In this document: positions 1 to 44,005 of the stretch, in pieces
Position numbering within the stretch: the stretch's first letter is position 1
Layout of the letters: each line of letters begins with the position of its first letter
Virus record (IMG/VR): IMGVR_UViG_2579778573_000005
Direction: 5' to 3' (one strand)
Origin: a virus
Taxonomy: Duplodnaviria > Heunggongvirae > Uroviricota > Caudoviricetes
Length of the DNA stretch: 44,005 nt
The notes under the pieces: model-generated
What the model saw: the letters and a program-made list of their open reading frames with translations, nothing else
Told to the model about the DNA's origin: nothing
Databases searched by the model: none
Made by a program: the position numbers and the translations under genes

Positions 1-271
1 TTACTCCAGAGACAGCCGAACCGAAAAACCGTTTTCAGCGAGCGTCAGACTCAGTGTGTTGATAGTCCAGTCCCGGTCCTCCTCGGTCCCGAAACCTTGA
101 GTTGTGACTTTGCATTCTGCTGTCAGCGACACTAAATCGAGCGTCGCTGGCGTCGTGTACGTCATAGAGAACTCTTTTTTAGCTGCACCGCCCTTGAGCC
201 CTGGTGCAGCTTCTTTCGCTGCGTCGAGCGACGGCTCAACTGCCGGCCATTCAATGACAGGATCGCCGCCA
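1..271 (-). pseudogene. Downstream segment of tail gene D in a second reading frame (open 4-324, stop at 1-3); probable frame-broken C-terminal part of D
   Basis: Minus-strand frame open for ~107 codons directly downstream of the D stop, overlapping the D 3' end; no start codon near the junction (first Met at 165). Confidence 0.35.
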
Positions 272-1045
272 CTACCTTGTCCGCAATTCTTTGATCTGCC
301 CAGTTGCTGTGTCGTGATATTTAATCAGATACGTCGGTTCCGGATTTTCGCCACCGCTACCACTATCGCCACTTTGTCCATTTCTCGAATAGCCCCAGCT
401 GGAGTTATCACGACGAGTTAGCGTGTAGTGCTGGAGCGGAGCACCGCTAACAGATTCGCCCGCGCCGCGCGGCAGGAATATCCAGTACCCGCCCGCGGGT
501 TTACTCACCGCATCGAATCTCGTTGCGAGCCGCGACATCAGGTGCATATCTGACTCGCCGACCTGATCGAGTTGCGTGATAACATTGTCTGCAAACCGCT
601 TTGATACGCGTGGTTTTAGCCCATTATCGCTCGCTATTGTCGCAACGATATCGCTGACAGTGACGTCGCTCCAGGAACGAGTCTTTTTGCTCTGAACTGT
701 CGGAGATCCTTTTGCTGCGTTCATCGGAGCCGCTTTTGCTGTGAAATCAACTACCCGGGGTTCACCGCCACTGCTAGCACCGTCAACGATGTATATCCCT
801 TTATCAATTATCTGATTACCGAAACCGAGCCCAATACTGATTTTTACTCCGCGGGCCGGAATTTTCAGAGTTTCAGAAACTATTGCTACGCGGAGTTCGT
901 CTGTCTGTTTACTGGAGCCGCCGTAATCTGTCAGCGTGATATTGATCAAACCTTTTCTTATTTTATCCGTGATGTTTTTATTATCAGCAGATATATAAAA
1001 ATTAGGTTTCCACGCCTCCACGCCAGTATTTACGTAATCACTCAT
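272..1045 (-). CDS. Phage tail protein D (P2 gpD-like), N-terminal ~257 codons
   Basis: Track ORF 257 aa; last gene of a P2-ordered tail operon; shorter than typical gpD (~350-390 aa). Confidence 0.55.
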   Translation of the reverse strand: MSDYVNTGVEAWKPNFYISADNKNITDKIRKGLINITLTDYGGSSKQTDELRVAIVSETLKIPARGVKISIGLGFGNQIIDKGIYIVDGASSGGEPRVVDFTAKAAPMNAAKGSPTVQSKKTRSWSDVTVSDIVATIASDNGLKPRVSKRFADNVITQLDQVGESDMHLMSRLATRFDAVSKPAGGYWIFLPRGAGESVSGAPLQHYTLTRRDNSSWGYSRNGQSGDSGSGGENPEPTYLIKYHDTATGQIKELRTR

Positions 1046-1048
1046 TCA

Positions 1049-1273
1049 TCAATCCCATAATTGCGTTTCTTTTTTAACCGGCTCTGGTTCGATATCTGGT
1101 AAAACAATTTTTTCTCCAGCACGAAACACGGCACACATATCCGTTACGCCGTAATTCGAAACCTGATATAAAACAGTCTCTGTCGTTTTTGACGCTCTCC
1201 CGTAGACCGCAAGGCAGATCTGATCGAGACGGTCACCGTCCCGTGTAGTGTATGTAATCATTTGGGGCCCCAT
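1049..1273 (-). CDS. Phage tail protein X-like small protein
   Basis: Track ORF 74 aa; resembles P2 gpX-type small tail proteins; sits between U and D. Confidence 0.5.
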   Translation of the reverse strand: MGPQMITYTTRDGDRLDQICLAVYGRASKTTETVLYQVSNYGVTDMCAVFRAGEKIVLPDIEPEPVKKETQLWD

Positions 1274-1434
1274 TAATTAAAAGGATTTCATAATGAGAAT
1301 TAATTTTAGTAGTCGGAGAGGTATTAGTATTTCGGCGTCAAAAAAAATACCATCAGGTTGTTTTACATTTATGTTCGTAGTTTTTTTTATTATTTTTATA
1401 CTTGTTAAGTGCTCTGGTAGCGCTTGATTTTGTA

Positions 1435-1863
1435 TTAATCTAGCGAAGCTCCATAATATTCGAGCGTGAGTGAAAAGTCCTGCGATTTAGGTGTTCCGCC
1501 CATCAAAAAGCTGTTTTGCGTTTCAGTTAGTTCTCGCAGCACCCAGTACCCTTTCACCTCCCCGGTCCCCAGCACTAGCTGCTGGGGTTCTCCCGTGTTC
1601 CCGAGCGCTCGCAAATCTGTCAACAGGCCGACGCCGCACCCGTCAAGAAATAAAGCGTTTATCTTTCCATCGATAGTAATTGTGGGGTTCGGTCGTCCGG
1701 TTATCTGCAACGCGTCGTTTTTCCCGAATCGTGTTTGCTGAGCCCAGCGCCAGGCGTCACTACGTTGCAGTTTGTTGTACGCTACTGTTGATATAGCAAA
1801 AATGAAATCACCCAGGCCGAGCATGATATCCTCAGCACCGTTTATTGCATCACTCATTGTCAC
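1435..1863 (-). CDS. Phage tail protein U-like
   Basis: Track ORF 142 aa immediately downstream of the tape measure gene, overlapping its stop. Confidence 0.5.
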   Translation of the reverse strand: MTMSDAINGAEDIMLGLGDFIFAISTVAYNKLQRSDAWRWAQQTRFGKNDALQITGRPNPTITIDGKINALFLDGCGVGLLTDLRALGNTGEPQQLVLGTGEVKGYWVLRELTETQNSFLMGGTPKSQDFSLTLEYYGASLD

Positions 1864-3500
1864 CCCGCCGCAGCTGGTTTATCAAACATCGCGCCACGAT
1901 TGTACGAACTCGCAGCCTGTCTCAGTCCATCGAGCACCCCCGACGCTGCAGATTGTTGTATTGACTGCGGATCTGTCGCACCGACAATATTGATTTCGAT
2001 TTTATTGTTTTGCTCCGGCGCAGGTGTCGAGACTGCCTGCTTCAACGTATCAATATTTAACGTCGACGAATCCAGTGCTGCAGGCGCGGTATTTTTATTT
2101 ACCATCCCGGATAATGGATTAACAAACGCGAGCATTGATTCTGCCTGAGATTTTGCCTGTTCTTGCCGTTCTGGATGCCGCATATTTTCGACAGCCTCTT
2201 CGGCTTTTGCCTTCGCAATATTATCAGCAGTCAATCCAGCGTTCGGTGAATATTTACCTCCCGAATCCATAAACTCTTGATATGCCCGATTATATTCGTC
2301 ATTATAAGTTTTCTGTTCTTCATCTGATTTTTCATCCGGAATAAGCCACTCCAGTTTCTTTACGACAGCCCATATAATCTTCCCGAATTTGACGCAACCT
2401 TCTCCAAAATTGACGATGCCATCCCACATTTTTTTCATATTTTCTGGTTTTACCCACTCAGTAATTGTGCTGACAAAACCACCCTGATTATCCTTAAACC
2501 AGGATGTAAATGTTTCACGTACTGAGTCAAACGTCGGCGCGAGTTCCCCCCCGATTTTACCGAGTGTATCTGCAAGTCCCGACGTAATAGAGCCCCACAG
2601 ATTTGTCACTGATACATGCGCACGCGCCGCCCCTTCCGCACCCTCTTTTGTTAACAAATTCGACTTTTGCGCGTCAGACATTGTCTGTTCCCAGCTTTTA
2701 CCCGTCGCCTTCATATACGTCATGATCTTATTAGCCTCGCCCCCCATGAGCTGGTCAGCGAGGCTCGCCGCTTGCTTCTCATCTTTCATTTCAGAGATGC
2801 GACGCATAACCTCATTAAACTGTTTTTCCCGATCCCAGCCAGCCATTCGTTTTTTCGTCAGGCCAATTTGAAATAACATGGGATTCAGGCTTTTTTCGTT
2901 TCCGATTTCGCCGATTTTATTTGTAAGTTCTTCAGACAAATCCCCGATATTTTCGCCGTTCAGGCCCGCGGCTTTACCAATATTTTCCCACGCAGCGTAT
3001 TTTTCGACGCCAACGCCGTAGGACTTCGCCAGACCGAGTTTTTCTGACGTCTCTGCATTCATTGCCAGCGCACCAGCTGCAGCACCGCCAATGAGCCCTG
3101 CCGCGCCAAGTGTCCCCCATTTGATACCCCGCCCCGTAGCCCTCACCGCACCTGCGGCGGCTCGTCCGCCCCATTTTGCAGCTCCTTTTGCGCGACCCGT
3201 CCACTTCTCCAGCCGCTGTTTTTTAGCAAGTTGAGTATTCAGCGCCTCCTGGTCCTGCGTTGTCGCTTTTATTCGACGGTCCAGCTTTTGATACTGAGCA
3301 GATAAATCAGAAACGTCTTTACCTGCCAGTTTCATTGCTGCGATTTTGTCTTTTAATTTATCCTGACTTTTCGTTAATTTCCCGACAGTAGACGACGTCT
3401 GCCGAATCGCATCATTGAGTTCTGTTGTACCGCGACGAAACGACGGGTCTATTCGCCCACCGAATACAACCTGCGTTTTAAAGTTTTGAGAAATAGCCAT
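1860..3500 (-). CDS. Tail tape measure protein
   Basis: Track ORF 546 aa; Gly/Ala-rich and coiled-coil-like segments; position between chaperone E and U. Confidence 0.65.
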   Translation of the reverse strand: MAISQNFKTQVVFGGRIDPSFRRGTTELNDAIRQTSSTVGKLTKSQDKLKDKIAAMKLAGKDVSDLSAQYQKLDRRIKATTQDQEALNTQLAKKQRLEKWTGRAKGAAKWGGRAAAGAVRATGRGIKWGTLGAAGLIGGAAAGALAMNAETSEKLGLAKSYGVGVEKYAAWENIGKAAGLNGENIGDLSEELTNKIGEIGNEKSLNPMLFQIGLTKKRMAGWDREKQFNEVMRRISEMKDEKQAASLADQLMGGEANKIMTYMKATGKSWEQTMSDAQKSNLLTKEGAEGAARAHVSVTNLWGSITSGLADTLGKIGGELAPTFDSVRETFTSWFKDNQGGFVSTITEWVKPENMKKMWDGIVNFGEGCVKFGKIIWAVVKKLEWLIPDEKSDEEQKTYNDEYNRAYQEFMDSGGKYSPNAGLTADNIAKAKAEEAVENMRHPERQEQAKSQAESMLAFVNPLSGMVNKNTAPAALDSSTLNIDTLKQAVSTPAPEQNNKIEINIVGATDPQSIQQSAASGVLDGLRQAASSYNRGAMFDKPAAAG

Positions 3501-3608
3501 CGATTTTCATGACCTCGTTTACATAGAAATTAAAAACCCGGTACGGCAGGTCCATTTGCGTATCGGGCGGGATGGCAAGTTTTTTCGCAATAAACGGAAT
3601 CAGAATAA

Positions 3609-3890
3609 CTATATCTGATGTCGGTCTTTCGGAGGCTTTACCAGTTCGTTAAATGCGGCCTCCATTTGATCGTAATCGCACGCAGGCAGTGCATATAAAT
3701 CCTCACGCTCCAGATTTGCCAGGCGCGCCAGCATTGTCGCTGTCCGCTCTTCAAGACCACTTTTATCGTTACTGAACATAATGCGGTCGCGTAATTTTGG
3801 TTCGCGAATAGTAATTGTATCGCGGCTCTCCCCCTTAATAATAAACGGGCGAGAGAGCGTAATAGTCATACTGTCTAATAATGATTCCAT
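3609..3890 (-). CDS. Tail assembly chaperone (P2 gpE-like)
   Basis: Track ORF 93 aa between tube and tape measure genes; a -1 frame extension ORF (3478-3648) overlaps its 3' end. Confidence 0.45.
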   Translation of the reverse strand: MESLLDSMTITLSRPFIIKGESRDTITIREPKLRDRIMFSNDKSGLEERTATMLARLANLEREDLYALPACDYDQMEAAFNELVKPPKDRHQI

Positions 3891-3902
3891 TTTATTTGCC
3901 TT

Positions 3903-4415
3903 TTAATATACATGGAGAATACGAGCAACGCCCGCAAGAACGTCAACACCATTAATTACTCGTTTCATTTTTGCAGGATGAATCTCGTAAATAATTTTTC
4001 CATTTTGAACTCGTTTATAATAGCTCGGCGCAATCGTTACTGATTGCCCAACTGCTGATTTTGAATCAGTCCCCTGCGCGTCATCAGTAATCGCCGTAAT
4101 AAGCCCCTCATATGTATCAATACGTTCAAAATTGACACCGTAATTGTCAGTATATGCACTTCGAATTTCGAACCTTGTTTTAGCACCTGGTATTAATCCC
4201 AAATACCCCATCACACCAGAATCGGAGCCAGAGACTTTAAAACTGGCTGACATTTTCTCCATTCCCCCGTCCAGAGTGATAGCTGTATCCATAGCGCCCG
4301 TCTTAAAATCATCTTCGATTATTTTCATATCGACGGGAGTGTATTCAGTGCAATTTAAAACTCGTTCTCCCTGGACGAACAACGCAAATGCACGATAGGT
4401 GTTACTATCTGCCAT
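3903..4415 (-). CDS. Tail tube protein (P2 FII-like)
   Basis: Track ORF 170 aa directly after the sheath gene. Confidence 0.6.
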   Translation of the reverse strand: MADSNTYRAFALFVQGERVLNCTEYTPVDMKIIEDDFKTGAMDTAITLDGGMEKMSASFKVSGSDSGVMGYLGLIPGAKTRFEIRSAYTDNYGVNFERIDTYEGLITAITDDAQGTDSKSAVGQSVTIAPSYYKRVQNGKIIYEIHPAKMKRVINGVDVLAGVARILHVY

Positions 4416-4432
4416 ATCAATTCTCCAGATTA

Positions 4433-5935
4433 TTAGACTGTTTCTTTAAAAAGAGAGGCCAGAGCTTCAACTGTGTAATCATTATTAATGCGGTACATTA
4501 ACGTAATTGTTTGTGCCGGGGATTTCGGTCCAAAGTCAACATTAATATAAAGATTACCAGCGGCCAGACTTTCTTTTGTATTTAACTCTTCATCTAACCA
4601 CGCCCGTCCTCCGTTAATCGCGCCCTGCTCCTCTAATTTATGCAGATACGCGTTTATCGACTCTACAACGTCTGTTCCGAGGTGCAGGTCTATCGGGCGA
4701 TCAATAAAATCGGTCATCATTGCCCGGGCTATTGAATCCTCAATTACGTCAGCTGTCCGACGAACGCATTCAAAGGACCATTGGGGACTGAGGCTACACA
4801 GATAGTTACCCCAGTGTCTGAATCCATCATAGCGAATAATTGTGCTGACCTGGCTGGCGTTCAGCAGATTTGCTGTGCAGTTCGTTTCACCGATTATAAA
4901 ATCATCGACTTGTTCGAGTCCTGTAATTCCGTAGATATTTTGATTCGATTTGCTCCACCAAAACCCTTTTTCGTTATCAATTCTGGCTCGTAAACCAGCA
5001 GCGATAGCTGAATACGGACGAGATAAACCACTAACATCACTCGTAGAATAAACACGAGGGCGCAGAATTTCCATTCTGCCGCCGTACCTCTGACGACGAT
5101 TTACAACGTCAGCAGGCGTAGCGCCTCGCGGTGAATCGATATATCCAACGCCTCGTAATTTATTTGTCACCACTTCAAGTTGTTCTGCAATATAATCGTT
5201 AGCACTATAATCTGGAGCGATTAAAATTCTCGGCGTTACTTGATTTATTTGCGCAGACGTCAACAATGCGTTAATCCCGTTAACGACGTTCTGCCGCATT
5301 TTTGTTTCGTCGCTGTCCTCTTCGACGCGGACAACAACAATAATGGCATCCTCCTGATTTAGTATTTCAGATACAGCGGGAGGAAGGGTTCCAGACCCAC
5401 CGAGCAATCCAGCTTTTTTTTGACTGCCTGCAATTAACGTCGGAACATTATATTTGAACGATTCGTCTTTACCACCGGATAAATTTGTTGGGGGGAGCGC
5501 GAATACAGTCCCCGTTCCTGCGTGATCACCACCGAATGTGACGTTAATATATTCTCCAATCTGGAGTCCTTCTTTATACTGCTGGTTCTGATCGTACATT
5601 TTTGACGGGGTCATGGCACCGTCCGTGATCATTGTTAATTTTCTCGAACCGTCGGGCAGTGTGCTGTATCCTGGAGTTGCTACATTCCCGTTAATTCCCA
5701 AATCAACAATTTCAACAATCCAGTTGTTTCCGTCGGCCCCTGGCATGACAGTCGAAAACTCAACAAGATTGTCTGCGAGCTCTGATCCCCATAATAGTGA
5801 TGCACAAGTTGGGTAGCTGGAATCGGGAGCAGTACCAACAATCCCAATCACGGAAATATCTACTGTGTTGATCTCTTTTGTGCCGTCGTCGTATTCGAGC
5901 GTGCGAATACCGTGTAAAAAATTAGTTACGCTCAT
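4433..5935 (-). CDS. Contractile tail sheath protein (P2 FI-like)
   Basis: Track ORF 500 aa; N-terminal region resembles P2 FI sheath. Confidence 0.8.
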   Translation of the reverse strand: MSVTNFLHGIRTLEYDDGTKEINTVDISVIGIVGTAPDSSYPTCASLLWGSELADNLVEFSTVMPGADGNNWIVEIVDLGINGNVATPGYSTLPDGSRKLTMITDGAMTPSKMYDQNQQYKEGLQIGEYINVTFGGDHAGTGTVFALPPTNLSGGKDESFKYNVPTLIAGSQKKAGLLGGSGTLPPAVSEILNQEDAIIVVVRVEEDSDETKMRQNVVNGINALLTSAQINQVTPRILIAPDYSANDYIAEQLEVVTNKLRGVGYIDSPRGATPADVVNRRQRYGGRMEILRPRVYSTSDVSGLSRPYSAIAAGLRARIDNEKGFWWSKSNQNIYGITGLEQVDDFIIGETNCTANLLNASQVSTIIRYDGFRHWGNYLCSLSPQWSFECVRRTADVIEDSIARAMMTDFIDRPIDLHLGTDVVESINAYLHKLEEQGAINGGRAWLDEELNTKESLAAGNLYINVDFGPKSPAQTITLMYRINNDYTVEALASLFKETV

Positions 5936-6321
5936 TTTATTCCTTCTCTATTTTCACCAATTCGCGTCGCTATTGCTTCTTTAAGCTCGGCCAAATTTTC
6001 GATTTGCGCGTCAGATGCGGTTCCGGCATCTACTGCACACTGAATTGAGAATGCCTCAATTGACAGATCGCCAACAGTCCGTAATGTAGTCTGGAGTTTT
6101 TGCGTCTGCTCTTTTTTTACAAATTTAGAAATGCTCCCATAATCCCCGCTCAGCGCTCTTTCATATAAAACCCTACCGTGTTCCTCGCAATCATTTTTCA
6201 TTGCGGTGAATGGAATGTCGTTTCCAATCCCGTCAATATCGCAAATAATATTTATAGATAACCCATGCTCGTCATTAAAAACAGGGTTTGTTATTTTTCT
6301 AAATGAATCAACGCTTATCAT
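5932..6321 (-). CDS. Putative tail fiber assembly protein (positional)
   Basis: Track ORF 129 aa immediately downstream of the tail fiber gene, overlapping stop/start. Confidence 0.35.
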   Translation of the reverse strand: MISVDSFRKITNPVFNDEHGLSINIICDIDGIGNDIPFTAMKNDCEEHGRVLYERALSGDYGSISKFVKKEQTQKLQTTLRTVGDLSIEAFSIQCAVDAGTASDAQIENLAELKEAIATRIGENREGIK

Positions 6322-7505
6322 TACGCAATCCTAATAGCTAAAAAACAGGCAGTCCCAATATCACCGACTCCACCGGGTGAATACGCCATGGCTCGCCATG
6401 AGCCAATAAGTGGTGTGTCATAAAATGGTTTTGTGGCAATATCCGTGTTATATGAACCGGTATTATTTATACTAGCGTAATATAAATCCCCTCCAGCCCA
6501 TATGGAGCCCGGGAGTATTTGTGGTGCATGATTAATAGCGACAAGCGCATAAGTACCAACCGCGCCAACAACACCTATTTCCGGTGATGGGTCCGGTGAA
6601 AGACTTATATCTATGTTGCCATTTTCATCCGGCGACTCCCCGTTAATCGTTTTAACCGGTTTAAGATTAGCCTCATTCCAGTATTTATACGTCTGCCCGC
6701 CGCACAGTAACACCAGGCCATCATAGTGAACTCCGCGTAATCTATAAAAAACCTTCTGATTGTTTTCTCCACGGGTCGAAAAATCTAAATAATCGCCCGA
6801 CACATCTGATAAACCAGCAAATGAAAACAACGTCAAATCAGTGCCCGGTTTGTTTATATTTATTTGTTTTTTAGAGGATAAAACGTCTTCAAAAATCACA
6901 TCATCTTTAAAAGTATTTGGATGAGTAAATGCATTACCCTTATCTCTATATGCAACGTCCCCATCTATACCAATATTTTTCCGCGCAGCCTGCTGAGCAG
7001 TTTCACCATTTGCGGGAATTTCAGATAAGTTTTTACTTATCTGCAAATATTTTTTGTCAGCTTCCTCGGGAGTTACGTAGTTGTCATATACTACAACATT
7101 AACCGTAGATGTGCTGGACACCGCGAGTGTGTATTTATACGTGATTGAAATCAGCGCACCGTTGCTGTCCGTAGGTTTTAAAATGTCCGGCGAGCGCGCC
7201 ACAGAGTACAGCTCGCCTTTATCTGTTAATATCCCCACCTCACGGATAGTATAGCCCCCAGTGTCTGGCGGTACGTAAAGTGTAAAGATAACCTGGTTAC
7301 CGCTATTTTCTGCGGATTTAATATCCCCACGATACGTCTCGTGAATTAATGCAGTTCGTGCCGGGTCCGGTGTTACGTCGTCGTTTCCGTTTGCGTCGCC
7401 AATAACGAATTTATTCAGCACCACGGGTACACCCGATGCCAGCGCAGCGGCTTCAAGTTGTGCGCCACGGTCTGTCAGTACTGCGTAAATTTTATTTTCA
7501 GCCAT
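6321..7505 (-). CDS. Tail fiber protein (P2 gpH-like N-terminal domain)
   Basis: Track ORF 394 aa; N-terminus resembles the conserved N-terminal domain of P2 H-type fibers. Confidence 0.65.
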   Translation of the reverse strand: MAENKIYAVLTDRGAQLEAAALASGVPVVLNKFVIGDANGNDDVTPDPARTALIHETYRGDIKSAENSGNQVIFTLYVPPDTGGYTIREVGILTDKGELYSVARSPDILKPTDSNGALISITYKYTLAVSSTSTVNVVVYDNYVTPEEADKKYLQISKNLSEIPANGETAQQAARKNIGIDGDVAYRDKGNAFTHPNTFKDDVIFEDVLSSKKQININKPGTDLTLFSFAGLSDVSGDYLDFSTRGENNQKVFYRLRGVHYDGLVLLCGGQTYKYWNEANLKPVKTINGESPDENGNIDISLSPDPSPEIGVVGAVGTYALVAINHAPQILPGSIWAGGDLYYASINNTGSYNTDIATKPFYDTPLIGSWRAMAYSPGGVGDIGTACFLAIRIA

Positions 7506-8124
7506 TTGGCCCTATCTCCACATTTAAACTAACAATTGGTGAGCCCGATATATATAGCCCGCCGTTAATTTTTACACCGCCGTCGCCGTCTGCTGGGACG
7601 TTTACGCCTATTTTCGCGTAAGGTGTACCGGCTATAAAAAACTCACCATCGACACCCGTTTCGAAATTTATTTCTTTTAATAAGGAACGACAATTTTTTG
7701 CATCAAATATTTGTGCAATAAATGTATTCAATAGTTCTAAATCTAACCCCATGCTTTTTAGCAGATATATTTTAATTGCGAATGTATACGGGTCGTCCCT
7801 GGGCGTGGCTTCAAACCACTCTCTCATTTTGCTCTCAAAGCCAACAGTTAATAACGCTCGTTCAACAGCTCCACGCGTTCCGCGGTGCTTATTCTGCCAC
7901 GCAGCTGCTTTAATAATTTCGCGTTTTTGCTGCTCACTCCAGTCGGGGTTCCAGTAGGTGACCGCGTACTCCCACGCCAGCCACGGCAACAGATTTGCAG
8001 GGCACAAATCGGGATTTTTAATAATTCGAATATCGCCAGGCAGATCGCCGACGTGAGATAAAACAACCTCAAGCGCCCTCTCAGGGGTTATTGCGTTCGG
8101 AGGCAGTACGCTTTGACTTGTCAT
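7498..8124 (-). CDS. Baseplate/tail protein I-like
   Basis: Track ORF 208 aa; position after J in P2 order. Confidence 0.6.
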   Translation of the reverse strand: MTSQSVLPPNAITPERALEVVLSHVGDLPGDIRIIKNPDLCPANLLPWLAWEYAVTYWNPDWSEQQKREIIKAAAWQNKHRGTRGAVERALLTVGFESKMREWFEATPRDDPYTFAIKIYLLKSMGLDLELLNTFIAQIFDAKNCRSLLKEINFETGVDGEFFIAGTPYAKIGVNVPADGDGGVKINGGLYISGSPIVSLNVEIGPNG

Positions 8125-8126
8125 GG

Positions 8127-9047
8127 CTACCCCATTTGCACGCTGAGTTTGATTTCTGTGCAGTACGGAGCCTGCCCGACGCCAGCGATCACATCCTCTG
8201 TTGGCGATATCAGAATCACACGTTCAGTGCCGTCACGATGTATCGCGTCGTAAATTCCTGACAGAGCTGCCGTCGCTCCGATTTTATGTTGCGTATCCAC
8301 ATATATCGCCAAATCGCTCTGAGCACCGTTAAGCAAAACGTTCTGGTCGGGTCCGAGCCCGGCTACGATAACGGCCTCAACCCGGTAATTCAGGTTCGAC
8401 GCAGGTTTTACAGTCACGAAATCAGTCAGCGGTCGAGTATCGTCAGGAGACAGGGCCGCATTCACTGTATTCAGTAGTGATTGAGGCGGAGTGCCGTCGC
8501 CGGTTCGCGACAAGACATACATATCGACGTATCCAGGCTGGGTCACCGGCGGGCCGTACGCCTGAGCTGACAGAACGTCGGGATCACTCGACAGCGCGAA
8601 ATAGTTATAGGCGTTCGTACTGCCGGCAGTATTCCGCGCATACCATGATAGCTGTATTCGGTGTCGATACTCGTCGTCACTCTCGTAAACAGCCTCAGTC
8701 GGGGGAATTACATCGGGATTAGCTGGCGTTATCAACAGCCGCAGGCAGTCAAAATTAGCGCCAATCTGGTCGAGGTCACTCCCCTTTGCAAACGCGAGCA
8801 ATACAGCGAGCATCCCCTGATTTACCCGAGCTGTAATAATGATTTCTCTGTATGCAACTATTTCCAGCAGTTTAACGGCCGGGTCTGACTCCAGGAGTGC
8901 GTTAAATTGTGGATATAATATCTGCAGCTCTGACAGTAGATTAGATTTAACATCTGAAAATAACGGGGTTTTAACGAATGCTGGCGGCGGCAGCAGACTC
9001 ATATCAATAGTTTTCACTATCGAATTCTGAACTGTTGATGTTATCAA
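8127..9047 (-). CDS. Baseplate protein J-like
   Basis: Track ORF 306 aa; position and size match P2 J. Confidence 0.75.
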   Translation of the reverse strand: MITSTVQNSIVKTIDMSLLPPPAFVKTPLFSDVKSNLLSELQILYPQFNALLESDPAVKLLEIVAYREIIITARVNQGMLAVLLAFAKGSDLDQIGANFDCLRLLITPANPDVIPPTEAVYESDDEYRHRIQLSWYARNTAGSTNAYNYFALSSDPDVLSAQAYGPPVTQPGYVDMYVLSRTGDGTPPQSLLNTVNAALSPDDTRPLTDFVTVKPASNLNYRVEAVIVAGLGPDQNVLLNGAQSDLAIYVDTQHKIGATAALSGIYDAIHRDGTERVILISPTEDVIAGVGQAPYCTEIKLSVQMG

Positions 9048-9433
9048 AATATCAGCTCCATATTATTAAACTCTAATCGCTGTTGTGTTTCGATATCTGT
9101 TGCGATAATTAATATTGTTATTTTCCCGATATCCACTGCTAACACATTTATTCTGTCAATTCTGACGCGTGGTTCCCATCGTGCTATTGCGCCAGCGCTT
9201 TCCATGATTATTCGCATAGCAAGCGACGGATCTGTGGGATTATCAACAAGATCAAATAATTTGCTGCCATATTCCGGCAGCATTACACGCGTCCCCAGCG
9301 GGGTCGTTAAAATATCAACGATAGACTGACGAATGTGATCAGTCCCCGATAAAAGTTTACCGGTGTTACGGTCCATTCCAAGCATCTTTACGCCATTGGT
9401 TGGTTCGGTTGTTGAGTTTCCCCGTCCGGACAT
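9044..9433 (-). CDS. Baseplate protein W-like (gp25 family)
   Basis: Track ORF 129 aa; central region resembles P2 W; true start probably the internal Met near 9385. Confidence 0.75.
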   Translation of the reverse strand: MSGRGNSTTEPTNGVKMLGMDRNTGKLLSGTDHIRQSIVDILTTPLGTRVMLPEYGSKLFDLVDNPTDPSLAMRIIMESAGAIARWEPRVRIDRINVLAVDIGKITILIIATDIETQQRLEFNNMELIF

Positions 9434-10305
9434 ATATGAGTGTGTCCGTTATACGTTGTGCGGACTTCAGTTATTGTGCCTTGTCGGTCCTGCACCTCTT
9501 GCCCTGCTAACACACTACCGCGAGTTGTGATATTACCTGTTCCACCGTTATCTCCAGTGACAGAAATATCGTTACGGAATGTCGCTAATTTATCTACTAC
9601 TAATGTCTCGGTAATATGCGTTGGACCAGCTAGTGTTATACCACCCGGAGCCCACGCGCTGATTGTTTGAGCTGTCAGCGATATTCTGTTCGCAGCAGTA
9701 ACACTAACAGAACTCGTTGCTATAACGTTCACTAAATCAGCATGTGCGTTAATTGTATCTGTCGCTGTGACATTAATAATATCAGCGTCTGCGTTAATTA
9801 ATTTCCCACCATGGATATTAACTACATTTTCGCTATTAATAGTAACATCTGCGCGTCCAAATATTTCTATTTCAGACTCACCGAGTATTTTTACCACGCC
9901 GTCCGGTACGCCCTGCCATGTCAGAGTGTGATTTTTTGTGTTATACGTCATCGTAGCCCCGTCACAGTATGCAGTGACATGATCATGGGGGTCATTGCTT
10001 GGCGGAGCTTTGTCGTCAATGTGCAGCCCGAGCATAACTACACCGTTCCGCGTATCCCCACCCTCAGAAACAACAGTAACGGGATCGCCCACTGATGGTG
10101 CGCTCCAGTCGACGCGTTCTGAGGTGGCGTGAGTAAACCACTGCAGCCAGCCTGACTGGTGTTCGCCACCAAATGAGACTCGGCAGCGTGGAGGATTCAT
10201 TTTAACTGCAGCTATCGTGCCGCGTTTAACTGCGTCACGCAGCCTGCGCGCGTTCTCCGCTGCAGCATATTCATCGTCCGATTGGGCCATAATAGTCGCC
10301 CTCAT
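9388..10305 (-). CDS. Baseplate spike protein V-like
   Basis: Track ORF 305 aa; N-terminal region and C-terminal His-rich tip resemble P2 gpV. Confidence 0.8.
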   Translation of the reverse strand: MRATIMAQSDDEYAAAENARRLRDAVKRGTIAAVKMNPPRCRVSFGGEHQSGWLQWFTHATSERVDWSAPSVGDPVTVVSEGGDTRNGVVMLGLHIDDKAPPSNDPHDHVTAYCDGATMTYNTKNHTLTWQGVPDGVVKILGESEIEIFGRADVTINSENVVNIHGGKLINADADIINVTATDTINAHADLVNVIATSSVSVTAANRISLTAQTISAWAPGGITLAGPTHITETLVVDKLATFRNDISVTGDNGGTGNITTRGSVLAGQEVQDRQGTITEVRTTYNGHTHICPDGETQQPNQPMA

Positions 10306-10807
10306 GTTCTGCGCCGATATCTGGTGCTATTCCGACGTATATATTTTTCAGGGTCCCCTGTGAGGGATAATCGAAAATATCTGGACCAACGCCTACAACC
10401 TGCGTGAACGACACGCACTGAACTGAATGCGAACCGACTGACTGCCCGTTTTTAATCCAGTCGCACGGTTCCGCGTCGCTGAATTTTGCCGGTTTAGTTC
10501 CGGGACCGAACATTCGCCCATTGATCCAGCTCGTCATATAGAGCGCTGCATTCTGCGATTTCAGTCCGTACTGATCAGCTGCAAATTCACGCAGCAAATA
10601 CAAATTACACGACAGCTCGACTGACTGAATTGAGCCTGGAACCGATTCGTCACTCTGTGACCAGTTGCTGATTTCCAGGAACAGAGCTGGCGTTTCAAAT
10701 CCAGCCGGAATTTCCGGATAAATTCCGAATGTTTTGATGAACGGTATTTGTAAAACCGCGCCTTTAACGCGATCAAGATATTCGTCAAATGCATCCAGTC
10801 CGCTCAT
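10271..10807 (-). CDS. Putative tail completion protein (positional)
   Basis: Track ORF 178 aa between head genes and baseplate V. Confidence 0.35.
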   Translation of the reverse strand: MSGLDAFDEYLDRVKGAVLQIPFIKTFGIYPEIPAGFETPALFLEISNWSQSDESVPGSIQSVELSCNLYLLREFAADQYGLKSQNAALYMTSWINGRMFGPGTKPAKFSDAEPCDWIKNGQSVGSHSVQCVSFTQVVGVGPDIFDYPSQGTLKNIYVGIAPDIGAEHEGDYYGPIGR

Positions 10808-11484
10808 AATCGTTTACCTGTTTTTGGGTCTACGTGGACATTACCTTTCACGCGACCGCGCAAATCTTTCTCAAAAAAGCCCATAAAAACAGGGCCAATG
10901 TTTTCAAAAATATAATCATCGATAGCATCCTCCAGCGCGTCGTGCACAGGTACGCGAGCCTCTTCGATTCCTCCGCGATCCAGTCGAATCCAGACACTTT
11001 TCGCACCGTAGCGTTTCGCTACGAATGAATCGGGCCAACTCATCATCGCCAGCCCTGCACTTTTGGGTGTAAAAGTTGCCCCTCTAGCGCCTTTTTTGGT
11101 TTTCAAAAACAGGCCGGTCTCAAGATCGCGAGGCTGTTTTTGCCTCCGTGGATTTTGTAATCGCCCCTTTAGCTCAGATACCCGGAAATCATTCAGACCG
11201 TACCAGAGCTTGGCGCTGCTCAGGTCTCCTGCCCCTTCTTTTGTAAAATTACGGCGCTTAATGAACGGCTTGATTCGTTTATCTACGGCCTTATGATTTT
11301 TAGCTGCCAGTGCAGTCAAAATCATTCCTGCTGAAATTCGGTGCATATGTTTTGCAGTTCGGTTCAGCGCCCTGTTGTATACCATTAACATTTGATGTTG
11401 CGTCGCGCTGATTTCGACTCTGAGCTGCTCCAGCGCCGAAACATCGATATCGAACATCTGCGCGTTACTACGTAAATCGGCCAC
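10804..11484 (-). CDS. Putative virion morphogenesis / tail completion protein
   Basis: Track ORF 226 aa; operon position. Confidence 0.4.
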   Translation of the reverse strand: MADLRSNAQMFDIDVSALEQLRVEISATQHQMLMVYNRALNRTAKHMHRISAGMILTALAAKNHKAVDKRIKPFIKRRNFTKEGAGDLSSAKLWYGLNDFRVSELKGRLQNPRRQKQPRDLETGLFLKTKKGARGATFTPKSAGLAMMSWPDSFVAKRYGAKSVWIRLDRGGIEEARVPVHDALEDAIDDYIFENIGPVFMGFFEKDLRGRVKGNVHVDPKTGKRL

Positions 11485-11515
11485 GGTTCCCCCTTAAGTG
11501 GGACCGAGGTCCCAC

Positions 11516-11896
11516 TTAGTATTTTGAATACTCGCTGTTTTCGCTGGACGTGTGAGGCTCTAAAAAAATATTCGTGAGCCCTGTGCCATCAGGTTGAGGC
11601 TCTTTAACCACGTAATCGGTCCAGCCAGACCAGGTAACAGAGCCGTCAGGTTCGATGCTGCGCTGCTTTGGAACCTGGACGACGTCACGCGCAACAACGC
11701 CAGCGACGTCGTCCGAGAGCGCCGTCAGGCTCGTTACTGTACCGGTAATAAAACCAGCGTGAGGAACGTCAACGCGCGCGTAAGGCTCGTTGAAAATAGC
11801 GATAATGGGGTCGGTTTTACCGCGTAATTTAACGGGCCGTCCCCACTCACGGATCATCTCCTCGTCGCCGGCCCGGAGGTCATCGTAGTAGCTCAT
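11516..11896 (-). CDS. Putative head-tail joining protein
   Basis: Track ORF 126 aa downstream of capsid gene. Confidence 0.3.
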   Translation of the reverse strand: MSYYDDLRAGDEEMIREWGRPVKLRGKTDPIIAIFNEPYARVDVPHAGFITGTVTSLTALSDDVAGVVARDVVQVPKQRSIEPDGSVTWSGWTDYVVKEPQPDGTGLTNIFLEPHTSSENSEYSKY

Positions 11897-12312
11897 AGAG
11901 CGTAAACGTGATCAGCTGCGATAAGGTCTGCGACCTCCGGTGAATCAACAACAATTTCACGGCCTGCGGCAACAATCTCGCGAACGCGACGCCCGTTCAC
12001 GTAGTGATAAACGTCCAGCGTGTTACGCAACTTGACGCGGCGCGTAGCCGGTGCGAGCTCCTGCTCTTGTGACTGTGAAACGATAGCGCTCGCGATTGAT
12101 TGAGCGAGTTCATTATCGGTCCCGGACGCAGTATTCACTGTAATCTCGATGCCTCCCGCGTCACCGGATTGCTCGTTCAGAATATCGAGCTCTGACTCAG
12201 CGCCGGCAACGATTGATTCCAGTTCCGCAATAGTCCCGCTGCGCGGTAATTCGCGACCGAGCTGAGCGCTCAGATCGTCAATACGCGCCAGCAATTCTGT
12301 TTTTGTGCTCAT
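11893..12312 (-). CDS. Head-associated protein of unknown function
   Basis: Track ORF 139 aa directly after major capsid gene. Confidence 0.3.
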   Translation of the reverse strand: MSTKTELLARIDDLSAQLGRELPRSGTIAELESIVAGAESELDILNEQSGDAGGIEITVNTASGTDNELAQSIASAIVSQSQEQELAPATRRVKLRNTLDVYHYVNGRRVREIVAAGREIVVDSPEVADLIAADHVYAL

Positions 12313-12324
12313 GTTGATTCCTTA

Positions 12325-12349
12325 ACAAAAAAGAGCCTTTCGACTCTTA
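12325..12349 (-). terminator. Intrinsic-terminator-like hairpin (GAAA loop plus T-run) at the major capsid gene stop
   Basis: Minus strand AAGAGTC-GAAA-GGCTCTT followed by TTTTG; overlaps the capsid stop codon. Confidence 0.5.
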
Positions 12350-13381
12350 CGCGATTTTTACGACAACGAACGCGTCGGCGTCCGTGAGGACCATTGCTGG
12401 CGCGGATTGCGTCATTGTTTGCGTCACTGCCGGATCACCGGTAGTGGTCCAGACTTTTGGATAGCGCGTCGCTTCGGAAATACCCTCTTTCAGCGCGTCT
12501 TCGTCCTGAATTGCGCCATAAGTGCGGAGCCCGCGGTTTTTTGTGTTGCCAAGGATCATCGTGTTATCCGGCATATAACGCGTTTCAGTGTCTGTTACCG
12601 GGTCGAGGTATTGCCCTTTGTAGACAAACAGCGCAGTGTCGCCGTAGTAGCCTTTAAAGCTGACAACGTCGCCCAGGTTTTTCAGCGCGACCTCGAGCTG
12701 GCTGTTTGAGCCACGGCGCGTATCCAGTGCCGTCCAGAATTTTTTAAAACGCTTCAACTGCTTCCAGGCTTTACCATCCATGATGATCACGTTAACCGCA
12801 CCGGAGGCGAGGTCCGCGTAGGATTCAATATCGTCGCTCGGGTCATACGTTTCCGCGTCCTGAGTCGACCAGGCTGTCGAACCGGACTGAGTGACGTTAT
12901 TCGTCGCGCTGCGGCTCATGTCGATCTCATAGGTCTCGATATTGCTGCCGGAAACAGTGTATTTACCGTACAGAACAGCCTGTACCGCCTGGAACTCTTC
13001 GAGCTGGCTGATGCTCAGTTCCTCATCAAGCAGGTTCTGCATGATGATTTTTGCACGACGTTCGACCGGCGTTTCCGGCTGGCCAATCTGCTCACCGGCT
13101 GCGCGCTTGATGCTCATATTCGGATTGATCGTGTGCTTGGGTTTCGTGTAACCCGGTTTGAAATGGTTCGTTGAATAGCCGCGAGTGCGGTCAACTTTGC
13201 CGGTGATCATCGGCGCGCAGTACACGGCCATGTTCACTTTTCCCGGGATTTTATCCAGAAAAACCTCTTCGCTCGTAAACGTGTAGGTCTCACGGAAAAA
13301 CAGCTTTAAAAACAACGGATTGAACTTAAATACCTGCTGTGTCGCGGTAATCAGTTCTGACGTAGTAAACGAATCGCTCAT
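12347..13381 (-). CDS. Major capsid protein (lambda gpE-like)
   Basis: Track ORF 344 aa; long stretches match lambda E (e.g. FKF.PLFL.LFFRE, PGYVKPKH-like, TRRGSNS). Confidence 0.85.
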   Translation of the reverse strand: MSDSFTTSELITATQQVFKFNPLFLKLFFRETYTFTSEEVFLDKIPGKVNMAVYCAPMITGKVDRTRGYSTNHFKPGYTKPKHTINPNMSIKRAAGEQIGQPETPVERRAKIIMQNLLDEELSISQLEEFQAVQAVLYGKYTVSGSNIETYEIDMSRSATNNVTQSGSTAWSTQDAETYDPSDDIESYADLASGAVNVIIMDGKAWKQLKRFKKFWTALDTRRGSNSQLEVALKNLGDVVSFKGYYGDTALFVYKGQYLDPVTDTETRYMPDNTMILGNTKNRGLRTYGAIQDEDALKEGISEATRYPKVWTTTGDPAVTQTMTQSAPAMVLTDADAFVVVKIA

Positions 13382-13394
13382 TTATATATCCTGT

Positions 13395-13420
13395 TATAAA
13401 AAAACCGCCCGGAGGCGGCT
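13395..13420 (-). terminator. GC hairpin plus T7 run between decoration and capsid genes
   Basis: Minus strand GCCGCC-TCCG-GGCGGT followed by TTTTTTT. Confidence 0.45.
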
Positions 13421-13439
13421 TGTTTTGAGTTTTTTGCTA

Positions 13440-13769
13440 TCAGCCGACGCTGATCGGCGTACCCGCAAATGCTGATTTGCGTTTAGCTACGTCGGTAACC
13501 GTACCCCAGTTAATCGCCGTGTAACGGAACGAGCCTGATTTATAGTACGAGCAGTCTGCAGAACTGGAGCCAGTATTAACTGCGGTGGCAGTGAGGCCAA
13601 TAGCTTTACCGACTGAGCCGTCCCAAACCTTAAACGTCCCGACAGTAGCGTCGAGCATAATCGGTGTCAGCCGGGGTACGTTGATCCCGCCCTGAAAATG
13701 ACCGACGGTCGTGACAACAAGGTCAGGCCCAAGAATAAAATCGTCCGGGCTATACGTTTCTGTAGTCAT
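13440..13769 (-). CDS. Head decoration protein (lambda gpD-like)
   Basis: Track ORF 109 aa between protease and capsid genes. Confidence 0.5.
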   Translation of the reverse strand: MTTETYSPDDFILGPDLVVTTVGHFQGGINVPRLTPIMLDATVGTFKVWDGSVGKAIGLTATAVNTGSSSADCSYYKSGSFRYTAINWGTVTDVAKRKSAFAGTPISVG

Positions 13770-15076
13770 TATTCATCCCCTAAAATTGAACGCCCTGCAG
13801 CAACCAGCATCGAGACGTTTGCGGTTGTTCCTGTTGCCGTAGTACTGCCAGCATCCTGAATAGTCGCTGGTGATTCAGTGCTCATTAGTGTATCGAGCGC
13901 CGTTTCTGTCCGCGCCTGCGCCGTTTTAGGTGCTGCAGCGAGGACTACCTGCGCCTGCCCGACCGTCATCCCGGGGACGCCAGCGAGCGCTTTTGCCTGC
14001 GCCTCGCGCCCAACAGCTTCGGGACAATTGATGATGGCCATCACACGCGCCAGTTCGCTTGATGCGGCGTCCGCGCGAATCTGCTCCGTGTTAAACTCAA
14101 CCTGCGCGACAGTAGTCGTGGTCGCGGTTTGTTCTGTGGTCGTGGTCTCCGCCGTGGTTTCTGTACCAGACATAAAGCGCTCCATTTTTGGTTTCAGTGC
14201 GTCGGCCATCACTGCGATAGCGTCCGCGTAATTAACGAGTTGATCAGCGAGACCAGATTTAATCGCGTCCGCGCCGATAAATACTGCAGCTTCCGTGGCC
14301 AGCACCCTGGATTTTTTCAGCCCGGTATAATCCGAGACTTTTTGCGCGAACTGCTCGCGCGTGCTGTTAATACTCAGCTGGAATTCGTCGCGAACGTCGC
14401 CTGGCAGCTGGGAATACGGGTTCCCGTCAACTTTGTGCGCGCCGGCGTAAATCAGCGTCACGTCGACGCCAGCAATCTCCAGCGCTTTTTCGACGCAGCG
14501 GTGAGCCATCAGGACACCGATTGAACCAACTGTGCCTGTCTGCGTTATCAGCCGGCGCGAACACGCTGACGCCAGCAAATAGGCAGCGCTGCAGGCCGTA
14601 TCGCTGGCCAGCGCCCACACAGGTTTTTGCTCTCGCGCCCGGGCGATTAAATCAGCAGTATCAAACGCGCCGGCGACTTCACCGCCAGGGGAGTCAATAT
14701 CAAGCAGGACCCCTCTTACATCGGGATCAGAAATCGCCTGCTGCAGGCGTTTTGCGATTCCGTTGTAACCGCTCATCCCGCTAACTGGGTTGATATAACC
14801 CAATTTATGAACCAGCGTCCCGGTAACCGGCAGAACGGCTATACCACGCTCCACGCGATACGATTTCTGGCGTGTTCGCTCGCTGCTGTCCCACCCCATC
14901 GCGAGCGCGTTCATTTCGTCGCTGTTCATTACCTCTCCAGACGCTGTATCAATCAGTCGCCCGGTACCGAACCGGTCGCTCAGCGCCGAAAAAAATACCC
15001 GCGCGTAGGTGGGCTCCAGCAAAAGCGGTTGATTGAACGCCCTGGCGGCGAGGTGCGGAAAATTGTTCCACGGCAT
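13769..15076 (-). CDS. Prohead protease / scaffold (S49 peptidase family, lambda gpC-like)
   Basis: Track ORF 435 aa; SppA-like central region; Ala/Thr-rich C-terminus. Confidence 0.75.
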   Translation of the reverse strand: MPWNNFPHLAARAFNQPLLLEPTYARVFFSALSDRFGTGRLIDTASGEVMNSDEMNALAMGWDSSERTRQKSYRVERGIAVLPVTGTLVHKLGYINPVSGMSGYNGIAKRLQQAISDPDVRGVLLDIDSPGGEVAGAFDTADLIARAREQKPVWALASDTACSAAYLLASACSRRLITQTGTVGSIGVLMAHRCVEKALEIAGVDVTLIYAGAHKVDGNPYSQLPGDVRDEFQLSINSTREQFAQKVSDYTGLKKSRVLATEAAVFIGADAIKSGLADQLVNYADAIAVMADALKPKMERFMSGTETTAETTTTEQTATTTTVAQVEFNTEQIRADAASSELARVMAIINCPEAVGREAQAKALAGVPGMTVGQAQVVLAAAPKTAQARTETALDTLMSTESPATIQDAGSTTATGTTANVSMLVAAGRSILGDE

Positions 15077-16650
15077 CAGTTACCTCCCCAGCCGTTATCG
15101 TTGGTATTTGAGGGGTGAGATACAGACCATGACGGTTCGCTCAGCCCCATTTCACGCCGGCGCTGAATTTCGTATTCCTGCTGCTCCATAACCTCCTCGT
15201 AATCCTGTCCCTGCAGCGCCAGTTCGTTCTGATACGTGCTGAGGCCAGTTGTGATGCGCATGGCGCTCTCCTGAACCTCTTTCAGCCCATCAATCGCCAT
15301 GCGACCAGCGCCGATCCAGAGCGCGTTCGTCCAGGAGTTCCGCGCCTCATAAAACGACCGGACAGCTGAGCGTGGCAGGGTGATAATTCCGCGTGCCAGC
15401 GCCTCTTCAAACCAGCAGCAGAACATCAGCGACGCCTGTCGCGCGGCGATAAAACGTCGACGCCCCATGAAAAATCGCCAGCTGACGTTAGCACTGGCCC
15501 GGGCGCTGGAGTAACTGACCTGGCTGTAGTCCCGGCTAAGTTCTTCGTATGACGCGCCAACGCCAGCTGCAACGTAACGCAGGAGTGATTTTTCCAGTGA
15601 ACTAAAACCAGCATCAGCATTCTGAGCGGTCTGTAAACTGAGTTTGTCGCCGGGATGCAGGTGGGGAACTTTCACACCACCGAGCTTGATATTTGCGCCG
15701 TTGTAGTACGTCACGTAACTCTGAATAAACGAATTCAGCGGGTTCGAGTCGATATCAGTACCCGCGCCGGCGATATATTCAAACGCCTGCTGGCTGTCGA
15801 GCTCTGATTCGATTGTCGCGGCATACATCGCCTTCACAATGGCGCTCTGCAGTTGTGTTTGCTGCAGTGTGTCGAGCATTTTCAGGCGCTCCATGACGCT
15901 GTAAAAAATATTGTCCCCGCGGGTCTGTCCGTCCTCGAGCGGCTCGAATATGTGGATGAATGCGTGTCTGCCGCTGCTGAGCTGTGCTGGGATACGCCGG
16001 CATTTACCGACTCCGCCGAGAGGGTAAGTATCCTCGGCTATCCAGTACCCGACCGCGGCCCCGTTTTTATCGATATCAACACCGGCGCGGCGAAATTGAG
16101 TGTCAGCTGCGTAACCCGGATTTCGAATCCGTTTCGGTGAGACCATTTTGAATCGCGTCCGAAAAACGCTGCCGGCACTACTCTCCCAGACTGGTTGTAC
16201 GCAGGTTTCACCGTTGAAAGCGTGAGTAGCCACGCCCTCGCGGATCATCATTGTGAACGTCCGTTTCCGCTCGATATCAATCGTGCAGTGAGGGTCCTCG
16301 GCGTATTCAGTCCACGCTACCTCGACGTCACGCGCCAGCGCCCTGGCGTCCTCGCGAGATATGCCGAGGTAACGCCAGTTAGGGCGATAACTCAACTTAA
16401 ACAGATTGCCGACGATATGATCCTGGTGCAGCTGCACGGCGTTCGACGCGACGCCGTTATTGCGAACGAGATCGTCTGCTCGCGCGTTACCGCGATAAAA
16501 ATTCGGCAACAGTGCTGCGTCGGCGCTCTGCTGTGGTGCGTTCCAGTCAATCAGCTGGCCACCGAAACCGGGACCGCCGCCGTTATACCCCGCGTAACGG
16601 CGTAGTGGCGTTTTACCGTCAGGCCCGAGCAGCTGCTGCGGAGCAGTCAT
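15076..16650 (-). CDS. Portal protein (lambda gpB-like)
   Basis: Track ORF 524 aa between W and protease. Confidence 0.75.
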   Translation of the reverse strand: MTAPQQLLGPDGKTPLRRYAGYNGGGPGFGGQLIDWNAPQQSADAALLPNFYRGNARADDLVRNNGVASNAVQLHQDHIVGNLFKLSYRPNWRYLGISREDARALARDVEVAWTEYAEDPHCTIDIERKRTFTMMIREGVATHAFNGETCVQPVWESSAGSVFRTRFKMVSPKRIRNPGYAADTQFRRAGVDIDKNGAAVGYWIAEDTYPLGGVGKCRRIPAQLSSGRHAFIHIFEPLEDGQTRGDNIFYSVMERLKMLDTLQQTQLQSAIVKAMYAATIESELDSQQAFEYIAGAGTDIDSNPLNSFIQSYVTYYNGANIKLGGVKVPHLHPGDKLSLQTAQNADAGFSSLEKSLLRYVAAGVGASYEELSRDYSQVSYSSARASANVSWRFFMGRRRFIAARQASLMFCCWFEEALARGIITLPRSAVRSFYEARNSWTNALWIGAGRMAIDGLKEVQESAMRITTGLSTYQNELALQGQDYEEVMEQQEYEIQRRREMGLSEPSWSVSHPSNTNDNGWGGN

Positions 16651-16880
16651 AATCGAACTCCCACGGGCCGACGGCGTCCCGTACTCAGACCGAGCTGTGA
16701 TTTCAGCTCGATAATGTACGTTCGGAGCTGCTCAATACTCGCCTGCGAGTATTGATAGCTCCGGTTATTTCCTGCTGAATCGCCGTGAGACAGCGACACG
16801 GTCGATTTACCCGTTAATAATTTGTGCAGAGCGATTTCCGCTTCCAGCAGTCGTTCTGTTAAAACCTCGCGCGACGTCAT
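16647..16880 (-). CDS. Head-tail joining protein W (lambda gpW-like)
   Basis: Track ORF 77 aa; resembles lambda W. Confidence 0.6.
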   Translation of the reverse strand: MTSREVLTERLLEAEIALHKLLTGKSTVSLSHGDSAGNNRSYQYSQASIEQLRTYIIELKSQLGLSTGRRRPVGVRL

Positions 16881-18841
16881 TAGCTCCCTCCGAGCATTCT
16901 GGCCATCTCCTCGAGAGACAGTTTGTTTTGTGATTTTTTCCGTTGCTCAGCGAGCGTCTCGAGATTGAGCTGGAAACGAATTTTACTGATACGCAGCGCT
17001 GCCAGTCCGTACACCCAGCAGTCGAGCGCCTCATTTCGCCGGCCCTGGTTGTCCCAACGATAAACGACGCGACCGTTAATGAGTTTCGGGATCAGAACCT
17101 CGGAGACGAGCTGTTTTGCCTCTGTCGTGCTGAATATTTCGTCGTCGTTGGGAAAATGAATCGCACCTGGTGTCGCCGATTTGGAGTCGGGTTCCAGCTG
17201 CAGGCGCATTGCGAGCAGGTCTTTCGCTGTATCTGTCCCAATCAACGACAAATACACTTTATTCGCGTTACGGGTACGAGGCATATTTACGACCGGCTGG
17301 CCGTATGAGCTCGCGCCCTTGATTGGAATGACCCACAGCGGACCGAGTTTCAGCGAGCGGTTATAAACGACCTGCGCATCTATACCACCGGTATCCCACG
17401 CCCAGCGACTGACGCCGATTGTGGTCCCGTCGCTGCGCCGGTATTGTTTGCGAATCACTCCGTCGACGCGCTGCAGCGTGTCCTCCTCGTCGTAGCGACC
17501 GAGGACGATTGTTTTATCAATCAGCCAGCACTCCTCCTCGGCTCCCCAGCCCCACACATAACACTCGTAGCGCCCGGACGTCTGAGAGTCGATGCCGCCG
17601 GTTATATAAACAACACCGTCAGGAACCTGGCTGGCGTATTTTTCCCGGCGATTAACCAGAATATCGTGCTCCAGCTGCTCGCTGGCCACGTCGCTCCAGA
17701 GTTCGCCGAGCGTCGTGTTATGAAACGTCTTTTCCTTGAGCGGGTCGCCTTTCGCTTTCAGCCACTCGCTGACAATCTCGCCCCATCCATCGAGGTTTAG
17801 TGAATACAGGGCGTTTATCACGATCGCAGCGTGTTTCGGCGCGCGAACGACGCCACCGTCATGATCAAAAAAATGAATGCCGTCTCGGGTCCAGGTGCAG
17901 TCCTCGGCTATCCAGCGCCCCCCGAACTCCATTTTTTCGAGATCGCGATAGTAAAAATGTTCCGGGCAGTGGCAGCACTGGTAATACGCGGACGACGATT
18001 TCGCCTCATTGGTCTGCAGGCTGTTATCCCATTTGAGGCCGTATTCGATACCGTCGAAACCAAATACCAGGACCTGCTCCTCGCCACAATGCGGACATGT
18101 CAGGTAAAAACGAAACGTCAGATCGGCAGCGTCTTCGAGCATTTCGATATGACTTTTGCCGGTAACGGTCGGCGTCGAACCAAAAATCGCCTTCGGGTAC
18201 GCTGCCCCTTTAATTCGAACGAGCGCCAGTTCGATGGGCGAGCCCTCGCCTTTGCCTTTTTTGGCAACTTCCAGCGGCCAGCCGTCAACTTCGTCACCCT
18301 CGACAACCTGTTTCGTTAGTCGCCGGAAATTTCCTGGTGCACTCGCGCCGCGAAAATCAAGAATCGCGCCGCTCATTTCTTTACGCTGGAGATTGTTACG
18401 CTCGTTGCTTTTATCCCAGTCGGGGAAAATTTTCTGAATCACTGGCATTTCGGCGATAGCGGGGTCAACCTCGTCGGCGACAAATCCATCCGATTCGTCA
18501 TCGATAGGCTGATAGACCACGGCACTACGTTTTTTGTGCTCAGCGAAATAGAGCAGCGCCGCGACGAGTATTTTTGTATAACCGAGACGAGCTGATTTGC
18601 GAACAGACACGATTTTTATCGCGTCGTTCGTCATCATATTGAGCATCACTACCTGGACCGGCTGAGTCGTCCAGTGCCCAGCGATGTGGCTGGAGCCCTC
18701 AGGGAGATAAAAATATTTATCAGCCCACTCAACACCCGTCATCGGTATCGTCACGCGCAAGGGATTCAACCCTGTCGAGATCGCGTTCGATATCGCTGAC
18801 ATCGTAATCGCTGAAGTCGATTCGTATGTCTGACAACTCAT
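16880..18841 (-). CDS. Terminase large subunit (lambda gpA-like)
   Basis: Track ORF 653 aa; VEWAD..YLP, CPHCGEEQ and KGAS.YG.PV..MPR motifs match lambda A. Confidence 0.9.
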   Translation of the reverse strand: MSCQTYESTSAITMSAISNAISTGLNPLRVTIPMTGVEWADKYFYLPEGSSHIAGHWTTQPVQVVMLNMMTNDAIKIVSVRKSARLGYTKILVAALLYFAEHKKRSAVVYQPIDDESDGFVADEVDPAIAEMPVIQKIFPDWDKSNERNNLQRKEMSGAILDFRGASAPGNFRRLTKQVVEGDEVDGWPLEVAKKGKGEGSPIELALVRIKGAAYPKAIFGSTPTVTGKSHIEMLEDAADLTFRFYLTCPHCGEEQVLVFGFDGIEYGLKWDNSLQTNEAKSSSAYYQCCHCPEHFYYRDLEKMEFGGRWIAEDCTWTRDGIHFFDHDGGVVRAPKHAAIVINALYSLNLDGWGEIVSEWLKAKGDPLKEKTFHNTTLGELWSDVASEQLEHDILVNRREKYASQVPDGVVYITGGIDSQTSGRYECYVWGWGAEEECWLIDKTIVLGRYDEEDTLQRVDGVIRKQYRRSDGTTIGVSRWAWDTGGIDAQVVYNRSLKLGPLWVIPIKGASSYGQPVVNMPRTRNANKVYLSLIGTDTAKDLLAMRLQLEPDSKSATPGAIHFPNDDEIFSTTEAKQLVSEVLIPKLINGRVVYRWDNQGRRNEALDCWVYGLAALRISKIRFQLNLETLAEQRKKSQNKLSLEEMARMLGGS

Positions 18842-19295
18842 TTAAGGCTATCGCCAGCTCCTCTCGTAATACACTGCTCGCCTCTTGCGGCATCTCCGGC
18901 CAGACCTTTTTCAGGCGTGGTGGCCACGACTCGACGCGGGTACGTAATTCAACGGCGACGCGAGATACAGCGACGCTAATTAATTCAATTGGCGCGTAGC
19001 GTTTAGCGAGAATGCGGCGTTTTACTCGTGCCATCAGGATTCGCTCCTGTCGTTCCTCATTTTTCAGCCACTGCTCGCGATTTTTTTCGGGAGAATTGTC
19101 CCCCGCTTCCGGTTCGTCATTACTAGTTGTGTCGCGTCTATTGCTCCGGAGATAACGAATATAAAAATGGCGCCATGCGTCTAGCTCCCAATCACCACGT
19201 CCTTGTGGGACTGGTGCTCCCGGAAGTTTTGCGAGATCGCGCAGACGACGATCAGATAGCAGTAAATGTGCTGCAACCTCAGCCTGACTTGCCAT
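18729..19295 (-). CDS. Putative terminase small subunit (positional)
   Basis: Track ORF 188 aa upstream of and overlapping the large terminase. Confidence 0.45.
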   Translation of the reverse strand: MASQAEVAAHLLLSDRRLRDLAKLPGAPVPQGRGDWELDAWRHFYIRYLRSNRRDTTSNDEPEAGDNSPEKNREQWLKNEERQERILMARVKRRILAKRYAPIELISVAVSRVAVELRTRVESWPPRLKKVWPEMPQEASSVLREELAIALNELSDIRIDFSDYDVSDIERDLDRVESLARDDTDDGC

Positions 19296-19440
19296 TAAAA
19301 ATCCTCACCGGAACCGGAAATACCCAAAATGAAAAAATACTAAAAACGAGCGAGTTTTTGCGCGTCTACCGACCCTCGGTGTTTTGGATTTCGGAAAGGA
19401 CCCGCGACCAGGGGGCTATCTCCCTTTCAGGACAGGAATT
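19296..19440 (-). promoter_or_regulatory. Candidate cos region
   Basis: Non-coding stretch upstream of terminase genes; minus strand carries GGTCGCGGGTCCTTTCCG and TTTCCGGTT, which resemble lambda cos-proximal sequence as recalled from memory. Confidence 0.35.
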
Positions 19441-19648
19441 AGGGGCTCGCATCAGGTTCATCAAACTCAACTGTAGCCTCGCGGCGTACTTGTTTGCATA
19501 CATCAGCTTTGTGTATCTGATTATCAGCGTAAGCTTTCACTTTGGCAGCGAGCCATCCTTTTGTGCTGTATCGATAGACTACCGAACAAGTTTTCCATAT
19601 ATGTATATATCTTGAACTTATTGATATCATTACAGAAAAACAACAACC

Positions 19649-19909
19649 ATGAGAACGCAAAAAATGAACAGAGAAAAAATTGAAGCCTTAATGAGCGTAA
19701 TATTAAAAGAAGCTGACCCAAAAAAGTTTCCTGAGAAGTTATCAGAGGACGCCATCGTATCTTTTTATCGTGCGAACTCCTCTTATCTAAATTGTTCAAC
19801 TTTAAGAGAATGGCTAAGCGGCGAAGCAGAGCCTTCAGATGAGATACTTCAGAAGATTATGGTTCAGAACAACTGGCGCGCAACAAAATGGTCAAATCAG
19901 TTACCTTAA
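19649..19909 (+). CDS. Opposite-strand AT-rich small ORF (moron candidate), unknown function
   Basis: Track ORF 86 aa; likely start at internal ATG 19664; lies between terminase and lysis genes. Confidence 0.4.
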   Translation: MRTQKMNREKIEALMSVILKEADPKKFPEKLSEDAIVSFYRANSSYLNCSTLREWLSGEAEPSDEILQKIMVQNNWRATKWSNQLP

Positions 19910-19923
19910 TCTGTTGAATGTGT

Positions 19924-19947
19924 GCCGCCTTAAAACAAAAAGGCGGC
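19924..19947. terminator. Hairpin between convergent genes
   Basis: GCCGCCT / AGGCGGC inverted repeat with 10-nt loop; no strong U-tract. Confidence 0.3.
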
Positions 19948-19968
19948 CTCTCGTTAAAGTAAATTACC

Positions 19969-20163
19969 CTATTTTCCACCAAGGCATGAAGCCTCTGCCC
20001 CGGTTGAATCAATACAACCACCGTTCGCAGTAGTAATCTTCGTACCCGGCGCGATCATCACGTGTTTAATACTGCTGCCGTCAGCGCGAGTCGCTTCGGT
20101 GTATGTCGAATGTGTGCAGCCTGCCAGCGTGAAGAACGCGACAGCTAAGAGAAGTTTTTTCAC
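19969..20163 (-). CDS. Small lipoprotein (possible Rz1-like outer-membrane spanin)
   Basis: Track ORF 64 aa; signal peptide with LAGC lipobox; last gene of lysis cassette; GTG start. Confidence 0.5.
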   Translation of the reverse strand: MKKLLLAVAFFTLAGCTHSTYTEATRADGSSIKHVMIAPGTKITTANGGCIDSTGAEASCLGGK

Positions 20164-20170
20164 GTTTTAC

Positions 20171-20650
20171 CTACGCTTCTGAGATAGATTTCTCAGCATT
20201 CACCAATGGAAGTGATTGTGGAACATCCGTTTGACCTGCTGGCCAGCGGTAGCCTGTTACGCGGGAACGAGGAAAAGCTTTGATATTTACTTCATCTGCC
20301 TGGTTGCCCCCCAAAATCATTAAATCCCCGGCGGCATTTTTCCCGACAACAAAGCCGACGTGACCACCGCCAGACCGAGACAGAATAGCAATGCATCCAT
20401 AGGCGGGTTCCTTCAGTTCATTACCCCAATCGAGATAAGAATTCGCAGACTCAAAACGCGTTGAGCGAATACCCGCACGTTCCAGCATTGCCCCGGTGAA
20501 AGCAGCGCACCACGGTGTTTCGTCATCCTTAATGCCGCCGCGTTTGATATCTTTCCAGTACTGCACAATTTCTGCAGCATGTTGCTTCCCTTTCATTTCC
20601 CGAATGCCGAGGTTTTTTCGAGCCTCGATTAGCCATTTAGGATCCGTCAT
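20171..20650 (-). CDS. Putative endolysin (cell-wall hydrolase)
   Basis: Track ORF 159 aa between holin-like genes and lipoprotein; Cys-containing PWCAAF motif. Confidence 0.45.
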   Translation of the reverse strand: MTDPKWLIEARKNLGIREMKGKQHAAEIVQYWKDIKRGGIKDDETPWCAAFTGAMLERAGIRSTRFESANSYLDWGNELKEPAYGCIAILSRSGGGHVGFVVGKNAAGDLMILGGNQADEVNIKAFPRSRVTGYRWPAGQTDVPQSLPLVNAEKSISEA

Positions 20651-20922
20651 TACCTGTCTCCTGTTATTTTTGAAATATTCCCTCGTGCCCGCCAGACAGC
20701 AATACAGATGGTGAGGTTGAGAAAGAACTCTGCGGGATCAACCTGCGTATATTTCCCGTAAAAAATTCGTAGGGCTATCCACGCAGCAGACAGAATCGCG
20801 AGGTAAGCAGTTAGTGAGATGAAAAAACGATAGCGGCCTGTTTTTTGAAAAAACATCAACCGTAGTGCCAACATCAGACAAATAATTGCATTGGCATTGA
20901 TGAGGACAGAGTGCAGGGTCAT
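20650..20922 (-). CDS. Holin/antiholin-like small membrane protein
   Basis: Track ORF 90 aa; hydrophobic segments; 1-nt overlaps with flanking genes. Confidence 0.45.
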   Translation of the reverse strand: MTLHSVLINANAIICLMLALRLMFFQKTGRYRFFISLTAYLAILSAAWIALRIFYGKYTQVDPAEFFLNLTICIAVWRARGNISKITGDR

Positions 20923-21305
20923 TATTTCATCCCCTTATCTGATTTCCATAAACGAGCTTGTGACATGATCCGCAACAGTGATGTAACGCTGATTACTGAT
21001 GCAACCAGTGCACCAATGGCGGGAGAGACTTTTACTGTTACGGGAGGGTTCAGGTGACTCAGCACCGCGTTCAGAATACCGGTAATGATGGCTGACGCTG
21101 TCTCAGCGCAATACACACCGCCAACAAACGAAATGAGTGCGAAAATAACCTGCTTCCAGAATCGATGCTGCCCGGACGACAACACATAGAGAGCTGCGCC
21201 TGCCAGCGCACAGATCATCACTGCAGGTGTTGCCTCAGGAAATAACGCAGCAAACGTCACCCCCGCCGAGCCAGCAGCAACGCCAGCGGTTAGAGGTTCA
21301 GACAT
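20922..21305 (-). CDS. Holin-like membrane protein
   Basis: Track ORF 20922-21386; likely start at internal ATG 21305 preceded by AGGAAA; three hydrophobic segments. Confidence 0.5.
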   Translation of the reverse strand: MSEPLTAGVAAGSAGVTFAALFPEATPAVMICALAGAALYVLSSGQHRFWKQVIFALISFVGGVYCAETASAIITGILNAVLSHLNPPVTVKVSPAIGALVASVISVTSLLRIMSQARLWKSDKGMK

Positions 21306-21389
21306 GATTTTTCCTGATTCAGAAACGACAAAACCCCGCCGTGGCGAGGTTCTTAGAAATTTGGCAACATACCAAATTAGCGTCAAATA

Positions 21390-21425
21390 TGGCCTATTTT
21401 GTTCGTTTTTGCAAGCATTATACGC
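21390..21425 (-). promoter_or_regulatory. Candidate late promoter / Q-utilisation region
   Basis: Minus strand TATAAT at 21417-21422 immediately after the Q-like gene stop and upstream of the holin gene. Confidence 0.4.
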
Positions 21426-22089
21426 AAACGTCGTCTAAATGGTTCTGATAATGATGCAAAGTTGCAAGAAGTGCCACTTCATCAAGTGCTCTCACCGCCT
21501 CTTTCATTCCTACCCAGTGCAGGGAGTATGTTTCGCACCAGGTGGAACGAGAAACCGACAGCATTCCTGCTAGGGTAGATCCGGCCATCTCCTTAAAATC
21601 CTCGCGTTTATTTGCTGCTGCGACCGCCTGCACGGACAACCACACCAACGAAAGCAGGCGCTTAACTACTTTTCTCTGAGTTGACGCGGGGATGTTTCCT
21701 TTATAGCGACTCCAGACAGCCTCACAAATAGCTGTTTGGTGTTTGAATGCCAGGTTACCACCGTAGCAATAACGCAACCACGCTTGCTGACTTGCATCCA
21801 GCGAGTTCACAGAACGCCGCCAGGATGAATCAGCAAATTCAAAATCACTCATCGGCGGCGCGGGGCGACGTCTGCTGAAACTTTCCAGAGCGTAAACTGG
21901 CGTAACCAGAGCATCAACGGTCCGGTCCTCCAGCTGCACACGGTGAATATGTTTGCGTGGGTATGCGTTTTTGTCTGCCGGTGGGTGCTCACACAATGCT
22001 TCCAGTTGCCCCTTAGAACCACCAGACAAATCCCGCAATGCAGCGCGCAGTTTTATGCGGGTATATTCCAATAAATACTCGTTACTCAT
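21418..22089 (-). CDS. Putative late antiterminator Q-like protein
   Basis: Track ORF 223 aa; between a ybcO-like gene and the lysis cassette. Confidence 0.45.
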   Translation of the reverse strand: MSNEYLLEYTRIKLRAALRDLSGGSKGQLEALCEHPPADKNAYPRKHIHRVQLEDRTVDALVTPVYALESFSRRRPAPPMSDFEFADSSWRRSVNSLDASQQAWLRYCYGGNLAFKHQTAICEAVWSRYKGNIPASTQRKVVKRLLSLVWLSVQAVAAANKREDFKEMAGSTLAGMLSVSRSTWCETYSLHWVGMKEAVRALDEVALLATLHHYQNHLDDVCV

Positions 22090-22382
22090 CAGATAAACTC
22101 CTCATCGCGCCAGATAGCCAGTGTTCTGAAAACTCCCTCAGCGTGCATCAACAACAATGAGTCGTGCTCGTAATCCGTTTTTGTACGTCCGTCGATGGCA
22201 TCGTGACACGCACTGCAGGCGATAGCGCCCTGCATATCGTGAGGTTTGATGGCTGTGCCGCACGTTCCGGCGAGACGATAATGAGCCAGTACGCTGGTTT
22301 CAGGATTGTGATTGCACACACCGGGGATACGCACAGTACAAGCGCGACTGCGTGCAGCTTTTCTCAGGTCGATTTTTTTCAT
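22089..22382 (-). CDS. DUF1364 family protein (YbcO-like)
   Basis: Track ORF 97 aa; resembles E. coli YbcO (RIPGVCN.NPETSVLAH, IACSACHD motifs). Confidence 0.6.
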   Translation of the reverse strand: MKKIDLRKAARSRACTVRIPGVCNHNPETSVLAHYRLAGTCGTAIKPHDMQGAIACSACHDAIDGRTKTDYEHDSLLLMHAEGVFRTLAIWRDEEFI

Positions 22383-22975
22383 GATGTGTAATCCAGCAGC
22401 TGCGCGGCGGCATTTTCAGCGGCCTCCTGAGAGGCAAATGTGCGGAACAAAATATAATTCCACAGCACATCTAAAACGGCTGAATACAGTTGACCGAACT
22501 CAAGATCGTCCATCGCTGCAAACGAGATTGAACGAGGTACGCGCATCAAACTGCCGTCTGGCATCTGATGAACGTCATAAAACCCAGCTTCCATAATCGC
22601 CCATGCGCGAAACGCCTCGAACGACTTCACCGCACTGATACTCCCCGCGCGCTTTTCCGACTCATCGAGAAGATACTGATCAGCCAGCTCTGCCATGACA
22701 TCACCGTGTCCACCGTAATACGCCAGTAACTTAACGTAGCCGTGAACCAGTTCGCGCTCCGCAGGAGAAATAGCCCCTCCGGACGGATGCCAGTAATCAA
22801 AGCCCAGGTTGAGAAGTGAGAAAAATTTACGATGAAACGCGGGATTACGCGCCTGTTTGAAATCTGCATACACAACAGCACCTGGTTTGACTCGTTCAGT
22901 CAACCAGCGTTGCGTGTCTGGTGTCGCGGGTATTAGCGAACCGCCGGATACCCTGATAAATGAATGCTGCGCCAT
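22379..22975 (-). CDS. nin-region protein (DUF1367-like)
   Basis: Track ORF 198 aa. Confidence 0.45.
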   Translation of the reverse strand: MAQHSFIRVSGGSLIPATPDTQRWLTERVKPGAVVYADFKQARNPAFHRKFFSLLNLGFDYWHPSGGAISPAERELVHGYVKLLAYYGGHGDVMAELADQYLLDESEKRAGSISAVKSFEAFRAWAIMEAGFYDVHQMPDGSLMRVPRSISFAAMDDLEFGQLYSAVLDVLWNYILFRTFASQEAAENAAAQLLDYTS

Positions 22976-23052
22976 GGTTAACTCCAGGTGGCGCGGCAGT
23001 GTTCAGAAAATGGTGCCGGGTGTTCAATCCAGCACCGATATTATACCGTGTT

Positions 23053-23232
23053 TTACGCGTCAGGGGGTGTAATAGTATATCCAGCTATTTCTGCCAACTC
23101 GAGAAACGCCATCAGGCTGGCAATCCGCTCATCATCGGTCAGAACACGCACACCAACGATGTGTCCGTCCTTACGCTTGATAACAGCCCGGCATGTTTCC
23201 GGTAGTTCGCCTATAGATTCTTGAATATTCAT
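23053..23232 (-). CDS. Small protein under a LexA box (candidate SOS-inducible antirepressor)
   Basis: 59 codons from ATG 23232 (track ORF extends to a TTG at 23253); G-rich RBS; LexA box 20 bp upstream. Confidence 0.45.
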   Translation of the reverse strand: MNIQESIGELPETCRAVIKRKDGHIVGVRVLTDDERIASLMAFLELAEIAGYTITPPDA

Positions 23233-23252
23233 GTCTTCCCCCCAATGCCACA

Positions 23253-23272
23253 ACCTGTATATTTATACAGTA
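23253..23272. promoter_or_regulatory. LexA (SOS) box
   Basis: ACCTGTATATTTATACAGTA = CTGT-N8-ACAG with AT-rich spacer, near-perfect match to the enterobacterial consensus. Confidence 0.65.
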
Positions 23273-23383
23273 TTTTATGGCATTTGTCATAACGCCAAAT
23301 ACAATGAGGGAATAATGAACAATTATATTCACGTCGTGAATTTTATTAAACGGTTTTATAGGGGATTAAACCGTTTATGGTCA

Positions 23384-24025
23384 TTATTTATCACTCCTGT
23401 AAATTGGAATTAACCATTTTCTAATCGTCGACGCTGCAGGTGGGTCAGAGTATTTCGCCACAAAAATACCGGATATGTATTGCACGCCACGCGATAATGG
23501 CGCTGTCGGGTTTTCAGTAAAAAAACGATCAGCCAGTTCAATGGCTTCGCTTTTTAATCTGTGCTGTGGTCGTCCTCCGCCCTTTGTTCCCAGGTATCGC
23601 GCCAGTTGTTTGAAACGGTAGGCGATGATTAACGGTCGCATCATCATATTGAAAAAATCGCGGGCATCGTTGTCAGCGCCTTGCGCTATCAACAGTGCAA
23701 AAAACAGATACGGGATTATGTACACTTCAGGAGATATACGAACCCGTTCACAAGTTGGTGGAGCCAACTCAATAAGTAAGTCAGCCAGCGGATTCCCCTT
23801 TTCTCCACGTTTGTAATAGCGATACAGCGGCCCGATATCAAGTTCACTCACGTCGATTTCAGGATGCCCGGCAACGACTGTACGTATCTCTTCTGCCAGA
23901 GCGTCAAATATTGCCCCGGTCCGTTCAAGATAGAGCCTCCGGGTCGAACCGCGATCATCCAACGCCCGTAACATATCTAACCGGCTAACGAAAGTTTCAG
24001 GCCAGTCCTCATAGAAGGTTTTCAT
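23384..24025 (-). CDS. Hypothetical protein (213 aa)
   Basis: Track ORF 23384-24061 starts at GTG; internal ATG 24025 has a GAGGT RBS. Confidence 0.45.
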   Translation of the reverse strand: MKTFYEDWPETFVSRLDMLRALDDRGSTRRLYLERTGAIFDALAEEIRTVVAGHPEIDVSELDIGPLYRYYKRGEKGNPLADLLIELAPPTCERVRISPEVYIIPYLFFALLIAQGADNDARDFFNMMMRPLIIAYRFKQLARYLGTKGGGRPQHRLKSEAIELADRFFTENPTAPLSRGVQYISGIFVAKYSDPPAASTIRKWLIPIYRSDK

Positions 24026-24047
24026 AATTACCTCGAATAATAAAAAC

Positions 24048-24062
24048 TGCACTATTTGCACA
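24048..24062. promoter_or_regulatory. Palindromic operator-like site 1 (TGCA-C..TGCAC type)
   Basis: TGCACTATTTGCACA in the 5' region of the 213-aa gene. Confidence 0.35.
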
Positions 24063-24268
24063 ATTTATTATTCGTTTTCACGCCGCTGAGTTCTATAAAA
24101 AAGAAAAAACCTCCGAGGCAGGGTTTTGTTATGGCTCGTTAAATCATCATCCAACTTTTTAGACTGAACGGTGATACTTGCAAATATTTGAAAATATGGG
24201 CTGGAACCCTATCTTATGATGTGCCTGGTAATTTATATTGTTGGGTCTTTATATCATGAGGAATCACT

Positions 24269-24502
24269 ATGGGTACGTTAGGCAACCAGCCGTGCAGAAG
24301 TCGTTATGAGTTCGATGATTTTAATTTAGCCAATCGAGCTGCGGCTCTTACTAAGTTAGCAAAAGAAACTGGTGTATCGGTGGATACCTTAATCAAACTT
24401 GAAATTGCTATGCAACTGAATCGGCTCAACTCCATCCTTATCGAAAACGGTGACAAGATGGACGAGAATCTGGCAGGTATTGGCGAGATACTGCAGAAGT
24501 GA
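24269..24502 (+). CDS. Small putative HTH DNA-binding protein
   Basis: Track ORF 77 aa; GAGGAA RBS; helix-turn-helix-like LTKLAKETGVSVDTLIKLE. Confidence 0.35.
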   Translation: MGTLGNQPCRSRYEFDDFNLANRAAALTKLAKETGVSVDTLIKLEIAMQLNRLNSILIENGDKMDENLAGIGEILQK

Positions 24503-24811
24503 GAGTAGCCCCTCTTCTGAGGGGTTGCACATTTAAAATATTAAGGGCGGTCTTCTTCACGTACACAGTCACCTGGTCGAATCGTTCACGCATACTGAGT
24601 ACAAAAAATCTCAACGATAAGATCAGGTTAGACCTGTATTTTCCAGAAACATATAGACGCCTAAAAAAACACTAAACTCATGATTATCATGTATGTTTTT
24701 ACTGGAAACATTGAACCATCCACAATACAGCGTAAAAAGCAAGCAATTCACAAGATTTTAAAGTGATTTATCTGGAAGACTTTACTACTAACAGTTAATA
24801 TCGTACCAGAA

Positions 24812-24826
24812 GTGCAGAATTTGCAC
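24812..24826. promoter_or_regulatory. Palindromic operator-like site 2
   Basis: GTGCAGAATTTGCAC (perfect 5-5-5 inverted repeat) ~75 bp upstream of the peptidase gene. Confidence 0.4.
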
Positions 24827-24900
24827 TTTTACAGGAATGTGGTACGGAACATGCTGTCTATATTTCAACCAATAATCGTAATGCAGTAACTGGAGGAGCT

Positions 24901-25389
24901 ATGGCTACCAACCCAAGAGAGCACGCCCGGCGAGTGCTGGACACGTTCTGGTGCGGGCGTGGTTTCCCTGTTGATCCAGCGAAAATTGCTCACGACATGG
25001 GATTAGATGTTTTTATTACCGATCTTCCTGGGAAAGTTTCTGGCGCACTGATTAAACAAAAAGATCAAGATCCAGCGATCTTTCTAAACAGTGATGACAA
25101 CAAAGTTCGTCAACGTTTTTCATGTGGGCATGAGTTGGGGCATTACATCGCCCGGCAAGCATCGCATAGCGATGAATATGAGTACGTTGATTTACGTGGC
25201 GAAACCGCAAGCGCCGGAACGCATCCTGATGAAATTTTTGCAAACAAGTTCGCAGCAGAACTTCTGATGCCGGTAGATGAGGTCAGAAAACTGCACGCTG
25301 ACGGTCAACCAAGTTATATAATGGCGCATTATTTTGGCGTATCTGACGATGCGATGACTTATCGTTTAAAGAACTTGAGGTTGGGGTAA
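24901..25389 (+). CDS. ImmA/IrrE-family Zn-metallopeptidase (COG2856/DUF955-like)
   Basis: Track ORF 162 aa; HELGH (HEXXH) motif and downstream EIFANKFAAELLMP motif typical of ImmA/IrrE; GGAGGAG RBS. Confidence 0.8.
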   Translation: MATNPREHARRVLDTFWCGRGFPVDPAKIAHDMGLDVFITDLPGKVSGALIKQKDQDPAIFLNSDDNKVRQRFSCGHELGHYIARQASHSDEYEYVDLRGETASAGTHPDEIFANKFAAELLMPVDEVRKLHADGQPSYIMAHYFGVSDDAMTYRLKNLRLG

Positions 25390-25398
25390 CGCTTTAAA

Positions 25399-26004
25399 AT
25401 GCCATCGGATGACGATTTTAACAGCCGTTTCAAACAGGAAGTAGCACGCAGACTGAAGGATTCCCTCAACCTACACCGTCAGTTAGCAGAAGAGGTTGAG
25501 CCGGAGGACGATGAAACTCCGGTTCAGTCTCCTGACGAAGCTTCACCTCAGCCAAAGGTTTCGCACGCCCCCAAAAAAACGGCTGTCCGTATTCGCGGAA
25601 TAGCCAGAAAAAGAGCTGCCGAAGCTCGCAAAATGGCTGTAGCTGCGTCTAGCAAAAGAATTCCAACTGCTACACCCTCTCAACAAGTCACCCGTACTGA
25701 GAGTAAAATCTTGACCGAGTTCACATCTGTGAAACAGGTGAATTCACTTGATACCGAGCATGAGCGCAAACAACTCAACAACAAAGATTTTGAAGCAGAA
25801 ATCGCTCTAAAAAAACGATACGGGAAATGGTTCCTGATTATCCTTGCTTTCCAACTTCTGATAATGAATGGTGTATTTATTGCCGACGGCGCAGGTAAGC
25901 TGGAATTTGAGGATTTAACACTACAGTTGTACATGGGCGGTACTTTGACAGAGGTATTCGGCCTCGTGCTGGTCGTGACAAAATACCTTTTTAAACGCAA
26001 GTAA
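25399..26004 (+). CDS. Membrane-anchored protein, unknown function
   Basis: Track ORF 201 aa; 10 bp after the peptidase gene; charged N-terminal region, two C-terminal hydrophobic helices. Confidence 0.6.
   Translation: MPSDDDFNSRFKQEVARRLKDSLNLHRQLAEEVEPEDDETPVQSPDEASPQPKVSHAPKKTAVRIRGIARKRAAEARKMAVAASSKRIPTATPSQQVTRTESKILTEFTSVKQVNSLDTEHERKQLNNKDFEAEIALKKRYGKWFLIILAFQLLIMNGVFIADGAGKLEFEDLTLQLYMGGTLTEVFGLVLVVTKYLFKRK
25933..26004 (+). repeat. Direct repeat copy A (last 24 codons of the membrane protein gene)
   Basis: 72 bp, ~90% identical to 30609-30680. Confidence 0.8.
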
Positions 26005-26028
26005 CTCTCTCGGTCCAACAGTCTTTCG

Positions 26029-26050
26029 AAGGCCCTGATCAAAGGGCCTT
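26029..26050 (+). terminator. Hairpin after the peptidase/membrane-protein operon
   Basis: AAGGCCCT-GATCAA-AGGGCCTT, 8-bp stem; weak T content downstream. Confidence 0.4.
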
Positions 26051-26249
26051 GATAAATTAGCAGTGCGTTGAAAACAGATAGTTATTCCCATCAGTTCCAA
26101 CGTAATACACATCAAAAAAATCACCATTCTTTTGCTCTAACGTCAACACCTACCCTTAAAAAAATAATTCTCCAAGAATGAGAAAGTTATTGTGTGTATT
26201 AGATAAGATATGAGCTGACACATCTATGGCGTGGAGCCAAATTTAATAT

Positions 26250-26281
26250 GACAGTCCGCTCTGTGCCATAAGCGGACTGTC
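26250..26281. terminator. 10-bp perfect inverted repeat hairpin between convergent genes
   Basis: GACAGTCCGC ... GCGGACTGTC with 12-nt loop. Confidence 0.35.
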
Positions 26282-26466
26282 AATAAACAGATTCACTTGT
26301 AAATCTTGAAGCTATACATATTTACTTTCAATGATAAATAAAAGAACTATCCAAAAATCACTGAGAGCATATTTTAACTAACCCTCCGCTACTATTAACA
26401 TAAATTTCACCCAACCATAATTAAATTGATACATATAGCAACTTACCTTGATACGAATCATCTGGG

Positions 26467-27165
26467 TTATATTTTTCCATATTTTTTTCCGTCAAATCGA
26501 ATCATGCCAGGATCAAGAAAATTAATTAAATCGATTAACGCGTGCTGTATTCTGATTAGCCTTTCTTTATAAATTCCGATATCTCTTGTCATATTTATCA
26601 CTTCATTGTTTAAATCTAAAAAAAATGGCTCATTGATAAAGCAATTTTCCTTTGTGAAACTGCCGTAACCTATGCAATCAAATCCAGTATCTGTTGATAT
26701 CAGCATCTTTTCTGCAATAGCTCTCTGCTCTCCTATGAAAAACATAAAATACTGACCAAAGACGTCTGTTTGGATTAATGAGTTAATATTGTTCTGTAAT
26801 CTAATAAACTCCCTCATTTTTTTATTTTTTTCTAGGCTAAGGTATTGAATGTCTATGCGGGCAGCTTCTGTCCATGCAAAAAACTGGGAAAAAAGAAAAA
26901 CAGTATTGTTGATAACATAATCTTGTTGGCGCTTATTCCCATTATGATAAAACTCTTCAATGAACCCCAATTCTAATATATTATAAATACGGCTTTGTAA
27001 GTCTGAAGCTGAGCGAATTAACGGTTCAATATAGTACTGATGTTTTCTCCTTACATCCAGTGATTCATTGAGCTTGTTTATTCTATTCTGATTATAAGTA
27101 GATATAGCAATAGAGATTATAGCTATTGCACCACTAATAAAGCTTGAAATTAATGCCGTACCCAT
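26467..27165 (-). CDS. AT-rich gene for N-terminally membrane-anchored protein, unknown function (accessory candidate)
   Basis: Track ORF 232 aa; one N-terminal hydrophobic helix; markedly lower GC than flanking phage genes. Confidence 0.55.
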   Translation of the reverse strand: MGTALISSFISGAIAIISIAISTYNQNRINKLNESLDVRRKHQYYIEPLIRSASDLQSRIYNILELGFIEEFYHNGNKRQQDYVINNTVFLFSQFFAWTEAARIDIQYLSLEKNKKMREFIRLQNNINSLIQTDVFGQYFMFFIGEQRAIAEKMLISTDTGFDCIGYGSFTKENCFINEPFFLDLNNEVINMTRDIGIYKERLIRIQHALIDLINFLDPGMIRFDGKKYGKI

Positions 27166-28305
27166 CTAAAAGTCCTTTGATTCTTGCTTGGTTAACAAAA
27201 TGACATAATTTTATTTAATGCCATAACAACTTAACAATATATCATAATATGATTATTATGGTGTAGCTTGTCGCATCTACGCTCCATTACAAACAGATGT
27301 AAGATATAACCTATATGTTTTAGCCAGCAAATTCGAAAGCATTCAAAGTAGTCTCATCGAACTCTCGAAACCCTATGTCTTCGGGTATAAAATATTTAAA
27401 TCCATTTGCATAATATCGACTCATGTTTATTATATTCTCCCCATTCACCATTAAGATTTGACATTATTTTCAACAATCGGTTATTGCAAGATTGAAATAT
27501 ATTTTTACTTGACACAATATTCCATGTAGCCCAGCGATTCGACTTACCCCCAACTATACGGACAATCTAAATTAAATCGATGATTTTTTGATACATTCTC
27601 CTCTCTCCATTACTTTATGTTTTTGTTCCCCAAAAATACCTTGCTCTCTAAAAAATAATTGTTCTTTAAGTTCAAAATCGAGATCTACATGAGCGTTAGA
27701 TACAAAGCTAATATGTTGAAATGTCTTTCCCCCCCCCATAACGGCATTGTTATCTAAACTATGTTACACAAATATAATATTACCCTTTCAACGTAATCCA
27801 AGAATAAGATTAATGCCATTATATATATCATAAATATGATATTTTGTATATTTTTATCATTTAGCCTTGATTGTACTAGGTGTACTCTCAACGAAGTAGG
27901 GAAAGTCTGTTCCTCGCTCACAGCTGCCCTTCAGTAAGCGAAAAAATGCCTACTCGGTGCCATATACAGCCATTGTTATTAACAGCAGGGAATAATTCAA
28001 AACTGAAATTAAATATCTACCTTTTACAGTAGAAATAGTTCCTCCAGGACACTATCCATTGCCGGGCACAATCACTCGGGGTATAACGATATAAAATATG
28101 TTCATGATAGTGCAGGTTCGTATATTAAGTTCAGCAGCGAAAACATGCCTTACAGGTTTCCGGTTTTGGGAGCGTCGTTACAGGATCCTGCGCATACCGT
28201 TCCCATCTGTTGAATTAAAGGTTTCACAGCCTTTGCCGATATCACCTTTTACCTTACCTGTGATGCGTTCAGTGCTGAAGTGGTCAACAAAAACTGGCCA
28301 CCGAG

Positions 28306-29453
<1,148 letters not shown>

Positions 29454-29606
29454 TATGGCACCTGTGTTGTTCTGAGGTGAGCATATCACCTCTGTTCAGG
29501 TGGCCAAATTCAGTAAACCACTTCATGCTCAGCGTTGTTTACTGTAGCTCTCGGGACTGATTACAGACCGCGTCTTAAAAACCAATCCTTACTCTAAAGG
29601 GAATTC

Positions 29607-30530
29607 ATGAGATTAAAATACTCAGTACTCTTACTCGCCATTGCCCTTACAGGCTGTGATAACAAAAAAGATGAGATCGGTTGTTCTTCGGAAATAACCC
29701 AGTCAGCTCTCATGGATTTATTAAAAAAATCTGCTTATGAAGGACTCTCTGAACAGGTCGATAAATACCCTGATGTCACTAATCAGACCAAACGAAGCAC
29801 ACTGGACAAGATCAAACTAGCCATCTCTGAGATCTCCACAACATCAAGTGACACGGGCAGCACAATGAAAACTTGTGAAGGGACCGTGACGATGACTCTA
29901 TCTGCGAACGAGTACGTCCAGCTTTCAGATGCTTACAGAAAGAATTTTAATCGTAATCTCGATAAGCAAATGGAAAGCCTGTTTTTGGAGAACAACGCAA
30001 ACGCCTTTTCAAAACGTATCACCTACACCGTGCAGGCGACCGACGATCAGAAAAACGTTTTTGTAAAAACCTCTACTGATAATCCGATATCAGTGGGCGC
30101 CGCTTTACTGACATCGCTTTCCATTATCACCCCGATCGTTGAGCAGCAGAAAATCCAGCAGGCTAAGGATGCCCAACAGAGTCAAATTGAAGCGGAACAA
30201 CAGGTGCAACTCAGGGCGCAAGAACAGGCTAAGTATGAGGCGGAGAAGCAAATAGAGAGACAGGCACAACTTCAGCCGCAAAAAGCTGACAACCTTGATC
30301 AGTCCCGAATGGCATTTGCGAATGCCGACTCTGATTTGAGTACCGTCTGGAGCAAGTTAACCCCGGCGAAGAAAAAAGATTTGCTGCCTTCTCAGCGTCA
30401 GTGGATCAAAACTAAGGATGCTATGTGCGGTAAAGTTTCAATGCAGGGAACAGATGCTGAAGTCAAGAAAATGGTCGACTGCCAGACGCAAATGACCCTT
30501 TCAAGAATCGCTTTCCTCAGAAACCAATAA
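29607..30530 (+). CDS. Lipoprotein with DUF1311 (LprI-like) C-terminal domain
   Basis: Track ORF 307 aa; signal peptide with LTGC lipobox; Gln-rich coiled region; C-terminal QRQWIK..DAMCG..VDCQ pattern. Confidence 0.55.
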   Translation: MRLKYSVLLLAIALTGCDNKKDEIGCSSEITQSALMDLLKKSAYEGLSEQVDKYPDVTNQTKRSTLDKIKLAISEISTTSSDTGSTMKTCEGTVTMTLSANEYVQLSDAYRKNFNRNLDKQMESLFLENNANAFSKRITYTVQATDDQKNVFVKTSTDNPISVGAALLTSLSIITPIVEQQKIQQAKDAQQSQIEAEQQVQLRAQEQAKYEAEKQIERQAQLQPQKADNLDQSRMAFANADSDLSTVWSKLTPAKKKDLLPSQRQWIKTKDAMCGKVSMQGTDAEVKKMVDCQTQMTLSRIAFLRNQ

Positions 30531-30543
30531 CTGAAGTCTCCTT

Positions 30544-30579
30544 CAAGCTGGCGCCAGGTGTTAACCTGGTGCCAGCTTA
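30544..30579 (+). terminator. Long hairpin after lipoprotein gene
   Basis: ~15-bp imperfect palindrome centred on GTTAAC; no U-tract. Confidence 0.3.
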
Positions 30580-30608
30580 GTCATCAAGTGCATATGTAAC
30601 TGTTTTAT

Positions 30609-30680
30609 ATGGGCGGTACTTTGACAGAGGTATTCGGTCTCGTGCTGGTCGTGGTCAAATACCTTTTTAAGCGCAAATAG
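30609..30680 (+). repeat. Direct repeat copy B (orphan copy of membrane-protein gene 3' end)
   Basis: Would encode MGGTLTEVFGLVLVVVKYLFKRK; 6 mismatches to copy A. Confidence 0.8.
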
Positions 30681-30704
30681 AGTATTTCCGCCCCAAACAA
30701 CCTG

Positions 30705-31541
30705 TCAAAATGCTGAATTAGCAACGGATATAGCCGACTTTTTCCCCATTACCATCAATTTATCCAGTGTCATACTTCGCAGATTGTCGCTGTGGATCAC
30801 CAGATACCCTGCCCGCTCAGCGATCTCTTTGAAAGCGTCAAAGGTCATCAGATGTTCGCCTTTGGCAACATGGCGCATCCCGGTCACTTTTCCATTTTTG
30901 ATAGTGGTGATAAAAGAAAAATCTGGAATGGTTGGGTGATTTTCATCGAGTAGCAGGCAGTGGATGTATTCAATCGCCTCTAACATTTGCGTCTGTGACA
31001 GTTGTTCTATGTGAGAGACGGCGAAGCGTTGATGAATCATGGTGTAGGCATCGGGATACATCATGCCTTTCTTGCCGACCAGTATATTAACGGCATCACG
31101 CAAGGGAGTACGGTCATCGGTAGTTGTACTCCGCCTCTCTGGACGCTGGCTAAAATAACAATCTTCCAGCTTTTCGAAAACTTCCCAGGCCTGTTCTGTT
31201 TCCAGCATTTTGGCATGGCGAGCTGCGCCGCGTTCTGTCCAGAGAATGAGGGATCGGGTATGTTTAGCAACTGACTGACTATCTGTCAGTCTGTTTTTGA
31301 AGTCGCGTAATTCATTACCTTCCAGCTTAAAAAAATGCTTTCCTACGACAAATCTGGCGATGTTGCGCTTGAAGTTTTGCTGGATACCATTTACTTCCGT
31401 GCCATACAAACTGGCAAGCAATTCAGTAGTGATGACGGGAAGTTGGTTATGATGTAGCGGAGAAAGGGATTCCGCAGATATTTGGACTGTCATCGCAGTG
31501 GCCTCACTTAGTGTTTTTTTCATCACCACCAGCGACGCCAA
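30705..31541 (-). CDS. Phage antirepressor-like protein (ORF6N-type N-terminal domain)
   Basis: Track ORF 278 aa; start uncertain (internal ATGs at ~31523 and ~31493). Confidence 0.45.
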   Translation of the reverse strand: MASLVVMKKTLSEATAMTVQISAESLSPLHHNQLPVITTELLASLYGTEVNGIQQNFKRNIARFVVGKHFFKLEGNELRDFKNRLTDSQSVAKHTRSLILWTERGAARHAKMLETEQAWEVFEKLEDCYFSQRPERRSTTTDDRTPLRDAVNILVGKKGMMYPDAYTMIHQRFAVSHIEQLSQTQMLEAIEYIHCLLLDENHPTIPDFSFITTIKNGKVTGMRHVAKGEHLMTFDAFKEIAERAGYLVIHSDNLRSMTLDKLMVMGKKSAISVANSAF

Positions 31542-31765
31542 TCATCTGGTGGTGAGCTGTGCAGGGTTGGCGTAACCGGCTAAGTGAACCCGGCGCTTCC
31601 ACAGAAGCCCCCACACAGCCCACCATAATGCGAATGTGGCCGTGCCTAACACATAAAAAAACCGCTAACGCGGCTATGCGTCACTTAGATATCCGGGACG
31701 CCAATCCCGGCAACCGATTTTGCGGCTGCGCGGAAACTATAGCCCCGGACTTTTTCTAAGTCAAT

Positions 31766-31987
31766 TCAATCAACTTCAAACCTCCGGTGTTCACATTCCA
31801 TACACTCAACGGGAACATCATCGCGATGCAAGTCCACATATCCGACCCGCTTATACAACTCAATAATGTCCGGTAACGTGACCAGATGTTTTTCCGGTTC
31901 CAACACCTCAGCCCGGGTTACTTTGTAATCTGAAATATAGAGCACTATCCGCCCGTTCCGTGGTAACTCCAGTTTATCGCCAAACAT
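31766..31987 (-). CDS. Hypothetical small protein
   Basis: Track ORF 73 aa; operon context. Confidence 0.3.
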   Translation of the reverse strand: MFGDKLELPRNGRIVLYISDYKVTRAEVLEPEKHLVTLPDIIELYKRVGYVDLHRDDVPVECMECEHRRFEVD

Positions 31988-32174
31988 GTCCTTTCCCTCC
32001 GGGAAACCAATGATATTGACGATATTACACCCACAACGATTCGTTTTACGTCACTCCGCAATCACCATACATCCGTACCAATCCGTACATTCCCACCACA
32101 AAAACGATATTTGACAGGCACTGGTAATAGATTTTTAACGCGTGCTATTGCCTTGCGACGTATTTTCAATTCAC

Positions 32175-32399
32175 TCATACAGCCTCCCTGCTCTCAAACG
32201 GACGAATATTGGTTGGTTCTCCACACGGAATAGCCCAACCCAGCCAGGTAAATATTTTCAGGTCACACATCGCGTCATACCGTTCGCCAGGATTCACATC
32301 CACCATGCTGCAGGCAATTTCATATTGTTCACCATTATCAGTCAGTGCGATCTGGTCATTAATAAACCGGGGCACAAATGCAAGAAAAAGTTCTTTCAT
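32175..32399 (-). CDS. Hypothetical small protein
   Basis: Track ORF 74 aa; stop/start overlap with neighbour. Confidence 0.3.
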   Translation of the reverse strand: MKELFLAFVPRFINDQIALTDNGEQYEIACSMVDVNPGERYDAMCDLKIFTWLGWAIPCGEPTNIRPFESREAV

Positions 32400-32707
32400 G
32401 AAATTCTCCGCTCAAAATAAACAAACTGATTCACCGCTCCGATCGGCATTTCGAGTTTTTCTGCGATATCCTGGCGATTAATACCCGACTGATGTAATTC
32501 CCTTGCCAGCTCGATATCTTCCTGGAGGTATTTCACTGACTGGTGATAATTACCCCGCAGATACATACAGATTTTCAGCTCGCGCGCTTTTGTGCGTACC
32601 GCTGCACCGGTTCTGCCAATAAGCTGCCCTATACGTTCAACTGTCATGCTGCCCGCACATTGTTTGATGATTACGACTTCCGCACGCACCCACCGTTTGT
32701 ATTTCAT
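32396..32707 (-). CDS. Putative DNA-binding protein
   Basis: Track ORF 103 aa; two HTH-like segments. Confidence 0.3.
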   Translation of the reverse strand: MKYKRWVRAEVVIIKQCAGSMTVERIGQLIGRTGAAVRTKARELKICMYLRGNYHQSVKYLQEDIELARELHQSGINRQDIAEKLEMPIGAVNQFVYFERRIS

Positions 32708-32940
32708 TGTTCCATCACCCCTCTCCAGTAGTTCAGACGCTCTCTGAAAAATTCCCGGTACGTATCTGGCGTCATTCCGATTTGCTCAATCACGCTTCCC
32801 CTCGGAATACGTTTCTCAAAGAGTTGGCGGATCAGCGCCGCCGCTCGCATGTCGTAGTGCTCTTTAAGCTGGTATTCCTGGGGCCATTTGGCGCGGTTGT
32901 GTGGTAAGCCGGGCGGCAGGTAATCTGATTGCCCGGCCAT
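32704..32940 (-). CDS. Hypothetical small protein
   Basis: Track ORF 78 aa. Confidence 0.3.
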   Translation of the reverse strand: MAGQSDYLPPGLPHNRAKWPQEYQLKEHYDMRAAALIRQLFEKRIPRGSVIEQIGMTPDTYREFFRERLNYWRGVMEQ

Positions 32941-32941
32941 A

Positions 32942-33352
32942 TCACGCCCCTTTCTTTGCTATCGGAGTGATGGAACTCAGCAGCAGGCGGCAGCGACCAG
33001 GCGCGCCAATGCGCTGCCCGGTTATCTTGTCGTAAGTTTCATGCGGTGAGGCACACCAGGTTGTCGCTGTTTCGTGGAGTTTCACTTGCCGCTCACCATT
33101 TCTGCGAATCGCGATCCCGGTGTGCGTTTTGCCCTTACGTTTCACTGCTGGCGCTGCGGCTACGGATGCCTGACGGGCAGGCTTAGCAGGGGTTGAAAAA
33201 TTGCCTGCTTTAGGTCTTGGCACAAAAACCGCGCGAGTGCGCGCACGTGGCCCGACGTTCATATTCCACAAAATGACGTCGAGATAGTTTTTACCGTCGT
33301 CTATGTGTCCTTTGTCCGACGGGTACTCTAATTTGCCTGGAGTGGTGGTCAT
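32942..33352 (-). CDS. Hypothetical protein
   Basis: Track ORF 136 aa. Confidence 0.3.
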   Translation of the reverse strand: MTTTPGKLEYPSDKGHIDDGKNYLDVILWNMNVGPRARTRAVFVPRPKAGNFSTPAKPARQASVAAAPAVKRKGKTHTGIAIRRNGERQVKLHETATTWCASPHETYDKITGQRIGAPGRCRLLLSSITPIAKKGA

Positions 33353-33390
33353 TGGTCTTTCCTCGGTTATTTCACGCTGGTCAGGCGTGG

Positions 33391-34833
33391 TTAAAATTCA
33401 TTTGTGCGAGAATTATCGCTACGGGAATAACGTTTATTTTTTTCTGAGCGGTCGTTGGTAAGGCGATAAACCTCCTCATCGCTGATATCAATAACTGAGC
33501 CATTTTTCATCAGGGCATAGGCTGTTCCCGATGGTCCTTCGCGGTTCAGACGTAGCAACATTTCCATGAGATTTGGGTCGGCATTTTCGTTATAAACAGC
33601 ATCACGATAGAGGCCAATCCAGACATCGCAATCTTGTTCGATCTGCCCGGTATCTTTACTGTCGCTCGGGTTAGGCCGCTTATCGGCACGTTCTTCAAGC
33701 TTTCGGTTGAGTTGCGTCAGCAGGACCACAACACAATCCAGCTCTTTTGCCAGGTTCTTCAAACCGGTTGTGATATCGCCATACGCAATATCCCTACGCT
33801 CTGCCGATTCGGTCTTCATCAGCGTCAAATAGTCAATTGCCACCAGGCCAACCGAGCCACGCATCCGTTTAACTTTTCGACATTCAGCGACAATATGCGC
33901 AAGGGTTACACCTGCCGTGCTGTCAATCATCATGTTGGATTCGGCAATCTCCCCCGCCTTTGCTATTGCGAGACTCAATTCAGATTCATCGTTAGGGCCA
34001 AGATAAAAAATCTCCGAATTGACCTTTGCTTCCTGCGCAACCATGCGTTCAATGAGACTTCTGTCAGTCATTTCCAGGCTAAATACCAGCGTCGGCAAAC
34101 GATGATTCAGAGCAAAATGCACCGCAATTTTATTAAACGCGGCTGTCTTGCCCATTTTTGGCCGGGCACCAATAACGACCAATGAACCTCTTAACGCCTG
34201 CTTTGGTGCCATTAAGCGATCAAGGCTTTCGATTCCGAGCGTTAGTCCGGCTGCATGTGCTGGATCATTGAAACGGCGCTCAAGGTCATCTATCCAGTCA
34301 TCGACGACTTCACTTGCCGGACGCAAACCGCCCTTATGCCCGGTACGGGAATGTTCGGCCACCTGCCCAATCACTTGCTGAACGGCGGTGATCCTGTCAG
34401 TAGCAGTCATATCTGCAGGCTGGATCATAATCTCCAGACAAGAATTCAACTTTTCCACGGCATAACGAAGAATGGCTTTTTCACGTACAATTTTCGCGTA
34501 GTTGACCATTGAGGCCGGAATCGCCGCCTTACTCATTTCAGCCAGGTATGCGAATCCCCCCACGCGCTCATACAGCCCCTTCGATTCCATCAGTTCGGTC
34601 AGTGTTATCAGGTCAGTTGGTTTATCAGCTTGAAATAATCCTTTGATCTCCCGGTAGATAACCTGATGCGCATTGATATAAAACGTTTCCGGTTTCAGTA
34701 ACGCAAATACCGCATTGGTTCTGTCGTGGTCGGTATTCAGCATCAGACAGCCCAGAACAGCCTGTTCTGCGTCAACGCTGTACAGTGCAATCGCGTTATT
34801 TATCATTTGCGCGTTCTTCCTTGACCGAAACAT
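33391..34833 (-). CDS. Replicative DNA helicase (DnaB family)
   Basis: Track ORF 480 aa; N-terminal EQAVLGCLML and RecA-like ATPase core (GARPKMGKT); start probably ATG 34806. Confidence 0.85.
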   Translation of the reverse strand: MFRSRKNAQMINNAIALYSVDAEQAVLGCLMLNTDHDRTNAVFALLKPETFYINAHQVIYREIKGLFQADKPTDLITLTELMESKGLYERVGGFAYLAEMSKAAIPASMVNYAKIVREKAILRYAVEKLNSCLEIMIQPADMTATDRITAVQQVIGQVAEHSRTGHKGGLRPASEVVDDWIDDLERRFNDPAHAAGLTLGIESLDRLMAPKQALRGSLVVIGARPKMGKTAAFNKIAVHFALNHRLPTLVFSLEMTDRSLIERMVAQEAKVNSEIFYLGPNDESELSLAIAKAGEIAESNMMIDSTAGVTLAHIVAECRKVKRMRGSVGLVAIDYLTLMKTESAERRDIAYGDITTGLKNLAKELDCVVVLLTQLNRKLEERADKRPNPSDSKDTGQIEQDCDVWIGLYRDAVYNENADPNLMEMLLRLNREGPSGTAYALMKNGSVIDISDEEVYRLTNDRSEKNKRYSRSDNSRTNEF

Positions 34834-35551
34834 AGCAGCGTTCGGTAATCAGATAATCAAGATTTTTACGCCGCCAGAATCCTCCCCTGCCATTTGGCCT
34901 GTCCTCCAGCATCCAGCGACAATTGCCACCGATAAATTCCAGATAGGCCCGCCAACGGGACTCATTGAAATTGAATTTTTTCCAGAAAGTGCGAAGGTGT
35001 TTTTTTCTGCCGTCAGTGAGGATTTTCACTGGTGGCATCTCTGGCAAAATCTCGTGATAGGTATCGAGTATCACCTGATAATTTATTCTCTGGTCGGCAG
35101 GTTGTTGGGTGTCGGCGTCAGCCGATTCACCATCAGTAATAATCTCTGTAGTATTCTCTGTAAGAATGTTTGTTGGTTTTCCACGTACAGGCCTGGTGGT
35201 TTTCCCCTCACCTGTATGTGGTTTTTCCGCATCCTTGTATGCGGACGTAAGTAGCTGGCACAACACATCATTATCGATTTTGTAGTACAGCCTGGCAGGC
35301 AAGCCCTGTTTACGTTCCAGCAAGACGCCGAGACCACGTAGTTTTTTGCGCGCGCCCTCCTGCTCGTATCGTGAAAGCCCTGTTTCCTCTTCCCACTCAT
35401 CCTGGGTTTTATATACCCAGCCGTCGTCAGTTGTTCTGTTTGTCCAGTACGTCAACTGCGACAGAAACAATGCGGCAGTCACGCCCATTTCAAGACGGAT
35501 AAAACTTCTCTGGAAGGCTATGGGTCTATCAAGTAACGGGAGGATGTTCAT
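34796..35551 (-). CDS. Replication initiation protein (lambda O-like role)
   Basis: Track ORF 251 aa upstream of and overlapping the helicase gene; contains iteron-like repeats. Confidence 0.5.
   Translation of the reverse strand: MNILPLLDRPIAFQRSFIRLEMGVTAALFLSQLTYWTNRTTDDGWVYKTQDEWEEETGLSRYEQEGARKKLRGLGVLLERKQGLPARLYYKIDNDVLCQLLTSAYKDAEKPHTGEGKTTRPVRGKPTNILTENTTEIITDGESADADTQQPADQRINYQVILDTYHEILPEMPPVKILTDGRKKHLRTFWKKFNFNESRWRAYLEFIGGNCRWMLEDRPNGRGGFWRRKNLDYLITERCYVSVKEERANDK
35174..35240. repeat. Three iteron-like direct repeats (TGGTTTTCC ... TGTATG, ~22-bp period); candidate origin
   Basis: Repeats start near 35174, 35197 and 35218, inside the initiator gene, next to an AT-rich stretch. 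Confidence 0.4.
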
Positions 35552-35772
35552 ATGCCCAAAGCCTCTGAGAGAACGCGACAGCCAGCCTCATAGGCAGCGC
35601 CAGAGAGATTTTGCTCACGCAGTTTCGCTTTTTCTTCTTCGTACTTTTCCCATACAGAACGTGCAGCTGCGACGCGGCCATCGAATATGGGGCGGATCTC
35701 TGCAACATGTGCCGGGCGTCCATTCAGGTGCCAGCCGTTACGCCAGGTAATGCGGTCAATATGTCTTAACAT
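35548..35772 (-). CDS. Hypothetical small protein
   Basis: Track ORF 74 aa. Confidence 0.3.
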   Translation of the reverse strand: MLRHIDRITWRNGWHLNGRPAHVAEIRPIFDGRVAAARSVWEKYEEEKAKLREQNLSGAAYEAGCRVLSEALGI

Positions 35773-35811
35773 CGGTCTTTCCTCGGTATAAGTTAAACGC
35801 TGGTCAGGCGC

Positions 35812-36288
35812 TCATGCATGGTGGTCTTGCGCAGTGCGTATCACTGCTCCTCGCGTCGCTACCAGCGCCGCTATTGCTTCGTCAATTTCCTGAATAGTTA
35901 ACTCTGGCGCGAAGTGGAGATGTACAGCGTTAATCGCTTCCACCCCTTCTTTTGCCGCCAGCGTTGCCAGCAAAACGGGATCGCCCGGCGACTCCAGACG
36001 TGCCCGCCGTTCTGCGGGTAGCACGGCTTTCATCACACTGGCCAGCACCTGAGTTTTTCGGCGCGCCGCCGTTGTCTCGCCACGTAACCAGCGAAAGATT
36101 TTCTGCCGATTGTTGTTGATGGCTCTCCAGTCCACGTTGCCGTCCGCGTCCTCAAATTCATGTAGTCTCAACTCATCATTGCGTCCCTGACTGAACCAGG
36201 CCCGGCAGATTTCAATCGTGACGAGTTCCTGCCCTGCCCTTGCCGCCCAGGTCAAAATCTCTTTTTGTAATTCCTCTTGGTTTTCCAT
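35812..36288 (-). CDS. Putative CII-like lysogeny regulator
   Basis: Track ORF 158 aa immediately downstream of cro. Confidence 0.4.
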   Translation of the reverse strand: MENQEELQKEILTWAARAGQELVTIEICRAWFSQGRNDELRLHEFEDADGNVDWRAINNNRQKIFRWLRGETTAARRKTQVLASVMKAVLPAERRARLESPGDPVLLATLAAKEGVEAINAVHLHFAPELTIQEIDEAIAALVATRGAVIRTAQDHHA

Positions 36289-36346
36289 AGCGTCTCCTGT
36301 CGCTAAAAATTGATTACGCTTAATCAGATTTGGGGCTCACCAACAG

Positions 36347-36577
36347 TTAAGCTGCTTCCGTTTTAGGCAAGCTGTCATCTGGGTTTGGGTAAAGATCCGG
36401 TCTAAGATCATGAGGGGTCACGCGCCATTCAAGAGCTTCAGATGTGCGCAAAACCTCTTCACCGGGAACCCGTCCTTTGAACCAGAGGCTTACCGTTTGT
36501 GGTTTTTTCCCTAATCGCCGCCCTAACTCGGATTGACTCATTACGGAAAGAATTTTGTCTTGCAGTTGTTTATCCAT
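36347..36577 (-). CDS. cro: Cro-like HTH repressor
   Basis: 76 codons from ATG 36577 with AAGGAG RBS (track ORF extends to a TTG at 36613); HTH QSELGRRLGKKPQTVSLW; divergent from the repressor gene. Confidence 0.6.
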   Translation of the reverse strand: MDKQLQDKILSVMSQSELGRRLGKKPQTVSLWFKGRVPGEEVLRTSEALEWRVTPHDLRPDLYPNPDDSLPKTEAA

Positions 36578-36602
36578 ATGGACTCCTTGTGTCCGCGTCA
36601 TC

Positions 36603-36642
36603 ATTACAAACAATAACTGTAATTACAAATTATATTTGCAAT
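36603..36642. promoter_or_regulatory. Rightward operator region: two overlapping ATTACA-N9-TG(T/C)AAT sites plus pR -10
   Basis: ATTACAAACAATAACTGTAAT (36603-36623) and ATTACAAATTATATTTGCAAT (36622-36642); minus-strand TATAAT at 36629-36634. Confidence 0.5.
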
Positions 36643-36675
36643 GCTCCCTACAATTAAACCTTGTATCCTTACGGT

Positions 36676-37089
36676 ATGAACACAAAAACGAAAAACATGG
36701 CTTTTGCTAGCCGACTACAACGGATTCTAAAAGACTTAGGCTGGTCTCAATCTGAGTTAGCTCGCCATATTGGGGTTACGGCTCAATCAGTTCAGGCATG
36801 GTGTAATGGGGTAACTCCAAGAAAAGATAAATTAGACAAGCTAGCAAAAGTGACCGGATACCCTGTTCATTTTTTCTTCATGAATGAAGGGGAATATTTG
36901 GATGAATCCACACTACACCCGGGTAATTACAATCAAGAACTAACCCCGCAAGAACAGGCTCTACTGCAACTATTCAGAGGACTGCCTGAGAGCGAAAAAA
37001 ATAAATTAATCAATGAGCTAAAAGAAAAAAGAGAGCACTTCGATCTACTGCTAAAAGAACTACTTGAAGCCAAAAACCAGACAAAATAG
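36676..37089 (+). CDS. Prophage repressor (CI-like, HTH only, no S24 peptidase domain)
   Basis: Track ORF starts at TTG 36661; first ATG 36676; HTH WSQSELARHIGVTAQSVQAW. Confidence 0.65.
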   Translation: MNTKTKNMAFASRLQRILKDLGWSQSELARHIGVTAQSVQAWCNGVTPRKDKLDKLAKVTGYPVHFFFMNEGEYLDESTLHPGNYNQELTPQEQALLQLFRGLPESEKNKLINELKEKREHFDLLLKELLEAKNQTK

Positions 37090-37207
37090 TTCAGTTCAAA
37101 TTTCCAGGCCAGCCGCTGCTGGCATGCAACTTTCCCCTAACACAAAAACACCTTTACACAGTGAATATTTTTTTGCCCCTCACTACAAATTATTTTTTAA
37201 AAACACA

Positions 37208-37236
37208 TTGACCATTACAAATACAAATTGTAAAGT
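37208..37236 (+). promoter_or_regulatory. Candidate early-left promoter pL with embedded operator
   Basis: TTGACC-17-TAAAGT; the 17-bp spacer is an ATTACA-N9-TGTAAA site (37214-37234). Confidence 0.5.
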
Positions 37237-37804
37237 CACTTTCATCAACAACGCTTACCCAGCGGCAGTTGTTCAGAAACACGTTCTGACAGCCGGAAAG
37301 ACGGCACCAAATTTTGCGCGTCGGCGCCAACACGGTGACAGAGGGAAAGACTTCACCGGCATATGGCACATGTGTCGAAGCGGTCTGGATGGAAGCGGAG
37401 CCTTAACGCGTTGTCTCCATAGCAGGTAGCCGGAATGTGCAAGCCACAGCCAGGTATGAGCGATTGATTCACCATCAAGGCGATACGGTGTGACCACCAG
37501 GGAAGAGTCCTGGCTACAACACGAGAGCGCACTTCATCGACTCAACTTTGAGCTTTGTCGTTAAATTTTGAAATGGCGGAGTGCGCTCCCGGTTGTGGTG
37601 AACAGGTGTTTAACGGGAACTCCCTGCCCGTTACCCGGTTCGATTCCGGGCGCCCATCATCAATTTGCTGTGTTTAGTCTTTGCCCAGTCCGCACGATGG
37701 GCCATTTTTTCACACAGCCAGGTTTTATCGCTGTGCCTGAGTCCCCAACAGGAGAGGCCAAACCCGCAGCGTGACACCAGGGAAAGACCGGAGGAAGTAC
37801 CACG

Positions 37805-37871
37805 CCTGACCAGCGTTGACCATGAGCCTGACCAGCTCAAAACAGGAAAGACCAGCCCGGGCCTGACCAGC
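37805..37871 (+). repeat. Three direct copies of CCTGACCAGC within ~70 bp
   Basis: Copies at about 37805, 37827 and 37862 in the ORF-poor leader. Confidence 0.5.
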
Positions 37872-38099
37872 CCTGTACGGTCGTAATGGAAACATAACGA
37901 CGCCGGAAACGTAACCGGCACCCTTTAGATAGCAAAAGACCCGCACAAGGCGGGCCAGTTACCCCGAACGGCGACCAAACCATTCGGATTTATCACAAGT
38001 GACCAAACTTGTGATGAGGAAAGACCAACGACACTGACGCTATGGAAGCTGATCAATATTCGCTGATCGGCTCTGAGTATACATTACCAAGGAGTCGCT

Positions 38100-38420
38100 A
38101 TGGAAGCGCGCACCATCCCAGTAACACTCTTTATTCATTATGCAACTTCAACTTTCAGCCACGAAAAGCTGCTTGTTGCGACTGTTGATATGTCAAAAAA
38201 TTTTCCAGACAGGTACATCCTTCTGGAAAGCCGCGAAATTGAAATTACCGTTAACCAGCCCGAGCCAATCGACATCATCGGTTTACAGGTCGAGCAACTG
38301 CGTGAACAAAAACAGAAAACAGTCGCCGACGCCCAACAGCGTATTGCTGCTATCGATGACAAAATCCAGCAGTTACTTTGCATCGAATACACGCCAGATA
38401 CCGATGAGCTCCCCTACTAA
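38100..38420 (+). CDS. Hypothetical early protein
   Basis: Track ORF 106 aa; AGGAG RBS. Confidence 0.45.
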   Translation: MEARTIPVTLFIHYATSTFSHEKLLVATVDMSKNFPDRYILLESREIEITVNQPEPIDIIGLQVEQLREQKQKTVADAQQRIAAIDDKIQQLLCIEYTPDTDELPY

Positions 38421-38450
38421 AAACCACTGACCTGTAATGAGGAAAGACCA

Positions 38451-40667
38451 ATGACCATTTTTAACGGCTTGTTAGAAGCGAAAAAAGGCGCGCTCAAAAA
38501 CGGCGCGATCCCGGCGCTGGCCATCGCCATCGCCGCCCCTAACAAAAAAGTTGCCGAGAACATCATCATCGGCAAATTGTGGGAAGCCTACCCTGACCAC
38601 GGCGACAACTATTTCAAACCTAAAATCTGGGAAGATGCCCCGGGCCAACCGCGCCCAGGCGTCGGTGAGTTTGATGAGACGTTTGCCACAGAACACAGTT
38701 TTGATGGCGAAAAATGGGTAGTTAACACTCCTGTTGATTCAGATTGCAGTTCAGCAGATATCTCACAGGTTAGCGACCTGATGAAACTGCCGGCTCGTGA
38801 ACGATTCGCCGCCGTTCTGCTGTTCAGCCACGACGCCAACGAAGTCGACAGTGAATTGCTTGTGCAGACGCGTGAATACCTGGAGATGCTCGATAACAGT
38901 GATACTGACAGTGAGGATGAGGTTGACGCGTTTAACCGCATCGTTCTTGATGCCATGGTGGCGTGTAAGCCCATCGAGTACATGCATATTGCTGGATTGA
39001 ATAATCTGGTACATGCAATTTTGGCAAGTTGCGATACCCAGGAACAAAACCCGACCAGTTGGACTATCTCCAAATTTATAAAAAAATGGGTAGAGAATCC
39101 CGGTAAACGAGATGAAATGCTGCCGGAGGTAAAACCAGAAACAGCATCCGCACGTCCTTACAAACAGACTCACGCCACTCTGGATCGTGAAATTGCCTGC
39201 GCCCTGTTACCTGTTGCCCCGGAAAAAATCACCCCCAGCATCCTGAAAGCGGCAGACGAAATAATCAGTCAGGACAGGGAAGATTTTAAACGCTGGTCAA
39301 TGGCCTTGCGCACAACGGATCAGATCCTTGCCTATGACCGCGCATCAGTATTCGGTGTTATTCAGAGCGCCCCCGCAAAAGACACGTACCACTTCCCACA
39401 ATCCCTGCGCAGTCACATCGACAACTGGCTGCAAGCTAACGGGCAGCGTGATGCAAATGCTGTTGAAGAGAAGCCAAAGGAAGCAGCACCCAAGGATGAT
39501 GTAAAAGTCACCAACCACGGCGGCGGACGATTCTCAATTGATGGGATGATGTCAGAAACACCCTCAAATCAGGGCGAAAAAAGCGAAGCTGCAAATGCTG
39601 GAGAACGTAGTTTGCAGCAGTTGCGTGAGCAGTTTGTCACGCCTCGCCATGTGTATGACGTACCTGAAAATAACGCCGTATCACAGAGGGAACCTGCAGC
39701 TATTACCCTGGCAGAAGAGACTCCTCCACAAGAACAACTTAGCGAGCAGGTAAAGGATCTGGTGCAGAACGTTGACGCGCTGGTTGAGCGGATCCATGCC
39801 GAAGAGCACAAGCGGCAGAATGCAATCTCAGCTATCGAAACGGAGTTAAAGGACTCAGATGACACGGATAACCTGGCATTGTGGAAGAACGTATTCAAAA
39901 CCGATGAGCGCTTCACCAGTGCTTTCTCTCAGAATGGCGGCGGCACATCCATCAACGGCACTTATATAGCGATGAAAGCGACTCGCGAATTTGGGCCATT
40001 TGGTATTGGCTGGGGGGTAGAGGTGCTGGAGGAGCGCTTTGATAAAGGCGCACCAATAGTTCGCAAAAAACAGGTTGGTGAAAAAATAGAATGGGATCTG
40101 ATTCAAGACGGTGTTGGCGGGTACCTATGTGAAATGCACCACACCATGAAAGTGAGAGTCTGGTACATATTGAATGGGGTACGCGGTGAGTCCGAGGCTT
40201 ACGGATGCACACCTTATATCTACGACACTAAATACGGACCAACAAGCGACGGCGAAGCACCGAAGAAATCCTGGACGGATGCTGTTAAGAAAGCGCTATC
40301 CCCTCTCGGATTCAGCGCCGATATTTTCATGGGCCTGTACGACAATCCGGAATACCGCCAGAGGAATAAAGCTGAGTTTGATATCAAGAATGCCAGCGAG
40401 AATGCGGAAGATGCTACCCGTCTGCGTAAGGAACTGGATGAGAAGCTTATCAACGTTGCCAATACGCTGGCCGCCGCGGTAACCGCCAACGAAGTAAACA
40501 AGGTATTTGGCCTCATCGCCCGCGAAGTGGATGTACACAGGAAAGCAGCGGAAACCAAAGGCGATAAAGAATATTCATCGTATCTGGGATCACGTCTGCG
40601 CCGTATCACCGACATTAAAACTGAACGCCTCGCCGCCCTTACCGCTGCACAGGAGCAAACAGCATGA
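38451..40667 (+). CDS. Large early protein of unknown function
   Basis: Track ORF 738 aa; GAGGAAAGACCA RBS module; acidic N-terminal half; no family recognised by eye. Confidence 0.5.
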   Translation: MTIFNGLLEAKKGALKNGAIPALAIAIAAPNKKVAENIIIGKLWEAYPDHGDNYFKPKIWEDAPGQPRPGVGEFDETFATEHSFDGEKWVVNTPVDSDCSSADISQVSDLMKLPARERFAAVLLFSHDANEVDSELLVQTREYLEMLDNSDTDSEDEVDAFNRIVLDAMVACKPIEYMHIAGLNNLVHAILASCDTQEQNPTSWTISKFIKKWVENPGKRDEMLPEVKPETASARPYKQTHATLDREIACALLPVAPEKITPSILKAADEIISQDREDFKRWSMALRTTDQILAYDRASVFGVIQSAPAKDTYHFPQSLRSHIDNWLQANGQRDANAVEEKPKEAAPKDDVKVTNHGGGRFSIDGMMSETPSNQGEKSEAANAGERSLQQLREQFVTPRHVYDVPENNAVSQREPAAITLAEETPPQEQLSEQVKDLVQNVDALVERIHAEEHKRQNAISAIETELKDSDDTDNLALWKNVFKTDERFTSAFSQNGGGTSINGTYIAMKATREFGPFGIGWGVEVLEERFDKGAPIVRKKQVGEKIEWDLIQDGVGGYLCEMHHTMKVRVWYILNGVRGESEAYGCTPYIYDTKYGPTSDGEAPKKSWTDAVKKALSPLGFSADIFMGLYDNPEYRQRNKAEFDIKNASENAEDATRLRKELDEKLINVANTLAAAVTANEVNKVFGLIAREVDVHRKAAETKGDKEYSSYLGSRLRRITDIKTERLAALTAAQEQTA

Positions 40668-41233
40668 GCACTGCTATCGCTATTGCAAAAGAATATGCCA
40701 GTCTGATTGACCTGTTAGAAACCGCCGATGAACTGACGCCAGAGATGATCGCCGACACGCTTGAAGGCATGGAAGGAGAACTGGGAGACAAACTGGACGC
40801 CATGATGGTCATCTGCCGTAATTTACAGGGCAATGCCAATACCTGCGCTGAAGAAATGTCTCGCCTGGCAACCCGTAAGACGTCCTTTGAAGGCAAGGAA
40901 AAAGCAATTCGAAAGCATATGCTCACCTGCCTGCAAGCTGCTGGCCTGGATAAACTGAAAACCGCAAAAAACACATTTACTGATGCACAGGGGGCTATCC
41001 GGGTAATTATCGATAGCAAAGATAAGATCCCGGATGAGTATGAGGGCGTGTCACTTGTTGATGTAGAAACGGTTATTACACCAAACAAGCGAGCCATTAA
41101 AGAAGTGATTGAATCTGCGGAGGCGGTTGCCGCCGAAATACTGGCGCGTGGAGAAACACCACCAGCCGAGTTATTAAACCCGGTACCAGGCGCACATCTG
41201 GAACGCGGCGAACGGTCACTGAGGATACGCTAA
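40664..41233 (+). CDS. Gp157-like protein (siphovirus Gp157 family resemblance)
   Basis: Track ORF 189 aa; N-terminal pattern EYASLIDLLE...ADTLEGMEGE. Confidence 0.4.
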   Translation: MSTAIAIAKEYASLIDLLETADELTPEMIADTLEGMEGELGDKLDAMMVICRNLQGNANTCAEEMSRLATRKTSFEGKEKAIRKHMLTCLQAAGLDKLKTAKNTFTDAQGAIRVIIDSKDKIPDEYEGVSLVDVETVITPNKRAIKEVIESAEAVAAEILARGETPPAELLNPVPGAHLERGERSLRIR

Positions 41234-41415
41234 TGCTTAAACTCACATTAAAGCGTGGTGACGCGGTTCACCTGGTACTTGCCGATGGTACCAATGGCAT
41301 TATTGAAGCACGGAGCCGCTGCGAACTTGGGCTACACCTGCCAGAAAACATTAAGGTCACTCGGGAGAAATCGGCATTCACCCCACAAGAACTGATTACG
41401 CCTAATCAGAAATAA
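41233..41415 (+). CDS. CsrA/RsmA-like small protein
   Basis: Track ORF 60 aa, translationally coupled (TAATG); ungapped alignment to E. coli CsrA matches L2, L4, T5, G9, G33, P37, V42, R44, E45. Confidence 0.4.
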   Translation: MLKLTLKRGDAVHLVLADGTNGIIEARSRCELGLHLPENIKVTREKSAFTPQELITPNQK

Positions 41416-41464
41416 AAACTCACCATCGCTAGCATTGCGATTCACCAGACACCGGAGGATCACA

Positions 41465-41689
41465 ATGCTGCGATGGCAACCGGGAGCAACTCTGCTCTCC
41501 GCATTTGATATCAAAATTGGTCGACTGTCGGCCAGCGTCAGGAAACAGACTTTGACCGAGTCTGATATTGCCCGTGCCTGCCAGAAGGCAGATGACGCAA
41601 TAAGCTACATAATGAGGAAAGACCATGAAAAGCGATCACGACATAATCACCAGAGAAGAAATGGTCGAGCTGACGGGAAGCCCACTTAA
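41465..41689 (+). CDS. Hypothetical small protein
   Basis: Track ORF 41435-41689; ATG 41465 with GGAGGA RBS; 3' end overlaps next gene. Confidence 0.3.
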   Translation: MLRWQPGATLLSAFDIKIGRLSASVRKQTLTESDIARACQKADDAISYIMRKDHEKRSRHNHQRRNGRADGKPT

Positions 41690-41888
41690 ATCAAAGCAAT
41701 GTGAGGCTCTTCGCCGGGCTGGAATTTTCTTCATGGAAAGGGCTGACGGACACCCAAAAACAACCTGGGGCCATTTCATGAACCCAATAAAATTTCGCAA
41801 TTTACAGGAGGTGACGACGCGAAAAGATGATGAACCTGATTTTGGAGCAATATTTAATGGCCGGAAAGAGAAAGAACCCAGCAGATAA
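41625..41888 (+). CDS. DUF4224-like protein upstream of integrase (possible excisionase/directionality factor)
   Basis: Track ORF 87 aa; IITREEMVELTG...RRAGIFF pattern; GAGGAAAGACC RBS module. Confidence 0.5.
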   Translation: MKSDHDIITREEMVELTGSPLKSKQCEALRRAGIFFMERADGHPKTTWGHFMNPIKFRNLQEVTTRKDDEPDFGAIFNGRKEKEPSR

Positions 41889-42873
41889 CTGGATGCCGCC
41901 TCGTGTTTACCAGGGCAAAGCGGCCTACGAATTCAGGAATAAAGATAACAAAGCGATACGCCTGTGCGCATTGGATGCACCACGATCAGCCGTATGGCTG
42001 GCATATGAAAAAGCGGTCGGTGACGAAAAAGAAAGAAATACTTTTCAGGCGCTCACGGAACAATTCATGACCTCCCCTGATTTTATGGATTTGGCAGTCG
42101 AAACCCGGAAAGACTACACAAAATATTCCGGAAAAGTTCTGCCTGTCTTCGGGAAGATCGACCCGGATAAAATCAAACCTGAACATATTCGGCGCTATAT
42201 GGATCAACGCGGTTTATCAAGCCGAACTCAGGCAAACAGGGAAAAAAGCTTTATGTCCCGGGTATTCCGTTGGGGTTATGAACGAGGTTATGTTCAGAGG
42301 AATCCTTGTCAGGGAGTTAAACAGTTTAAAGAGAAAGCTCGCGAACGTTATATTACGGATGAAGAATATCAGGCCGTTTATGAAGTGTCTCCTGATGTTG
42401 TTCGCGTAGCAATGGAGATTGCCTACTTATGCGTGGCCAGACAGAGTGATGTACTTTCATTGCAGAAAGACCAGCTGTTCGATTCCGGGATCTACATTCG
42501 TCAGGGAAAAACCGGCGTTAAGCAAATCAAAGCCTGGTCGCCTCGTCTGCAGAAAGCGATAGCTCTGGCTCGTTCTCTGCCATTAAAAACGGGAATCAGT
42601 AGCCTGTTTGTGATTCATCAAACTACCGGTGGCAAGTATACCCGTGATGGTTTTAACTCTCGTTGGCGTGATGTCAAAGCGGCAGCACAGGAAAAATATC
42701 CTCATCTGCAAATAGACTTCACATTTCATGATCTGAAAGCAAAAGGTATCTCTGATCTGGAAGGCAGCCTGGAAGAGAAGCAAGCAATTTCCGGGCATAA
42801 GAACCCGCGACAGACAGCAGCATATGACCGGAAAGTTAAAGTAGTGCCCGTAGTTGGTGGCCAGAGAAAATGA
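41857..42873 (+). CDS. int: Tyrosine integrase
   Basis: Track ORF 41827-42873; likely start ATG 41857; ends 130 bp from the tRNA-Leu 3' end. Confidence 0.8.
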   Translation: MAGKRKNPADNWMPPRVYQGKAAYEFRNKDNKAIRLCALDAPRSAVWLAYEKAVGDEKERNTFQALTEQFMTSPDFMDLAVETRKDYTKYSGKVLPVFGKIDPDKIKPEHIRRYMDQRGLSSRTQANREKSFMSRVFRWGYERGYVQRNPCQGVKQFKEKARERYITDEEYQAVYEVSPDVVRVAMEIAYLCVARQSDVLSLQKDQLFDSGIYIRQGKTGVKQIKAWSPRLQKAIALARSLPLKTGISSLFVIHQTTGGKYTRDGFNSRWRDVKAAAQEKYPHLQIDFTFHDLKAKGISDLEGSLEEKQAISGHKNPRQTAAYDRKVKVVPVVGGQRK

Positions 42874-42878
42874 ATGAT

Positions 42879-42913
42879 GATGCGTCCAGAGAAAAATCAT
42901 CTTCGGACGCATC
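42879..42913. promoter_or_regulatory. 9-bp inverted repeat in the int-tRNA spacer (att-region element or int terminator)
   Basis: GATGCGTCC ... GGACGCATC with 17-nt loop. Confidence 0.3.
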
Positions 42914-42933
42914 TTCGGAAATGAGAAAGAAGA

Positions 42934-42960
42934 TACAAAAAAACCACCCGAAGGTGGTTT
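42934..42960 (-). terminator. Rho-independent terminator downstream of tRNA-Leu
   Basis: Minus strand AAACCACC-TTCG-GGTGGTTT followed by TTTTT. Confidence 0.65.
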
Positions 42961-43003
42961 CACGACACTGCTTATTGCTTTGATTTTATTCTTATCTTTC
43001 CCA

Positions 43004-43090
43004 TGGTACCCGGAGCGGGACTTGAACCCGCACAGCGCGAACGCCGAGGGATTTTAAATCCCTTGTGTCTACCGATTCCACCATCCGGGC
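43004..43090 (-). tRNA. leuZ: tRNA-Leu (anticodon UAA)
   Basis: 87-nt reverse complement reads GCCCGGATGGTGGAATCGGTAGACACAAGGGATTTAAAATCCC...CCA with long variable arm. Confidence 0.9.
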
Positions 43091-43102
43091 TCGGGAAAAA
43101 AG

Positions 43103-43176
43103 TGGAGGCGCGTTCCGGAGTCGAACCGGACTAGACGGATTTGCAATCCGCTACATAACCGCTTTGTTAACGCGCC
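43103..43176 (-). tRNA. cysT: tRNA-Cys (anticodon GCA)
   Basis: 74-nt reverse complement reads GGCGCGTTAACAAAGCGG...GATTGCAAATC...TCCA. Confidence 0.9.
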
Positions 43177-43229
43177 AAATTCTTCAGGCCTTTCAGCCAG
43201 ACATCCGCTGACGCCGATGCCTTTTAAAC

Positions 43230-43305
<76 letters not shown>

Positions 43306-43378
43306 ATTCATCAAGCAATCAGTTAATCACTTGATTTTATTATCGTCTGGCAATCAGTGCCGCCGTTCGATGCGTTGC

Positions 43379-43406
43379 ATTCTACTTACCTGGCGCGATG
43401 AGTCAA
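43379..43406 (-). promoter_or_regulatory. Promoter of the tRNA-Gly/Cys/Leu operon
   Basis: Minus strand TTGACT-16-TAGAAT ~75 bp upstream of tRNA-Gly. Confidence 0.55.
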
Positions 43407-43456
43407 CGATATTTTTCACCACTTTTGATCGTTTGCTGAAAATTGCGCCGAAACGA

Positions 43457-44005
43457 TCACTGATCAAGCAAATCTGCACGCGCAGCGCTCAAATATTGCA
43501 ACATTGACCACAGAGTCAGTACCGCAGCCACAAAGAAAAGTGCAATACCGGCGTACTCAACCCAAATATTCGGACGCCACAGCAGCCATGCCAACGCCAC
43601 CATCTGGGCAGTGGTTTTCACTTTTCCAATCCAGGAGACAGCCACGCTACTGCGTTTACCCAACTCCGCCATCCATTCGCGTAGCGCAGAAATAATAATT
43701 TCACGGGCGATCATCGTTGCTGCCGGTAAGGTCACCCACCAGCTGTGGTAATGCTCGGTTACCAGCACCATGGCGATAGCCACGAGAACTTTATCTGCGA
43801 CAGGGTCAAGGAAAGCACCAAACCGGGTACTCTGATTCCAGCGGCGTGCCAGAAAACCATCGAACCAGTCAGTCACCGCCGCGACGCAGAAAATGAGCGC
43901 GGCGGCAAACGGCGACCAGGTGACAGGCAAATAAAAGACCAATACAAAGAATGGGATAAGGATGACACGGAACAGTGTAAGCAACGTAGGGATATTAAAT
44001 TGCAT
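43457..44005 (-). CDS. pgsA: CDP-diacylglycerol--glycerol-3-phosphate 3-phosphatidyltransferase (host)
   Basis: Track ORF 182 aa, complete; CDP-alcohol phosphotransferase motif D..DG.LAR.....[11 protein letters not shown]. Confidence 0.9.

Follow-up and report, generated by a model that had tools for sequence, protein, structure and literature searches.

Relationship to known baseplate hub proteins

In contractile systems, assembly of the baseplate and the tail tube is nucleated by a trimeric hub, and phage P2 forms no tails without gene D. The described proteins closest to the one considered here are P2 gpD (Phage_GPD, PF05954), the hub of the R2 pyocin (PDB 6U5H), Mu gp44, the 43-kDa protein of MuSo2, T4 gp27 and the N-terminal module of VgrG. 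The window, that is, the whole stretch of 44,005 nucleotides that was analysed, carries a related gene D. It is the last gene of a contractile-tail module ordered sheath, tube, chaperone, tape measure, U, X, D, as read from the ORFs, the family matches at 1049-5935 and the RefSeq annotation; the sheath, tube and chaperone genes lie upstream of the tape measure, at 3609-5935. The features of this region are the following.

1..276, minus strand: C-terminal remnant of D, 91 codons (GSGGDPVIEWP...RLSLE) and the TAA at 3-1
1..165, minus strand: ATG-initiated 54-aa ORF internal to the C-terminal remnant, from the ORF list
272..1045, minus strand: N-terminal fragment of a putative gpD-family baseplate-hub protein, 256 native residues (M1-T256), one aberrant Arg and a premature TAG at 274-272
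277..278, minus strand: site of the one-base insertion, coding-strand AA where intact relatives have a single A
1049..1273, minus strand: tail protein X gene, immediately upstream of D (Pfam Phage_tail_X, 56.4 bits; RefSeq)
1435..1863, minus strand: gpU-family tail protein gene (Pfam Phage_P2_GpU, 108 bits)
1860..3500, minus strand: presumed tape-measure gene, 546 aa (ORF list and RefSeq annotation of the identical region), assigned by size and position only
3609-3890, minus strand: tail assembly chaperone (Phage_TAC_7)
3903-4415: tube gene of the contractile-tail module
4433-5935: sheath gene of the contractile-tail module

A search of 5.8 billion proteins returned 102 homologues of D. Those that are not marked as partial are single proteins of 325-442 aa, with identities down to 26%, and most of them cover at least 89% of the intact query by local alignment. 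No split D gene was found elsewhere among the 102, the only 257-aa entry being the same insertion allele described below. A 390-aa 'late control protein D' of E. coli matches with 42% identity over 99% of its length (E = 2e-80). The family profile itself is less generous: with hmmscan, the fragment reaches 22.4 bits against Phage_GPD (PF05954) and the intact relative 23.8 bits, both short of the 30.1 cut-off, and only residues 120-178 are matched. A precomputed Pfam column lists PF05954 for nearly all of the 102 homologues, the truncated allele included. The NCBIfam scan gave 18-19 bits for VgrG_rel, far from its cut-off of 275, and the Pfam and NCBIfam scans of the 91-aa C-terminal piece gave no match. 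Because the Phage_GPD score of D lies under the cut-off, the assignment to the gpD family rests on the match to a solved structure, the fold, the synteny and the named homologues.

No solved structure matches the sequence better than the R2 pyocin hub (6u5h_C, E = 2e-22); the alignment covers residues 13-222, and the envelope 1-320. The AlphaFold2 model of an intact protein that is 97% identical (P0001), built on a 27-sequence alignment, has a pLDDT of 85.7 and a pTM of 0.81. Submitted to Foldseek, this model gave matches to the R2 pyocin hub, the MuSo2 43-kDa protein, Mu gp44, T4 gp27 and VgrG-like proteins of PVC, AFP, other contractile injection systems and the T6SS, all at full length and with a probability of 1.00. 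Five of these matches (6u5h, 3cdd, 1wru, 9ki1 and T4 gp27 1k28) extend over 352-397 alignment columns and query-normalised TM-scores of 0.58-0.66; such scores reach 0.73 among the top matches. On sequence and model together, D is thus classed as a gpD/gp27-like baseplate hub protein, predicted to form a trimeric hub under the tail tube.

The resemblance to P2 gpD lies in the matches to 'late control protein D' homologues and in the position of D at the end of the order sheath, tube, chaperone, tape measure, U, (X), D. The intact form of the present protein is nevertheless shorter (347 aa) and devoid of the basic C-terminal tail of the 363-399-aa D proteins; moreover, a gene X separates U from D, the copy in the window is frameshifted and its own Pfam score stays under the gathering threshold. 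The R2 pyocin provides the best match in structure as it does in sequence (6u5h_A, Foldseek E = 5e-20, TM-score 0.66/0.72 over the full length), and its gene cluster has the same U-X-D order. Identity to the pyocin protein is however only about 21-30%, and the element studied here is no tailocin but a complete prophage of the temperate type, which has lambda-like head genes as well as genes for lysis and regulation. Finally, the modelled fold matches Mu gp44, the MuSo2 protein, T4 gp27 and the VgrG N-terminal module over the whole length (3cdd, 1wru, 9ki1, 1k28 and 4uhv; probability 1.00), but sequence identity to them is 10-15%, and D lacks the fused spike or gp5-like domain found in VgrG.

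A single extra base splits gene D

In the window, D is distributed over two frames of the minus strand. According to the ORF list and its translation, the first (frame A) runs from 1045 to 272, encodes 257 aa and ends at a TAG at 274-272. The second (frame B) is open from 324 to the TAA at 3-1 and translates into 107 sense codons; no ATG, GTG or TTG start codon is listed in it between 324 and 165, the first being the ATG at 165. Position 1 of the window is the end of the D stop codon, and the gene is consequently not cut by the window edge. The first-pass annotation had described a D-like ORF stopping at 272-274 after some 257 codons, a second frame open from 324 to the window start for about 107 codons, no start near the junction and about 350 aa for the two pieces together. 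These figures are all recovered here, the combined length being 347 aa.

The cause of the split can be specified to the base. On the coding strand, an extra A (T277/T278 on the plus strand) converts ACA GGT AGT into ACA AGG TAG. In a DNA alignment, the window reads CGG ACA AGG TAG TGG at a point where E. coli ZH063, TUM13936 and RM10042 all read CGG ACA GGT AGT GGC, and this difference occupies a single gap column. The TAG follows two codons past the break (ACA AGG TAG), at the low end of the 270-330 interval to which the first-pass annotation had pointed. The comparison of the whole window with ZH063 likewise reports (277, T, -).

When base 277 of the plus strand is removed, a 1044-nt ORF is obtained that shows 0 differences from the D gene of E. 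coli ZH063, an ST131 strain of type fimH35 whose gene is intact (347 aa) and which is identical to the window in the D region apart from the extra base. Frame A corresponds to residues 1-256 of the ZH063 protein at 100% identity, plus the aberrant Arg, and frame B to residues 257-347, also 100% identical. This restoration of a 1044-nt ORF identical to the ZH063 gene indicates that the two pieces belong to one gene and were not brought together by chance. Relative to the N-terminal fragment, the C-terminal remnant is in the +1 frame, out of reach from the D start codon.

Two more distant relatives give the same picture. TUM13936 has 95% DNA identity in the D region and RM10042 92%, the latter in another chromosomal context, next to yodB; both have D as an intact single ORF. 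Over the 91 codons compared with RM10042, frame B shows 35 nucleotide differences, corresponding to 31 synonymous and 2 non-synonymous codon changes; frame B is true D coding sequence, and this segment is under purifying selection in the relatives. The single-ORF state is ancestral: it is present in relatives at 95% and 92% DNA identity and in all the other homologues. The window copy is best described as a frameshift pseudogene, judging from an intact collinear orthologue to which it is identical at 1044/1044 positions once the single indel that explains the break is set aside. The +1/-2 frame break in a gpD-family tail gene that had been proposed from the window alone thus takes the precise form of one extra base at 277/278, and one gap column against the three relatives is sufficient to explain it. 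The opposite outcome, in which homologues would end with frame A and frame B would have no counterpart, is contradicted by homologues that extend past this point and by the identity of frame B with the C-terminus of intact D.

Predicted effect on the hub and on the prophage

The segment beyond the break is an integral part of the modelled fold. Residues 257-347 comprise a strand (260-270), a helix (273-289) and four further strands (292-299, 312-316, 325-336 and 339-346), with a pLDDT of 82-95 for the block. Of the 13 invariant columns of the 27-sequence alignment, where identities fall as low as 26%, this lost segment holds 3 (A276, W326 and G339), together with the near-invariant G317.

The following sequence of events can be proposed. 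Owing to the extra coding-strand A at 277/278, translation would proceed to ...ELRT-R-stop and yield a 257-aa product, the last 91 residues of D being left untranslated in the +1 frame. The truncated protein would be deprived of a conserved, folded part of the hub, so that the trimeric hub would not be built; no tail would then be assembled and the element would be a decaying, defective prophage. The insertion itself is recent and clonally inherited in ST131-type genomes, including the fimH30 strains MNCRE44 and uk_P46212. Its recent date is suggested by how little the ZH063 copy differs: in the D region by the extra base only, and over the remainder of the 44 kb by 5 SNPs, one single-base indel in a stretch devoid of annotated genes and one 1250-bp insertion sequence (IS). 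At the IS boundary, the alignment also shows a 1-nt gap, which is probably artefactual.

It is therefore very probable that a genuine one-base insertion has broken the hub gene of this prophage, with conservation and the structure model both pointing to loss of function. The hub is most likely inactivated and the prophage unable to assemble tails, in view of the nucleating role of the hub trimer and of the requirement for D in P2. Polar effects on other tail genes are not expected since D is the last of them. Against inactivation, a low-level frame correction during translation could supply some hub, and the D protein of another prophage could complement the defect in trans; E. coli has D homologues at about 41% identity that represent a possible source.

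The comparison with defective or cryptic prophages carrying frameshifted structural genes is instructive. As in these elements, an essential virion gene has been cut short by one indel, which passes vertically with the host clone, and some descendants bear secondary lesions (an IS1 in X, a further deletion in D). Two carriers of the insertion allele are concerned. In TUM2367, an IS1 is inserted in tail gene X and truncates it (L009 1474-2171), and in S931B the D fragment is reduced to an ORF of 225 aa (L010 572-1249). These anecdotal cases fit a relaxed selection. Unlike such prophages, however, the rest of the present element is almost untouched. RefSeq annotation lists an integrase, a repressor region, replication genes, Q, lysis, terminase, lambda-like head, baseplate and fibre genes, and the element looks complete in this respect.

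Recoding at the junction

An alternative worth weighing is that ribosomes shift by +1 at ACA-AGG-UAG, so that some full-length hub is made and the prophage remains partly functional. A +1 shift at AGG or at UAG would indeed restore the D frame, as a simple reading of the sequence indicates. In E. coli, AGG is seldom used for arginine, and +1 shifts can be promoted by 'hungry' codons or by stops placed beside a shift-prone codon, as in prfB and at tandem AGG codons. Only three hub copies suffice per tail, and the downstream frame is still undamaged. This last argument carries no information, however, since a mutation this recent would not yet have led to visible decay.

Several observations make this alternative very improbable. 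The site is not conserved: no other gene is split among the 102 homologues and the relatives at 92-100% DNA identity are single ORFs, which designates a new mutation rather than an evolved signal. A conserved two-frame organisation was sought among the homologues and is absent from all the others. Re-pairing in the P site would be poor, since ACA to CAA offers no good pairing and AGG to GGU suffers from a C-U clash at the wobble position. No Shine-Dalgarno-like element is present just upstream (GAATTGCGGACAAGGTAG), and the stop context is UAG-U, a strong termination context. The direct reading of GAATTGCGGACAAGGTAGT for signals of the prfB type led to the same result, with no re-pairing for ACA/CAA, an imperfect one for AGG/GGU and no GGAGG-like element upstream. 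The prfB (RF2) programmed +1 frameshift resembles the D junction in that frame restoration would here require a +1 shift beside a stop codon. It differs from it by its conservation, its Shine-Dalgarno stimulator and its good re-pairing codon, all missing from the D site, and the ancestral D needs no shift. A programmed +1 frameshift was accordingly rejected, the ancestral gene and all the other homologues being single ORFs and the site being devoid of known stimulators.

A variant of this proposal can be formulated, in which the ACA-AGG-UAG junction is leaky: a small fraction of ribosomes would shift by +1, full-length hub would be made and the prophage would be weakly infectious in the pandemic ST131-H30 group. 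Very little credit is given to it. If true, it would correspond to an accidental, newly arisen recoding site caught at birth, and the junction peptide would read …ELRTGSGGDPVIEWPAVEPSLDAAK or …ELRTRSGGDPV….

Distribution of the insertion allele

Inactivation by a genuine insertion, the preferred explanation, presupposes that the extra base exists in the organism. Single-base indels are the commonest assembly error, and the close relatives have intact alleles that differ by exactly this base; a sequencing or assembly error affecting a really intact gene had to be envisaged for these reasons. Positions 1-1300 of the window were compared by megablast with 5426 complete E. coli genomes. The region is present in 467 of them, and 441 of these matches are at least 99% identical. 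A minority form is found among the matches listed, in which the match is one base shorter (1299 nt) and a single 1044-nt gene is annotated; this intact gene bears the name 'contractile injection system protein, VgrG/Pvc8 family' or 'late control protein'.

The two alleles were then separated with an 81-nt probe centred on 277/278, for which an identity of at least 99% is possible only for an exact match. The probe is exact in 364 of the 5426 genomes, and matches at 95-99% in 69 genomes and at 90-95% in 2 genomes. Among the 95-99% matches listed, 9 of 9 have 98.8% identity over a span of 80 nt, do not have the extra base and carry a single D annotation, under the name 'VgrG/Pvc8 family'. The insertion allele consequently accounts for 364 of the 435 genomes matched by the probe, a high share that is probably explained by how intensively ST131-H30 has been sampled for the database. 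In the protein database, the 257-aa fragment forms a cluster of 135 member sequences (P0009).

Four GenBank records entitled 'Escherichia phage vB_EcoM-...' also contain the region. They are PHASTER predictions from one study based on Illumina HiSeq and SPAdes and include the host gene yecA; ON470596, ON470624 and ON470627 are records of this kind. Three of the four have the extra base and a split annotation; the fourth, vB_EcoM-720R5, has the 1299-nt form devoid of the extra base. As PHASTER predictions that take in host yecA, these records are uninformative on phage viability. Strains of known lineage give a consistent picture: MNCRE44 (H30R1) and uk_P46212 (H30Rx), both fimH30, carry the insertion allele, and ZH063 (fimH35) does not. 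The allele follows the named ST131 sublineages, H30 versus H35, as far as these three named strains only are concerned.

From these comparisons, the extra base is real, fixed in its lineage and clonally inherited by a large group of ST131-type genomes. The same 81-mer is shared by 364 complete genomes from many laboratories and years, both alleles were obtained from different isolates within one Illumina HiSeq/SPAdes study, and the sequence context (ACAAGG) is a 2-base run, not a long homopolymer. An error in the window's own record is excluded only through its identity to the 364 other genomes. The first-pass annotation had left the choice between a real inactivating mutation and an assembly error; the evidence favours the former. 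An assembly error, which the split between the two H30 strains and the H35 strain also contradicts, is very improbable. It was ruled out by the recurrence in 364 genomes, the non-homopolymer context and the presence of both alleles in one Illumina study.

Least credible of all is a natural two-gene arrangement in which the hub would consist of two polypeptides assembling together: translation of a 54-aa product could begin at the ATG at 165, as annotated in one phage record, but the lack of any frame B start between 324 and 165 makes 37 of the 91 C-terminal residues impossible to produce, the protein search contains no split homologue and the split gene differs from the intact one by a single base. 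A split gene with two products was rejected for want of a start codon near the junction. The 54-aa ORF at 1..165 probably does not represent a gene; ON470596, a record derived from PHASTER, labels it 'hypothetical protein / Gene D protein'.

Annotation and significance

The broken D gene, as it is understood here, is an ordinary inherited pseudogene and involves no new mechanism. The gpD/gp27-like hub family, the temperate myovirus-type prophage with a lambda-like head and the frameshift pseudogene in a decaying prophage are all known, and both D alleles are already public and annotated. In the part of the EC958 genome paper that was consulted, the prophages are named Phi1-Phi7; the site of each with respect to this locus is not given there and the D frameshift is not mentioned. 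A search of the literature for a prophage at the yecA/tRNA-Leu site in ST131, or for its inducibility, returned nothing relevant.

The lesion has practical implications for annotation. In RefSeq, the 257-aa fragment is WP_001296153.1, named 'hypothetical protein' or 'phage late control D family tail protein'. It is a normal CDS (272-1045; L001 6272-7045) that bears no pseudogene flag, and the 3' remnant is left unannotated; the fragment is thus treated as an ordinary protein rather than as a pseudogene. The PHASTER-based study, for its part, counted the prophage as 'intact'. From the biological point of view, the prophage next to yecA is likely to be tail-less in the fimH30 strains checked and probably in most ST131 carriers of the allele. 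Such a tail defect would have consequences for work on the induction of prophages, on transduction and on phage-mediated lysis in this clone, which is of clinical importance. The extra base can also serve as a simple lineage marker for typing. A large fraction of the database's ST131 genomes share the lesion, which matters little beyond bookkeeping.

The prophage and its surroundings

The prophage measures about 42 kb and lies between yecA and a tRNA-Leu/Cys/Gly cluster. At its far end (41857-43305), a tyrosine integrase, the coordinates of which were taken from the ZH063 annotation by offset, adjoins tRNA-Leu(taa), tRNA-Cys and tRNA-Gly (43004-43305). The presence of the integrase and of the tRNA cluster at this end places the prophage site between yecA and the tRNA-Leu gene. 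The window ends at the start codon of pgsA.

On the other side, just outside the window beyond position 1, a 139-aa ORF is found between D and yecA (L007 207-626). It encodes the hypothetical protein WP_001296152.1, for which no Pfam match was obtained. In RM10042, a gene annotated 'prophage tail fiber N-terminal domain' follows D in place of this ORF.

The 1250-bp IS mentioned above belongs to the IS3 family. It occupies 28276-29525, upstream of an LprI-family gene, and comprises orfA (HTH_Tnp_1) and orfB (rve) as well as imperfect terminal inverted repeats of 27 nt. The near-identical copies in ZH063 and, by coordinate offset, in 4/1-1 do not have it.

The gap between X and U (1293-1427, plus strand) is AT-rich and contains a 44-aa hydrophobic ORF on the strand opposite to the tail genes, with no Pfam match. 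In the RM10042 prophage, the same gap holds an opposite-strand gene annotated 'superinfection immunity protein'. This gap looks like a moron slot.

Another frame was noticed on the minus strand at about 3480-3650. There, a -1 frame stays open from a point close to the end of the chaperone ORF, through a 108-nt gap, and stops shortly after entering the tape-measure gene. Its translation is ...LIPFIAKKLAIPPDTQMDLPYRVFNFYVNEVMKIDGYFSKL up to the stop, and an in-frame GTA AAG (A_AAG) is located at about 3639. It is the expected programmed -1 frameshift of tail chaperones, of the gpE/E' type, and is unrelated to the break in D.

Finally, a 33-nt stretch at 1254-1286, overlapping the start of gene X, matches at 100% annotated CRISPR arrays in two E. 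coli, S40 (NZ_CP010235.1 1193428-1193460) and GCM39-10-2-9-3-1 (NZ_CM170158.1). On the plus strand, the match begins at the G of an ATG (1252-1254), and ATG is a functional type I-E PAM. These sequence matches suggest a natural CRISPR immunity against the phage group to which this prophage belongs.

What the first reader, a model, noticed from the sequence alone, without database searches (positions are those of the whole stretch)
1..43003. Mosaic genome: lambda-like head and control modules joined to a P2-like contractile tail
Major capsid, terminase large subunit and W resemble lambda E, A and W, with a lambdoid cro/cI, O/helicase, nin, Q and lysis layout. The tail genes follow P2 order and content (V, W, J, I, H, sheath, tube, E, T, U, D). 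The join lies around 10.3-12.3 kb, where four unassigned head-tail adaptor ORFs sit.
Basis: partly seen in the sequence, partly recalled or inferred. Interest (0 to 1): 0.35.

Follow-up and report, generated by a model that had tools for sequence, protein, structure and literature searches.

The report
Lambda-headed, P2-tailed E. coli prophage
This is a common E. coli prophage with a lambda-type head and a P2/pyocin-type contractile tail under lambda-style control; the design is real but already seen in other phages, and this copy has a broken tail gene.

Summary
Seven head proteins (A, W, B, C, D, E, FI) match lambda at 32-64% identity. Ten tail proteins (V, W, J, I, H, sheath, tube, U, X, D) match P2 at 30-41%. 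No P2 head genes, lambda tail genes or Mu structural genes are present. The early region is lambdoid in layout only.

The four "unassigned" ORFs can now be assigned: FI, FII, a lambda gpZ-family protein, and a homologue of the R2-pyocin collar PA0615. The module boundary narrows to about 11.5 kb, between FII and the Z-like gene. Per-gene GC steps there. A related contig with the same tail but a different head loses similarity there.

This is not a fresh lambda x P2 hybrid. The whole head-neck-tail block is collinear in Vibrio phage Valp1, a myovirus confirmed by electron microscopy. It also occurs in prophages of Buttiauxella, Erwinia and Shewanella. The same neck and tail occur with other head types in VP882, Jilinvirus, Chris1 and yong2.

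The element sits at leuZ in about 8% of complete E. coli genomes and is already in GenBank as vB_EcoM-705R4. This copy has a 1-nt frameshift in baseplate hub gene D, shared by 364 of 435 genomes, so it is probably tail-defective.

Verdict: new member of a known kind, low interest.

The parts
18729..19295 (-). Terminase small subunit
   Evidence: phrog_57, E 3e-39. 45% identity to Valp1 TerS; no BLAST hit to lambda Nu1.
16880..18742 (-). Terminase large subunit, lambda gpA type; an alternative upstream start is at 18841
   Evidence: 43% identity to lambda A, E 7e-168, and 60% to Valp1 TerL. The N-terminal 360 aa are 61-81% identical to Valp1 but 25-52% to lambda; the C-terminal part is equidistant.
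16647..16880 (-). gpW head-tail joining protein
   Evidence: 35% identity to lambda W, E 5e-9. RefSeq calls it a gpW family protein.
15076..16650 (-). Portal, lambda gpB type
   Evidence: 64% identity to lambda B.
13769..15076 (-). S49 prohead protease/scaffold, lambda gpC/Nu3 type
   Evidence: 56% identity to lambda C, E 6e-149.
13440..13769 (-). Head decoration protein, lambda gpD type
   Evidence: 40% identity to lambda D.
12347..13381 (-). Major capsid protein, lambda gpE type
   Evidence: 56% identity to lambda E, E 8e-148. 434 phage records hold a homologue.
11893..12312 (-). DNA-packaging chaperone FI
   Evidence: Pfam Packaging_FI, phrog_92. 32% identity to lambda FI.
11516..11896 (-). 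Head closure / tail attachment protein FII; last gene of the GC-rich head block
   Evidence: Pfam Phage_attach 2.8e-11 and phrog_82 9.6e-26. Lambda FII falls in the same phrog_82. GC 0.54 versus 0.48 in the next gene. Similarity to L024 ends at 11596.
11494..11519 (.). 11-bp-stem palindrome centred on the 31-nt FII / Z-like intergenic gap (its end overlaps the FII stop codon), at the module boundary
   Evidence: Function unknown.
10804..11484 (-). gpZ-family tail completion / Neck1 protein
   Evidence: phrog_27, E 4e-43. Lambda gpZ hits the same phrog_27 at 3e-69. It travels with this tail type in Valp1, Chris1, yong2, VP882 and Jilinvirus. No PDB sequence match.
10271..10807 (-). Tail terminator / collar, homologue of R2-pyocin PA0615
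   Evidence: A profile of five homologues matches PDB 6u5f_A 'Collar PA0615' at E 3.9e-11 over the full length. The top Foldseek hits are the pyocin R2 collar and the Mu terminator, from a low-confidence model with pLDDT 53. The ORF overlaps the Z-like gene by 4 nt and V by 35 nt.
9388..10305 (-). Baseplate spike, P2 gpV type
   Evidence: 35% identity to P2 V. Pfam Phage_base_V.
9044..9385 (-). Baseplate wedge, P2 gpW/gp25 type
   Evidence: 37% identity to P2 W.
8127..9047 (-). Baseplate protein, P2 gpJ type
   Evidence: 41% identity to P2 J, E 3e-65.
7498..8124 (-). Baseplate protein, P2 gpI type
   Evidence: 34% identity to P2 I.
6321..7505 (-). Tail fibre: gpH-type N-terminus with a lineage-specific C-terminus
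   Evidence: 32% identity to P2 H over residues 28-139. phrog_5075 plus many tail-fibre PHROGs, N-terminal part only.
5932..6321 (-). Small fibre-associated protein in the gpG position
   Evidence: phrog_1795/1141. 44% identity over 55 aa to the yong2 tail fibre assembly protein. The assignment is inferred.
4433..5935 (-). Tail sheath, P2 FI type, with a roughly 110-aa insertion
   Evidence: 36% identity to P2 FI, E 6e-59; 46% to yong2 and Chris1; 41% to Valp1. Residues 26-225 are hypervariable among close relatives.
3903..4415 (-). Tail tube, P2 FII type
   Evidence: 31% identity to P2 FII. 36% to yong2 and Valp1.
3501..3890 (-). Tail assembly chaperone gpE (3609-3890) with a putative -1 frame E' extension across the E-T gap
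   Evidence: Pfam Phage_TAC_7 1.7e-15. A -1 frame ORF of about 55 codons overlaps the end of E, spans 3501-3608 and runs just past the T start. No canonical slippery heptamer was found, so the frameshift is inferred by analogy with P2 E+E'.
1860..3500 (-). Tape measure protein (gpT position), 546 aa
   Evidence: phrog_3654. 34-35% identity to the gene in the same position in yong2, Chris1 and Valp1. No BLAST hit to P2 T. Function is inferred from position and size.
1435..1857 (-). Tail protein, P2 gpU type
   Evidence: 35% identity to P2 U, E 2e-21.
1049..1261 (-). Tail protein X
   Evidence: 40% identity to P2 X, E 1e-13. It lies between U and D, as in Valp1 and VP882.
1..1045 (-). Baseplate hub gene D, frameshifted: a 257-aa N-terminal ORF at 272-1045 and an out-of-frame C-terminal part at 1-261
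   Evidence: 30% identity to P2 D and 45% to yong2 D. A single extra A at about 278, relative to the intact 347-aa allele of strain 22KM0354. The insertion allele is in 364 of 435 genomes.
19969..21305 (-). Lysis cassette: two holins, an endolysin and a small lipoprotein-like ORF
   Evidence: phrog_198, phrog_217 and phrog_1259/9589. RefSeq calls the endolysin a TIGR02594 family protein.
21418..22975 (-). Q antiterminator (21418-22089), YbcO nuclease (22089-22382) and NinB-like DUF1367 protein (22379-22975)
   Evidence: Pfam Phage_antiter_Q 2.7e-38, YbcO and DUF1367; phrog_304 and phrog_319. A terminator-like hairpin at 21353-21330 lies between Q and the first holin.
23053..31987 (.). Low-GC accessory region within the early-right operon
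   Evidence: GC 0.33-0.43. ImmA/IrrE M78 protease at 24901-25389, which hits PADLOC capP at 2.4e-25. LprI-domain protein at 29607-30530. ORF6N anti-repressor at 30705-31541. IS911-like element at 28275-29525.
33391..35551 (-). Replication genes: O-like initiator (34796-35551) and DnaB-type helicase (33391-34833)
   Evidence: phrog_345 and phrog_9773; Pfam DnaB and DnaB_C.
35812..37089 (.). Immunity switch: cII/YdaT-like (35812-36288, -), cro/YdaS-like HTH (36347-36613, -), cI-like HTH repressor (36661-37089, +)
   Evidence: Pfam YdaT_toxin, YdaS_toxin/HTH_3 and HTH_3; phrog_163, phrog_35 and phrog_8. The repressor has no S24 peptidase domain.
38100..42873 (+). Early-left operon: exonuclease (38451-40667), Gp157/Gam-like (40664-41233), excisionase (41625-41888), tyrosine integrase (41827-42873)
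   Evidence: phrog_2489, phrog_253, phrog_1266 and phrog_1; Pfam Sipho_Gp157 and DUF4224. Integrase is 25% identical to lambda Int and 47% to Chris1 Int.
42935..43059 (.). attR: a 125-bp repeat that includes the 3' 56 nt of tRNA-Leu (leuZ, 43004-43090)
   Evidence: 100% match to ON470624.1 793-917 next to yecA, which is attL, outside the window.

Best explanation
The window holds almost all of one integrated temperate phage genome. It is about 43.9 kb including one att copy and a 1.25-kb IS, and it is inserted at the 3' end of tRNA-Leu leuZ.

Its structural genes form one continuous minus-strand late operon downstream of a Q antiterminator. The operon has two blocks:
- A lambda-type packaging, head and connector block: TerS, TerL(A), W, portal B, protease/scaffold C, decoration D, capsid E, FI, FII, and a gpZ-family tail-completion protein.
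- An R2-pyocin/P2-type contractile-tail block: collar/terminator (PA0615 homologue), V, W, J, I, fibre H, G-like, sheath, tube, chaperone E(+E'), tape measure, U, X, hub D.

How it works (inferred from the known lambda and P2/pyocin assembly pathways):
- Proheads are built and filled by the lambda pathway and closed by W and FII.
- Tails are built separately from a P2-type baseplate. Their length is set by the 546-aa tape measure, which predicts a tail of about 80-90 nm. They are capped by the collar and the Z-like protein.
- Head and tail then join through the FII / Z-like / collar interface.
- Because only this interface has to match, head and tail blocks are exchanged between phages at the FII / Z boundary.
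- P2's Ogr-dependent late promoters are replaced by lambda-style Q antitermination.

The element belongs to an existing, widespread lineage that includes Vibrio phage Valp1 and prophages of Buttiauxella, Erwinia and Shewanella. It is not a new lambda x P2 hybrid.

The copy in this window carries a 1-nt insertion that truncates the baseplate hub gpD, so it most likely cannot make functional tails.
For: **Shown by tool results**
- Protein identities to the lambda head and P2 tail proteins. There are no hits to P2 head genes, lambda tail genes or Ogr, and no structural hits to Mu.
- FI and FII are assigned by Pfam and PHROG.
- The Z-like ORF and lambda gpZ share phrog_27.
- The collar ORF matches PA0615 at E 3.9e-11.
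- The ORFs are contiguous and overlapping across the join: Z-like / collar by 4 nt and collar / V by 35 nt.
- There is one integrase and one att pair.
- Valp1 is collinear for every structural gene from TerS to D at 28-60% identity. It is a myovirus with a 60-nm head and a 90-nm contractile tail (PMC11054321).
- The same block occurs in E. whittamii, Buttiauxella, Erwinia and Shewanella genomes and in 11 divergent IMG/VR contigs.
- Contig L024 has the same tail (V 90%, J 90%, I 92%) joined to a ClpP-capsid fusion head. Similarity ends at window 11596.
- Per-gene GC steps from 0.54 in FII to 0.48 in the Z-like gene.
- Gene D carries the frameshift. All other structural ORFs are full length compared with relatives.

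**From the literature**
- P2-like tail operons combined with non-P2 heads are documented for the HAP1-like viruses (VP882, HAP-1) and the related VHML (PMC2771037, PMC10612066).
Against: - No particle of this E. coli element has been imaged or purified. The 'vB_EcoM' name of the GenBank record comes from PHASTER prediction, not morphology.
- The E/E' frameshift site is not canonical.
- The tape measure and G-like assignments rest on position only.
- The Z-like protein has no solved homologue, so the physical FII / Z / collar contact is inferred.
- The collar structure model is of low confidence, pLDDT 53.
- The sharp GC step could mean that the head block arrived in this E. coli lineage fairly recently, rather than the whole block being old.
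Confidence: 0.87

Rival explanations
1. This is a recent one-off hybrid, created in E. coli by recombination between a lambda-like siphovirus and a P2-like myovirus. That is the reading a first reader might favour.
For: - GC steps sharply at the FII / Z-like boundary.
- L024 shows that head blocks are swapped at this point.
- B, C and E are closer to lambda (56-64%) than to Valp1 (34-48%).
Against: - Identity to lambda and P2 proteins is only 30-64%. DNA-level similarity is limited to a 153-bp stretch of the portal gene and weak (about 64%) similarity over the capsid gene.
- The neck genes (Z-like, collar), the position of X and the absence of R, S and Ogr are not those of P2.
- The same complete block is collinear in Valp1 and in prophages of four other genera.
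Confidence: 0.05
2. These are two separate adjacent elements: a tail-less lambdoid prophage remnant next to a P2-like tailocin or prophage remnant.
For: The tail block has the gene order and the collar gene of R2 pyocin. Heads and tails also differ in GC content.
Against: - The ORFs overlap across the boundary.
- There is no second integrase, att site or regulator between the blocks.
- The linkage is conserved in many genomes and in an isolated phage.
- A single lysis cassette and a single Q lie upstream.
Confidence: 0.03
3. The copy in this window is a grounded (defective) prophage. It keeps the architecture but can no longer produce infectious particles, and it persists by vertical inheritance in a successful clone. 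This concerns activity and is compatible with the best explanation of the architecture.
For: - A 1-nt insertion truncates hub protein D at 257 of 347 aa.
- The same allele is in 364 of 435 genomes, at 100% identity over the 81-bp test site; 424 records match window 1-25000 at >=99%.
- An IS is inserted in the accessory region.
- Sister copies carry other lesions: a stop codon in Q in 22KM0354 and ISEc52 in int in E03.
Against: - All other structural, lysis and regulatory ORFs are intact.
- The IS is intergenic.
- gpD truncation has not been shown experimentally to be lethal here.
- A co-resident P2-like prophage could in principle supply the missing function.
- Myovirus particles were seen after induction of one carrier strain, but that strain has six prophages, so the particles cannot be attributed.
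Confidence: 0.6
4. This is a lambdoid phage with a Mu-like contractile tail, of the SfV / phiP27 / ST64B type (known to me from the literature).
For: The lambdoid early region combined with a contractile tail is the hallmark of that group.
Against: - tblastn of all window proteins against Mu finds no structural hit at E<=0.01.
- Ten tail proteins hit P2.
- The head is lambda E-type, not HK97-type.
- The gene order is that of P2 and the R-pyocin cluster, not Mu.
Confidence: 0.02

Closest known systems
Vibrio phage Vb_VaM_Valp1 (OR500391.1; PMC11054321)
   Same: Every structural gene is collinear: TerS 45%, TerL 60%, portal 48%, protease 35%, E-type capsid 34%, FII 30%, Z-like 35%, collar 28%, V, W, J, I, sheath 41%, tube 36%, tape measure 35%, U 45%, X 48%, D 40%. 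It also has a Q-like antiterminator and cro/cI/cII-type regulators. EM shows a myovirus with a 60-nm head and a 90-nm contractile tail.
   Different: Valp1 is a telomere (linear-plasmid) prophage with protelomerase and ParAB and no integrase. No non-structural window protein matches it. It has an extra PAAR gene and one more gene after V, and it infects a marine Vibrio host. B, C and E of the E. coli element are closer to lambda than to Valp1.
Escherichia phage lambda (NC_001416)
   Same: The head and packaging genes A, W, B, C, D, E and FI match at 32-64% identity. FII and Z belong to the same PHROG families. The overall gene order is the same, with Q-dependent late transcription of lysis, head and tail genes, and integration by a tyrosine integrase.
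   Different: - There is no lambda tail (U, V, G, T, H, M, L, K, I, J absent).
- TerS and the N-terminal half of TerL belong to another lineage.
- No BLAST similarity exists in cI, cro, cII, O, P, nin, Q or the lysis genes.
- The repressor lacks the S24 domain, and DnaB replaces P.
- DNA identity is far below genus level.
Phage P2 (NC_001895) and R2 pyocin of Pseudomonas aeruginosa (PDB 6u5f/6u5j)
   Same: Tail genes V, W, J, I, H (N-terminus), sheath, tube, E, U, X and D match P2 at 30-41% identity and lie in P2 order. The collar gene immediately upstream of V is homologous to pyocin PA0615 (E 3.9e-11). From my recollection of the PA0615-PA0628 cluster, X lies between U and D there as well.
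   Different: - There is no P2 head (Q, P, O, N, M, L).
- There is no R, S, Ogr, C/Cox or gpA replication protein.
- Unlike a pyocin, the element has a full head, packaging, replication and integration gene set.
- The sheath carries an extra, variable domain of about 110 aa.
Hapunavirus (VP882, phiHAP-1), the related VHML, and Iiscvirinae/Jilinvirus (vB_EcoM_ECO1230-10, ep3, HeidiAbel)
   Same: The gene order is the same: lambda-like terminase and portal, then FII/Hc1, then Z-like Neck1, then collar-position gene, then P2-order tail with X between U and D. Published accounts describe them as carrying P2-like tail operons on a non-P2 genome (PMC2771037, PMC10612066). They are EM-verified small myoviruses (PMC11990801).
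   Different: Their capsid is a protease-capsid fusion rather than separate lambda C, D and E genes. Identities are low (sheath 26-44%, Z-like about 29% to ECO1230-10 with no BLAST hit to VP882). Their lifestyles are plasmid-prophage or virulent.
Citrobacter phage Chris1 and Hafnia phage yong2
   Same: Among cultured phages outside its own family, these have the closest tail proteins (sheath 46%, J 47-48%, D 44-45%). They carry the same Z-like and collar pair and a lambdoid early region. Chris1 integrase is 47% identical.
   Different: The head is a ClpP-capsid fusion type. The tail genes lie in a Mu-like order: V, sheath, tube, E, T, U, X, D, W, J, I, H, G.

Membership tests
Lambda-type head/packaging module | gpA-type large terminase, gpW, gpB portal, gpC S49 protease, gpD decoration protein and gpE capsid protein, in this order | tested here: met
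   BLASTP gives 43, 35, 64, 56, 40 and 56% identity, with E values from 5e-9 to 0. The order is collinear with lambda.
Lambda-type head/packaging module | FI packaging chaperone and FII head-closure protein | tested here: met
   Pfam Packaging_FI and Phage_attach score above their cut-offs. Lambda FII falls in the same phrog_82.
Lambda-type head/packaging module | Nu1-type small terminase | tested here: inconclusive
   No BLAST hit to Nu1. The ORF hits phrog_57, terminase small subunit, and is 45% identical to Valp1 TerS.
Genus Lambdavirus / lambda-like siphoviruses | Genome-wide nucleotide similarity to lambda | tested here: not met
   megablast finds only a 153-bp portal stretch at 82-84% identity. 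blastn finds only the capsid gene at about 64%.
Genus Lambdavirus / lambda-like siphoviruses | Non-contractile tail genes U, V, G, T, H, M, L, K, I, J | tested here: not met
   No BLASTP hit to the lambda tail proteins tested (Z, U, V, G, H, M, L, K, I, J; gpT was not in the panel). Only the Z family is shared, by PHROG.
Lambdoid phages (shared gene order and regulation) | Order int-xis-recombination-cI / cro-cII-O-helicase function-nin-Q-lysis-head-tail | tested here: met
   Pfam and PHROG assignments along the window.
Lambdoid phages (shared gene order and regulation) | Q-type late antiterminator upstream of the lysis genes | tested here: met
   Pfam Phage_antiter_Q 2.7e-38. A terminator-like hairpin lies between Q and the holin. 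Antitermination itself was not tested.
Lambdoid phages (shared gene order and regulation) | LexA-like (S24) self-cleaving CI repressor | tested here: not met
   The 142-aa repressor has only HTH domains. The immunity region is YdaS/YdaT (Rac-like).
Lambdoid phages (shared gene order and regulation) | Ability to recombine productively with lambda | not testable with these tools
   This needs genetic crosses.
Peduoviridae (P2-like phages) | P2-type tail genes V, W, J, I, H, FI, FII, E, T, U, D | tested here: met
   Ten proteins match at 30-41% identity. E is assigned by Pfam. T is assigned by position only.
Peduoviridae (P2-like phages) | P2-type capsid and packaging genes Q, P, O, N, M, L | tested here: not met
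   No BLASTP hits. No tblastn hits in 96 related loci.
Peduoviridae (P2-like phages) | Ogr/Delta late activator, C/Cox switch and gpA rolling-circle replication | tested here: not met
   No hits.
Peduoviridae (P2-like phages) | Tail completion proteins R and S | tested here: not met
   P2 R and S fall in phrog_65 and phrog_26. The window ORFs fall in phrog_27 and phrog_1072. hhalign gives no match.
R-type tailocin (pyocin R2-like) | Collar PA0615 homologue followed by V...D tail genes | tested here: met
   The profile matches 6u5f_A at 3.9e-11. The order of the pyocin cluster is from my own knowledge.
R-type tailocin (pyocin R2-like) | Absence of head, packaging, replication and integration genes | tested here: not met
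   A full, intact head and packaging block, replication genes and an integrase are present.
Valp1-type structural block (lambda-type head + Z/collar neck + P2-order tail) | Collinear homologues of all structural genes from TerS to D | tested here: met
   The block is also found in Buttiauxella, Erwinia and Shewanella prophages.
Telomere phages (Hapunavirus / Valp1 lifestyle) | Protelomerase and partition genes; linear plasmid prophage | tested here: not met
   No window protein matches the Valp1 or VP882 non-structural genes, apart from a weak (21%) Q-antiterminator match to VP882. The element is integrated at leuZ with a tyrosine integrase and att repeats.
Mu-like tail lambdoids (SfV type) | Mu-type sheath, tube and baseplate proteins | tested here: not met
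   No structural hit to Mu at E<=0.01.

The most novel reading that the evidence does not exclude
The FII / gpZ-family / collar junction may be a general docking adaptor that lets lambda-type (and ClpP-fusion) heads be fitted to contractile tails. This E. coli prophage family, with natural head-swapped (L024) and hub-defective variants, would then be a tractable system to map which residues set head-tail compatibility.

Related to this, the hub-frameshift allele, fixed in about 84% of copies, may have been retained by selection. It would disarm the phage while keeping immunity and cargo, rather than being neutral decay.
Probability: 0.12. Interest if true: 0.45.

Novelty: new member of a known kind. 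Interest (0 to 1): 0.17.

Why it matters
The main value is for annotation and bookkeeping.

- **Annotation.** Four ORFs that RefSeq and GenBank call "hypothetical" in more than 400 E. coli genomes can now be named: FI, FII, a gpZ-family tail completion protein, and a pyocin-type collar/terminator.
- **Classification.** The prophage can be placed in the lambda-head / P2-tail lineage, which includes the EM-verified myovirus Valp1. Automated tools label it inconsistently as "lambda-like" or "P2-like".
- **Activity.** The hub frameshift matters to anyone who tries to induce this prophage, uses it as a reference for CRISPR spacer targets (28 uropathogenic E. coli spacers match it, PMC12736100), or counts "intact" prophages. 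The dominant allele is probably tail-defective.
- **Evolution.** The head swap mapped at the FII / Z boundary is a clean natural example of modular exchange. It does not change current understanding of phage mosaicism.

Tried and rejected
1. **Locus files.** Loci L002-L004 at first seemed missing from the script machine. They are stored together in one file, and lambda and P2 proteins were also brought in through a dummy alignment.
2. **Genome scan.** The search for related loci on genome contigs failed with the first neck alignment because no stretch was conserved enough. It worked with a closer alignment.
3. **Z-like protein in the PDB.** A sequence search found nothing. hhalign against a single lambda Z sequence was weak, with probability 26% and E 7e-4. 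The Z assignment therefore rests on shared PHROG membership.
4. **Collar structure.** The search for homologous proteins returned only 12 close relatives, so the AlphaFold model was poor, with pLDDT 53. Its Foldseek hits were treated as a lead only. The profile search then confirmed them by sequence.
5. **E/E' frameshift.** No canonical XXXYYYZ slippery site exists in the permitted window, so the frameshift remains inferred.
6. **Rejected readings.** The Mu-like tail hypothesis found no hits. The two-adjacent-elements reading and the fresh lambda x P2 hybrid reading were also rejected (see rival explanations).
7. **Literature.** No paper was found that describes this E. coli prophage's architecture, or a prophage at leuZ in ST131. 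Mobberley et al. 2008 on phiHAP-1 is not held. The sequence type of the carrier strains was not determined.
8. **Promoter and terminator scans.** The total counts were mostly at or near shuffle expectation; terminator-like sites in 19-38.5 kb were about twice expectation. Only individual hairpins are mentioned, and only as leads.

Full report
**What the window is**

The window ends with tRNA-Leu, tRNA-Cys, tRNA-Gly and pgsA, which is the E. coli leuZ-cysT-glyW-pgsA locus. Positions 1-25389 are 100% identical to GenBank ON470624.1, "Escherichia phage vB_EcoM-705R4". That record is a PHASTER-predicted prophage region that still includes the host gene yecA. Its "M" (myovirus) label came from database similarity, not from microscopy.

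At least 80% of window 1-25000 is present in 442 of 5,426 complete E. coli genomes. In 424 records the best match to this query is at least 99% identical.

A 125-bp repeat at window 42935-43059 contains the last 56 nt of leuZ. It recurs next to yecA in ON470624.1 at 793-917. The prophage therefore starts about 0.8 kb to the left of the window. That left piece holds one lipoprotein gene. The whole element is about 43.9 kb including one att copy.

**Checking the observation**

I translated 61 candidate genes and compared them with all lambda and P2 proteins.

Head genes against lambda:

| Window ORF | Lambda protein | Identity |
|---|---|---|
| 16880-18742 | A | 43% |
| 16647-16880 | W | 35% |
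| 15076-16650 | B | 64% |
| 13769-15076 | C | 56% |
| 13440-13769 | D | 40% |
| 12347-13381 | E | 56% |
| 11893-12312 | FI | 32% |

Tail genes against P2:

| Window ORF | P2 protein | Identity |
|---|---|---|
| 9388-10305 | V | 35% |
| 9044-9385 | W | 37% |
| 8127-9047 | J | 41% |
| 7498-8124 | I | 34% |
| 6321-7505 | H (N-terminus) | 32% |
| 4433-5935 | sheath FI | 36% |
| 3903-4415 | tube FII | 31% |
| 1435-1857 | U | 35% |
| 1049-1261 | X | 40% |
| 272-1045 | D | 30% |

E-values reach 1e-148 or lower for the head genes and 1e-65 for the tail genes, so chance is excluded. The gpE chaperone is identified by Pfam Phage_TAC_7. The tape measure is identified by position and by 34-35% identity to the gene in the same place in related phages.

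No P2 head gene, lambda tail gene or Ogr homologue is present. No structural protein matches Mu.

The early genes have the lambdoid order:
- int, xis, a 738-aa exonuclease and a Gam-like protein on the plus strand
- a cI-like HTH repressor, facing a divergent cro/YdaS-like gene
- then a cII/YdaT-like gene, an O-like initiator and a DnaB helicase
- an accessory region
- a NinB-like (DUF1367) gene, YbcO and Q
- two holins and an endolysin

Apart from Int (25%), none of these matches a lambda protein by BLAST. "Lambda-like control" is therefore true of layout and family, not of sequence.

**The four adaptor ORFs and the position of the join**

- ORF 11893-12312 is FI (Pfam Packaging_FI, phrog_92).
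- ORF 11516-11896 is FII (Pfam Phage_attach, phrog_82). Lambda FII falls in the same PHROG.
- ORF 10804-11484 belongs to phrog_27, "tail completion or Neck1". Lambda gpZ hits the same family at 3e-69.
- ORF 10271-10807 had no annotation. A profile of five homologues matches the solved "Collar PA0615" of pyocin R2 at E 3.9e-11 over the full length.

For the last ORF, a low-confidence AlphaFold model (pLDDT 53) pointed the same way. Its best Foldseek hits were the pyocin collar, the Mu terminator and other tail terminators.

Lambda-type collinearity therefore runs from the small terminase through Z. The contractile-tail block starts with the collar gene directly upstream of V. As I recall the PA0615-PA0628 cluster, this is the arrangement in R2 pyocin.

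Three independent lines place the module boundary at the FII / Z-like gap:
1. Per-gene GC is 0.52-0.57 from TerS to FII and 0.40-0.51 from the Z-like gene to D. The step from 0.54 to 0.48 lies exactly between FII and the Z-like gene.
2. The IMG/VR contig L024 has nearly the same tail and neck (V 90%, J 90%, I 92%, tube 80%, U 85%, neck proteins 64%). Its head, however, is a ClpP-capsid fusion type. Nucleotide similarity to the window ends at 11596, inside the 3' end of FII.
3. The Z-like and collar pair accompanies this tail type in phages with quite different heads.

The ORFs overlap across the join: Z-like / collar by 4 nt and collar / V by 35 nt. All genes from Q to D lie on one strand with small gaps. 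This fits a single Q-dependent late operon and argues against two adjacent elements.

**Not a new hybrid**

Vibrio phage Valp1 (OR500391.1) has every structural gene in the same order:

| Gene | Identity to window |
|---|---|
| TerS | 45% |
| TerL | 60% |
| portal | 48% |
| protease | 35% |
| E-type capsid | 34% |
| FII | 30% |
| Z-like | 35% |
| collar | 28% |
| V | 31% |
| W | 52% |
| J | 38% |
| I | 38% |
| sheath | 41% |
| tube | 36% |
| tape measure | 35% |
| U | 45% |
| X | 48% |
| D | 40% |

Its published electron micrographs show a 60-nm head and a 90-nm contractile tail (PMC11054321).

A scan of IMG/VR with the Z-like protein returned 80 loci, which I classified with a protein panel:
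- 14 loci belong to the E. coli family.
- 11 divergent loci combine an E-type head with this neck and tail.
- About 55 loci, most of the rest, carry a Chris1-type or VP882-type protease-capsid fusion head.

A scan of one genome per species found the E-type head plus P2-order tail in five genera:
- Escherichia whittamii
- Buttiauxella ferragutiae
- Erwinia endophytica
- Shewanella surugensis
- Pseudomonas, more distantly

Among cultured phages, the same neck and tail occur in Hapunavirus VP882, Jilinvirus phages such as vB_EcoM_ECO1230-10, Chris1 and yong2.

The literature already notes that the HAP1-like viruses (phiHAP-1, VP882) and the related VHML carry P2 V- and F-operon homologues, and that the rest of the VHML genome resembles lambda- and N15-like phages (PMC2771037; PMC10612066).

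Head and tail similarities are discordant. The head is nearest to lambda and to Buttiauxella-type prophages. The tail is nearest to L024, then to Chris1 and yong2. Within TerL, the first 360 residues are 61-81% identical to Valp1 but 25-52% to lambda, while the rest is equidistant. This is the pattern expected from repeated modular exchange in an old gene pool.

**How it most likely works**

*Shown:* the gene content, the gene order, the ORF overlaps and the homologies above.

*Inferred from the lambda and P2/pyocin assembly pathways:*
- Proheads form from the portal, protease/scaffold and E. The terminase fills them, D stabilises them, and W and FII close them.
- Tails assemble independently on a baseplate made of V, W, J, I and D. 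The E/E' chaperones and the 546-aa tape measure take part. The tape measure length predicts a tail of about 80-90 nm, which fits Valp1's 90-nm tail and 596-aa protein.
- The collar and the Z-like protein finish the tail. Head and tail then join at the FII / Z / collar interface.
- A -1 frame ORF of about 55 codons overlaps the end of E and spans the E-T gap, as P2 E+E' would require. I found no canonical slippery site.
- Late transcription depends on Q instead of Ogr. A terminator-like hairpin lies between Q and the first holin.

**State of this copy**

Gene D is split. Compared with the intact 347-aa allele in strain 22KM0354, the window has one extra A near position 278. This truncates D at 257 aa and leaves the C-terminal 85 codons out of frame.

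An 81-bp probe across the site matches 364 genomes at 100%, which is the insertion allele. It matches 69 genomes at 95-99%; the one such hit inspected is annotated as an intact VgrG/Pvc8-family (gpD) gene.

All other structural ORFs are full length compared with relatives. An IS911-like element sits at 28275-29525 in an intergenic part of the low-GC accessory region. Sister copies carry different lesions: a stop codon in Q in 22KM0354, and ISEc52 in int in strain E03.

This copy is therefore probably unable to build tails. I put that at about 0.6, because neither the essentiality of the D C-terminus in this phage nor complementation by another prophage was tested.

**Verdict**

The phenomenon is an ordinary member of a known and widespread class of temperate myoviruses, and the sequence is already in public databases. 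What this work adds is the assignment of the four neck ORFs, a sharper boundary for the join, a natural head-swap partner (L024), and the hub frameshift in the dominant allele.

Noticed in passing
window 1-1045 (site near 278): A single-base insertion frameshifts baseplate hub gene D, giving 257 aa instead of 347. The insertion allele is in 364 of 435 complete E. coli genomes that hold the site. 69 genomes match at only 95-99%; the one inspected carries an intact D gene.
   Followed up: yes
window 4433-5935 (sheath residues ~26-225): Among otherwise 95-100% identical prophage copies, the N-terminal part of the sheath is hypervariable, with 25-residue blocks falling to 12-48% identity. Residues 300-500 stay 97-100% identical. 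This part includes the roughly 110-aa insertion that P2 FI lacks. It may be an exposed domain under diversifying selection or frequent recombination.
   Followed up: partly
window 8125-8160, and ON470624.1 in general: A 36-nt stretch at the gpJ/gpI gene junction matches, at 100%, an annotated CRISPR array in E. coli strain CNREC_004-43 (H80). A 2025 paper reports 28 spacers of uropathogenic E. coli arrays that match this prophage record (PMC12736100). This suggests that relatives are, or were, actively infecting E. coli.
   Followed up: partly
window 28275-29525: An IS3-family element is inserted in an intergenic, 33%-GC stretch of the accessory region. It is 99.8% identical to the copy in Salmonella phage SEN22 and 95% identical to IS911 in Sf6. 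Strain E03 lacks it and instead has ISEc52 inside the integrase gene.
   Followed up: partly
window 24901-27165: An ImmA/IrrE M78 metalloprotease at 24901-25389 hits the PADLOC capP model (a CBASS-associated protease) at 2.4e-25. Next to it are two proteins of unknown function: 201 aa (25399-26004) and 232 aa (26467-27165, with a weak hit to a DRT-associated transmembrane model). No known defence system could be called.
   Followed up: partly
window 16880-19295: The terminase is itself mosaic. TerS and the first 360 residues of TerL are of the Valp1 type (45% and 61-81% identity). The TerL C-terminus, W, portal, protease and capsid are as close or closer to lambda. This suggests an old exchange point inside the large terminase gene.
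   Followed up: partly
window 11494-11519: A perfect 11-bp-stem palindrome lies in the 31-nt gap between FII and the Z-like gene (its end overlaps the FII stop codon), exactly at the compositional and recombinational module boundary. Its function is unknown. It could be an attenuator, an RNA stability element or a recombination hotspot.
   Followed up: no
L024 (IMGVR_UViG_2529293142_000021), positions 9700-20680: This viral contig has a tail 74-92% identical in most proteins (sheath 64%) to the window's, joined to a ClpP-capsid fusion head instead of the lambda-type head. It is a natural head-swap partner of this prophage.
   Followed up: yes
L009 (E. coli 22KM0354), locus 27444-28115: This sister prophage has an intact D gene but an internal stop codon in the Q antiterminator gene. 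Different copies of the family are therefore disabled by different lesions.
   Followed up: partly
window 36661-37089 and 30705-31541: The repressor is a short HTH protein with no S24 self-cleavage domain, and the element also encodes an ORF6N-type anti-repressor. Induction may therefore work through an anti-repressor rather than through RecA-stimulated CI cleavage.
   Followed up: no

Follow-up and report, generated by a model that had tools for sequence, protein, structure and literature searches.

A predicted -1 frameshift extension of the tail assembly chaperone E in a P2-type tail module of an Escherichia coli prophage

Positions 3478-3648 (minus strand) of the 44,005-nucleotide stretch of viral DNA analysed here (the window) very probably encode E', a -1-frame extension of the tail assembly chaperone E that would be reached by a ribosomal slip at a GUA_AAG site. 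The setting, considered highly probable together with this chaperone-extension reading, is a P2-type contractile tail module of an E. coli prophage. According to the proposed mechanism, most ribosomes would produce E (93 aa) and terminate at UAG 3611-3609, and a minority would move one base back at GUA_AAG (3641-3636), where the single E. coli tRNA-Lys (anticodon mnm5s2UUU) would leave AAG and re-pair with the overlapping AAA. The shifted ribosomes would then read 52 more codons of the -1 frame and stop 23 nt into the next gene, giving a 137-aa E+E' protein, and how often the slip occurs would determine the E : E+E' ratio. If lambda G/GT is taken as a guide, the E part common to both products may bind the tape-measure protein and the E' part may recruit tube subunits. 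The occurrence and efficiency of the slip, the exact shift codon and the roles of both domains are those that we infer. The general picture of tail chaperone frameshifting is left unchanged, this kind of event having been known since the work on lambda G/GT and P2 E/E+E'; new here is the previously unannotated E' of this module, with a non-canonical GUA_AAG candidate site.

The chaperone locus and its -1 reading frame

The module runs from the sheath gene through tube (PF04985), E (PF10109), the -1 ORF and a long ORF in the tape-measure position to gpU (PF06995), the same layout as FI-FII-E-E'-T-U of P2. It contains the following features:

3903..4415, minus strand: tail tube gene (FII-like; PF04985 Phage_tube, E = 1.5e-21), directly upstream of E
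3609..3890, minus strand: gene E, tail assembly chaperone, zero-frame product of 93 aa
3649..3651, minus strand: TAA closing the -1 frame, made by the E Phe-Asn codons UUU AAC; the 5' limit for a shift into E'
3478..3648, minus strand: -1 frame ORF E', 56 sense codons (3648-3481) and a stop (3480-3478)
1860..3500, minus strand: downstream gene of 546 aa, located where a tape measure is expected and sharing its first 23 nt with the end of E'

E belongs to the Pfam family PF10109 Phage_TAC_7 (57.2 bits against a cut-off of 25, E = 1.7e-15), matches PHROG 166 (tail protein) and corresponds to RefSeq entry WP_000444667.1, 'phage tail assembly protein'. The 546-aa gene, located between the chaperone and gpU, matches PHROG 3654 (function unknown); no tape-measure match was obtained in Pfam or NCBIfam, and a BLASTP comparison with the 815-aa gpT of P2 detected no significant similarity (E = 0.13). 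Its presumed role as tape measure, the weakest point of our reading, is suggested by position, size and composition (an Ala/Gly-rich segment) only.

Translation of positions 3478-3651 on the minus strand gives RTGKASERPTSDIVILIPFIAKKLAIPPDTQMDLPYRVFNFYVNEVMKIDGYFSKL, bounded by a stop codon at either end. The codons of E start at positions equal to 2 mod 3 (3890, 3638) and those of the ORF at positions equal to 0 mod 3 (3648, 3639), that is, one base 5' on the minus strand. The overlap with E covers 40 nt (3648-3609), namely the last 12 sense codons of E and its stop, UAG 3611-3609. A preliminary description of this DNA had reported a -1 frame open for 57 codons from 3648 to 3478, overlapping the last 13 codons of E and the start of the tape measure gene; the two codon counts, which include the stops, are borne out by the translation, as is an overlap of 23 nt with the gene starting at 3500, the tape-measure identity of which is positional only.

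As a control for length, open -1-frame stretches were counted in the 19 structural genes of the window: 5 of 417 reach 56 codons, and stretches of at least 56 codons hold 6.6% of all -1-frame codons. The length of the ORF alone is only mildly unusual, and the ORF is judged to go beyond chance because of its conservation, not its length.

Conservation, coding signal and homology of E'

Two groups of relatives are referred to below: clade A, the window's close relatives (16 distinct sequences with E identity down to 50%, whose kinship inflates all conservation counts), and clade B, a sister clade of Enterobacteriaceae loci (L004, L026-L032 and L052). In both, a TAA derived from UUU AAY likewise bounds the -1 ORF. 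Loss of the ORF from relatives, named in the preliminary description as one observation that would speak against frameshifting, was not found: a -1 ORF spanning the E stop is kept in 48 of 48 relatives with an E homologue in one frame, down to 35% E identity (locus L035, with its broken E frame, was left out as uninformative). It comprises 55-63 codons in 45 of these 48, the three exceptions, phage Mica, L033 and L034, having a longer overlap with E (86-118 codons), and it ends between 10 nt before and 25 nt after the ATG of the next gene. The +1 frame varies freely in the same relatives, unlike the -1 frame.

In all 16 clade A sequences, E' is ungapped and of fixed length, with 53 codons counted from the Lys. 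Between the E stop and the next ATG, the entropy per -1-frame codon position in these sequences is 0.57 / 0.37 / 1.07, and of the codon pairs that differ, 45% are synonymous when read in the -1 frame, compared with 7-8% in the other two frames. Comparison of these sequences shows that E' evolves as protein-coding sequence in the -1 frame, under protein-level selection. Gene order, conservation in 48 of 48 relatives and this coding signal also support the earlier proposal of a conserved chaperone architecture of the P2 E/E+E' and lambda G/GT type.

It appears distinctly improbable that E' is a separate peptide of ~40-45 aa, for which ribosomes would either re-initiate past the E stop or use a non-canonical start at ORF codons 14-18 (AUA, AUU or CUG). 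Near-cognate codons (AUH, CUG) do occur at codons 14-18 in 9-15 of the 16 relatives, Hafnia phage yong2 is annotated with a 39-aa ORF of its own there, and three 40-aa database ORFs begin at a lineage-specific AUG. However, the near-cognate codons have no Shine-Dalgarno sequence upstream and merely encode a conserved hydrophobic Ile/Leu run, and a canonical start is neither conserved nor present before codon 18 in any relative; in clade A, the first 17 codons are free of ATG, GTG and TTG in every sequence, and those further on are not conserved. Moreover, annotations of P2 and phage Mica give the homologous product as a fusion, and a separate peptide would account neither for a -1 frame that is always open as far back as the slip motif nor for the frozen synonymous sites of that motif (see below).

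Within E' lies a hairpin:

3526..3568, minus strand: hairpin 2, formed by pairing of 3568-3559 with 3545-3536, with a U-rich tract (3535-3526) behind it

Hairpin 2 ends 36 nt upstream of the ATG of the next gene and resembles an intrinsic terminator; a terminator scan flags 3553-3534 within it. Across 14 sequences, its 10-bp helix is paired in 80% of cells, against 27-39% in slid registers, and contains 3 compensatory pairs, a number matched by 2 of 500 shuffles. Its free energy ranges from -13 to -20 kcal/mol (lowest z, -6), and it is weak or absent in a Salmonella subclade. Such a well-supported hairpin with a U-tract inside the ORF, together with the unexceptional ORF length, could be taken to mean that the open -1 frame is a by-product and that the 108-nt E-to-T spacer is an untranslated conserved RNA or DNA element, for instance a terminator-like hairpin. 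We regard this as highly improbable: the three-base periodicity and the synonymous share in the -1 frame would not arise from an RNA element, the length is fixed without indels in the 16 relatives, the translated E' is homologous at the profile level to that of a clade with a different nucleotide sequence, and the subclade that lacks the hairpin has an intact E'.

The profile-level homology comes from hhalign comparisons. An alignment with the E+E' of related phages had been suggested as a check in the preliminary description, and it yields a match to the sister clade and none directly to P2: clade A E' against clade B E' gives a probability of 92% (E = 7e-7) and clade B E' against P2 E' 42%, whereas no direct similarity is detected between clade A E' and P2 E' (0.7%). 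These profile comparisons show that the E' of the window and that of the sister clade, which has the canonical site of P2, are homologous, and it is only through this sister clade that the P2 E' is linked to that of the window. In Pfam, including PF06528, which we take to be the P2 GpE' extension domain, neither clade A nor clade B E' has a match, even at E up to 10, and searches of Pfam, NCBIfam and PHROGs with E' alone and with the fusion returned no family for the E' part. A PDB sequence search with the fusion gave nothing below E = 0.28, and an AlphaFold2 model of the fusion, with the natural indel fusion P0004 as first row, was unusable (mean pLDDT 51).

Four short E' matches were obtained from a 5.8-billion-cluster database. 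An exhaustive phmmer search of 1.84 billion representatives with E' found one 40-aa ORF only, besides a spurious 1,120-aa repeat protein, and no natural in-frame E-E' fusions. Two 137-aa proteins, P0004 and P0005, were rejected as evidence of a fusion, being single-base insertion variants with equivalent +1-frame variants (P0003 and P0006); since both -1 and +1 variants occur, all four are most likely assembly errors. Viral contigs searched with E' returned the same contigs as with E, and a search of genome contigs with a single protein returned 2 loci. An origin of E' as an internal duplication of the C-terminal half of E, suggested by a MAFFT alignment, was also discarded (hhalign probability 8.8%).

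The slip site and candidate stimulators

Within the overlap, a scan in the register of E detects no canonical X_XXY_YYZ heptamer, either in the window or in the 16 relatives of clade A, in agreement with the preliminary description, which had pointed to G_GUA_AAG and CCG_AAA_G as the nearest candidates. The first of these is retained here, being invariant with frozen synonymous sites, and gives the following predicted features:

3636..3642, minus strand: proposed slip site G_GUA_AAG, with the A_AAG tetramer or GUA_AAG hexamer as its core
3478..3890, minus strand: predicted frameshift fusion E+E' of 137 aa, join(3890..3636, 3636..3478)

The zero-frame codons of the site are GUA (3641-3639) and AAG (3638-3636), codons 84-85 of E, and the -1-frame codons are GGU (3642-3640) and AAA (3639-3637). 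A_AAG thus stands in the zero-frame register (NNA_AAG), and the -1 frame is open across the site from 3648. The 8-mer UGGUAAAG is invariant in the window's clade, and TGGTAAAG is unchanged across the 16 distinct relatives, in which E identity falls to 50%. Among 30 invariant degenerate residues of E, a single codon is used at only two, the adjacent Val-GTA and Lys-AAG, and the other 28 use at least two codons. [quoted passage not shown] Codon comparison among the relatives shows selection on the nucleotides of the slip motif; the invariant 8-mer and the frozen Val-GUA and Lys-AAG codons therefore point to an A_AAG slip of tRNA-Lys, of the NNA_AAG type, at 3642-3636, and a slip at the short GUA_AAG site instead of a seven-base one is most likely. 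Counting against this site, the P-site tRNA-Val would face GGU after a -1 shift, with a mismatch at the middle position.

In E. coli, the tRNA that decodes GUA is tRNA-Val cmo5UAC, which is of the extended-wobble type. NNA_AAG sites are more efficient when the 5' codon is read by an extended-wobble tRNA (PMC5009743), and going by this review summary and the wobble class of tRNA-Val cmo5UAC, GUA may be a favourable 5' codon. In E. coli, no -1 tetramer shifts more readily than A_AAG, which attains up to 5.6% with a pseudoknot, and tetramer sites without a stimulator give ~0.15% in E. coli reporters, barely above background (PMC4066793). G_CGA_AAG is used productively by IS1222 (PMC5009743). A literature search for GGUAAAG as a frameshift site returned no match.

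If the slip takes place as proposed, the fusion would consist of E residues 1-85 (3890-3636) and 52 E' residues, with G3636 read twice; the E' part would extend over 3639-3481, followed by the stop at 3480-3478. The predicted junction reads AAFNELVK/ASERPTSDIV and would yield the Glu-C peptide LVKASE; ASERPTSDIVILIPFIAK is one peptide of the predicted E'. The join logic is the same as in the annotated E+E' of P2 and the chaperone of Burkholderia phage Mica.

That the fusion is made by a shift elsewhere in the 40-nt overlap, at C_CCG-type proline codons, at CCG_AAA_G or through slippage of RNA polymerase, is improbable. NNC_CCG directly follows AAG in 10 of 14 aligned relatives, and C_CCG gives 1.8-3.6 times background in reporters (PMC4066793); however, the window itself reads CCU_CCG and is thus without C_CCG, as are L018 and L051. 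CCGAAAG is present in the window and its closest kin. This second candidate of the preliminary description was rejected because it is missing in most relatives, which have CCGACCG, CCGAGCG or CCAGCCG instead, and because its register would re-pair AAA with GAA, which is non-cognate. Transcriptional slippage lacks a homopolymer run of sufficient length in the overlap, and GUA_AAG alone is invariant and the sole place with frozen synonymous sites.

The GUA_AAG site also fits into a wider pattern. In clade B, two more distant loci and P2, T_TTT_TTG is found one codon upstream, at the homologous Phe-Asn-x-Phe-Leu position; therefore, the shift window appears to be positionally conserved and the motif to have turned over. 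Over a span of ~4 codons, P2 and clade B have U_UUU_UUG as slip motif, Hafnia phage yong2 has GUU_UUU, and the DNA analysed here has GUA_AAG.

At sites of the A_AAG type, a stimulator would be expected as a hairpin or pseudoknot ~5-9 nt downstream or as a Shine-Dalgarno-like sequence upstream. Two elements around the site are candidate stimulators:

3585..3633, minus strand: candidate stimulatory hairpin 1, beginning 3 nt after AAG, with the E stop codon in its apical loop
3659..3663, minus strand: internal GGAGG resembling a Shine-Dalgarno sequence, 16 nt 5' of the heptamer and a weak candidate for an upstream stimulator

In the central stem of hairpin 1, AUCAGA (3619-3614) pairs with UCUGAU (3604-3599); the predicted minimum free energy is -11.2 kcal/mol (z = -2.3). 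For the 50 nt after AAG, z is negative in 10 of 10 diverged relatives (mean -2.2), with flanking windows near 0. RNAalifold returned no consensus structure for a downstream stimulator, a fixed-register helix downstream of AAG showed no covariation, and synonymous-codon randomisation gave a z of -1.15, which does not go beyond that of the controls (-1.18 to +0.44). Stimulation by a downstream hairpin is possible but unproven. GGAGG occurs in 13 of 16 clade A sequences and is also dictated by conserved Leu/Met-Glu residues. Shine-Dalgarno spacing effective for dnaX-type stimulation is 10-14 nt, and at 16 nt GGAGG is probably too far away to stimulate.

Relation to known frameshift systems and distribution

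In P2, E is of the same Pfam family (PF10109) as in the window, and the -1 extension likewise has ~50 codons, begins ~7-13 codons ahead of the E stop and runs a few bases into the next gene, with the shift window at the homologous place in the E C-terminus. The slip sites differ, P2 having a canonical U_UUU_UUG and the window GUA_AAG one codon downstream. The sister clade has the same module, with an E that is 42-50% identical, an E' of 55-57 codons and the same -1-frame TAA boundary. However, it carries the canonical T_TTT_TTG, which is absent from the window's clade; the latter therefore appears to have replaced it.

Lambda G/GT is similar in that a chaperone pair is encoded between the major tail or tube gene and the tape measure, and in the low-level -1 shift at a Lys AAG read by tRNA-Lys(UUU), which in the window is a prediction; the lambda heptamer G_GGA_AAG is one base from G_GUA_AAG (PMC3296357, PMC5009743). 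The shift at G_GGA_AAG amounts to ~4% and depends on modification of tRNA-Lys U34 (PMC3296357). In contrast to lambda, where the P-site Gly tRNA re-pairs (GGA to GGG), the Val tRNA cannot fully re-pair in the window; furthermore, lambda has a non-contractile tail and its proteins belong to an unrelated family. The lambda ratio (~30:1) and domain roles are experimentally established (PMC5009743), whereas a ratio and domain roles are proposed for the window's element. The predicted single-tRNA-Lys slip from AAG to AAA after an NNA codon unable to re-pair is shared with other A_AAG sites, such as G_CGA_AAG of IS1222, A_CGA_AAG of B. subtilis cdd and the NNA_AAG series in an IS3 context (PMC5009743, PMC4066793). 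The IS examples have demonstrated downstream pseudoknots or hairpins and lie in transposase genes, whereas a stimulator is only suggested for the window and its site lies in a phage tail chaperone.

Gene callers almost never call E', and protein databases with billions of sequences are essentially devoid of it. In all RefSeq records inspected, the 108-nt E-to-T interval is empty and E' is not annotated; an E+E' feature, join(3890..3636, 3636..3478), would fill this systematic annotation gap. Frameshift finders based on heptamers would miss the GUU_UUU and GUA_AAG sites, and the family would offer a clean natural example of slip-site turnover within a fixed window of ~4 codons.

Taking these observations together, we tentatively hypothesize, at somewhat less than even probability, that a contractile-tail lineage swapped the ancestral U_UUU_UUG for a minimal single-tRNA GUA_AAG site and kept E+E'. 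The chaperone ratio would then depend wholly on the tRNA-Lys slip, possibly aided by a register-variable local hairpin, and hence be sensitive to host modification of tRNA-Lys U34, and the conserved terminator-like hairpin in E' would adjust how strongly the tape measure gene and those beyond it are expressed. If true, this would concern a widespread E. coli ST131-type prophage, carried by 453 of 5,426 complete E. coli genomes; many of the carriers are labelled O25b:H4-ST131.

The -1 frame at the end of the chaperone gene

Every gene of the tail region is carried on the minus strand, as follows.

4433-5935, minus strand, sheath
3903-4415, minus strand, tube (PF04985)
3609-3890, minus strand, tail assembly chaperone E, 93 aa (PF10109, Phage_TAC_7, E = 1.7e-15)
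1860-3500, minus strand, long ORF of 546 aa
1435-1863, minus strand, gpU (PF06995)
1049-1273, minus strand, X
272-1045, minus strand, D-like

The name tape measure for the 546-aa gene is positional, and a BLASTP comparison with P2 gpT gave E = 0.13. Between gpU and X, RefSeq leaves a gap of ~160 nt without annotation (1273-1435), whose only features, both on the plus strand, are a small ORF (1293-1427) and a terminator-like hairpin (1404-1428).

The ORF at 3478-3648 (E') is a real finding, a predicted tail chaperone frameshift of the E+E' type that has gone unannotated. Direct translation of 3651-3478 gives TAA, 56 sense codons and a stop, in agreement with the coordinates and codon counts of the preliminary description. 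Codons of E start at 2 mod 3 and those of the ORF at 0 mod 3, which on the minus strand is one base further 5', and the ORF is therefore in the -1 frame relative to E. Its overlap takes in the last 12 sense codons and the stop of E at one end and the initial 23 nt of the 546-aa gene at the other. Open stretches of at least 56 codons make up 5 of the 417 found in the -1 frame of the window's 19 structural genes, and ORF length by itself is weak evidence.

Relatives of E were gathered from genomes, viral contigs, metagenomes and assemblies (49 in all, identity down to 35%), and the homologue is a single uninterrupted frame in 48; the broken E frame of the remaining locus, L035, is probably an assembly error and makes it uninformative. 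The -1 ORF runs across the E stop in 48/48 relatives with an intact E frame, with its end lying between 10 nt short of and 25 nt past the next gene's ATG, and it is 55-63 codons long save at three loci (phage Mica, L033 and L034), where the overlap with E is longer and the ORF reaches 86-118 codons. Unlike the -1 frame, the +1 frame varies freely. In clade A, the window's own clade (16 distinct sequences, E identity 50-100%), E' aligns without gaps, with 53 codons from Lys in all 16. In the stretch from the E stop to the following ATG, column entropy is 0.57, 0.37 and 1.07 at the three -1-frame codon positions, and among codon pairs that differ the synonymous share is 45% in the -1 frame, versus 7% and 8% in the other two. 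Fixed length, entropy periodicity and synonymous share together form the signature of a translated, selected protein in the -1 frame.

In all 16 clade A sequences the -1 ORF lacks ATG, GTG and TTG up to codon 17, no start codon in later columns is common to all of them, and the near-cognate Ile/Leu codons downstream of the E stop have no Shine-Dalgarno sequence ahead of them. A profile of E' searched against 5.8 billion clusters retrieved four short ORFs, and exhaustive phmmer against 1.84 billion representatives retrieved a single ORF, of 40 aa, and a repeat protein judged spurious. The lack of an independent start and the near-absence from protein databases indicate that E' is reachable only from E. 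Given the PF10109 match of E, the conserved coding -1 ORF and the missing start, the preliminary description was right to read the ORF as a conserved chaperone frameshift extension. Database variants of E (P0003-P0006 and P0028) matching window 3478-3890 carry single-base indels in public assemblies, which join E in frame to the -1 ORF (137 aa) or the +1 frame (119 aa) and so mimic a frameshift product; errors of sequencing or assembly are their most likely origin.

The predicted slip site

The TAA that closes the -1 frame lies in the conserved Phe-Asn codons UUU AAC of E, which confines any shift to the 12 sense codons after it. The overlap holds no X_XXY_YYZ heptamer, as had been noted before. 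Directly after the TAA, P2, the nine loci of the sister clade B and two loci that are more distantly related carry the canonical T_TTT_TTG, and GUU_UUU takes its place in Hafnia phage yong2; clade A has neither at that position. One codon downstream, clade A carries the invariant 8-mer TGGTAAAG. In yong2 (L005, MZ516527.1, ~1729-1740) the counterpart of P2 U_UUU_UUG reads AAU GUU UUU AUG, which contains a U_UUU tetramer in place of a heptamer and is predicted to be a further chaperone slip site of non-canonical type; the annotation of this phage lists E' as a hypothetical protein of 39 aa in its own right.

Synonymous sites were compared at the 30 E residues that are invariant in clade A and have degenerate codons. 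Two to five codons are used at 28 of these, and a single codon at just two, the adjacent Val-GTA and Lys-AAG; this codon freeze is the strongest single result of the analysis. The frozen bases, the third of Val and the third of Lys, are exactly those required by an A_AAG tetramer, and -1-frame coding upstream of the shift cannot account for them. Within the overlap, moreover, cognate re-pairing in the A site is possible only from AAG to AAA. The freeze and the invariant 8-mer thus favour G_GUA_AAG, the first candidate of the preliminary description. Its second, CCG_AAA_G, is rejected, being missing from most relatives and requiring non-cognate re-pairing of AAA to GAA. What is new here is the comparative evidence for a non-canonical GUA_AAG as the predicted shift site, replacing the U_UUU_UUG of sister lineages, and the main value of the locus lies in its annotation and in offering a clear system for the study of frameshifting without a heptamer.

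The tRNA that reads GUA, tRNA-Val cmo5UAC, is one of the class with greater wobble propensity. NNA_AAG motifs shift at higher levels when the tRNA of the 5' codon is of this kind, and productive A_AAG shifting occurs at G_CGA_AAG in IS1222 (PMC5009743). The lambda G/GT site G_GGA_AAG, which differs by one base from that of the window, shifts at ~4%, dependent on the U34 modification of tRNA-Lys (PMC3296357). Tetramers in E. coli rank A_AA.G >> U_UU.Y > C_CC.Y > A_AA.A, and A_AA.G reaches 5.6% with the IS3 pseudoknot, falling to about background (roughly 0.15%) when no stimulator is present (PMC4066793). No mention of GGUAAAG as a shift site was found in the literature.

RNA structure around and beyond the predicted slip site

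Without a stimulator the shift is expected to be inefficient, and a candidate near the slip site is possible but unproven. In the 60 nt after AAG the window forms a hairpin at 3633-3585 (-11.2 kcal/mol, z = -2.3), and the 50 nt directly after AAG have a negative z in 10/10 diverged clade A sequences (mean -2.2), with average z near 0 in upstream and most downstream windows of the same ten. CGGAA pairs with UUCCG in many sequences; the lower stems vary in sequence and register. RNAalifold found no consensus structure in the region after AAG, and a fixed-register helix lacked covariation (64.9% of cells paired, versus 65.9% in shuffles). Synonymous randomisation of the 3' arm gave a mean z of -1.15, versus -1.18 to +0.44 in nine neighbouring coding control windows. 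GGAGG, imposed by conserved residues, occurs in 13/16 sequences at 16 nt ahead of the heptamer and is probably too distant, judged by the spacing in dnaX.

A conserved second hairpin on the minus strand, within E' coding sequence, pairs 3568-3559 with 3545-3536 (10 bp) and has a U-rich tract behind it (3535-3526); 36 nt separate the end of the hairpin from the ATG of the downstream gene. Over 14 sequences 80% of its cells are paired, matched by 0/500 shuffles (slid registers, 27-39%), and three pairs show compensatory changes, a count equalled by 2/500 shuffles. Energies range from -13 kcal/mol in the window, with one A-C mismatch, to -20 kcal/mol, with z down to -6. L051, a relative, has another stem sequence at this site and keeps the U-tract; in a Salmonella subclade the hairpin is weak or absent and E' is intact. 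The hairpin looks like an intrinsic terminator; a terminator scan marks 3553-3534, and the total of terminator-like sites in the region is not above shuffle expectation. At ~68 nt from the slip site it is too far away for a conventional stimulator, and it could be a partial terminator or 3' stabiliser, lowering tape measure expression relative to tube and chaperone.

The predicted fusion product and its genomic setting

The predicted E+E' would comprise E residues 1-85 (3890-3636) and 52 E' residues, 137 aa in all, with G3636 read twice, a junction of ...AAFNELVK followed by ASERPTSDIVILIPF... and termination at 3480-3478. By analogy with lambda G/GT, as summarised in PMC5009743, the E part would bind the tape measure and the E' part would recruit tube subunits. 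E' matched no family in Pfam, NCBIfam or PHROG and no PDB sequence. By profile-profile alignment, E' of clade A is linked to that of clade B (probability 92%, E = 7e-7, 45 columns) and E' of clade B, weakly, to P2 E' (42%); clade A and P2 E' gave no direct match. AlphaFold places helices in the E' part of the fusion, in a model whose mean pLDDT of 51 is too low for it to be relied on. MAFFT placed E' fragments on the C-terminal half of E by way of a pattern common to both, hydrophobic helix ... LP ... F/V-N-E-L/V-x-K. A duplication of E residues 51-85 (3636-3740) as the source of E' (3481-3590) was rejected, with a profile comparison probability of just 8.8%.

The tail region is 99-100% identical to a prophage found in 453 of the 5,426 complete genomes of E. 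coli, many with the label O25b:H4-ST131, and four GenBank 'phage' records also match. RefSeq labels E 'phage tail assembly protein' and the 546-aa gene 'hypothetical protein', leaves the 108 nt between them blank and annotates no frameshift product at the locus. In E. coli strain 20AR0734 (L080, NZ_CP187211.1, 1016-1713) an IS1 breaks the 546-aa gene of the same prophage after ~55 codons and has presumably put the tail module of that strain out of action. Elsewhere in the window, Rfam matches above the gathering score at 31545-31742 (minus strand) comprise isrK (RF01394, 80 bits), C4 antisense RNA (RF01695, 75 bits) and the a1/b1 targets of C4 (RF03163), which suggests that the prophage has an antisense immunity element in the style of P1/P7. 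A row of three tRNA genes, Leu-TAA, Cys-GCA and Gly-GCC (43004-43305, minus strand), is probably host chromosome beside the prophage end.

Follow-up and report, generated by a model that had tools for sequence, protein, structure and literature searches.

The question raised by this locus is whether the non-coding DNA upstream of the terminase genes of an E. coli prophage (positions 19296–19440, minus strand) is a cos site and, if so, where the two nicks would fall. The window, by which we mean the whole stretch of 44,005 nt that was analysed (IMGVR_UViG_2579778573_000005), is a chromosomal E. coli prophage. A preliminary description had singled out two minus-strand strings as resembling sequence near the lambda cohesive ends and had argued for cos packaging from a lambda-type large terminase; the nick sites were left unplaced. 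We assign a probability of about 0.85 to the reading of 19296–19440 as the cos site of a temperate E. coli prophage. Judged from its sequence, it would be a lambda-type cos with an N15-like 'simple cosB' of different specificity. A lambda-type cos is an ordinary, expected feature of such a prophage; the system is a known one and nothing is overturned.

Gene context and order of elements

The non-coding stretch is a 144-bp gap upstream of the ATG (19295) of the gene for the small terminase subunit, TerS. On the minus strand it reads:

...CCCCCTGGTCGC GGGTCCT TTCCGAAATCCAAAACACCGAG GGTCGGTAGACG CGCAAAAACTCGCTCGTTTTTAGTATTTTTTCATTTTGGGTA TTTCCGGTTCCGG TGAGGATTTTTA ATG

The elements assigned to it and to the adjacent genes are as follows.

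19397–19403, minus strand: cosQ core GGGTCCT, a 7-mer identical in lambda, phi80, N15 and phiARM81ld
19363–19374, minus strand: cosN, predicted 12-nt 5′ cohesive end GGTCGGTAGACG, placed by alignment to Aeromonas phage record ends
19375/19374 (minus strand) and 19363/19362 (plus strand): predicted nicks, uncertain by ~1 nt
19354–19362, minus strand: conserved right flank of cosN, CGCAAAAAC, kept in all enteric versions
19320–19353, minus strand: A/T-rich spacer from cosN to the R site, without IHF consensus
19308–19319, minus strand: cosB, proposed R3-equivalent tandem repeat TTCCGGTTCCGG, bp 56–67 from the predicted end
19104–19116, plus strand: candidate rR2-type site, inverted R copy CGCTTCCGGTTCG (core TTCCGGTTC, 19107–19115)
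18729–19295, minus strand: TerS gene, 188 aa, distant Nu1 relative (PHROG 57, E 3e-39)
16880–18742, minus strand: gene for the large subunit, TerL, gpA family, the expected cosN-nicking enzyme (Pfam GpA_ATPase 2.8e-46, GpA_nuclease 5.9e-64)
19367–19381, plus strand: terminator-like hairpin TACCGACCCTCGGTG followed by a T-run, overlapping the predicted cosN

The order is that of lambda: cosQ, a spacer of ~22 bp, cosN, cosB and the small-subunit gene. Spacing does not vary among the 22 distinct versions of the block that cosQ and cosN form in enterics, and both order and spacing are kept across related loci ranging from 46 to 73% G+C. The elements, their order, spacing and conservation, and the way related phage records end at the same point are what the locus presents directly.

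Homology of TerS to Nu1 is drawn from PHROG 57, which lambda Nu1 also matches (1e-76), and from an hhalign comparison in which the two proteins are collinear from residue 4 (E 1e-4, probability 57%); searches with TerS gave no Pfam Nu1 hit and no significant PDB hit. The protein is 45% identical to p01 of phiARM81ld. TerL is 53–54% identical to the phiARM81ld TerL and 43% identical to N15 gp2; its start at 18742 follows the annotation of record ON470624, while the longest ORF starts at 18841. It is of gpA type and belongs to no pac-type family. In the classification of Casjens and Gilcrease (2009), gpA-family large terminases are reportedly tied to 5′ cos ends. On the minus strand TerS and TerL are followed by gpW, a lambda-family portal and an S49 protease, then by capsid genes and a contractile tail, so that the late genes lie on this strand; a Q antiterminator and lysis genes are found upstream, and an integrase and a DnaB-type helicase further right. 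The ORFs for TerS, TerL, portal and protease are intact, and none of the packaging and head ORFs is truncated.

Other features of the neighbourhood were recorded as well. An 86-aa ORF (PHROG 5191, function unknown; 19649–19909, plus strand) lies between the lysis cassette and cos, in a 'moron' slot where the prophage SerU-LTIIb carries LT-IIb enterotoxin genes. A 738-aa ORF of the early region (38451–40667, plus strand) has no Pfam hit. In a related locus of Enterobacter mori LMG 25706 (L024) the frame of the TerS gene (at 1201-) stops after 86 aa; this TerS gene is probably a frameshifted pseudogene, and the cos elements beside it are intact.

Both strings of the preliminary description are present on the minus strand, GGTCGCGGGTCCTTTCCG once, at 19409–19392, and TTTCCGGTT at 19320–19312. 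Their likeness to lambda held in part. Within the first string, GGGTCCTTTCCG (19403–19392) matches lambda bp 48473–48484 exactly over 12 bases, 23 bp from the lambda right end. With up to one mismatch it occurs once in the window, where 0.13 hits are expected (13 of 100 shuffles had a hit); for the exact match we calculate an expectation of ~0.005. The 7-mer GGGTCCT by itself is at chance frequency (3 hits in the window versus 2.7 expected). The remainder of the first string, the prefix GGTCGC, was rejected as part of a nick site, being located left of cosQ and not kept in relatives; it is probably incidental and may have been taken for the complement of the lambda overhang, AGGTCGCCGCCC. The second string, TTTCCGGTT, is found exactly in lambda at bp 39–47; here it occupies bp 55–63 from the predicted end, an offset of 16 bp, and a positional homology of the two copies was rejected. 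With four copies in the window this 9-mer is not specific alone. Its significance here would be that it marks the proposed R3-equivalent binding repeat of the small terminase subunit, as part of the conserved TTCCGGTTCCGG. The cos reading is lifted above chance by context and conservation, not by the quoted strings.

cosQ and the predicted cohesive end

In lambda, cosQ is required for termination of packaging. This element is reportedly exactly the 7-mer GGGTCCT (Wieczorek and Feiss 2001). The 7-bp cosQ is strongly conserved among lambda-like phages (PMC4669245). In the phi80 record the region is labelled 'cosQ; aka R4 region'. In phi80 and N15, GGGTCCT precedes the annotated 12-nt 5′ end by 23 bp; it is equally far from the record end of lambda and from the end of phiARM81ld, and here it lies 22 bp left of the aligned point and predicted nick. 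It is invariant in 22 of 22 distinct enteric versions of the block, and GGGTCC is retained in nearly all of ~50 related loci (46–73% G+C). Left of the nick, cosQ is the sole element in common with phiARM81ld.

The nick sites can now be predicted by homology, as records of the Aeromonas phages whose terminases are closest to ours end at the aligned point. A sensitive DNA search retrieved five Aeromonas phages, and in four of the five one edge of the match coincides with an end of the record, either base 1 or the last base. In ungapped BLAST alignments position 19374 stands opposite base 1 of phiARM81ld and of PhAER-5 and opposite the last base of PhAER-1; the alignment to phiARM81ld has 13 matches out of 16. 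Records of phiARM81ld and PhAER-5 begin with GGGCGTTAGACC CGCATG, and the PhAER-1 record, which has the opposite orientation, ends there. A 12-mer duplicated at both ends of a record is the product of end repair of a 5′ overhang. PhAER-1 and N15 records both carry their own 12-mer at both ends, and the N15 annotation gives bases 1–12 as a 5′ single-stranded extension; the 12-nt length and 5′ polarity predicted here follow from these PhAER-1 and N15 record ends. The cos of phiARM81ld itself receives no mention in PMC7556043 or PMC6456758.

On this alignment the overhang is, on balance, probably exactly GGTCGGTAGACG (19374–19363). Both predicted nick sites then read G^NG(G/T)C (GAG^GGTC and GCG^CGTC), to be compared with ACG^GGGC and GCG^AGGT in lambda and with GCG^GGGC and GCG^GGTC in phiARM81ld. 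Six of the 12 bases agree with the lambda overhang, five of six in the left half (GGTCGG versus GGGCGG) and one of six in the right half. In the lambda-like family, overhangs diverge from that of lambda mainly at bp 7–12 (PMC4669245). Among the 22 enteric versions variability is concentrated in overhang positions 5–9 (mean 1.34 bits, against 0.32 for positions 1–4 and 0.22 for the right flank), given that these versions were selected on ACGCGCA, which fixes positions 10–12 together with the four bases that follow; ACGCGCA is also present in the loci retrieved only by BLAST (L006–L012). Constrained bases next to the nicks and a free centre fit a cosN. The right flank CGCAAAAAC, which aligns with CGCGGGTTTT in lambda, is kept even in prophages with unrelated cosB and small terminase subunit. 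A search for contig ends at the predicted nick among 14 matching stretches in IMG/VR and 10 in metagenomes found none; all matches are internal.

Counted from cosQ to the conserved CGC that follows cosN, the distance is 34 bp here and 35 bp in lambda, phi80, N15 and phiARM81ld. Because it is 1 bp shorter, the nick position or the overhang length could differ by 1 nt from our prediction. A real cos with its nicks elsewhere would have the overhang GGGTCGGTAGAC (one base to the left), the 11-nt overhang GTCGGTAGACG or an overhang of 13 nt, and we consider such placements somewhat unlikely. The 11-nt version would retain the 23-bp cosQ spacing of lambda, and a gapped alignment, GGG-CGTTAGAC versus GGGTCGGTAGAC, can be drawn as well; in addition, the phage collection contains no experimentally characterised or isolated phage with the enteric 'ACG^CGCA' type of cosN, only two prophage-derived records. 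The placement at GGTCGGTAGACG, on the other hand, is the one obtained in the ungapped alignment to phiARM81ld, and with this position only do both nick sites read G^NG(G/T)C. In the sister E. coli prophages the right nick precedes the CGCTATTTATG block by 10 bp, exactly as in lambda, where nick placement is set from the cosB side (PMC4669245).

A proposed compact cosB and its inverted copy

Between the overhang and the ATG there are only 67 bp, with the ATG at bp 80 (bp 89 in N15 and bp 191 in lambda). The sole repeat in the interval between cosN and the TerS start is TTCCGGTTCCGG, a tandem duplication of a 6-mer that has exactly one match in the window. It is identical in the Aeromonas phages, and the consensus TTCCG.TTCCGGT persists across related loci of 46–73% G+C. 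The 50-odd related loci either conserve the R motif or carry it as a larger, lambda-like R3-R2-R1 array; in the relatives with long cosB (L053/54, L052/55/56 and L061) an A/T-rich segment separates a direct copy from an inverted one, which another direct copy follows, and this array appears to be the R3-I1-R2-R1 design of lambda. The position is that of R3, with critical bp 56–59 in lambda and bp 48–59 in N15 (PMC4669245). Because of this position, its conservation and the R3-I1-R2-R1-like array in relatives, we take TTCCGGTTCCGG as the TerS site and the cos as a 'simple cosB'; its equivalence to R3 is quite probable. The proposed ligand is the N-terminal helix-turn-helix domain of TerS.

A complex cosB with three R sites, R2 being inverted, was not found: upstream of TerS there is one tandem R and no inverted copy. 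The IHF consensus WATCAANNNNTTR, allowing up to one mismatch, has no match in 19296–19362, and a bend site of the I1 type between cosN and the ATG is accordingly unsupported. From cosN to the ATG the DNA is 76% identical to phiARM81ld, compared with 57.5% for the small-subunit and 62% for the large-subunit coding DNA.

An inverted copy of the R motif lies inside the TerS gene, within the codons for D-E-P-E-A and 204 bp from the upstream copy. The core TTCCGGTTC occurs three times in the window versus 0.34 expected, and two of these copies form the inverted pair. Among relatives, those with simple cosB repeat this arrangement at CDS +172 to +185; the R variant that a lineage has upstream is also the one found internally, in a linker that is otherwise poorly conserved. 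The motifs shared by the upstream and internal copies are:

Aeromonas phages: CATTTCCGGTTC
L057: GTTCCGGTT
L058: TGTCCGGTTT
high-G+C group: TTCCGCTTC

The internal copy is absent from the relatives with complex cosB. N15 has an inverted R3 copy, rR2, in gene 1 at bp 249–260 (PMC4669245). We confirmed it at these positions in the N15 sequence. Resampling of synonymous codons with the protein kept, a conservative null, gave p = 0.05–0.27 per lineage, and because of these values we list the rR2-like site as a candidate only; our Fisher combination over five lineages is ~0.01. The pattern is suggestive of an accessory site, and the chance that the inverted copy is a functional rR2-like site seems to us slightly below even.

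The mechanism proposed here is based on homology with lambda and N15, from which we infer binding and nicking. The N-terminal helix-turn-helix domain of TerS would bind the tandem repeat TTCCGGTTCCGG (19319–19308), a single R3-equivalent used with neither an IHF site nor R2 and R1, and the bound TerS would place the gpA-type large subunit on cosN. TerL would then nick twice, 12 bp apart, to leave the virion 5′ overhang GGTCGGTAGACG, and packaging would enter the terminase and head genes, moving leftwards as the window is numbered. Once the next cos of the concatemer is reached, the terminating cut would be triggered by GGGTCCT (cosQ, 19403–19397) together with cosN. The inverted R copy at 19107–19115 may serve as an accessory site in the manner of rR2.

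Distribution, alternative readings and related cos systems

Of 5426 complete E. coli genomes, 443 (~8%) contain the prophage, many of them O25b:H4-ST131, and 409 of the 443 copies are at least 99% identical. The window is identical to ON470624, 'vB_EcoM-705R4', an in-silico prophage prediction. In urological E. coli 28 CRISPR spacers match this record (PMC12736100), suggesting that the phage or its close relatives have been met as active phages. A further spacer, of E. coli MFDS1006657 (NZ_CP073589.1), matches 33 nt of the start region of TerS (19268–19300) with 97% identity. An IS-type transposase (Pfam rve, rve_3 and HTH_21) is encoded at 28306–29124 (minus strand) in the early/immunity region.

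Because of this transposase the prophage copy may be defective or non-inducible. The site would then be a genuine cos by descent, now an unused relic carried clonally in ST131 and related lineages. Besides the IS, the near-identity of most of the 443 copies fits clonal inheritance rather than spread; the sole phage record is an in-silico prediction, and no contig among the IMG/VR and metagenome matches ends at cos. We nevertheless hold a disused relic to be unlikely, given that the packaging and head ORFs are all full length, that the cos elements are all intact and identical to or compatible with those of more distant relatives, and that many CRISPR spacers target the phage. Present-day activity of the site is what this explanation bears on; it alters only the current use and not what the sequence is.

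A more radical explanation would deny that the sequence is a cos: the lambda resemblance would be coincidental, and the gap a late-operon leader or regulatory region of a phage that packages by the headful (pac) mechanism. The singly weak strings (GGGTCCT at its chance frequency, TTTCCGGTT in four copies) and the hairpin at 19367–19381 are in line with it. The hairpin is not conserved in the sister cos sites, however, and was set aside as probably incidental. A headful phage would also not be expected from a gpA-family TerL, from related phage records whose ends coincide with the site and are unique, with a 12-nt duplication, or from an order and spacing of elements kept from 46 to 73% G+C; moreover, conservation is higher in the non-coding stretch than in the terminase genes. 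We therefore regard this explanation as highly improbable. The cos packaging argued for in the preliminary description is supported by the GpA_ATPase and GpA_nuclease domains of TerL, the layout in lambda order and the coinciding record ends.

Compared with lambda itself, the cos site shares the succession of cosQ, a spacer of ~22–23 bp, a 12-bp cosN, cosB and the genes for the small and then the large subunit. The 12-mer GGGTCCTTTCCG, which includes cosQ, is identical, TerL is of gpA type, TerS falls into the PHROG of Nu1, and an R site occupies the R3 position. The differences concern cosB, which in lambda extends over ~120 bp as R3-I1-R2-R1 and here over ~45 bp with one tandem R and no IHF site; the distance to the TerS gene (start at bp 191 versus bp 80); the R motif (CGTTTCC(G/T)TTCT in lambda versus a TTCCGG-based one); the cosQ spacing (23 versus 22 bp); and the tail, which is contractile here.

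N15 has a 'simple cosB' consisting of R3 and the intragenic rR2 (Feiss et al. 2015, PMC4669245). Like N15, the prophage has a single R site at the R3 position (bp 48–59 in N15, bp 56–67 here), a small-subunit gene starting at most 90 bp from the end (89 versus 80) and an inverted R ~200 bp distal in the part of TerS that codes for the linker (bp 249–260 versus ~bp 259–271); neither has an IHF site. The R sequences, however, are unrelated (GAGGTTGTTGTT in N15 versus TTCCGGTTCCGG here), and identity is ~21% over 111 aa between the small subunits and 43% between the large ones. The packaging specificity is presumably unlike that of N15, since the R motifs are unrelated and the subunits so divergent. 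N15 is, furthermore, a siphovirus whose prophage is a linear plasmid, in contrast to the integrated myovirus studied here. Monarch has a complex, tripartite cosB without an intragenic copy, like the complex-cosB relatives of our prophage.

The closest sequenced phages are phiARM81ld and PhAER-1, PhAER-2 and PhAER-5 of Aeromonas, in which the cos layout is the same nearly base for base. CATTTCCGGTTCCGGT is identical, and the intragenic inverted copy is found in both groups; the overhang differs (GGGCGTTAGACC versus GGTCGGTAGACG), as does the cosQ spacing (23 versus 22 bp). According to PMC7556043, phiARM81ld is a linear plasmid-prophage.

About 100 other E. coli genomes match the cosQ–cosN block only (19354–19403, minus strand), at ~80–85% DNA identity. 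The block is shared by L006, L008–L012 and L052–L056, and its spacing is identical in E. coli lambdoid prophages such as SerU-LTIIb and L008–L011. L008 has the identical 12-nt overhang, yet its TerS is ~21% and its TerL 44% identical to ours. Homology to such sister prophages, e.g. SerU-LTIIb and L008–L011, stops right after CGCAAAAAC; the sister E. coli lambdoid prophages differ from ours in having a long lambda-like cosB and a Nu1-like small subunit. Common cosQ and cosN with differing cosB are known from lambda and phage 21 and from PICIs (PMC4669245, PMC9026076). This distribution suggests that the cosQ–cosN block may be a portable module. Another arrangement was seen in L012 (NZ_CP128926.1, E. 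coli TUM9812), where a stretch of under 3 kb holds two cosQ–cosN-like blocks of opposite orientation, one at ~1500–1600 and one at a second site. Capsid and decoration genes are their neighbours, and no TerS gene adjoins them; the genome has five matching places, and L012 may be a PICI-like satellite or a rearranged prophage.

With a known cos and a likely cohesive end, results of induction, transduction, PhageTerm and end-mapping primers become interpretable, and the true start of the phage genome is defined. The dichotomy of 'simple versus complex cosB', drawn from N15 and Monarch, is extended to a second and much broader TerS lineage. A wider proposition, possible rather than probable in our estimation, is that a compact cosB is general across this TerS clade and that the cosQ–cosN module moves between terminase lineages that are ~44% identical. 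If true, the compact cosB would not be a peculiarity of N15; it would be recurrently maintained in enterics, Aeromonas, Photobacterium and high-G+C proteobacteria, with one site at the R3 position and an inverted copy ~205 bp off in the linker-coding part of TerS. TerS dimers would bridge both sites by DNA looping without IHF, the linker sequence of TerS (E-P-E, K-P-D or E-A-E) would be imposed by the DNA site that the protein itself binds, and the internal and upstream copies would co-evolve. If the portable module is real, enteric prophages exchange the unit GGGTCCT, 22 bp, GG.......ACG^CGCA. The natural covariation of the R copies could serve to test how TerS recognises DNA without IHF.

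Follow-up and report, generated by a model that had tools for sequence, protein, structure and literature searches.

A candidate GfoA/Rem-family small antirepressor gene downstream of a LexA box in an Escherichia coli prophage

The closest described systems in which host LexA governs a prophage through a small antirepressor are the Gifsy prophages of Salmonella. Induction of Gifsy-2 depends on a locus under LexA control (Lemire, Figueroa-Bossi and Bossi 2011, PMC3121763). From between dinI and irsA, this locus encodes a small protein that binds the repressor and strips it from DNA without cleaving it (PMC3121763). The GfoR-GfoA pair forms an A2B2 complex (PMC3121763). Deletion of dinI has no effect on Gifsy induction (PMC3121763), so that dinI belongs to the Gifsy operon and not to the mechanism as such. 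These antirepressors can also act in trans on non-cognate repressors, as FsoA does on GtgR and GfoA on GfhR (PMC3121763). In a second described system, Rem of the Qin prophage relieves repression by DicA 165-fold (Ragunathan et al. 2023, PMC10448788); the same work reports the inducing signal of Rem as unknown (PMC10448788).

The locus considered here lies in a 44,005-nucleotide stretch of DNA, the window, that derives from an E. coli prophage with lambda-like head genes, P2-like contractile-tail genes, and a lambdoid Q/lysis region; its integrase gene adjoins pgsA. The features at and downstream of the LexA box are as follows.

23253-23272: LexA (SOS) box ACCTGTATATTTATACAGTA, read on the gene strand as TACTGTATAAATATACAGGT; from a consensus search and a PWM scan
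23290-23285 (-35) and 23267-23262 (-10), minus strand: putative sigma-70 promoter, ATGACA-17 nt-TATAAA, inferred by eye
23236-23243, minus strand: Shine-Dalgarno sequence GGGGGGAA, 4-11 nt 5' of the ATG, with a GGGGG run that is kept in relatives
23053-23232, minus strand: candidate GfoA/Rem-type small antirepressor gene of 59 codons, protein MNIQESIGELPETCRAVIKRKDGHIVGVRVLTDDERIASLMAFLELAEIAGYTITPPDA; from the ORF and homology
23012-23036, minus strand: hairpin GGUGCUGG-9 nt-CCGGCACC followed by AUUUUCU, from RNA folding, between the small gene and the DUF1367 gene
22379-22975, minus strand: DUF1367 gene, an irsA/STM1020 homologue (Pfam PF07105, E 6e-78), directly 3' of the small gene
22089-22382, minus strand: YbcO-family gene, downstream of the DUF1367 gene
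21418-22089, minus strand: Q antiterminator gene, downstream of the YbcO-family gene

The small gene is thus not part of the immunity region; it falls between Q and the replication genes, directly upstream of the DUF1367 gene, whose product is 56% identical to STM1020 of Gifsy-2 (the irsA homologue). RefSeq annotates exactly 23053-23232 as a coding sequence for a hypothetical protein, WP_001025459.1, of which no mention was found in the literature searched. The protein has no match in NCBIfam, PADLOC, or a copy of Pfam that does not contain PF27490 and in which Rem itself likewise has no match; it matches only phrog_340, a PHROGs family of unknown function. An AlphaFold model of the 59-aa chain (pLDDT 90.6) consists of a helix, a β-hairpin, and a second helix. 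A PDB sequence search and a Foldseek comparison of the model with the PDB returned nothing meaningful, so the mechanism of the small protein gains no guidance from a solved structure. The hairpin that follows the gene is possibly a weak terminator; its z-score is just -1.2, and it was not called by a terminator scan.

The box at 23253-23272 is the sole LexA-like site in the window and is as strong-scoring as validated SOS boxes. CTGT-N8-ACAG occurs once in the 44 kb, and this bare core is unremarkable, with 0.57 copies expected per window and at least one in 46 of 100 shuffles. The full 20-nt consensus TACTGTATATATATACAGTA, allowing up to three mismatches, also has a single match, the box itself, and none of 100 shuffles yields any. 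An approximate PWM, built from 27 E. coli SOS boxes of the literature, assigns the box 24.3 bits, a score exceeded by just two of the 27 training boxes. The runner-up site in the window reaches 10.7 bits, and the best scores of 300 random windows have a mean of 11.2 and a maximum of 20.4 bits. Against a uniform background, the box scores 24.9 bits versus 24.0 for the experimentally validated Gifsy-2 box. Its end is 20 nt from the ATG (23232) of the minus-strand ORF, and no plus-strand gene is positioned to use it, the nearest starting at 24269. The original prediction, which had placed a near-consensus LexA box directly upstream of a 59-codon gene and proposed a PWM scan as a check, is therefore borne out as to both the box and its position.

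The predicted -10 element, TATAAA, falls within the LexA box. The ATGACA-17-TATA(A/T)A arrangement is preserved in two related loci (L004 and L011) despite a different spacer sequence, and other lineages have a TTGCAC-17-TATA(A/T)(C/A) promoter adjoining the box. A promoter scan missed the element in the window because its -10 lacks the final T. Another promoter-like sequence, TTAATA-16-TATAAT (10 of 12 matches), is found on the minus strand at 23322-23349, ~50 nt upstream of the LexA box, and looks stronger than ATGACA-17-TATAAA; if it is active, LexA would need to act as a roadblock. The spacer of this upstream element contains a perfect palindrome, ATTCACGTCGTGAAT, at 23327-23341. Both hexamers are kept in relatives, the palindrome just partly. 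Assignment of the palindrome as an operator for the prophage repressor was dropped, as the immunity region contains nothing similar.

Profile searches were required to bring the family of the small protein into view. A word-indexed protein search with the small protein yields 7 close relatives, an exhaustive profile search yields 38 cluster representatives, nearly all of 55-66 aa, and a profile re-search extends the family to 89 proteins, mostly from Serratia but also from Yersinia, Salmonella, Klebsiella, Kosakonia, and E. coli. Most of these 89 carry a precomputed mark for Pfam PF27490, "Rem". The mark is lacking for the window cluster and its 73-76%-identity relatives and is present in most relatives at 35-50% identity. 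A GfoA-like sequence for direct comparison was obtained via the gfoA primers (Table S1 of Lemire et al., PMC3121763). The 5' primer locates 37 loci in a scan of viral contigs, and the 3' primer has no match in an exact scan of viral contigs. The product of the 37 loci is 82 aa long and initiated at a TTG codon, as described for GfoA by Lemire et al. (PMC3121763); its N-terminus, SNSALQK, and its C-terminus, RRLGYRVTPPSD, agree with the primers, and it diverges from GfoA of strain 14028 after ...PPSD. The family profile aligns with this GfoA-like protein at an hhalign probability of 97.1% (E 5.2e-11), and the window protein alone matches it by BLASTP with 33% identity over 51 aa (E 6e-10). The two also have in common a GY-x-(I/V)-TPP ending. 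Rem is not matched by the small protein in BLASTP and is recovered by profile methods, with hhalign probabilities of 94.1% for Rem itself and 94.9% for the Rem-family profile. By these alignments, the 59-aa protein is homologous both to GfoA, the antirepressor that LexA controls in Gifsy-1, and to Rem, the DicA antirepressor of Qin. No similarity of the small protein to GftA is found by BLASTP or profile methods.

The gene order places the locus with the same systems. In Gifsy-2, the order is LexA box, dinI, gftA, STM1020, ..., ninG, Q, and in a gfoA-type locus (L026) it is LexA box (25.6 bits), dinI, gfoA-like gene, DUF1367. The window has LexA box, small gene, DUF1367, which is the Gifsy arrangement minus dinI. 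The same operon occurs in Salmonella phage SPN3UB, with another Rem-like protein in the corresponding slot. GfoA and GfhA, of Gifsy-1 and Gifsy-3 (with repressors GfoR and GfhR), resemble the window in several respects: a homologous small protein, a LexA box of equal strength upstream of the operon, a slot that immediately precedes irsA/DUF1367 in the stretch from the replication genes to Q, and a short HTH-only repressor of the same family. They differ in that their operon is headed by dinI, whereas in the window, where no dinI-like sequence is found (tblastn best E 0.31), the box directly precedes the antirepressor gene. The window protein has 59 aa versus 82 aa for GfoA and lacks the N-terminal extra half-repeat of GfoA, Rem, and the SPN3UB protein; it is the minimal 59-aa form of the Gifsy/Rem fold. 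The hosts also differ, Salmonella for Gifsy and E. coli for the window prophage with its lambda-like head and P2-like contractile-tail genes. Rem (PF27490) shares with the window a homologous protein, a DicA-like repressor partner, and a nin-region location upstream of Q, but has 83 aa and an internal partial repeat, and the intact box is found in the window prophage. GftA of Gifsy-2 occupies the same operon slot as the small gene, with sequence similarity undetectable. FsoA of Fels-1, for which the sequence compared comprises the last 13 residues, taken from a primer, is a repressor-controlled, trans-acting relative.

Conservation of the box was assessed in the genomic context of 11 other lineages of the small-protein family, in loci of 2-20 kb. 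In 8 of the 11, the small gene is preceded at 17-103 nt by the highest-scoring LexA site of its locus (22.3-28.5 bits), with second-best sites in these loci at or below 11 bits. The box-bearing lineages comprise two from E. coli (76% and 56% identity), three metagenomic or uncultured, and one each from Serratia marcescens, Salmonella, and Kosakonia. Across these relatives, the box is preserved while the flanks diverge. The remaining three, a Yersinia prophage, a P4-like satellite context, and a short contig, have no LexA box. Likewise, no LexA box is found at rem in K-12 Qin or in O157-type prophages, and LexA control is thus not universal in the family.

Several individual loci deserve mention. 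In an E. coli prophage (L006, GCA_030013595.1), the box at 9965-9984, upstream of a 76%-identical small gene, has a 2-bp deletion within its TA spacer, giving CTGT-N6-ACAG and reducing the score from ~26 to 13; the IS insertions and split terminase of this prophage suggest box decay in a defective element. An O157-type prophage with rem (L018) has LexA-like sites at 11448-11467 and 2401-2420, of 22.4 and 21.5 bits, which map to the start of an N6/N4 methyltransferase gene and the inside of a DnaT-like replication gene, not to rem. In Stx1a phage Stx1_499 (L003), a 60-aa family member is encoded at 4977-5159 in the early-left operon (family HMM, 53 bits), and no LexA box is found near it. Other Stx-converting phages share this arrangement, and these phages also have a 218-aa product annotated as phage repressor protein CI. 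The position of the 60-aa member resembles that of FsoA in Fels-1.

Tum of coliphage 186 offers a second precedent for the logic of the locus, with AntC of N15 as a possible further case. In both phage 186 and the window, the LexA box overlaps the known or putative promoter and ends 18-20 nt before the start codon of the antirepressor or candidate antirepressor, and the repressor is of a non-cleavable type. At p95-tum, 18 nt separate the annotated LexA site from tum, and the site includes the p95 -10 element. The proteins themselves are dissimilar: Tum has 146 aa with a DinI-like C-terminal half, as compared to 59 aa and no DinI similarity in the window, and homology is rejected at an hhalign probability of 0.5%. 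The original prediction had invoked both Gifsy and Tum as precedents; the Gifsy comparison holds by descent, that with Tum by analogy only.

The presumed target of the small protein is encoded in the immunity region, which contains the following features.

36697-37089, plus strand: HTH-only repressor of the DicA/GtgR type, presumed target, from the RefSeq start; HTH_3, no S24
36347-36577, minus strand: Cro-like regulator, annotated by RefSeq, divergent from the repressor gene
36578-36696, intergenic: presumed operators, inverted repeats of the TTACAAA...TTTGTAA type, identified by eye

Pfam detects HTH domains only in the repressor and no Peptidase_S24 domain, in accord with the earlier claim that it is HTH-only. 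The length of 142 aa claimed with it depends on the choice of start, of which there are three: TTG at 36661 (142 aa), ATG at 36676 (137 aa), and ATG at 36697, the RefSeq start (130 aa). The protein aligns over its full length with GtgR of Gifsy-2 (33% identity, E 6e-23) and with DicA (32% identity, E 1e-17). Its best NCBIfam match is "transcriptional repressor DicA", at 72.4 bits under a cut-off of 101 bits. A C-terminal LF..LPESEK...L.ELL motif is common to the window repressor and the short DicA-like repressors of family-bearing prophages, in a comparison that covered all other prophages for which a small-family member and the immunity region were both captured.

The window encodes two further modules related to the small protein.

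31766-31987, minus strand: second stand-alone Rem/GfoA-like ORF, 73 aa, from the family HMM on six-frame ORFs (33.6 bits)
30783-30932, minus strand: Rem/GfoA-like C-terminal domain of the ORF6N protein (residues ~204-253; gene 30705-31541)

The 73-aa ORF (31987-31766) is absent from the RefSeq annotation (SK1144) and has a GGAGGG ribosome-binding site; beyond it, at ~31660-31680, is a terminator-like GCCGCGTTAGCGG with a run of seven T behind. The ORF6N C-terminal domain matches phrog_340 (E 4.6e-12) and the small protein (BLASTP E 5e-7, hhalign 96%), so the large and small antirepressor candidates share a module. A PWM scan of the window finds no LexA box at either the 73-aa ORF or the ORF6N gene. 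The latter had been set aside in the original prediction as an antirepressor-like gene without such a box, and indeed its best match, at 31409-31428 inside the gene, is at chance level (10.7 bits); the ORF6N protein nonetheless matters here, its C-terminal domain being paralogous to the small protein. In the early-right direction, both paralogues come after the replication genes, so their expression should await removal of the repressor. They could either boost induction or target other prophages in the way that FsoA of Fels-1 targets Gifsy-2, and FsoA is a possible model for these two paralogues without a LexA box.

The 600 bp surrounding the box and the small gene are present in 445 of 5,426 complete E. 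coli genomes (~8%), at ≥99% identity in 414 of the 445. The 100%-identical matches, among those listed, are mostly from human clinical isolates. For one of them, the "phage" record ON470624, neither the record nor the titles of the two papers naming it show induction; the record starts with a gene annotated as host yecA. Elsewhere in the prophage, a transposase ORF with rve integrase-core domains (28306-29124, minus strand) is found inside a stretch at ~27200-29600 that is ~1.25 kb longer than in the near-identical SK1144 prophage (L001), and which probably reflects an IS insertion. A 232-aa protein encoded at 26467-27165 (minus strand) has a weak PADLOC match to RTasTM, a defence reverse-transcriptase transmembrane partner (E 1.8e-5). 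Between the early and nin regions, a block at 24901-26004 (plus strand) encodes a metallopeptidase followed by a 201-aa protein whose sole match is an uncharacterised PHROG.

Considered together, homology to GfoA and Rem, synteny with Gifsy, and the box in 8 of 11 lineages favor the small gene as an SOS-controlled antirepressor candidate, the role proposed for it at the outset; each prediction of that proposal that computation could check is borne out. The 59-codon gene probably encodes a small antirepressor of the GfoA/Rem family from a promoter shut by host LexA. We infer from sequence that LexA binds the box, that the small protein interacts with a repressor, and that the prophage's own repressor is the target; SOS induction of the prophage would likewise proceed through the small protein. 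In the lysogen, LexA would occupy the box overlapping the -10/start region, the small protein would not be made, and the 130-aa HTH-only repressor would hold the early promoters off. DNA damage would activate RecA and trigger LexA self-cleavage, allowing synthesis of the small protein, which would bind the repressor, probably as an A2B2 complex by analogy to GfoR-GfoA, and take it off its operators uncleaved. Early transcription, replication, Q, and late gene expression would then follow. The comparisons support assigning the small protein, as a representative from E. coli, to the Gifsy/Rem class, in which small antirepressors under LexA control act on repressors of the DicA type.

Three other readings of the locus can be weighed against this one. 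The small protein might be SOS-induced and yet not be the inducer of this prophage, acting instead mainly in trans on the repressors of other resident prophages, or in some other SOS role, while one of its paralogues is the cognate antirepressor. The presence of three paralogous modules within one prophage is compatible with such a division, as is the precedent of FsoA on GtgR and GfoA on GfhR (PMC3121763). But the paralogues are downstream of a repressed early promoter and without a LexA box, and so cannot start induction from the repressed state, and in Gifsy-1 the cognate member is the one under LexA control; this explanation appears unlikely. A fortuitous, non-functional palindrome, with the small ORF expressed just as part of the delayed-early (nin-region) transcript, would be in keeping with the frequency of the CTGT-N8-ACAG core (0.57 expected per window) and with the promoter-like site upstream of the box. 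It is made extremely improbable by the score of the full 20-mer, far beyond chance, and by a box position kept across genera while the flanks diverge.

A protease-based switch has precedents in ImmR/ImmA, DdrO/IrrE, and CapH/CapP, and the window encodes an ImmA/IrrE-type metallopeptidase (24901-25389) that could in principle cleave the repressor, leaving the LexA-controlled gene as an accessory. The assignment of the peptidase is well founded (Peptidase_M78 E 7.7e-18; PADLOC capP E 2.4e-25), and the repressor is an HTH-only Xre-type protein. In a switch of the ImmR/ImmA, IrrE/DdrO, or CapH/CapP type, however, the peptidase gene would be expected adjacent to and co-transcribed with that of the HTH repressor, whereas here the two, both with plus-strand coordinates, are ~11 kb apart, the peptidase gene lying within a variable cargo block. 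Among its neighbours of 77 and 201 aa, Pfam reveals no HTH partner. In related loci (L004-L007), the cargo is different (GmrSD), with no Peptidase_M78 gene in the 10 kb read upstream of the box and small gene. Homologous repressors of Gifsy and DicA are, moreover, inactivated by binding rather than cleavage. Cleavage by the metallopeptidase is accordingly quite improbable, less so than the fortuitous box and more so than action in trans. The preferred reading remains LexA-gated synthesis of a small protein that would act on the prophage's own repressor.

The mechanism proposed for the 59-codon gene has been established since 2011, and its occurrence here would not surprise a specialist. The three-paralogue arrangement is the sole part that goes beyond published work. 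A tentative extension, which we regard as possible rather than probable, is that the prophage uses three repressor-binding modules under two controls. The 59-aa protein would be the LexA-gated trigger, while the 73-aa ORF and the C-domain of the ORF6N "Ant" protein would be gated by the repressor and would lock in induction or cross-induce other prophages. If so, the C-domain of such large ORF6N antirepressors would share its repressor-binding fold with the small Gifsy/Rem proteins, and the repressor-gated modules would hit DicA-like repressors of co-resident prophages, leading to cross-induction in multi-lysogenic ST131-type strains.

For the family, the comparison bears on the inducing signal of Rem, since intact relatives usually appear to have the Rem/GfoA-family gene wired to LexA. 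For E. coli, the proposed switch would consist of a single 59-codon gene with its 20-bp operator, and it yields a prediction of how DNA-damaging antibiotics such as fluoroquinolones would induce a prophage carried by ~8% of complete genomes.

Follow-up and report, generated by a model that had tools for sequence, protein, structure and literature searches.

The RosmerTA pair of Gordonia phage Kita, described by Ernits et al. in 2023 (PMC10440598), consists of gp32 (RmrA_D25, YP_009301393) and gp33 (RmrT_D5, YP_009301394), corresponding to NetFlax nodes D25-D5. RmrT_D5 is a pore-forming membrane toxin that depolarizes the membrane and is toxic alone, and the peptidase RmrA_D25 is a partial antitoxin; no complex of the two could be predicted (PMC10440598). 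Together they protect against two BASEL phages, Bas54 and Bas59, a very narrow spectrum (PMC10440598). A comparable two-gene locus is found in the window analyzed here, the whole 44,005-nucleotide sequence of a Caudoviricetes virus (IMG/VR record IMGVR_UViG_2579778573_000005). No literature on this pair came up in searches by accession, COG2856, Peptidase_M78, and MPTase/2TM, and M78 is unmentioned in DefensePredictor and in a metagenomic selection paper; it was the RosmerTA literature that led to Kita.

Both products of the window pair have homologs in Kita. The peptidase is 43% identical to gp32 over 157 aa (BLASTP, E value of 1e-41), and profile A2 scores gp32 at 160.5 bits. The membrane-protein profile A4 recovers gp33 at 30.4 bits by hmmsearch, and hhalign aligns A4 with gp33 across the juxtamembrane helix and both transmembrane (TM) helices (probability of 94.9%, E value of 4.4e-8). 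Reciprocally, an HMM built from gp33 and 10 actinobacterial partners recovers the window gene at 25399 to 26004 with an E value of 4.1e-18 among 5725 open reading frames, and every one of its listed matches that was checked is an open reading frame downstream of an M78 gene. By homology, then, the window pair is a relative of an already tested RosmerTA rather than a new system, and although an earlier sequence-only reading did not recognize the two-gene arrangement as a named system, its homology to RmrA_D25 and RmrT_D5 (PMC10440598) gives it a name.

Architecture of the two-gene locus

Both open reading frames were confirmed on the plus strand, with the peptidase gene (24901 to 25389) preceding the membrane-protein gene (25399 to 26004) in the co-oriented operon arrangement that had been proposed. 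The reported adjacency is likewise real, but the gap is 9 nt (25390 to 25398, plus strand, TAA-CGCTTTAAA-ATG) rather than 10 bp. The 3' end of the peptidase gene contains a G-rich Shine-Dalgarno-like run, and translational coupling of the two genes is plausible because about 20 homologous pairs are spaced at -11 to +19 nt, frequently with a 4-nt overlap. The two open reading frames share a frame, being separated by TAA plus three codons; an in-frame read-through fusion was nevertheless rejected, as frame sharing is not kept in the homologs.

The presumed promoter of the pair is in the upstream region of about 400 nt on the plus strand (24503 to 24900), within which no consensus sigma-70 site was found at the scan threshold. 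It includes an inverted repeat (CGTACCA...TGGTACG, 24803 to 24846) around a GTGCA-N5-TGCAC palindrome. A conserved gene or RNA in this leader was rejected because an alignment of the upstream regions of four modules showed nothing conserved except the ribosome-binding site GGAGGAGCT; Rfam gave no match in the leader, and an upstream 77-aa open reading frame has no Pfam match and does not travel with the homologous modules. Two of the aligned upstream regions are mere tRNA/att remnants. On the other side of the pair, a hairpin with a 13-bp stem (26249 to 26282), called as a terminator-like site on the minus strand, lies between the convergent membrane-protein gene and a 232-aa gene and is likely a shared terminator, presumably acting on the plus-strand operon as well.

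The product of the first gene is a standalone ImmA/IrrE (Peptidase_M78) zinc peptidase of 162 aa, which is predicted to be an RmrA-type antitoxin. It matches Pfam family PF06114 over its full length (E value of 7.7e-18, 64.9 bits against a score cutoff of 22 bits) and contains the motifs H77-E78-L-G-H81 and E111-I-F-A-N-K-F-A-A-E-L-L-M-P, in which the zinc site residues H77, E78, H81, and E111 are intact and invariant in an alignment of 22 homologs. In an AF2 model (pLDDT of 88.8), the best superpositions were with CapP, IrrE, and PprI, and the best matches in the PDB were CapP (7t5t) and IrrE (3dte). The model aligns with the N-terminal two-thirds of the solved structures of CapP (278 residues) and IrrE (247 residues), with TMq values of 0.62 to 0.66 and TMt values of 0.41 to 0.44; at 162 aa versus about 280 aa, the protein is without the GAF-like sensor domain found at the C terminus of IrrE and CapP. 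HMM match, HEXXH motif with E111, and fold together confirm the ImmA/IrrE identity assigned from the sequence alone, and a Pfam scan of the 162-aa product agrees that there is no fused helix-turn-helix (HTH) domain. The PADLOC capP model also matches the peptidase (2.4e-25, profile positions 3 to 151 of 242), as do the RmrA models, with values down to 5.8e-12, in the peptidase part of the models only (for example, positions 166 to 266 of 363). No PADLOC model matched the membrane protein.

The second gene encodes a 201-aa membrane protein, a predicted pore-forming toxin of the RmrT_D5 family. Its AF2 model (pTM of 0.28) is a simple helical hairpin at the C terminus, composed of a juxtamembrane helix with TM1 (residues 119 to 164) and TM2 (residues 172 to 199), preceded by an N-terminal helix (residues 4 to 32) and a disordered hypervariable linker of about 85 residues (34 to 118). 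Hydropathy places the two C-terminal hydrophobic helices at residues 144 to 162 and 175 to 193, so both methods uphold the two helices noted originally. In alignments A1 and A4 of the family, Q152, N157, G181, E185, L197, and F198 are conserved, and the conserved polar residues within the hairpin are Q152, N157, T182, and E185. The part shared across phyla is the core alone, the juxtamembrane amphipathic helix and two TM helices encoded at 25753 to 25995 (plus strand); the N-terminal helix is conserved in Enterobacterales, and the N-terminal region is not conserved elsewhere. A conserved core is thereby defined for a toxin family that is not modeled in Pfam, NCBIfam, or PADLOC, none of these collections giving a match to the 201-aa protein in profile scans. 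The family comprises 659 clusters, of which the best 150 are all 50 to 240 aa long and include no domain fusion that hints at function. An 81-nt relic elsewhere in the window (30599 to 30679, plus strand), 89% identical to 25923 to 26003 (direct repeat D1), corresponds to the 3' end (last 26 codons and stop) of the membrane-protein gene in a different allelic form. In a sister prophage without the pair, the same 81-nt relic stands after the LprI gene.

Distribution and genomic setting

In Proteobacteria, Actinobacteria, Cyanobacteria, Bacillus, and Saccharibacteria alike, the membrane-protein gene comes after a standalone M78 gene. Starting from the peptidase, about 20 of the 30 nearest standalone M78 genes in other phyla precede, at -11 to +19 nt, a gene for a homologous two-TM protein. 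Starting from the membrane protein, all three of the family members chosen have an M78 gene directly before them (Pfam called it in two; the third is truncated and unannotated). The pair is widely conserved, and the pairing is ancient and looks obligate. The two genes travel together as one module, which is found beside int/att in prophages of Escherichia coli and Klebsiella, between Q and the holin gene in a prophage of Serratia, in a P4-like satellite of Pectobacterium, in a Mu-like phage, and in Kita between the tail genes and the integrase, and which is also present at nonprophage chromosomal sites. With these occurrences, the range of Kita-type RosmerTA is widened beyond actinobacteriophages to prophages and satellites of enterobacteria and to many other phyla. 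When 109 small open reading frames lying up to 900 nt from 25 modules (that of the window among them) were scanned with Pfam, no XRE/HTH family partner was found, and the idea of a hidden one was rejected. Around 16 distant pairs, the 132 neighboring open reading frames are mostly housekeeping genes with few defense or phage genes, which lends no support to an enrichment of defense islands.

In the window, the host element is a lambdoid prophage and the pair occupies a variable island. On either side, the phage genes run on the minus strand, antisense to the pair, and the cI-like repressor gene (36697 to 37089) is about 11 kb away; the sequence-only reading was accurate in placing the pair opposite to the phage operons, far from the cro/cI switch, and in an accessory island, which does vary between sister prophages. 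In one sister E. coli prophage, the same island contains PD-T4-3 (PADLOC E value of 5.7e-138) and an HNH gene in place of the pair, and the nin-to-Q island of this prophage is marked as a site where defense cargo is swapped. The cI-like repressors of prophages bearing the pair are short and HTH-only, that of this prophage being 130 aa long and without an S24 domain. Two other candidate induction devices are present in this prophage: a 59-aa gene whose -10 element lies under a near-consensus LexA box (TACTGTATAAATATACAGGT), and a C4 antisense RNA/isrK locus directly upstream of an ORF6N antirepressor-like gene. Of 5426 complete E. coli genomes, 457 carry the pair, ST131 strains included; in one strain, AR_451, an IS1 element lies within the membrane-protein gene and the peptidase gene is intact.

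Predicted function and alternative explanations

The pair is quite probably a RosmerTA-type toxin-antitoxin (TA) and abortive-infection module of the Kita kind, and we infer from the homology that the E. coli pair would behave like the Kita pair. By homology, the 201-aa protein would insert into the inner membrane via its C-terminal helical hairpin and, if unrestrained, would oligomerize into a pore, depolarizing and permeabilizing the membrane and halting growth. The zinc peptidase, co-transcribed with it, would be the antitoxin that restrains it in the lysogen, the prophage carrying the pair as lysogen-expressed cargo in a defense hotspot. Certain phage infections would break this restraint, and the infected cell would shut down before the phage cycle is completed. 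The earlier proposal of a candidate abortive-infection or defense system is broadly right, because the Kita pair blocks some coliphages and the sister prophage has the validated PD-T4-3 in the same island; the "peptidase-gated" polarity that came with it is probably reversed, judging from the tested Kita homolog. The peptidase is predicted to be an antitoxin rather than an activating gate because in Kita the membrane protein is toxic alone and is partly neutralized by the peptidase. A likely function can thus be proposed for two genes, annotated as hypothetical or ImmA family, that about 8% of the complete E. coli genomes carry, those of pandemic ST131 among them.

How the restraint might work is a more speculative matter: the peptidase may cleave the toxin in its disordered cytoplasmic region or juxtamembrane helix, or may simply bind it. 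One tentative and rather doubtful suggestion is that the antitoxin is proteolytic, continually cleaving the cytoplasmic juxtamembrane or linker region of the toxin rather than binding it, with the N-terminal helix and hypervariable linker as a fast-evolving sensor or bait. Phage proteins engaging the helix or linker would then shield the toxin from cleavage and set off abortive infection. Proteolysis of this kind would explain the catalytically intact M78 in roughly 600 family clusters without a repressor substrate and, if true, a toxin kept harmless by its own partner's enzymatic cleavage would be a distinct TA mechanism. The native E. coli pair is suited to direct study of an HTH-less ImmA/IrrE peptidase restraining a membrane toxin.

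The opposite polarity, in which the N-terminal helix and linker hold the membrane protein inactive until the peptidase senses infection and cleaves its cytoplasmic region to free an active pore, is a good deal less probable than a restraining peptidase and is, on the whole, quite unlikely. The M78 relatives ImmA, IrrE, and CapP are signal-activated, site-specific proteases. The infection cue could be, for example, single-stranded DNA (ssDNA), as for CapP and PprI, the latter having been solved bound to ssDNA (PDB 8sln), and Kita gp33 has no equivalent of the conserved N-terminal helix and the disordered linker of 85 residues in the enterobacterial proteins. Beyond Enterobacterales, however, the pairing is conserved and that N-terminal region is not; the peptidase is without the C-terminal GAF-like sensor of IrrE and CapP; and the Kita membrane protein alone is immediately toxic, with the peptidase lowering its toxicity (PMC10440598). 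A role in addiction or stress without phage defense, or alternatively a nonlethal superinfection-exclusion membrane protein trimmed by the peptidase, is unlikely, although distant pairs are mostly among housekeeping genes, where a selfish TA or stress module fits as well as dedicated defense. Protection by the Kita pair against only two BASEL phages (PMC10440598) and the IS1 insertion in AR_451, which leaves the peptidase intact in the pattern expected for toxin loss, point the same way. Set against these are the typical prophage and satellite cargo sites of the enterobacterial pairs, the occupation of the pair's island slot by PD-T4-3 in the sister phage, and the protection against phage that a homolog does provide (PMC10440598).

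Induction control is a very improbable role. ImmA-type proteases are able to act on repressors, and those of the prophages with the pair are short, HTH-only, and cI-like, so that an ImmA-like antirepressor might cleave the 130-aa XRE repressor of this prophage while the membrane protein tethers or regulates the peptidase. The second antirepressor circuit suggested in the sequence-only reading is unsupported, however: none of the 109 small open reading frames near the 25 modules is of an HTH/XRE family, the module also occupies nonprophage chromosomal sites, the 11 kb between the pair and the immunity region is accompanied by a position that differs between phages, and the prophage already has the LexA-boxed gene and the C4 RNA/isrK-ORF6N locus.

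Comparison with described systems

In its original definition (Millman et al. [quoted passage not shown] PADLOC 2.0 models RosmerTA with RmrA (HTH and peptidase) and RmrT profiles, and the window pair gives neither a full-length RmrA match nor an RmrT match: only the C-terminal peptidase part of the RmrA models (357 to 400 aa) aligns, at profile positions of about 145 to 291, the window peptidase being without the N-terminal HTH, and the RmrT models do not match the 201-aa protein. The ImmR/ImmA (ICEBs1), DdrO/IrrE (Deinococcus), and CapH/CapP (CBASS regulator) switches have the M78 catalytic fold and zinc site in common with the window peptidase, whose closest relatives of solved structure are CapP and IrrE. 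Their proteases cleave an XRE-family repressor, which is encoded beside the protease in ImmR/ImmA and CapH/CapP, and IrrE and CapP have a C-terminal GAF-like domain; the window peptidase has neither that domain nor an HTH partner, and its conserved partner is a membrane protein. The E. coli defense system PD-lambda-2 (Vassallo et al. 2022) shares the ImmA/IrrE peptidase domain but has three genes, one for a HigB-like toxin, one for a HigA-HTH-peptidase fusion, and one for a P4-antitoxin-like protein. Of these components, the window locus has the peptidase domain and no other, and there is no PADLOC PD-Lambda-2 match. In Panacea (PanA)/PanT systems, such as that of B. choladocola PanT_D11, a small depolarizing toxin with C-terminal TM helices is neutralized by an adjacent "hub" antitoxin domain, and Ernits et al. 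compared RmrT_D5 with PanT (PMC10440598). The Panacea antitoxin domain is DUF4065/Panacea, whereas that of the window is M78.

The Kita pair shares the most with the window. Each protein of the one pair is homologous to its counterpart in the other. In both pairs, a standalone Peptidase_M78 gene comes first and is followed, in the same orientation and at tight spacing, by a gene for a small protein with C-terminal TM helices, and both are temperate-phage cargo outside the immunity region. The two differ in host phylum, in phage type, and in spacing, the genes being 9 nt apart in the window and overlapping by 4 nt in Kita. The toxin is 201 aa long here and 119 aa long in gp33, and only the former has the conserved N-terminal helix specific to Enterobacterales and the long, hypervariable, disordered linker, by which the enterobacterial toxin could be regulated differently.

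A standalone M78 peptidase gene and its membrane-protein partner

The peptidase gene (24901-25389, +) and the membrane-protein gene (25399-26004, +) are the sole long plus-strand ORFs in a region whose phage genes are all read from the minus strand, as the sequence-only reading had described. The 162-aa product of the first gene aligns over its full length with Pfam Peptidase_M78 (IrrE N-terminal-like; E = 7.7e-18), confirming it as an ImmA/IrrE-type peptidase, and also matches phrog_87 ("metallo-protease"). The PADLOC capP model matches over its N-terminal 151 of 242 profile positions (2.4e-25), and many PADLOC RmrA models match solely over their peptidase half. Across 22 homologues, H77, E78, H81, and E111 do not vary, nor does Cys75, a clade-specific residue just ahead of the HEXXH motif that is also found in gp32 of Gordonia phage Kita, whereas CapP as aligned has Gln there. 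The AlphaFold2 model (pLDDT, 88.8) superposes most closely on CapP (7t5t), IrrE (3dte), and PprI (8sln), with TMq values of 0.62 to 0.66, in agreement with the sequence comparison. It covers only the N-terminal two-thirds of these proteins, and their C-terminal GAF-like domain is therefore absent. No HTH was found among the Pfam domains of the peptidase, in line with the earlier reading.

The 201-aa membrane protein belongs to no family in Pfam, NCBIfam, or PADLOC, its single PHROG match being of unknown function. Its AlphaFold2 model consists of an N-terminal helix (residues 4 to 32), a disordered segment (34 to 118), a long helix (119 to 164) that enters TM1, a short loop, and TM2 (172 to 199); the two TMs agree with the earlier description, and with this hairpin layout both ends should be cytoplasmic. 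The conserved core reads LD...D..D..LKK.YA.WF..IL..QL..MN.VFI.VG.G.L.F....L.LY.GGTL.EVFG.VLVIT.YLF., and both of its TM helices contain conserved polar residues. The two genes are closely spaced as reported, but the gap is 9 nt rather than ten. Both ORFs (24901-26004) share a reading frame, with just TAA and three codons between them; read-through fusion is nevertheless unlikely, since frame sharing is not kept in homologous pairs, some of which overlap by 4 nt.

Conservation and genomic settings of the pair

Close homologues of both proteins share contigs in Klebsiella, Enterobacter, Salmonella, Cronobacter, Serratia, Leclercia, and Plesiomonas, with identities of 75 to 89% for the peptidase and 41 to 52% overall for the membrane protein. 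In the latter, the N-terminal helix is conserved, the linker varies in length and sequence, and the C-terminal 85 residues are nearly invariant. When peptidase relatives were scanned in one genome per species, the closest 30 standalone M78 genes came from Proteobacteria, Actinobacteria, Cyanobacteria, Bacillus, Saccharibacteria, and others, and for most of them the next gene, at a spacing of -11 to +19 nt, encodes a 110- to 175-aa protein with two C-terminal TMs; about 20 of these partner proteins match the enterobacterial profile (juxtamembrane helix and both TMs). A HMMER search with the membrane-protein family against 1.84 billion representatives returned 659 clusters, none covered by a Pfam family. 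The 150 listed are all 49 to 236 aa long, with the conserved module C-terminal in every one and no domain fusions. Three arbitrarily picked members all have a gene immediately upstream, which encodes a Pfam Peptidase_M78 protein in two cases and is a truncated 159-aa ORF in the third. The pairing is ancient and, judged from either gene, looks obligate.

The pair moves as a two-gene unit. It adjoins the integrase/att site in E. coli and Klebsiella prophages, lies between Q and holin in a Serratia prophage, is carried by a P4-like satellite in Pectobacterium, precedes the lysis genes in a Mu-like phage, and is flanked by housekeeping genes in Endozoicomonas and an uncultured organism. No conservation was found in the 400 nt upstream. 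Among 109 small ORFs lying no more than 900 nt from 25 modules, the Pfam scan identified no HTH/XRE family; the partner that defines ImmR/ImmA-type and CapH/CapP-type switches is thus missing. Of 132 larger neighbours counted around 16 distant pairs, most are housekeeping genes, and a few are restriction-modification and phage genes; outside enterobacterial mobile elements, gene context itself gives no argument for defence.

More distant standalone M78 peptidases precede other, unrelated small membrane proteins (comparison loci L035, L038, L044, L058, L070, and L079). One type has two TMs and a C-terminal amphipathic helix, as in P2-like gp42 (L106, NC_070905.1, 31040-32216), Moraxella, and others; a further type, exemplified by gp33 of Mycobacterium phage Che9c (L107, 27464-28359) and some Acidimicrobiia, has one TM, at its C terminus. 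The arrangement of an M78 peptidase plus a small membrane protein thus recurs, and its partners fall into at least three families. Near the right end of its genome, in the region where P2 carries tin/old, lies the P2-like pair.

The host prophage and its cargo island

The prophage that makes up the window is lambdoid, has a contractile tail, and is integrated next to tRNA-Leu/Cys/Gly, close to pgsA-uvrC; its region was found in 457 of 5,426 complete E. coli genomes, including ST131 strains such as JJ1887. The accessory island proposed earlier as the location of the pair is borne out: its borders are an LprI-family lipoprotein gene and a conserved 213-aa gene that adjoins the Q/DUF1367 block, and a sister prophage in strain TUM13936 (L103/L104, NZ_CP134358.1, 2029000-2038700) carries other cargo between the same borders. 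There, a gene for PD-T4-3, a GIY-YIG defence protein of full length (PADLOC E = 5.7e-138), is accompanied by an HNH endonuclease gene and three hypothetical genes. Cargo is therefore exchanged at this island, which holds at least one experimentally validated defence gene, and the presence of PD-T4-3 marks this nin-to-Q island as a defence-cargo hotspot.

Right behind the LprI gene and its hairpin lies a relic of 81 nt from the 3' end of a second membrane-protein allele (30599-30679, +; 89% identical to 25923-26003), encoding ...LFYMGGTLTEVFGLVLVVVKYLFKRK and a stop codon. The TUM13936 prophage, without the pair, has the same relic 3' of LprI. The end of the gene evidently served as a junction in past recombination.

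Upstream of the pair, a 77-aa ORF (24269-24502, +; phrog_5550, function unknown) followed by a GC-rich hairpin contains a stretch, LTKLAKETGVSVDTLIKLE, that is HTH-like by eye; the ORF has no Pfam match and does not travel with the pair in other genomes. Downstream, the gene at 26467-27165 (-) encodes a 232-aa protein with a single TM helix, at its N terminus; the block that contains it has 32% GC, versus about 46% for the pair, and its surroundings (26000-28200) are AT-rich. The DNA of this gene is 90% identical to "ORF1, putative lysogenic protein," from the Z-region cassette of P2-EC58 (AJ512683), flanked there by annotated inverted repeats, and the protein matches the DRT-associated RTasTM model of PADLOC weakly (1.8e-5). 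P2-like and lambdoid prophages may have it in common as an independent single-gene cargo. An IS3-family element, which we take to be IS911-like, occupies about 28276-29525 (orfA, 29151-29489; orfB, 28306-29124; both -) between 27-nt terminal inverted repeats (28276-28302 and 29499-29525); it is missing in JJ1887, where the LprI gene is about 1.25 kb closer.

Role of the pair and comparison with RosmerTA

No paper on this pair was found under COG2856, M78, or accession numbers; the PADLOC RmrA matches pointed to RosmerTA, defined as a Zn-peptidase antitoxin with a toxin of unknown function (Millman et al.). The RosmerTA pair of phage Kita was validated by Ernits et al. 2023 (PMC10440598). Its antitoxin RmrA_D25 (gp32) consists of Peptidase_M78 only, and its toxin RmrT_D5 (gp33) is described as "transmembrane," without similarity to known families. 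RmrT_D5 expression stops growth immediately, abolishes translation, transcription, and replication, and depolarises and permeabilises the membrane, indicating pore formation; RmrA_D25 neutralises it only partially, and AlphaFold failed to predict their complex (pDockQ, 0.05). In E. coli, the Kita pair protects against BASEL phages Bas54 and Bas59 only (PMC10440598).

By homology to the Kita pair, the 201-aa protein would be a membrane-depolarising toxin and the peptidase its antitoxin, expressed from the prophage, and the pair is most likely an abortive-infection or toxin-antitoxin module. Toxicity, partial neutralisation, and defence were shown for the Kita homologue alone, and we infer like behaviour for the E. 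coli pair. Neutralisation could proceed by binding or by cleavage, the latter being attractive given an invariant catalytic site in a protein with no repressor to act on. The sequence-only reading had instead proposed a peptidase-gated effector, a polarity that amounts to activation by cleavage. The longer enterobacterial protein could differ from the Kita toxin, but the latter is toxic alone (PMC10440598), which contradicts this polarity and makes the reverse probable. In E. coli AR_451 (L102, NZ_CP030337.1, 1673459-1674722), IS1 lies inside the membrane-protein gene, leaving a 171-aa ORF that has lost TM2, while the peptidase gene is intact; this single case fits the membrane protein as the harmful partner. 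In several other strains (L101), IS1 sits beyond the gene, in the intergenic DNA downstream of it.

A pure addiction or stress toxin-antitoxin module is allowed by the housekeeping contexts of distant pairs and by the narrow protection spectrum of the Kita pair (PMC10440598). The second anti-repressor circuit suggested earlier is unlikely, since no XRE partner adjoins any of the 25 modules scanned, the pair occurs outside phages too, and two other candidate induction devices are already present in the prophage. One is a 59-aa gene (23053-23232, -; WP_001025459), conserved in sister prophages and a candidate SOS-induced small antirepressor, whose apparent -10 is overlapped by a near-consensus LexA box, TACTGTATAAATATACAGGT (23253-23272, read on -; chance expectation for the 16-nt core alone, 0.57 per window). 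The other is a C4 antisense RNA/isrK locus (31545-31742, -; Rfam C4, 75 bits; a1/b1 target, 53 bits; isrK, 80 bits) with a 278-aa ORF6N-domain antirepressor-like gene directly 3' (30705-31541, -), a P1/P7 immI-like antirepressor control locus within a lambdoid prophage.

The likeness to the Kita pair extends to both proteins. Kita gp32 and the window peptidase share 43% identity across 157 aa (E = 1e-41). Against gp33, the membrane-protein profile scores 30.4 bits, and hhalign aligns the two over the juxtamembrane helix and both TMs (probability, 94.9%; E = 4.4e-8). A reciprocal HMM of gp33 and ten actinobacterial partners, searched against all 5,725 six-frame ORFs of the window and the comparison loci, matches the window membrane protein (E = 4.1e-18), and the checked matches among those listed are all the ORF directly 3' of an M78 gene. 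Gene order is identical, and the Kita pair sits between tail genes and integrase, the usual site of lysogen-expressed cargo in actinobacteriophages. Identity, architecture, homology, pairing, and hotspot location were all shown in this analysis. The earlier proposal of a defence module was thus broadly right, the Kita homologue being protective, but the arrangement does belong to a named system. The native E. coli pair would be a convenient system for solving how Kita-type RosmerTA toxins are neutralised. On sequence grounds, it belongs to the Kita-type RosmerTA family as an enterobacterial member with a long linker, its branch being distinguished by an Enterobacterales-specific N-terminal helix and a hypervariable linker; what is new is this member, RosmerTA itself having already been named as a defence system.

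Follow-up and report, generated by a model that had tools for sequence, protein, structure and literature searches.

The DNA analysed here (referred to below as the window; 44,005 nt) is part of an Escherichia coli lambdoid prophage. A single AT-rich gene on its minus strand, at 26467-27165, raises the question of what kind of protein it encodes and whether that protein is anti-phage cargo, as was suggested by the first-pass annotation, which proposed an abortive-infection or exclusion function. The product is listed as PHROG 5606 and by NCBI as 'lysogenic protein' or as a hypothetical protein (WP_000536231). Literature searches with the protein accession, the PHROG identifier and the record identifier did not find a functional study. 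The features of the locus used in the analysis are as follows.

26195..27924, no strand assigned: AT-rich cassette of 1.73 kb, in common with the insert at the Z/fun locus of P2-EC58 (blastn, 86% nucleotide identity).
26249..26282, minus strand: terminator-like hairpin with a 13-bp stem and an 8-nt loop (flagged on the strand of the gene; folding compared with shuffles; stem kept in P2-EC58).
26467..27165, minus strand: CDS for an N-terminally anchored all-alpha protein of 232 aa (ORF with ATG start, dN/dS, homologues, AF2 model).
27097..27159, minus strand: single TM helix, codons 3-23, with small residues S7/S8, S11/G12, A15, S18 and S22 (hydropathy).
27173..27177, minus strand: ribosome-binding site AAGGA, 7 nt before the ATG (sequence reading; the depositors of AJ512683 mark an RBS at the equivalent place).
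27208..27237, minus strand: promoter-like TTGTTA-18-TAAAAT between the pseudogene and the CDS (consensus scan; weak, a candidate).
27320..27739, minus strand: pseudogene remnant of a protein of ~150 aa (tblastn of an intact Pseudoalteromonas homologue; in-frame stops).

The ORF lies in a low-GC tract (approximately 26000-28000, 31.6-34.8% GC) and has a GC content of 32.0%, compared to 48.3% for the window, in agreement with the earlier observation that it is far below the level of its neighbours. As stop codons are frequent at low GC (an estimated 0.076 per codon at the composition of this ORF), 232 open codons would be improbable by chance (~1e-8). The dN/dS between the window CDS and the P2-EC58 copy (ORF1) is 0.25, hence the protein is under purifying selection. 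Together with the ATG start and hundreds of homologues, this establishes the 232-codon ORF that had been predicted as a genuine gene under purifying selection.

The order of genes along the window, as in SK1144, is portal, terminase, lysis genes, Q, DUF1364/DUF1367, the island, ORF6N, replication genes and cI/cro-like regulators, and the cassette is found in the nin region, with Q on one side and the replication/nin genes on the other. A 1.4-kb segment that includes the gene is present in 425 of 5,426 complete E. coli genomes (~8%), and in 409 of the 425 it is at least 99% identical. A lambdoid prophage with the nin-region moron island was found in ~410 of the 5,426 genomes.

Several other features surround the cassette. 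A 225-aa ORF (23384-24061, minus strand; PHROG 5215) is located between the nin genes and a peptidase operon; it is listed as hypothetical in SK1144 and is without a family assignment. The peptidase operon (24269-26004) is on the plus strand, opposite to the AT-rich gene as had been noted previously, and is convergent with it. Its three genes encode a 77-aa protein (PHROG 5550), a 162-aa ImmA/IrrE metallopeptidase that matches the PADLOC capP (E 2.4e-25) and RmrA models, and a 201-aa protein (PHROG 5346) with a C-terminal hydrophobic segment. The operon is reminiscent of protease-controlled modules of the CapH/CapP type and may include a membrane effector. It was not considered to be part of the cassette, as the segment shared with P2-EC58 excludes it. 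An IS911-like element of the IS3 family is present at 28276-29525 (OrfA, 29151-29489; OrfB, 28306-29124; both on the minus strand), with imperfect terminal inverted repeats of 27 nt and a 3-bp target duplication, TGC. It is 82 bp upstream of an LprI-family gene and is missing from this site in SK1144. The LprI-family gene (29607-30530, plus strand; PHROG 5094) encodes a lipoprotein-like protein of 307 aa whose C-terminal domain is of the LprI (lysozyme inhibitor) type (Pfam E 4e-7), and is a possible lysogenic-conversion or lysis-protection gene.

The sole match in the phage collection was GenBank accession number AJ512683 (L011), entitled 'Bacteriophage P2-EC58 proviral Z-region, ORF1, putative lysogenic protein', and this title is the source of the NCBI family name. 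Positions 33-1762 of AJ512683 align by blastn with 26195-27924 of the window at 86% identity, and hence a 1.73-kb cassette is common to P2-like and lambdoid prophages. When calculated per 100 nt, the two copies are 88-98% identical in the CDS, but in the 760 nt upstream the identity is only 68-84%. The P2-type copy was found in four complete genomes, which represent a single prophage lineage, and is between the tail-fibre assembly and tail-sheath genes, i.e. in the Z/fun hotspot. Z/fun of P2 blocks T5. The cassette resembles Z/fun and other single-gene cargo of the P2 hotspots in its exact position, and also in being AT-rich, with a conserved hairpin and, in the P2-EC58 record, an annotated promoter. 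However, the window copy differs in being in a lambdoid nin region, and no obvious relatedness to Z/fun itself was apparent. As a variable insert of atypical base composition between conserved phage genes, the cassette has the properties of hotspot cargo (morons), and it is a clean case of one cargo found in two types of phage, having moved between Z/fun of P2 and a lambdoid nin region.

At the tin/old hotspot (938-4927), the P2-EC58-type prophage in E. coli GDAR2-2 (L101) has retron Ec48 as well as an Abi-P2-like polymerase, and at Z/fun (20315-21013) it has the solo TM gene. Retron Ec48 consists of an RT and an effector membrane protein, and this 33-kb phage holds three candidate or known defence cargos.

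The cassette includes candidate signals for a transcription unit of its own. The hairpin downstream of the CDS (dG -23.9 kcal/mol; z = -4.5 relative to dinucleotide shuffles) is significant, and its stem is conserved in the P2-EC58 copy. A perfect inverted repeat of 10 bp had been reported at 26250-26281; it exists, but the stem is longer than described, with 13 bp at 26249-26282. The hairpin is 185 nt from the stop codon of the CDS and its T-tail is weak, and a role as terminator of the CDS is plausible. Promoter-like sites are no commoner in the region than in shuffled sequences, and the site at 27208-27237 is therefore only a candidate.

The gene had been described as a lone gene. This is only partly right, as the cassette holds a second, decayed gene upstream on the same strand (27320-27739). 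An intact homologue from Pseudoalteromonas (L099, 5001-5462) used as a tblastn query matched 27727-27335 of the window (E 7e-5), and the translation of the window copy contains several in-frame stops, with the FDLG...VECK (D...ECK) segment destroyed. Two small ORFs in this region, 27320-27451 and 27572-27739, are same-frame fragments of this one pseudogene and were rejected as real genes. Intact homologues of ~150 aa were found on a Pseudoalteromonas plasmid (L099), where the gene is annotated, and on a Methylobacter plasmid (L100, ~5001-5417), where the ORF is not. A 63-residue ORF upstream of a homologue of the TM gene with 85% identity (L093) matches the N-terminus of these intact proteins. 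The upstream gene is also frameshifted in P2-EC58 and L093, and is broken differently in each. Searches of Pfam, PADLOC and PDB with this ~150-aa family gave no match; the FDLG...VECK motif could be read as possibly PD-(D/E)xK nuclease-like. As the gene was not found with any other member of the TM family in the contexts surveyed, we treated it as a decayed hitch-hiker and not as a partner. A search of the 760-nt upstream region against Rfam gave no meaningful ncRNA match, and a decayed RT-nitrilase gene upstream of the CDS was rejected because tblastn returned nothing.

What, then, is the 232-aa protein? Pfam, NCBIfam and PDB sequence searches gave no match, and when all 80 members of the family alignment were compared to Pfam, only noise was recovered (e.g. 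CsgF, E 0.002). However, relatives are numerous. A word-indexed search found at least 290 homologous clusters at 90% identity, and a profile search of 1.84 billion representatives (50% identity) found 1,924 at E <= 1e-3, with 433 of these at E <= 1e-30. When one genome per species was scanned, relatives were present in 268 genome DNA stretches, from which 80 loci were kept, in Proteobacteria, Acidobacteriota, Cyanobacteria, Bacteroidota, Actinomycetota, Nitrospirota and other phyla. The family is very large, occurs in many phyla, is unnamed and stands alone.

Across the 80 sequences, 20 positions, mostly polar, are invariant (P47, L48, D54-L-Q-S-R58, Y82, Q93, E99, R102, G144-E-Q-R-A148, Q206 and L216-D-P218), and A14 in the TM helix is nearly so. 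Residues ~3-23 are the sole hydrophobic segment detected by hydropathy in the 232 aa. The AF2 model is confident (pLDDT 87.6, pTM 0.80) and all-alpha, with a long helix that runs from the membrane anchor to approximately residue 64, a five-helix bundle and one small beta-hairpin. This agrees with the single N-terminal hydrophobic helix and soluble domain that had been proposed. Family-wide, K/R residues average 0.31 ahead of the helix, compared to 2.46 in the 15 residues that follow it; this positive-inside bias predicts an N-out/C-in topology, with the conserved domain facing the cytoplasm. The small residues along one face of the TM helix could form an oligomerization surface.

Among the top fold matches to the predicted model, ClyA, Cry6Aa, SmhA and HblL1 recur, and the ClyA-family alpha-pore-forming toxins are similar in having a long helical bundle and a small beta-hairpin. 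An assignment as a HEPN ribonuclease (R-x(4-6)-H) was rejected; R201-x5-H207 is present, but many members have N or Q in place of H207 and the column is not conserved. There are also rare fusions. P0132 (622 aa) and P0134 (557 aa) have a C-terminal extension of ~300 aa with weak trypsin-like similarity (NAL1/chymotrypsin), including a GDSGS motif in P0132 and GDVGS at the same stretch in P0134, and P0207 (328 aa) includes a LuxR-type HTH (GerE, E 1.9e-8). These fusions hint that the conserved domain may serve other outputs as a membrane-tethering or sensing module.

A family could not be assigned by eye in the first-pass annotation, and the protein does lack a Pfam or NCBIfam family. However, profile searching, one of the checks proposed there, reveals remote but statistically well-supported homology to RTasTM, the RT-associated TM protein. 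The RT-nitrilase plus 1TM (UG5-large) system of E. coli E101 has been validated by experiment as an anti-phage system (Rousset et al. 2022, PMC9122126). UG5-large and UG1 RT-nitrilase genes are sometimes followed downstream by a gene for a TM protein (clusters 85/1858), which the E101 system requires (Mestre et al. 2022, PMC9226505). DRT11 and most DRT1 RT-nitrilase systems work without a TM partner, and it has been speculated that the partner, when present, is a channel-like effector (PMC13436386, PMC13275509).

In PADLOC, residues 71-204 of the window protein align with positions 86-212 of the 229 in the RTasTM profile (22.4 bits, E 1.8e-5). All 80 family members match RTasTM model PDLC03799 (best E 2.8e-12) and 66 of the 80 match PDLC03013; both models are of the E101 type. 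The sequence of the E101 1TM protein was taken from Table S2A of Rousset et al. 2022 (PMC9122126), and comparison of the family profile with it using hhalign gave 95.9% (E 6e-9). Against a profile built from 19 homologues of the E101 1TM protein, the values were 96.3% and 1.5e-9, with 141 collinear, in-register columns. In addition to this collinearity, the two groups share a length of ~230 aa, a single N-terminal TM helix and the motifs Y-x-I-N/D-x-T-x-F-x-x-x-Q-Y/F-F-x-W...R, E-Q-R/K-x-I-G-E and C-I/M-G/S-Y. Phage or satellite hotspots harbour both groups, and so does one smpB-linked island of Pantoea (RnfH - cyclase - SmpB - island), which contains the RT (957 aa) and TM genes in one genome (L092, 3135-6699), with the RT gene overlapping the TM gene, and a solo gene of the TM family in another (L095, 7001-7714).

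The differences are also clear. True RTasTM members (PDLC03013/PDLC03799; Mestre cluster 1858) score 350-540 bits over their full length on the family model, and a tblastn search with the 957-aa Pantoea RT gave no match (E <= 1) to the window or to ~90 other loci. The low score of 22 bits and the lack of an RT nearby place the window protein outside RTasTM proper. Identity to the solo family in the hhalign alignment is only ~19%, D54-L-Q-S and E99, which are invariant in the solo family, are not retained in the E101 protein, and the solo gene is not adjacent to an RT-nitrilase gene. The RT-linked clade is also small (29 clusters, all from Enterobacterales), in contrast to the very large, multi-phylum solo family. 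Judged by these profile comparisons, the window protein is a remote homologue of RTasTM and not a member of it, and RTasTM appears to be a minor branch next to an unnamed, stand-alone family of very large size. This link between the solo family and the RT-associated TM protein is new here; a paper describing it was not found in the literature. A second small TM companion of RT-nitrilases, Drt1b (Mestre cluster 85), which adjoins ~18% of DRT1/UG1 RT-nitrilase genes and has been speculated to be a membrane effector or channel (PMC13275509), is alike in concept. However, of the 80 family members only 1 reaches the PADLOC Drt1b model (E 0.005), and the window protein does not match it.

The genomic context of the family gives a mixed picture. 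Clustering of all ORFs within 4 kb of the gene at the 80 loci did not identify a conserved partner; apart from ORFs overlapping the gene itself, no neighbour family was present in more than 7 loci. Immediate neighbours across the 80 species are mostly housekeeping genes (ALAD, carboxylases, amidohydrolases), with ALAD in 5 loci. Only approximately 10 of 139 immediate neighbours had a strong PADLOC match (JukB, MkoA/MkoC, DolB, Hhe, pVip, PDC-S/M), a raw count, and a defence-gene neighbourhood across the 80 species is suggestive at best. The copies in Enterobacterales are consistently in mobile or variable DNA. That in Providencia is in a P2-like prophage, adjoining DUF2971 and an AAA_15 ATPase. 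Another shares an AlpA island with a gene of the DUF4238 family, for which a defence role has been validated (Rousset et al., PMC9122126), and one is a small insertion between smp and serB. A xanthomonad copy adjoins SIR2-HerA.

The proposal that the gene is abortive-infection or exclusion cargo therefore fares only partly well. The homology to RTasTM, the Z/fun hotspot and the AAA_15, DUF4238 and SIR2-HerA neighbours are in its favour, but the protein is outside RTasTM proper, related RT-nitrilase systems do not need a TM partner, and the neighbours of the family are mostly housekeeping genes. On balance, we tentatively favour the window gene as a candidate for an autonomous, membrane-tethered, cytoplasm-facing anti-phage sensor/effector. 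As a mobile cargo of temperate phages, it would be expressed from the prophage as a stand-alone inner-membrane protein, anchored by the N-terminal helix with a very short N-terminus outside and a helical bundle of ~200 residues in the cytoplasm. The invariant polar set (D54-L-Q-S-R58, E99/R102, G144-E-Q-R-A148, Q206 and D217-P218) may recognize a phage-derived cue, after which the small-residue face of the TM helix would drive self-association and compromise the membrane. The infection would then be aborted, or the incoming phage excluded or blocked at an early step, and the lysogen population protected. In RT-nitrilase systems, the homologous module would instead be switched by the RT partner. 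An extension of this reading, which we consider somewhat doubtful, is that the whole family is a phylum-spanning class of autonomous membrane-tethered immune proteins that sense phage via the cytoplasmic domain, and that the UG5-large RT-nitrilase recruited one branch as its effector.

The alternative that survives best, though we judge it unlikely, is a membrane-tethered protein with no part in defence (e.g. an envelope, stress or regulatory protein) that is a phage passenger in Enterobacterales, with the RT systems having borrowed a relative as an anchor. The occurrence of the family as a singleton in Acidobacteriota, Cyanobacteria, Proteobacteria, Actinomycetota and Bacteroidota, mostly beside housekeeping genes, fits such a role, as do the occasional fusions to a LuxR HTH and a weakly trypsin-like domain, which are not classic defence effectors. 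Against this, the location of the enterobacterial copies is consistently in phage hotspots or islands, and the only characterized homologue is a defence component. AT-rich cassettes common to unrelated phages, here P2-like and lambdoid, are also typical of accessory conflict genes.

Superinfection exclusion, in which the protein would block DNA entry or an early membrane step without killing the host, as other inner-membrane exclusion proteins of prophages do, seems improbable. It would suit a single prophage gene that lacks an enzymatic domain, is found where P2 carries Z/fun and is predicted to encode an inner-membrane protein. Against it, most of the protein is predicted to lie in the cytoplasm and not in the periplasm, the family is far broader than any exclusion factor specific for a phage receptor, and no similarity to the Sie, Imm or Cor families was detected in PHROGs or Pfam. 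The least probable of the alternatives is that the gene was orphaned from a pair of genes, the other of which encoded a small nuclease-like protein, or needs an RT in trans (e.g. Abi-P2 in P2-EC58), and is inert alone: the ~150-aa pseudogene is directly upstream in all three E. coli-type cassettes, the P2-EC58-type prophage also holds an Abi-P2-like RT and retron Ec48, and the only characterized homologue works with an RT, but the CDS has stayed under purifying selection as the upstream gene decayed, the latter is missing from all other family contexts, the RT search described above was empty for the window and the ~90 other loci, and the co-occurrence in P2 reflects one prophage lineage in 4 genomes.

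Returning to the preferred reading of an autonomous sensor/effector, its consequences depend on whether the solo protein is active. If it is inactive, what has been found is a large unnamed domain, and 'lysogenic protein' is a historical label only. If it is active, it would represent a new compact single-gene defence or exclusion family, present in ~8% of complete E. coli genomes and widespread across phyla, and would offer a handle on the role of the TM protein, the least understood part of RT-nitrilase (DRT1/UG5) systems, and on whether it can work independently of the RT. Should the family as a whole prove to be an autonomous immune class, DRT-type systems would have a self-sufficient module as their TM partner, and the ~1,900 solo clusters would amount to a defence system that has gone unrecognized.
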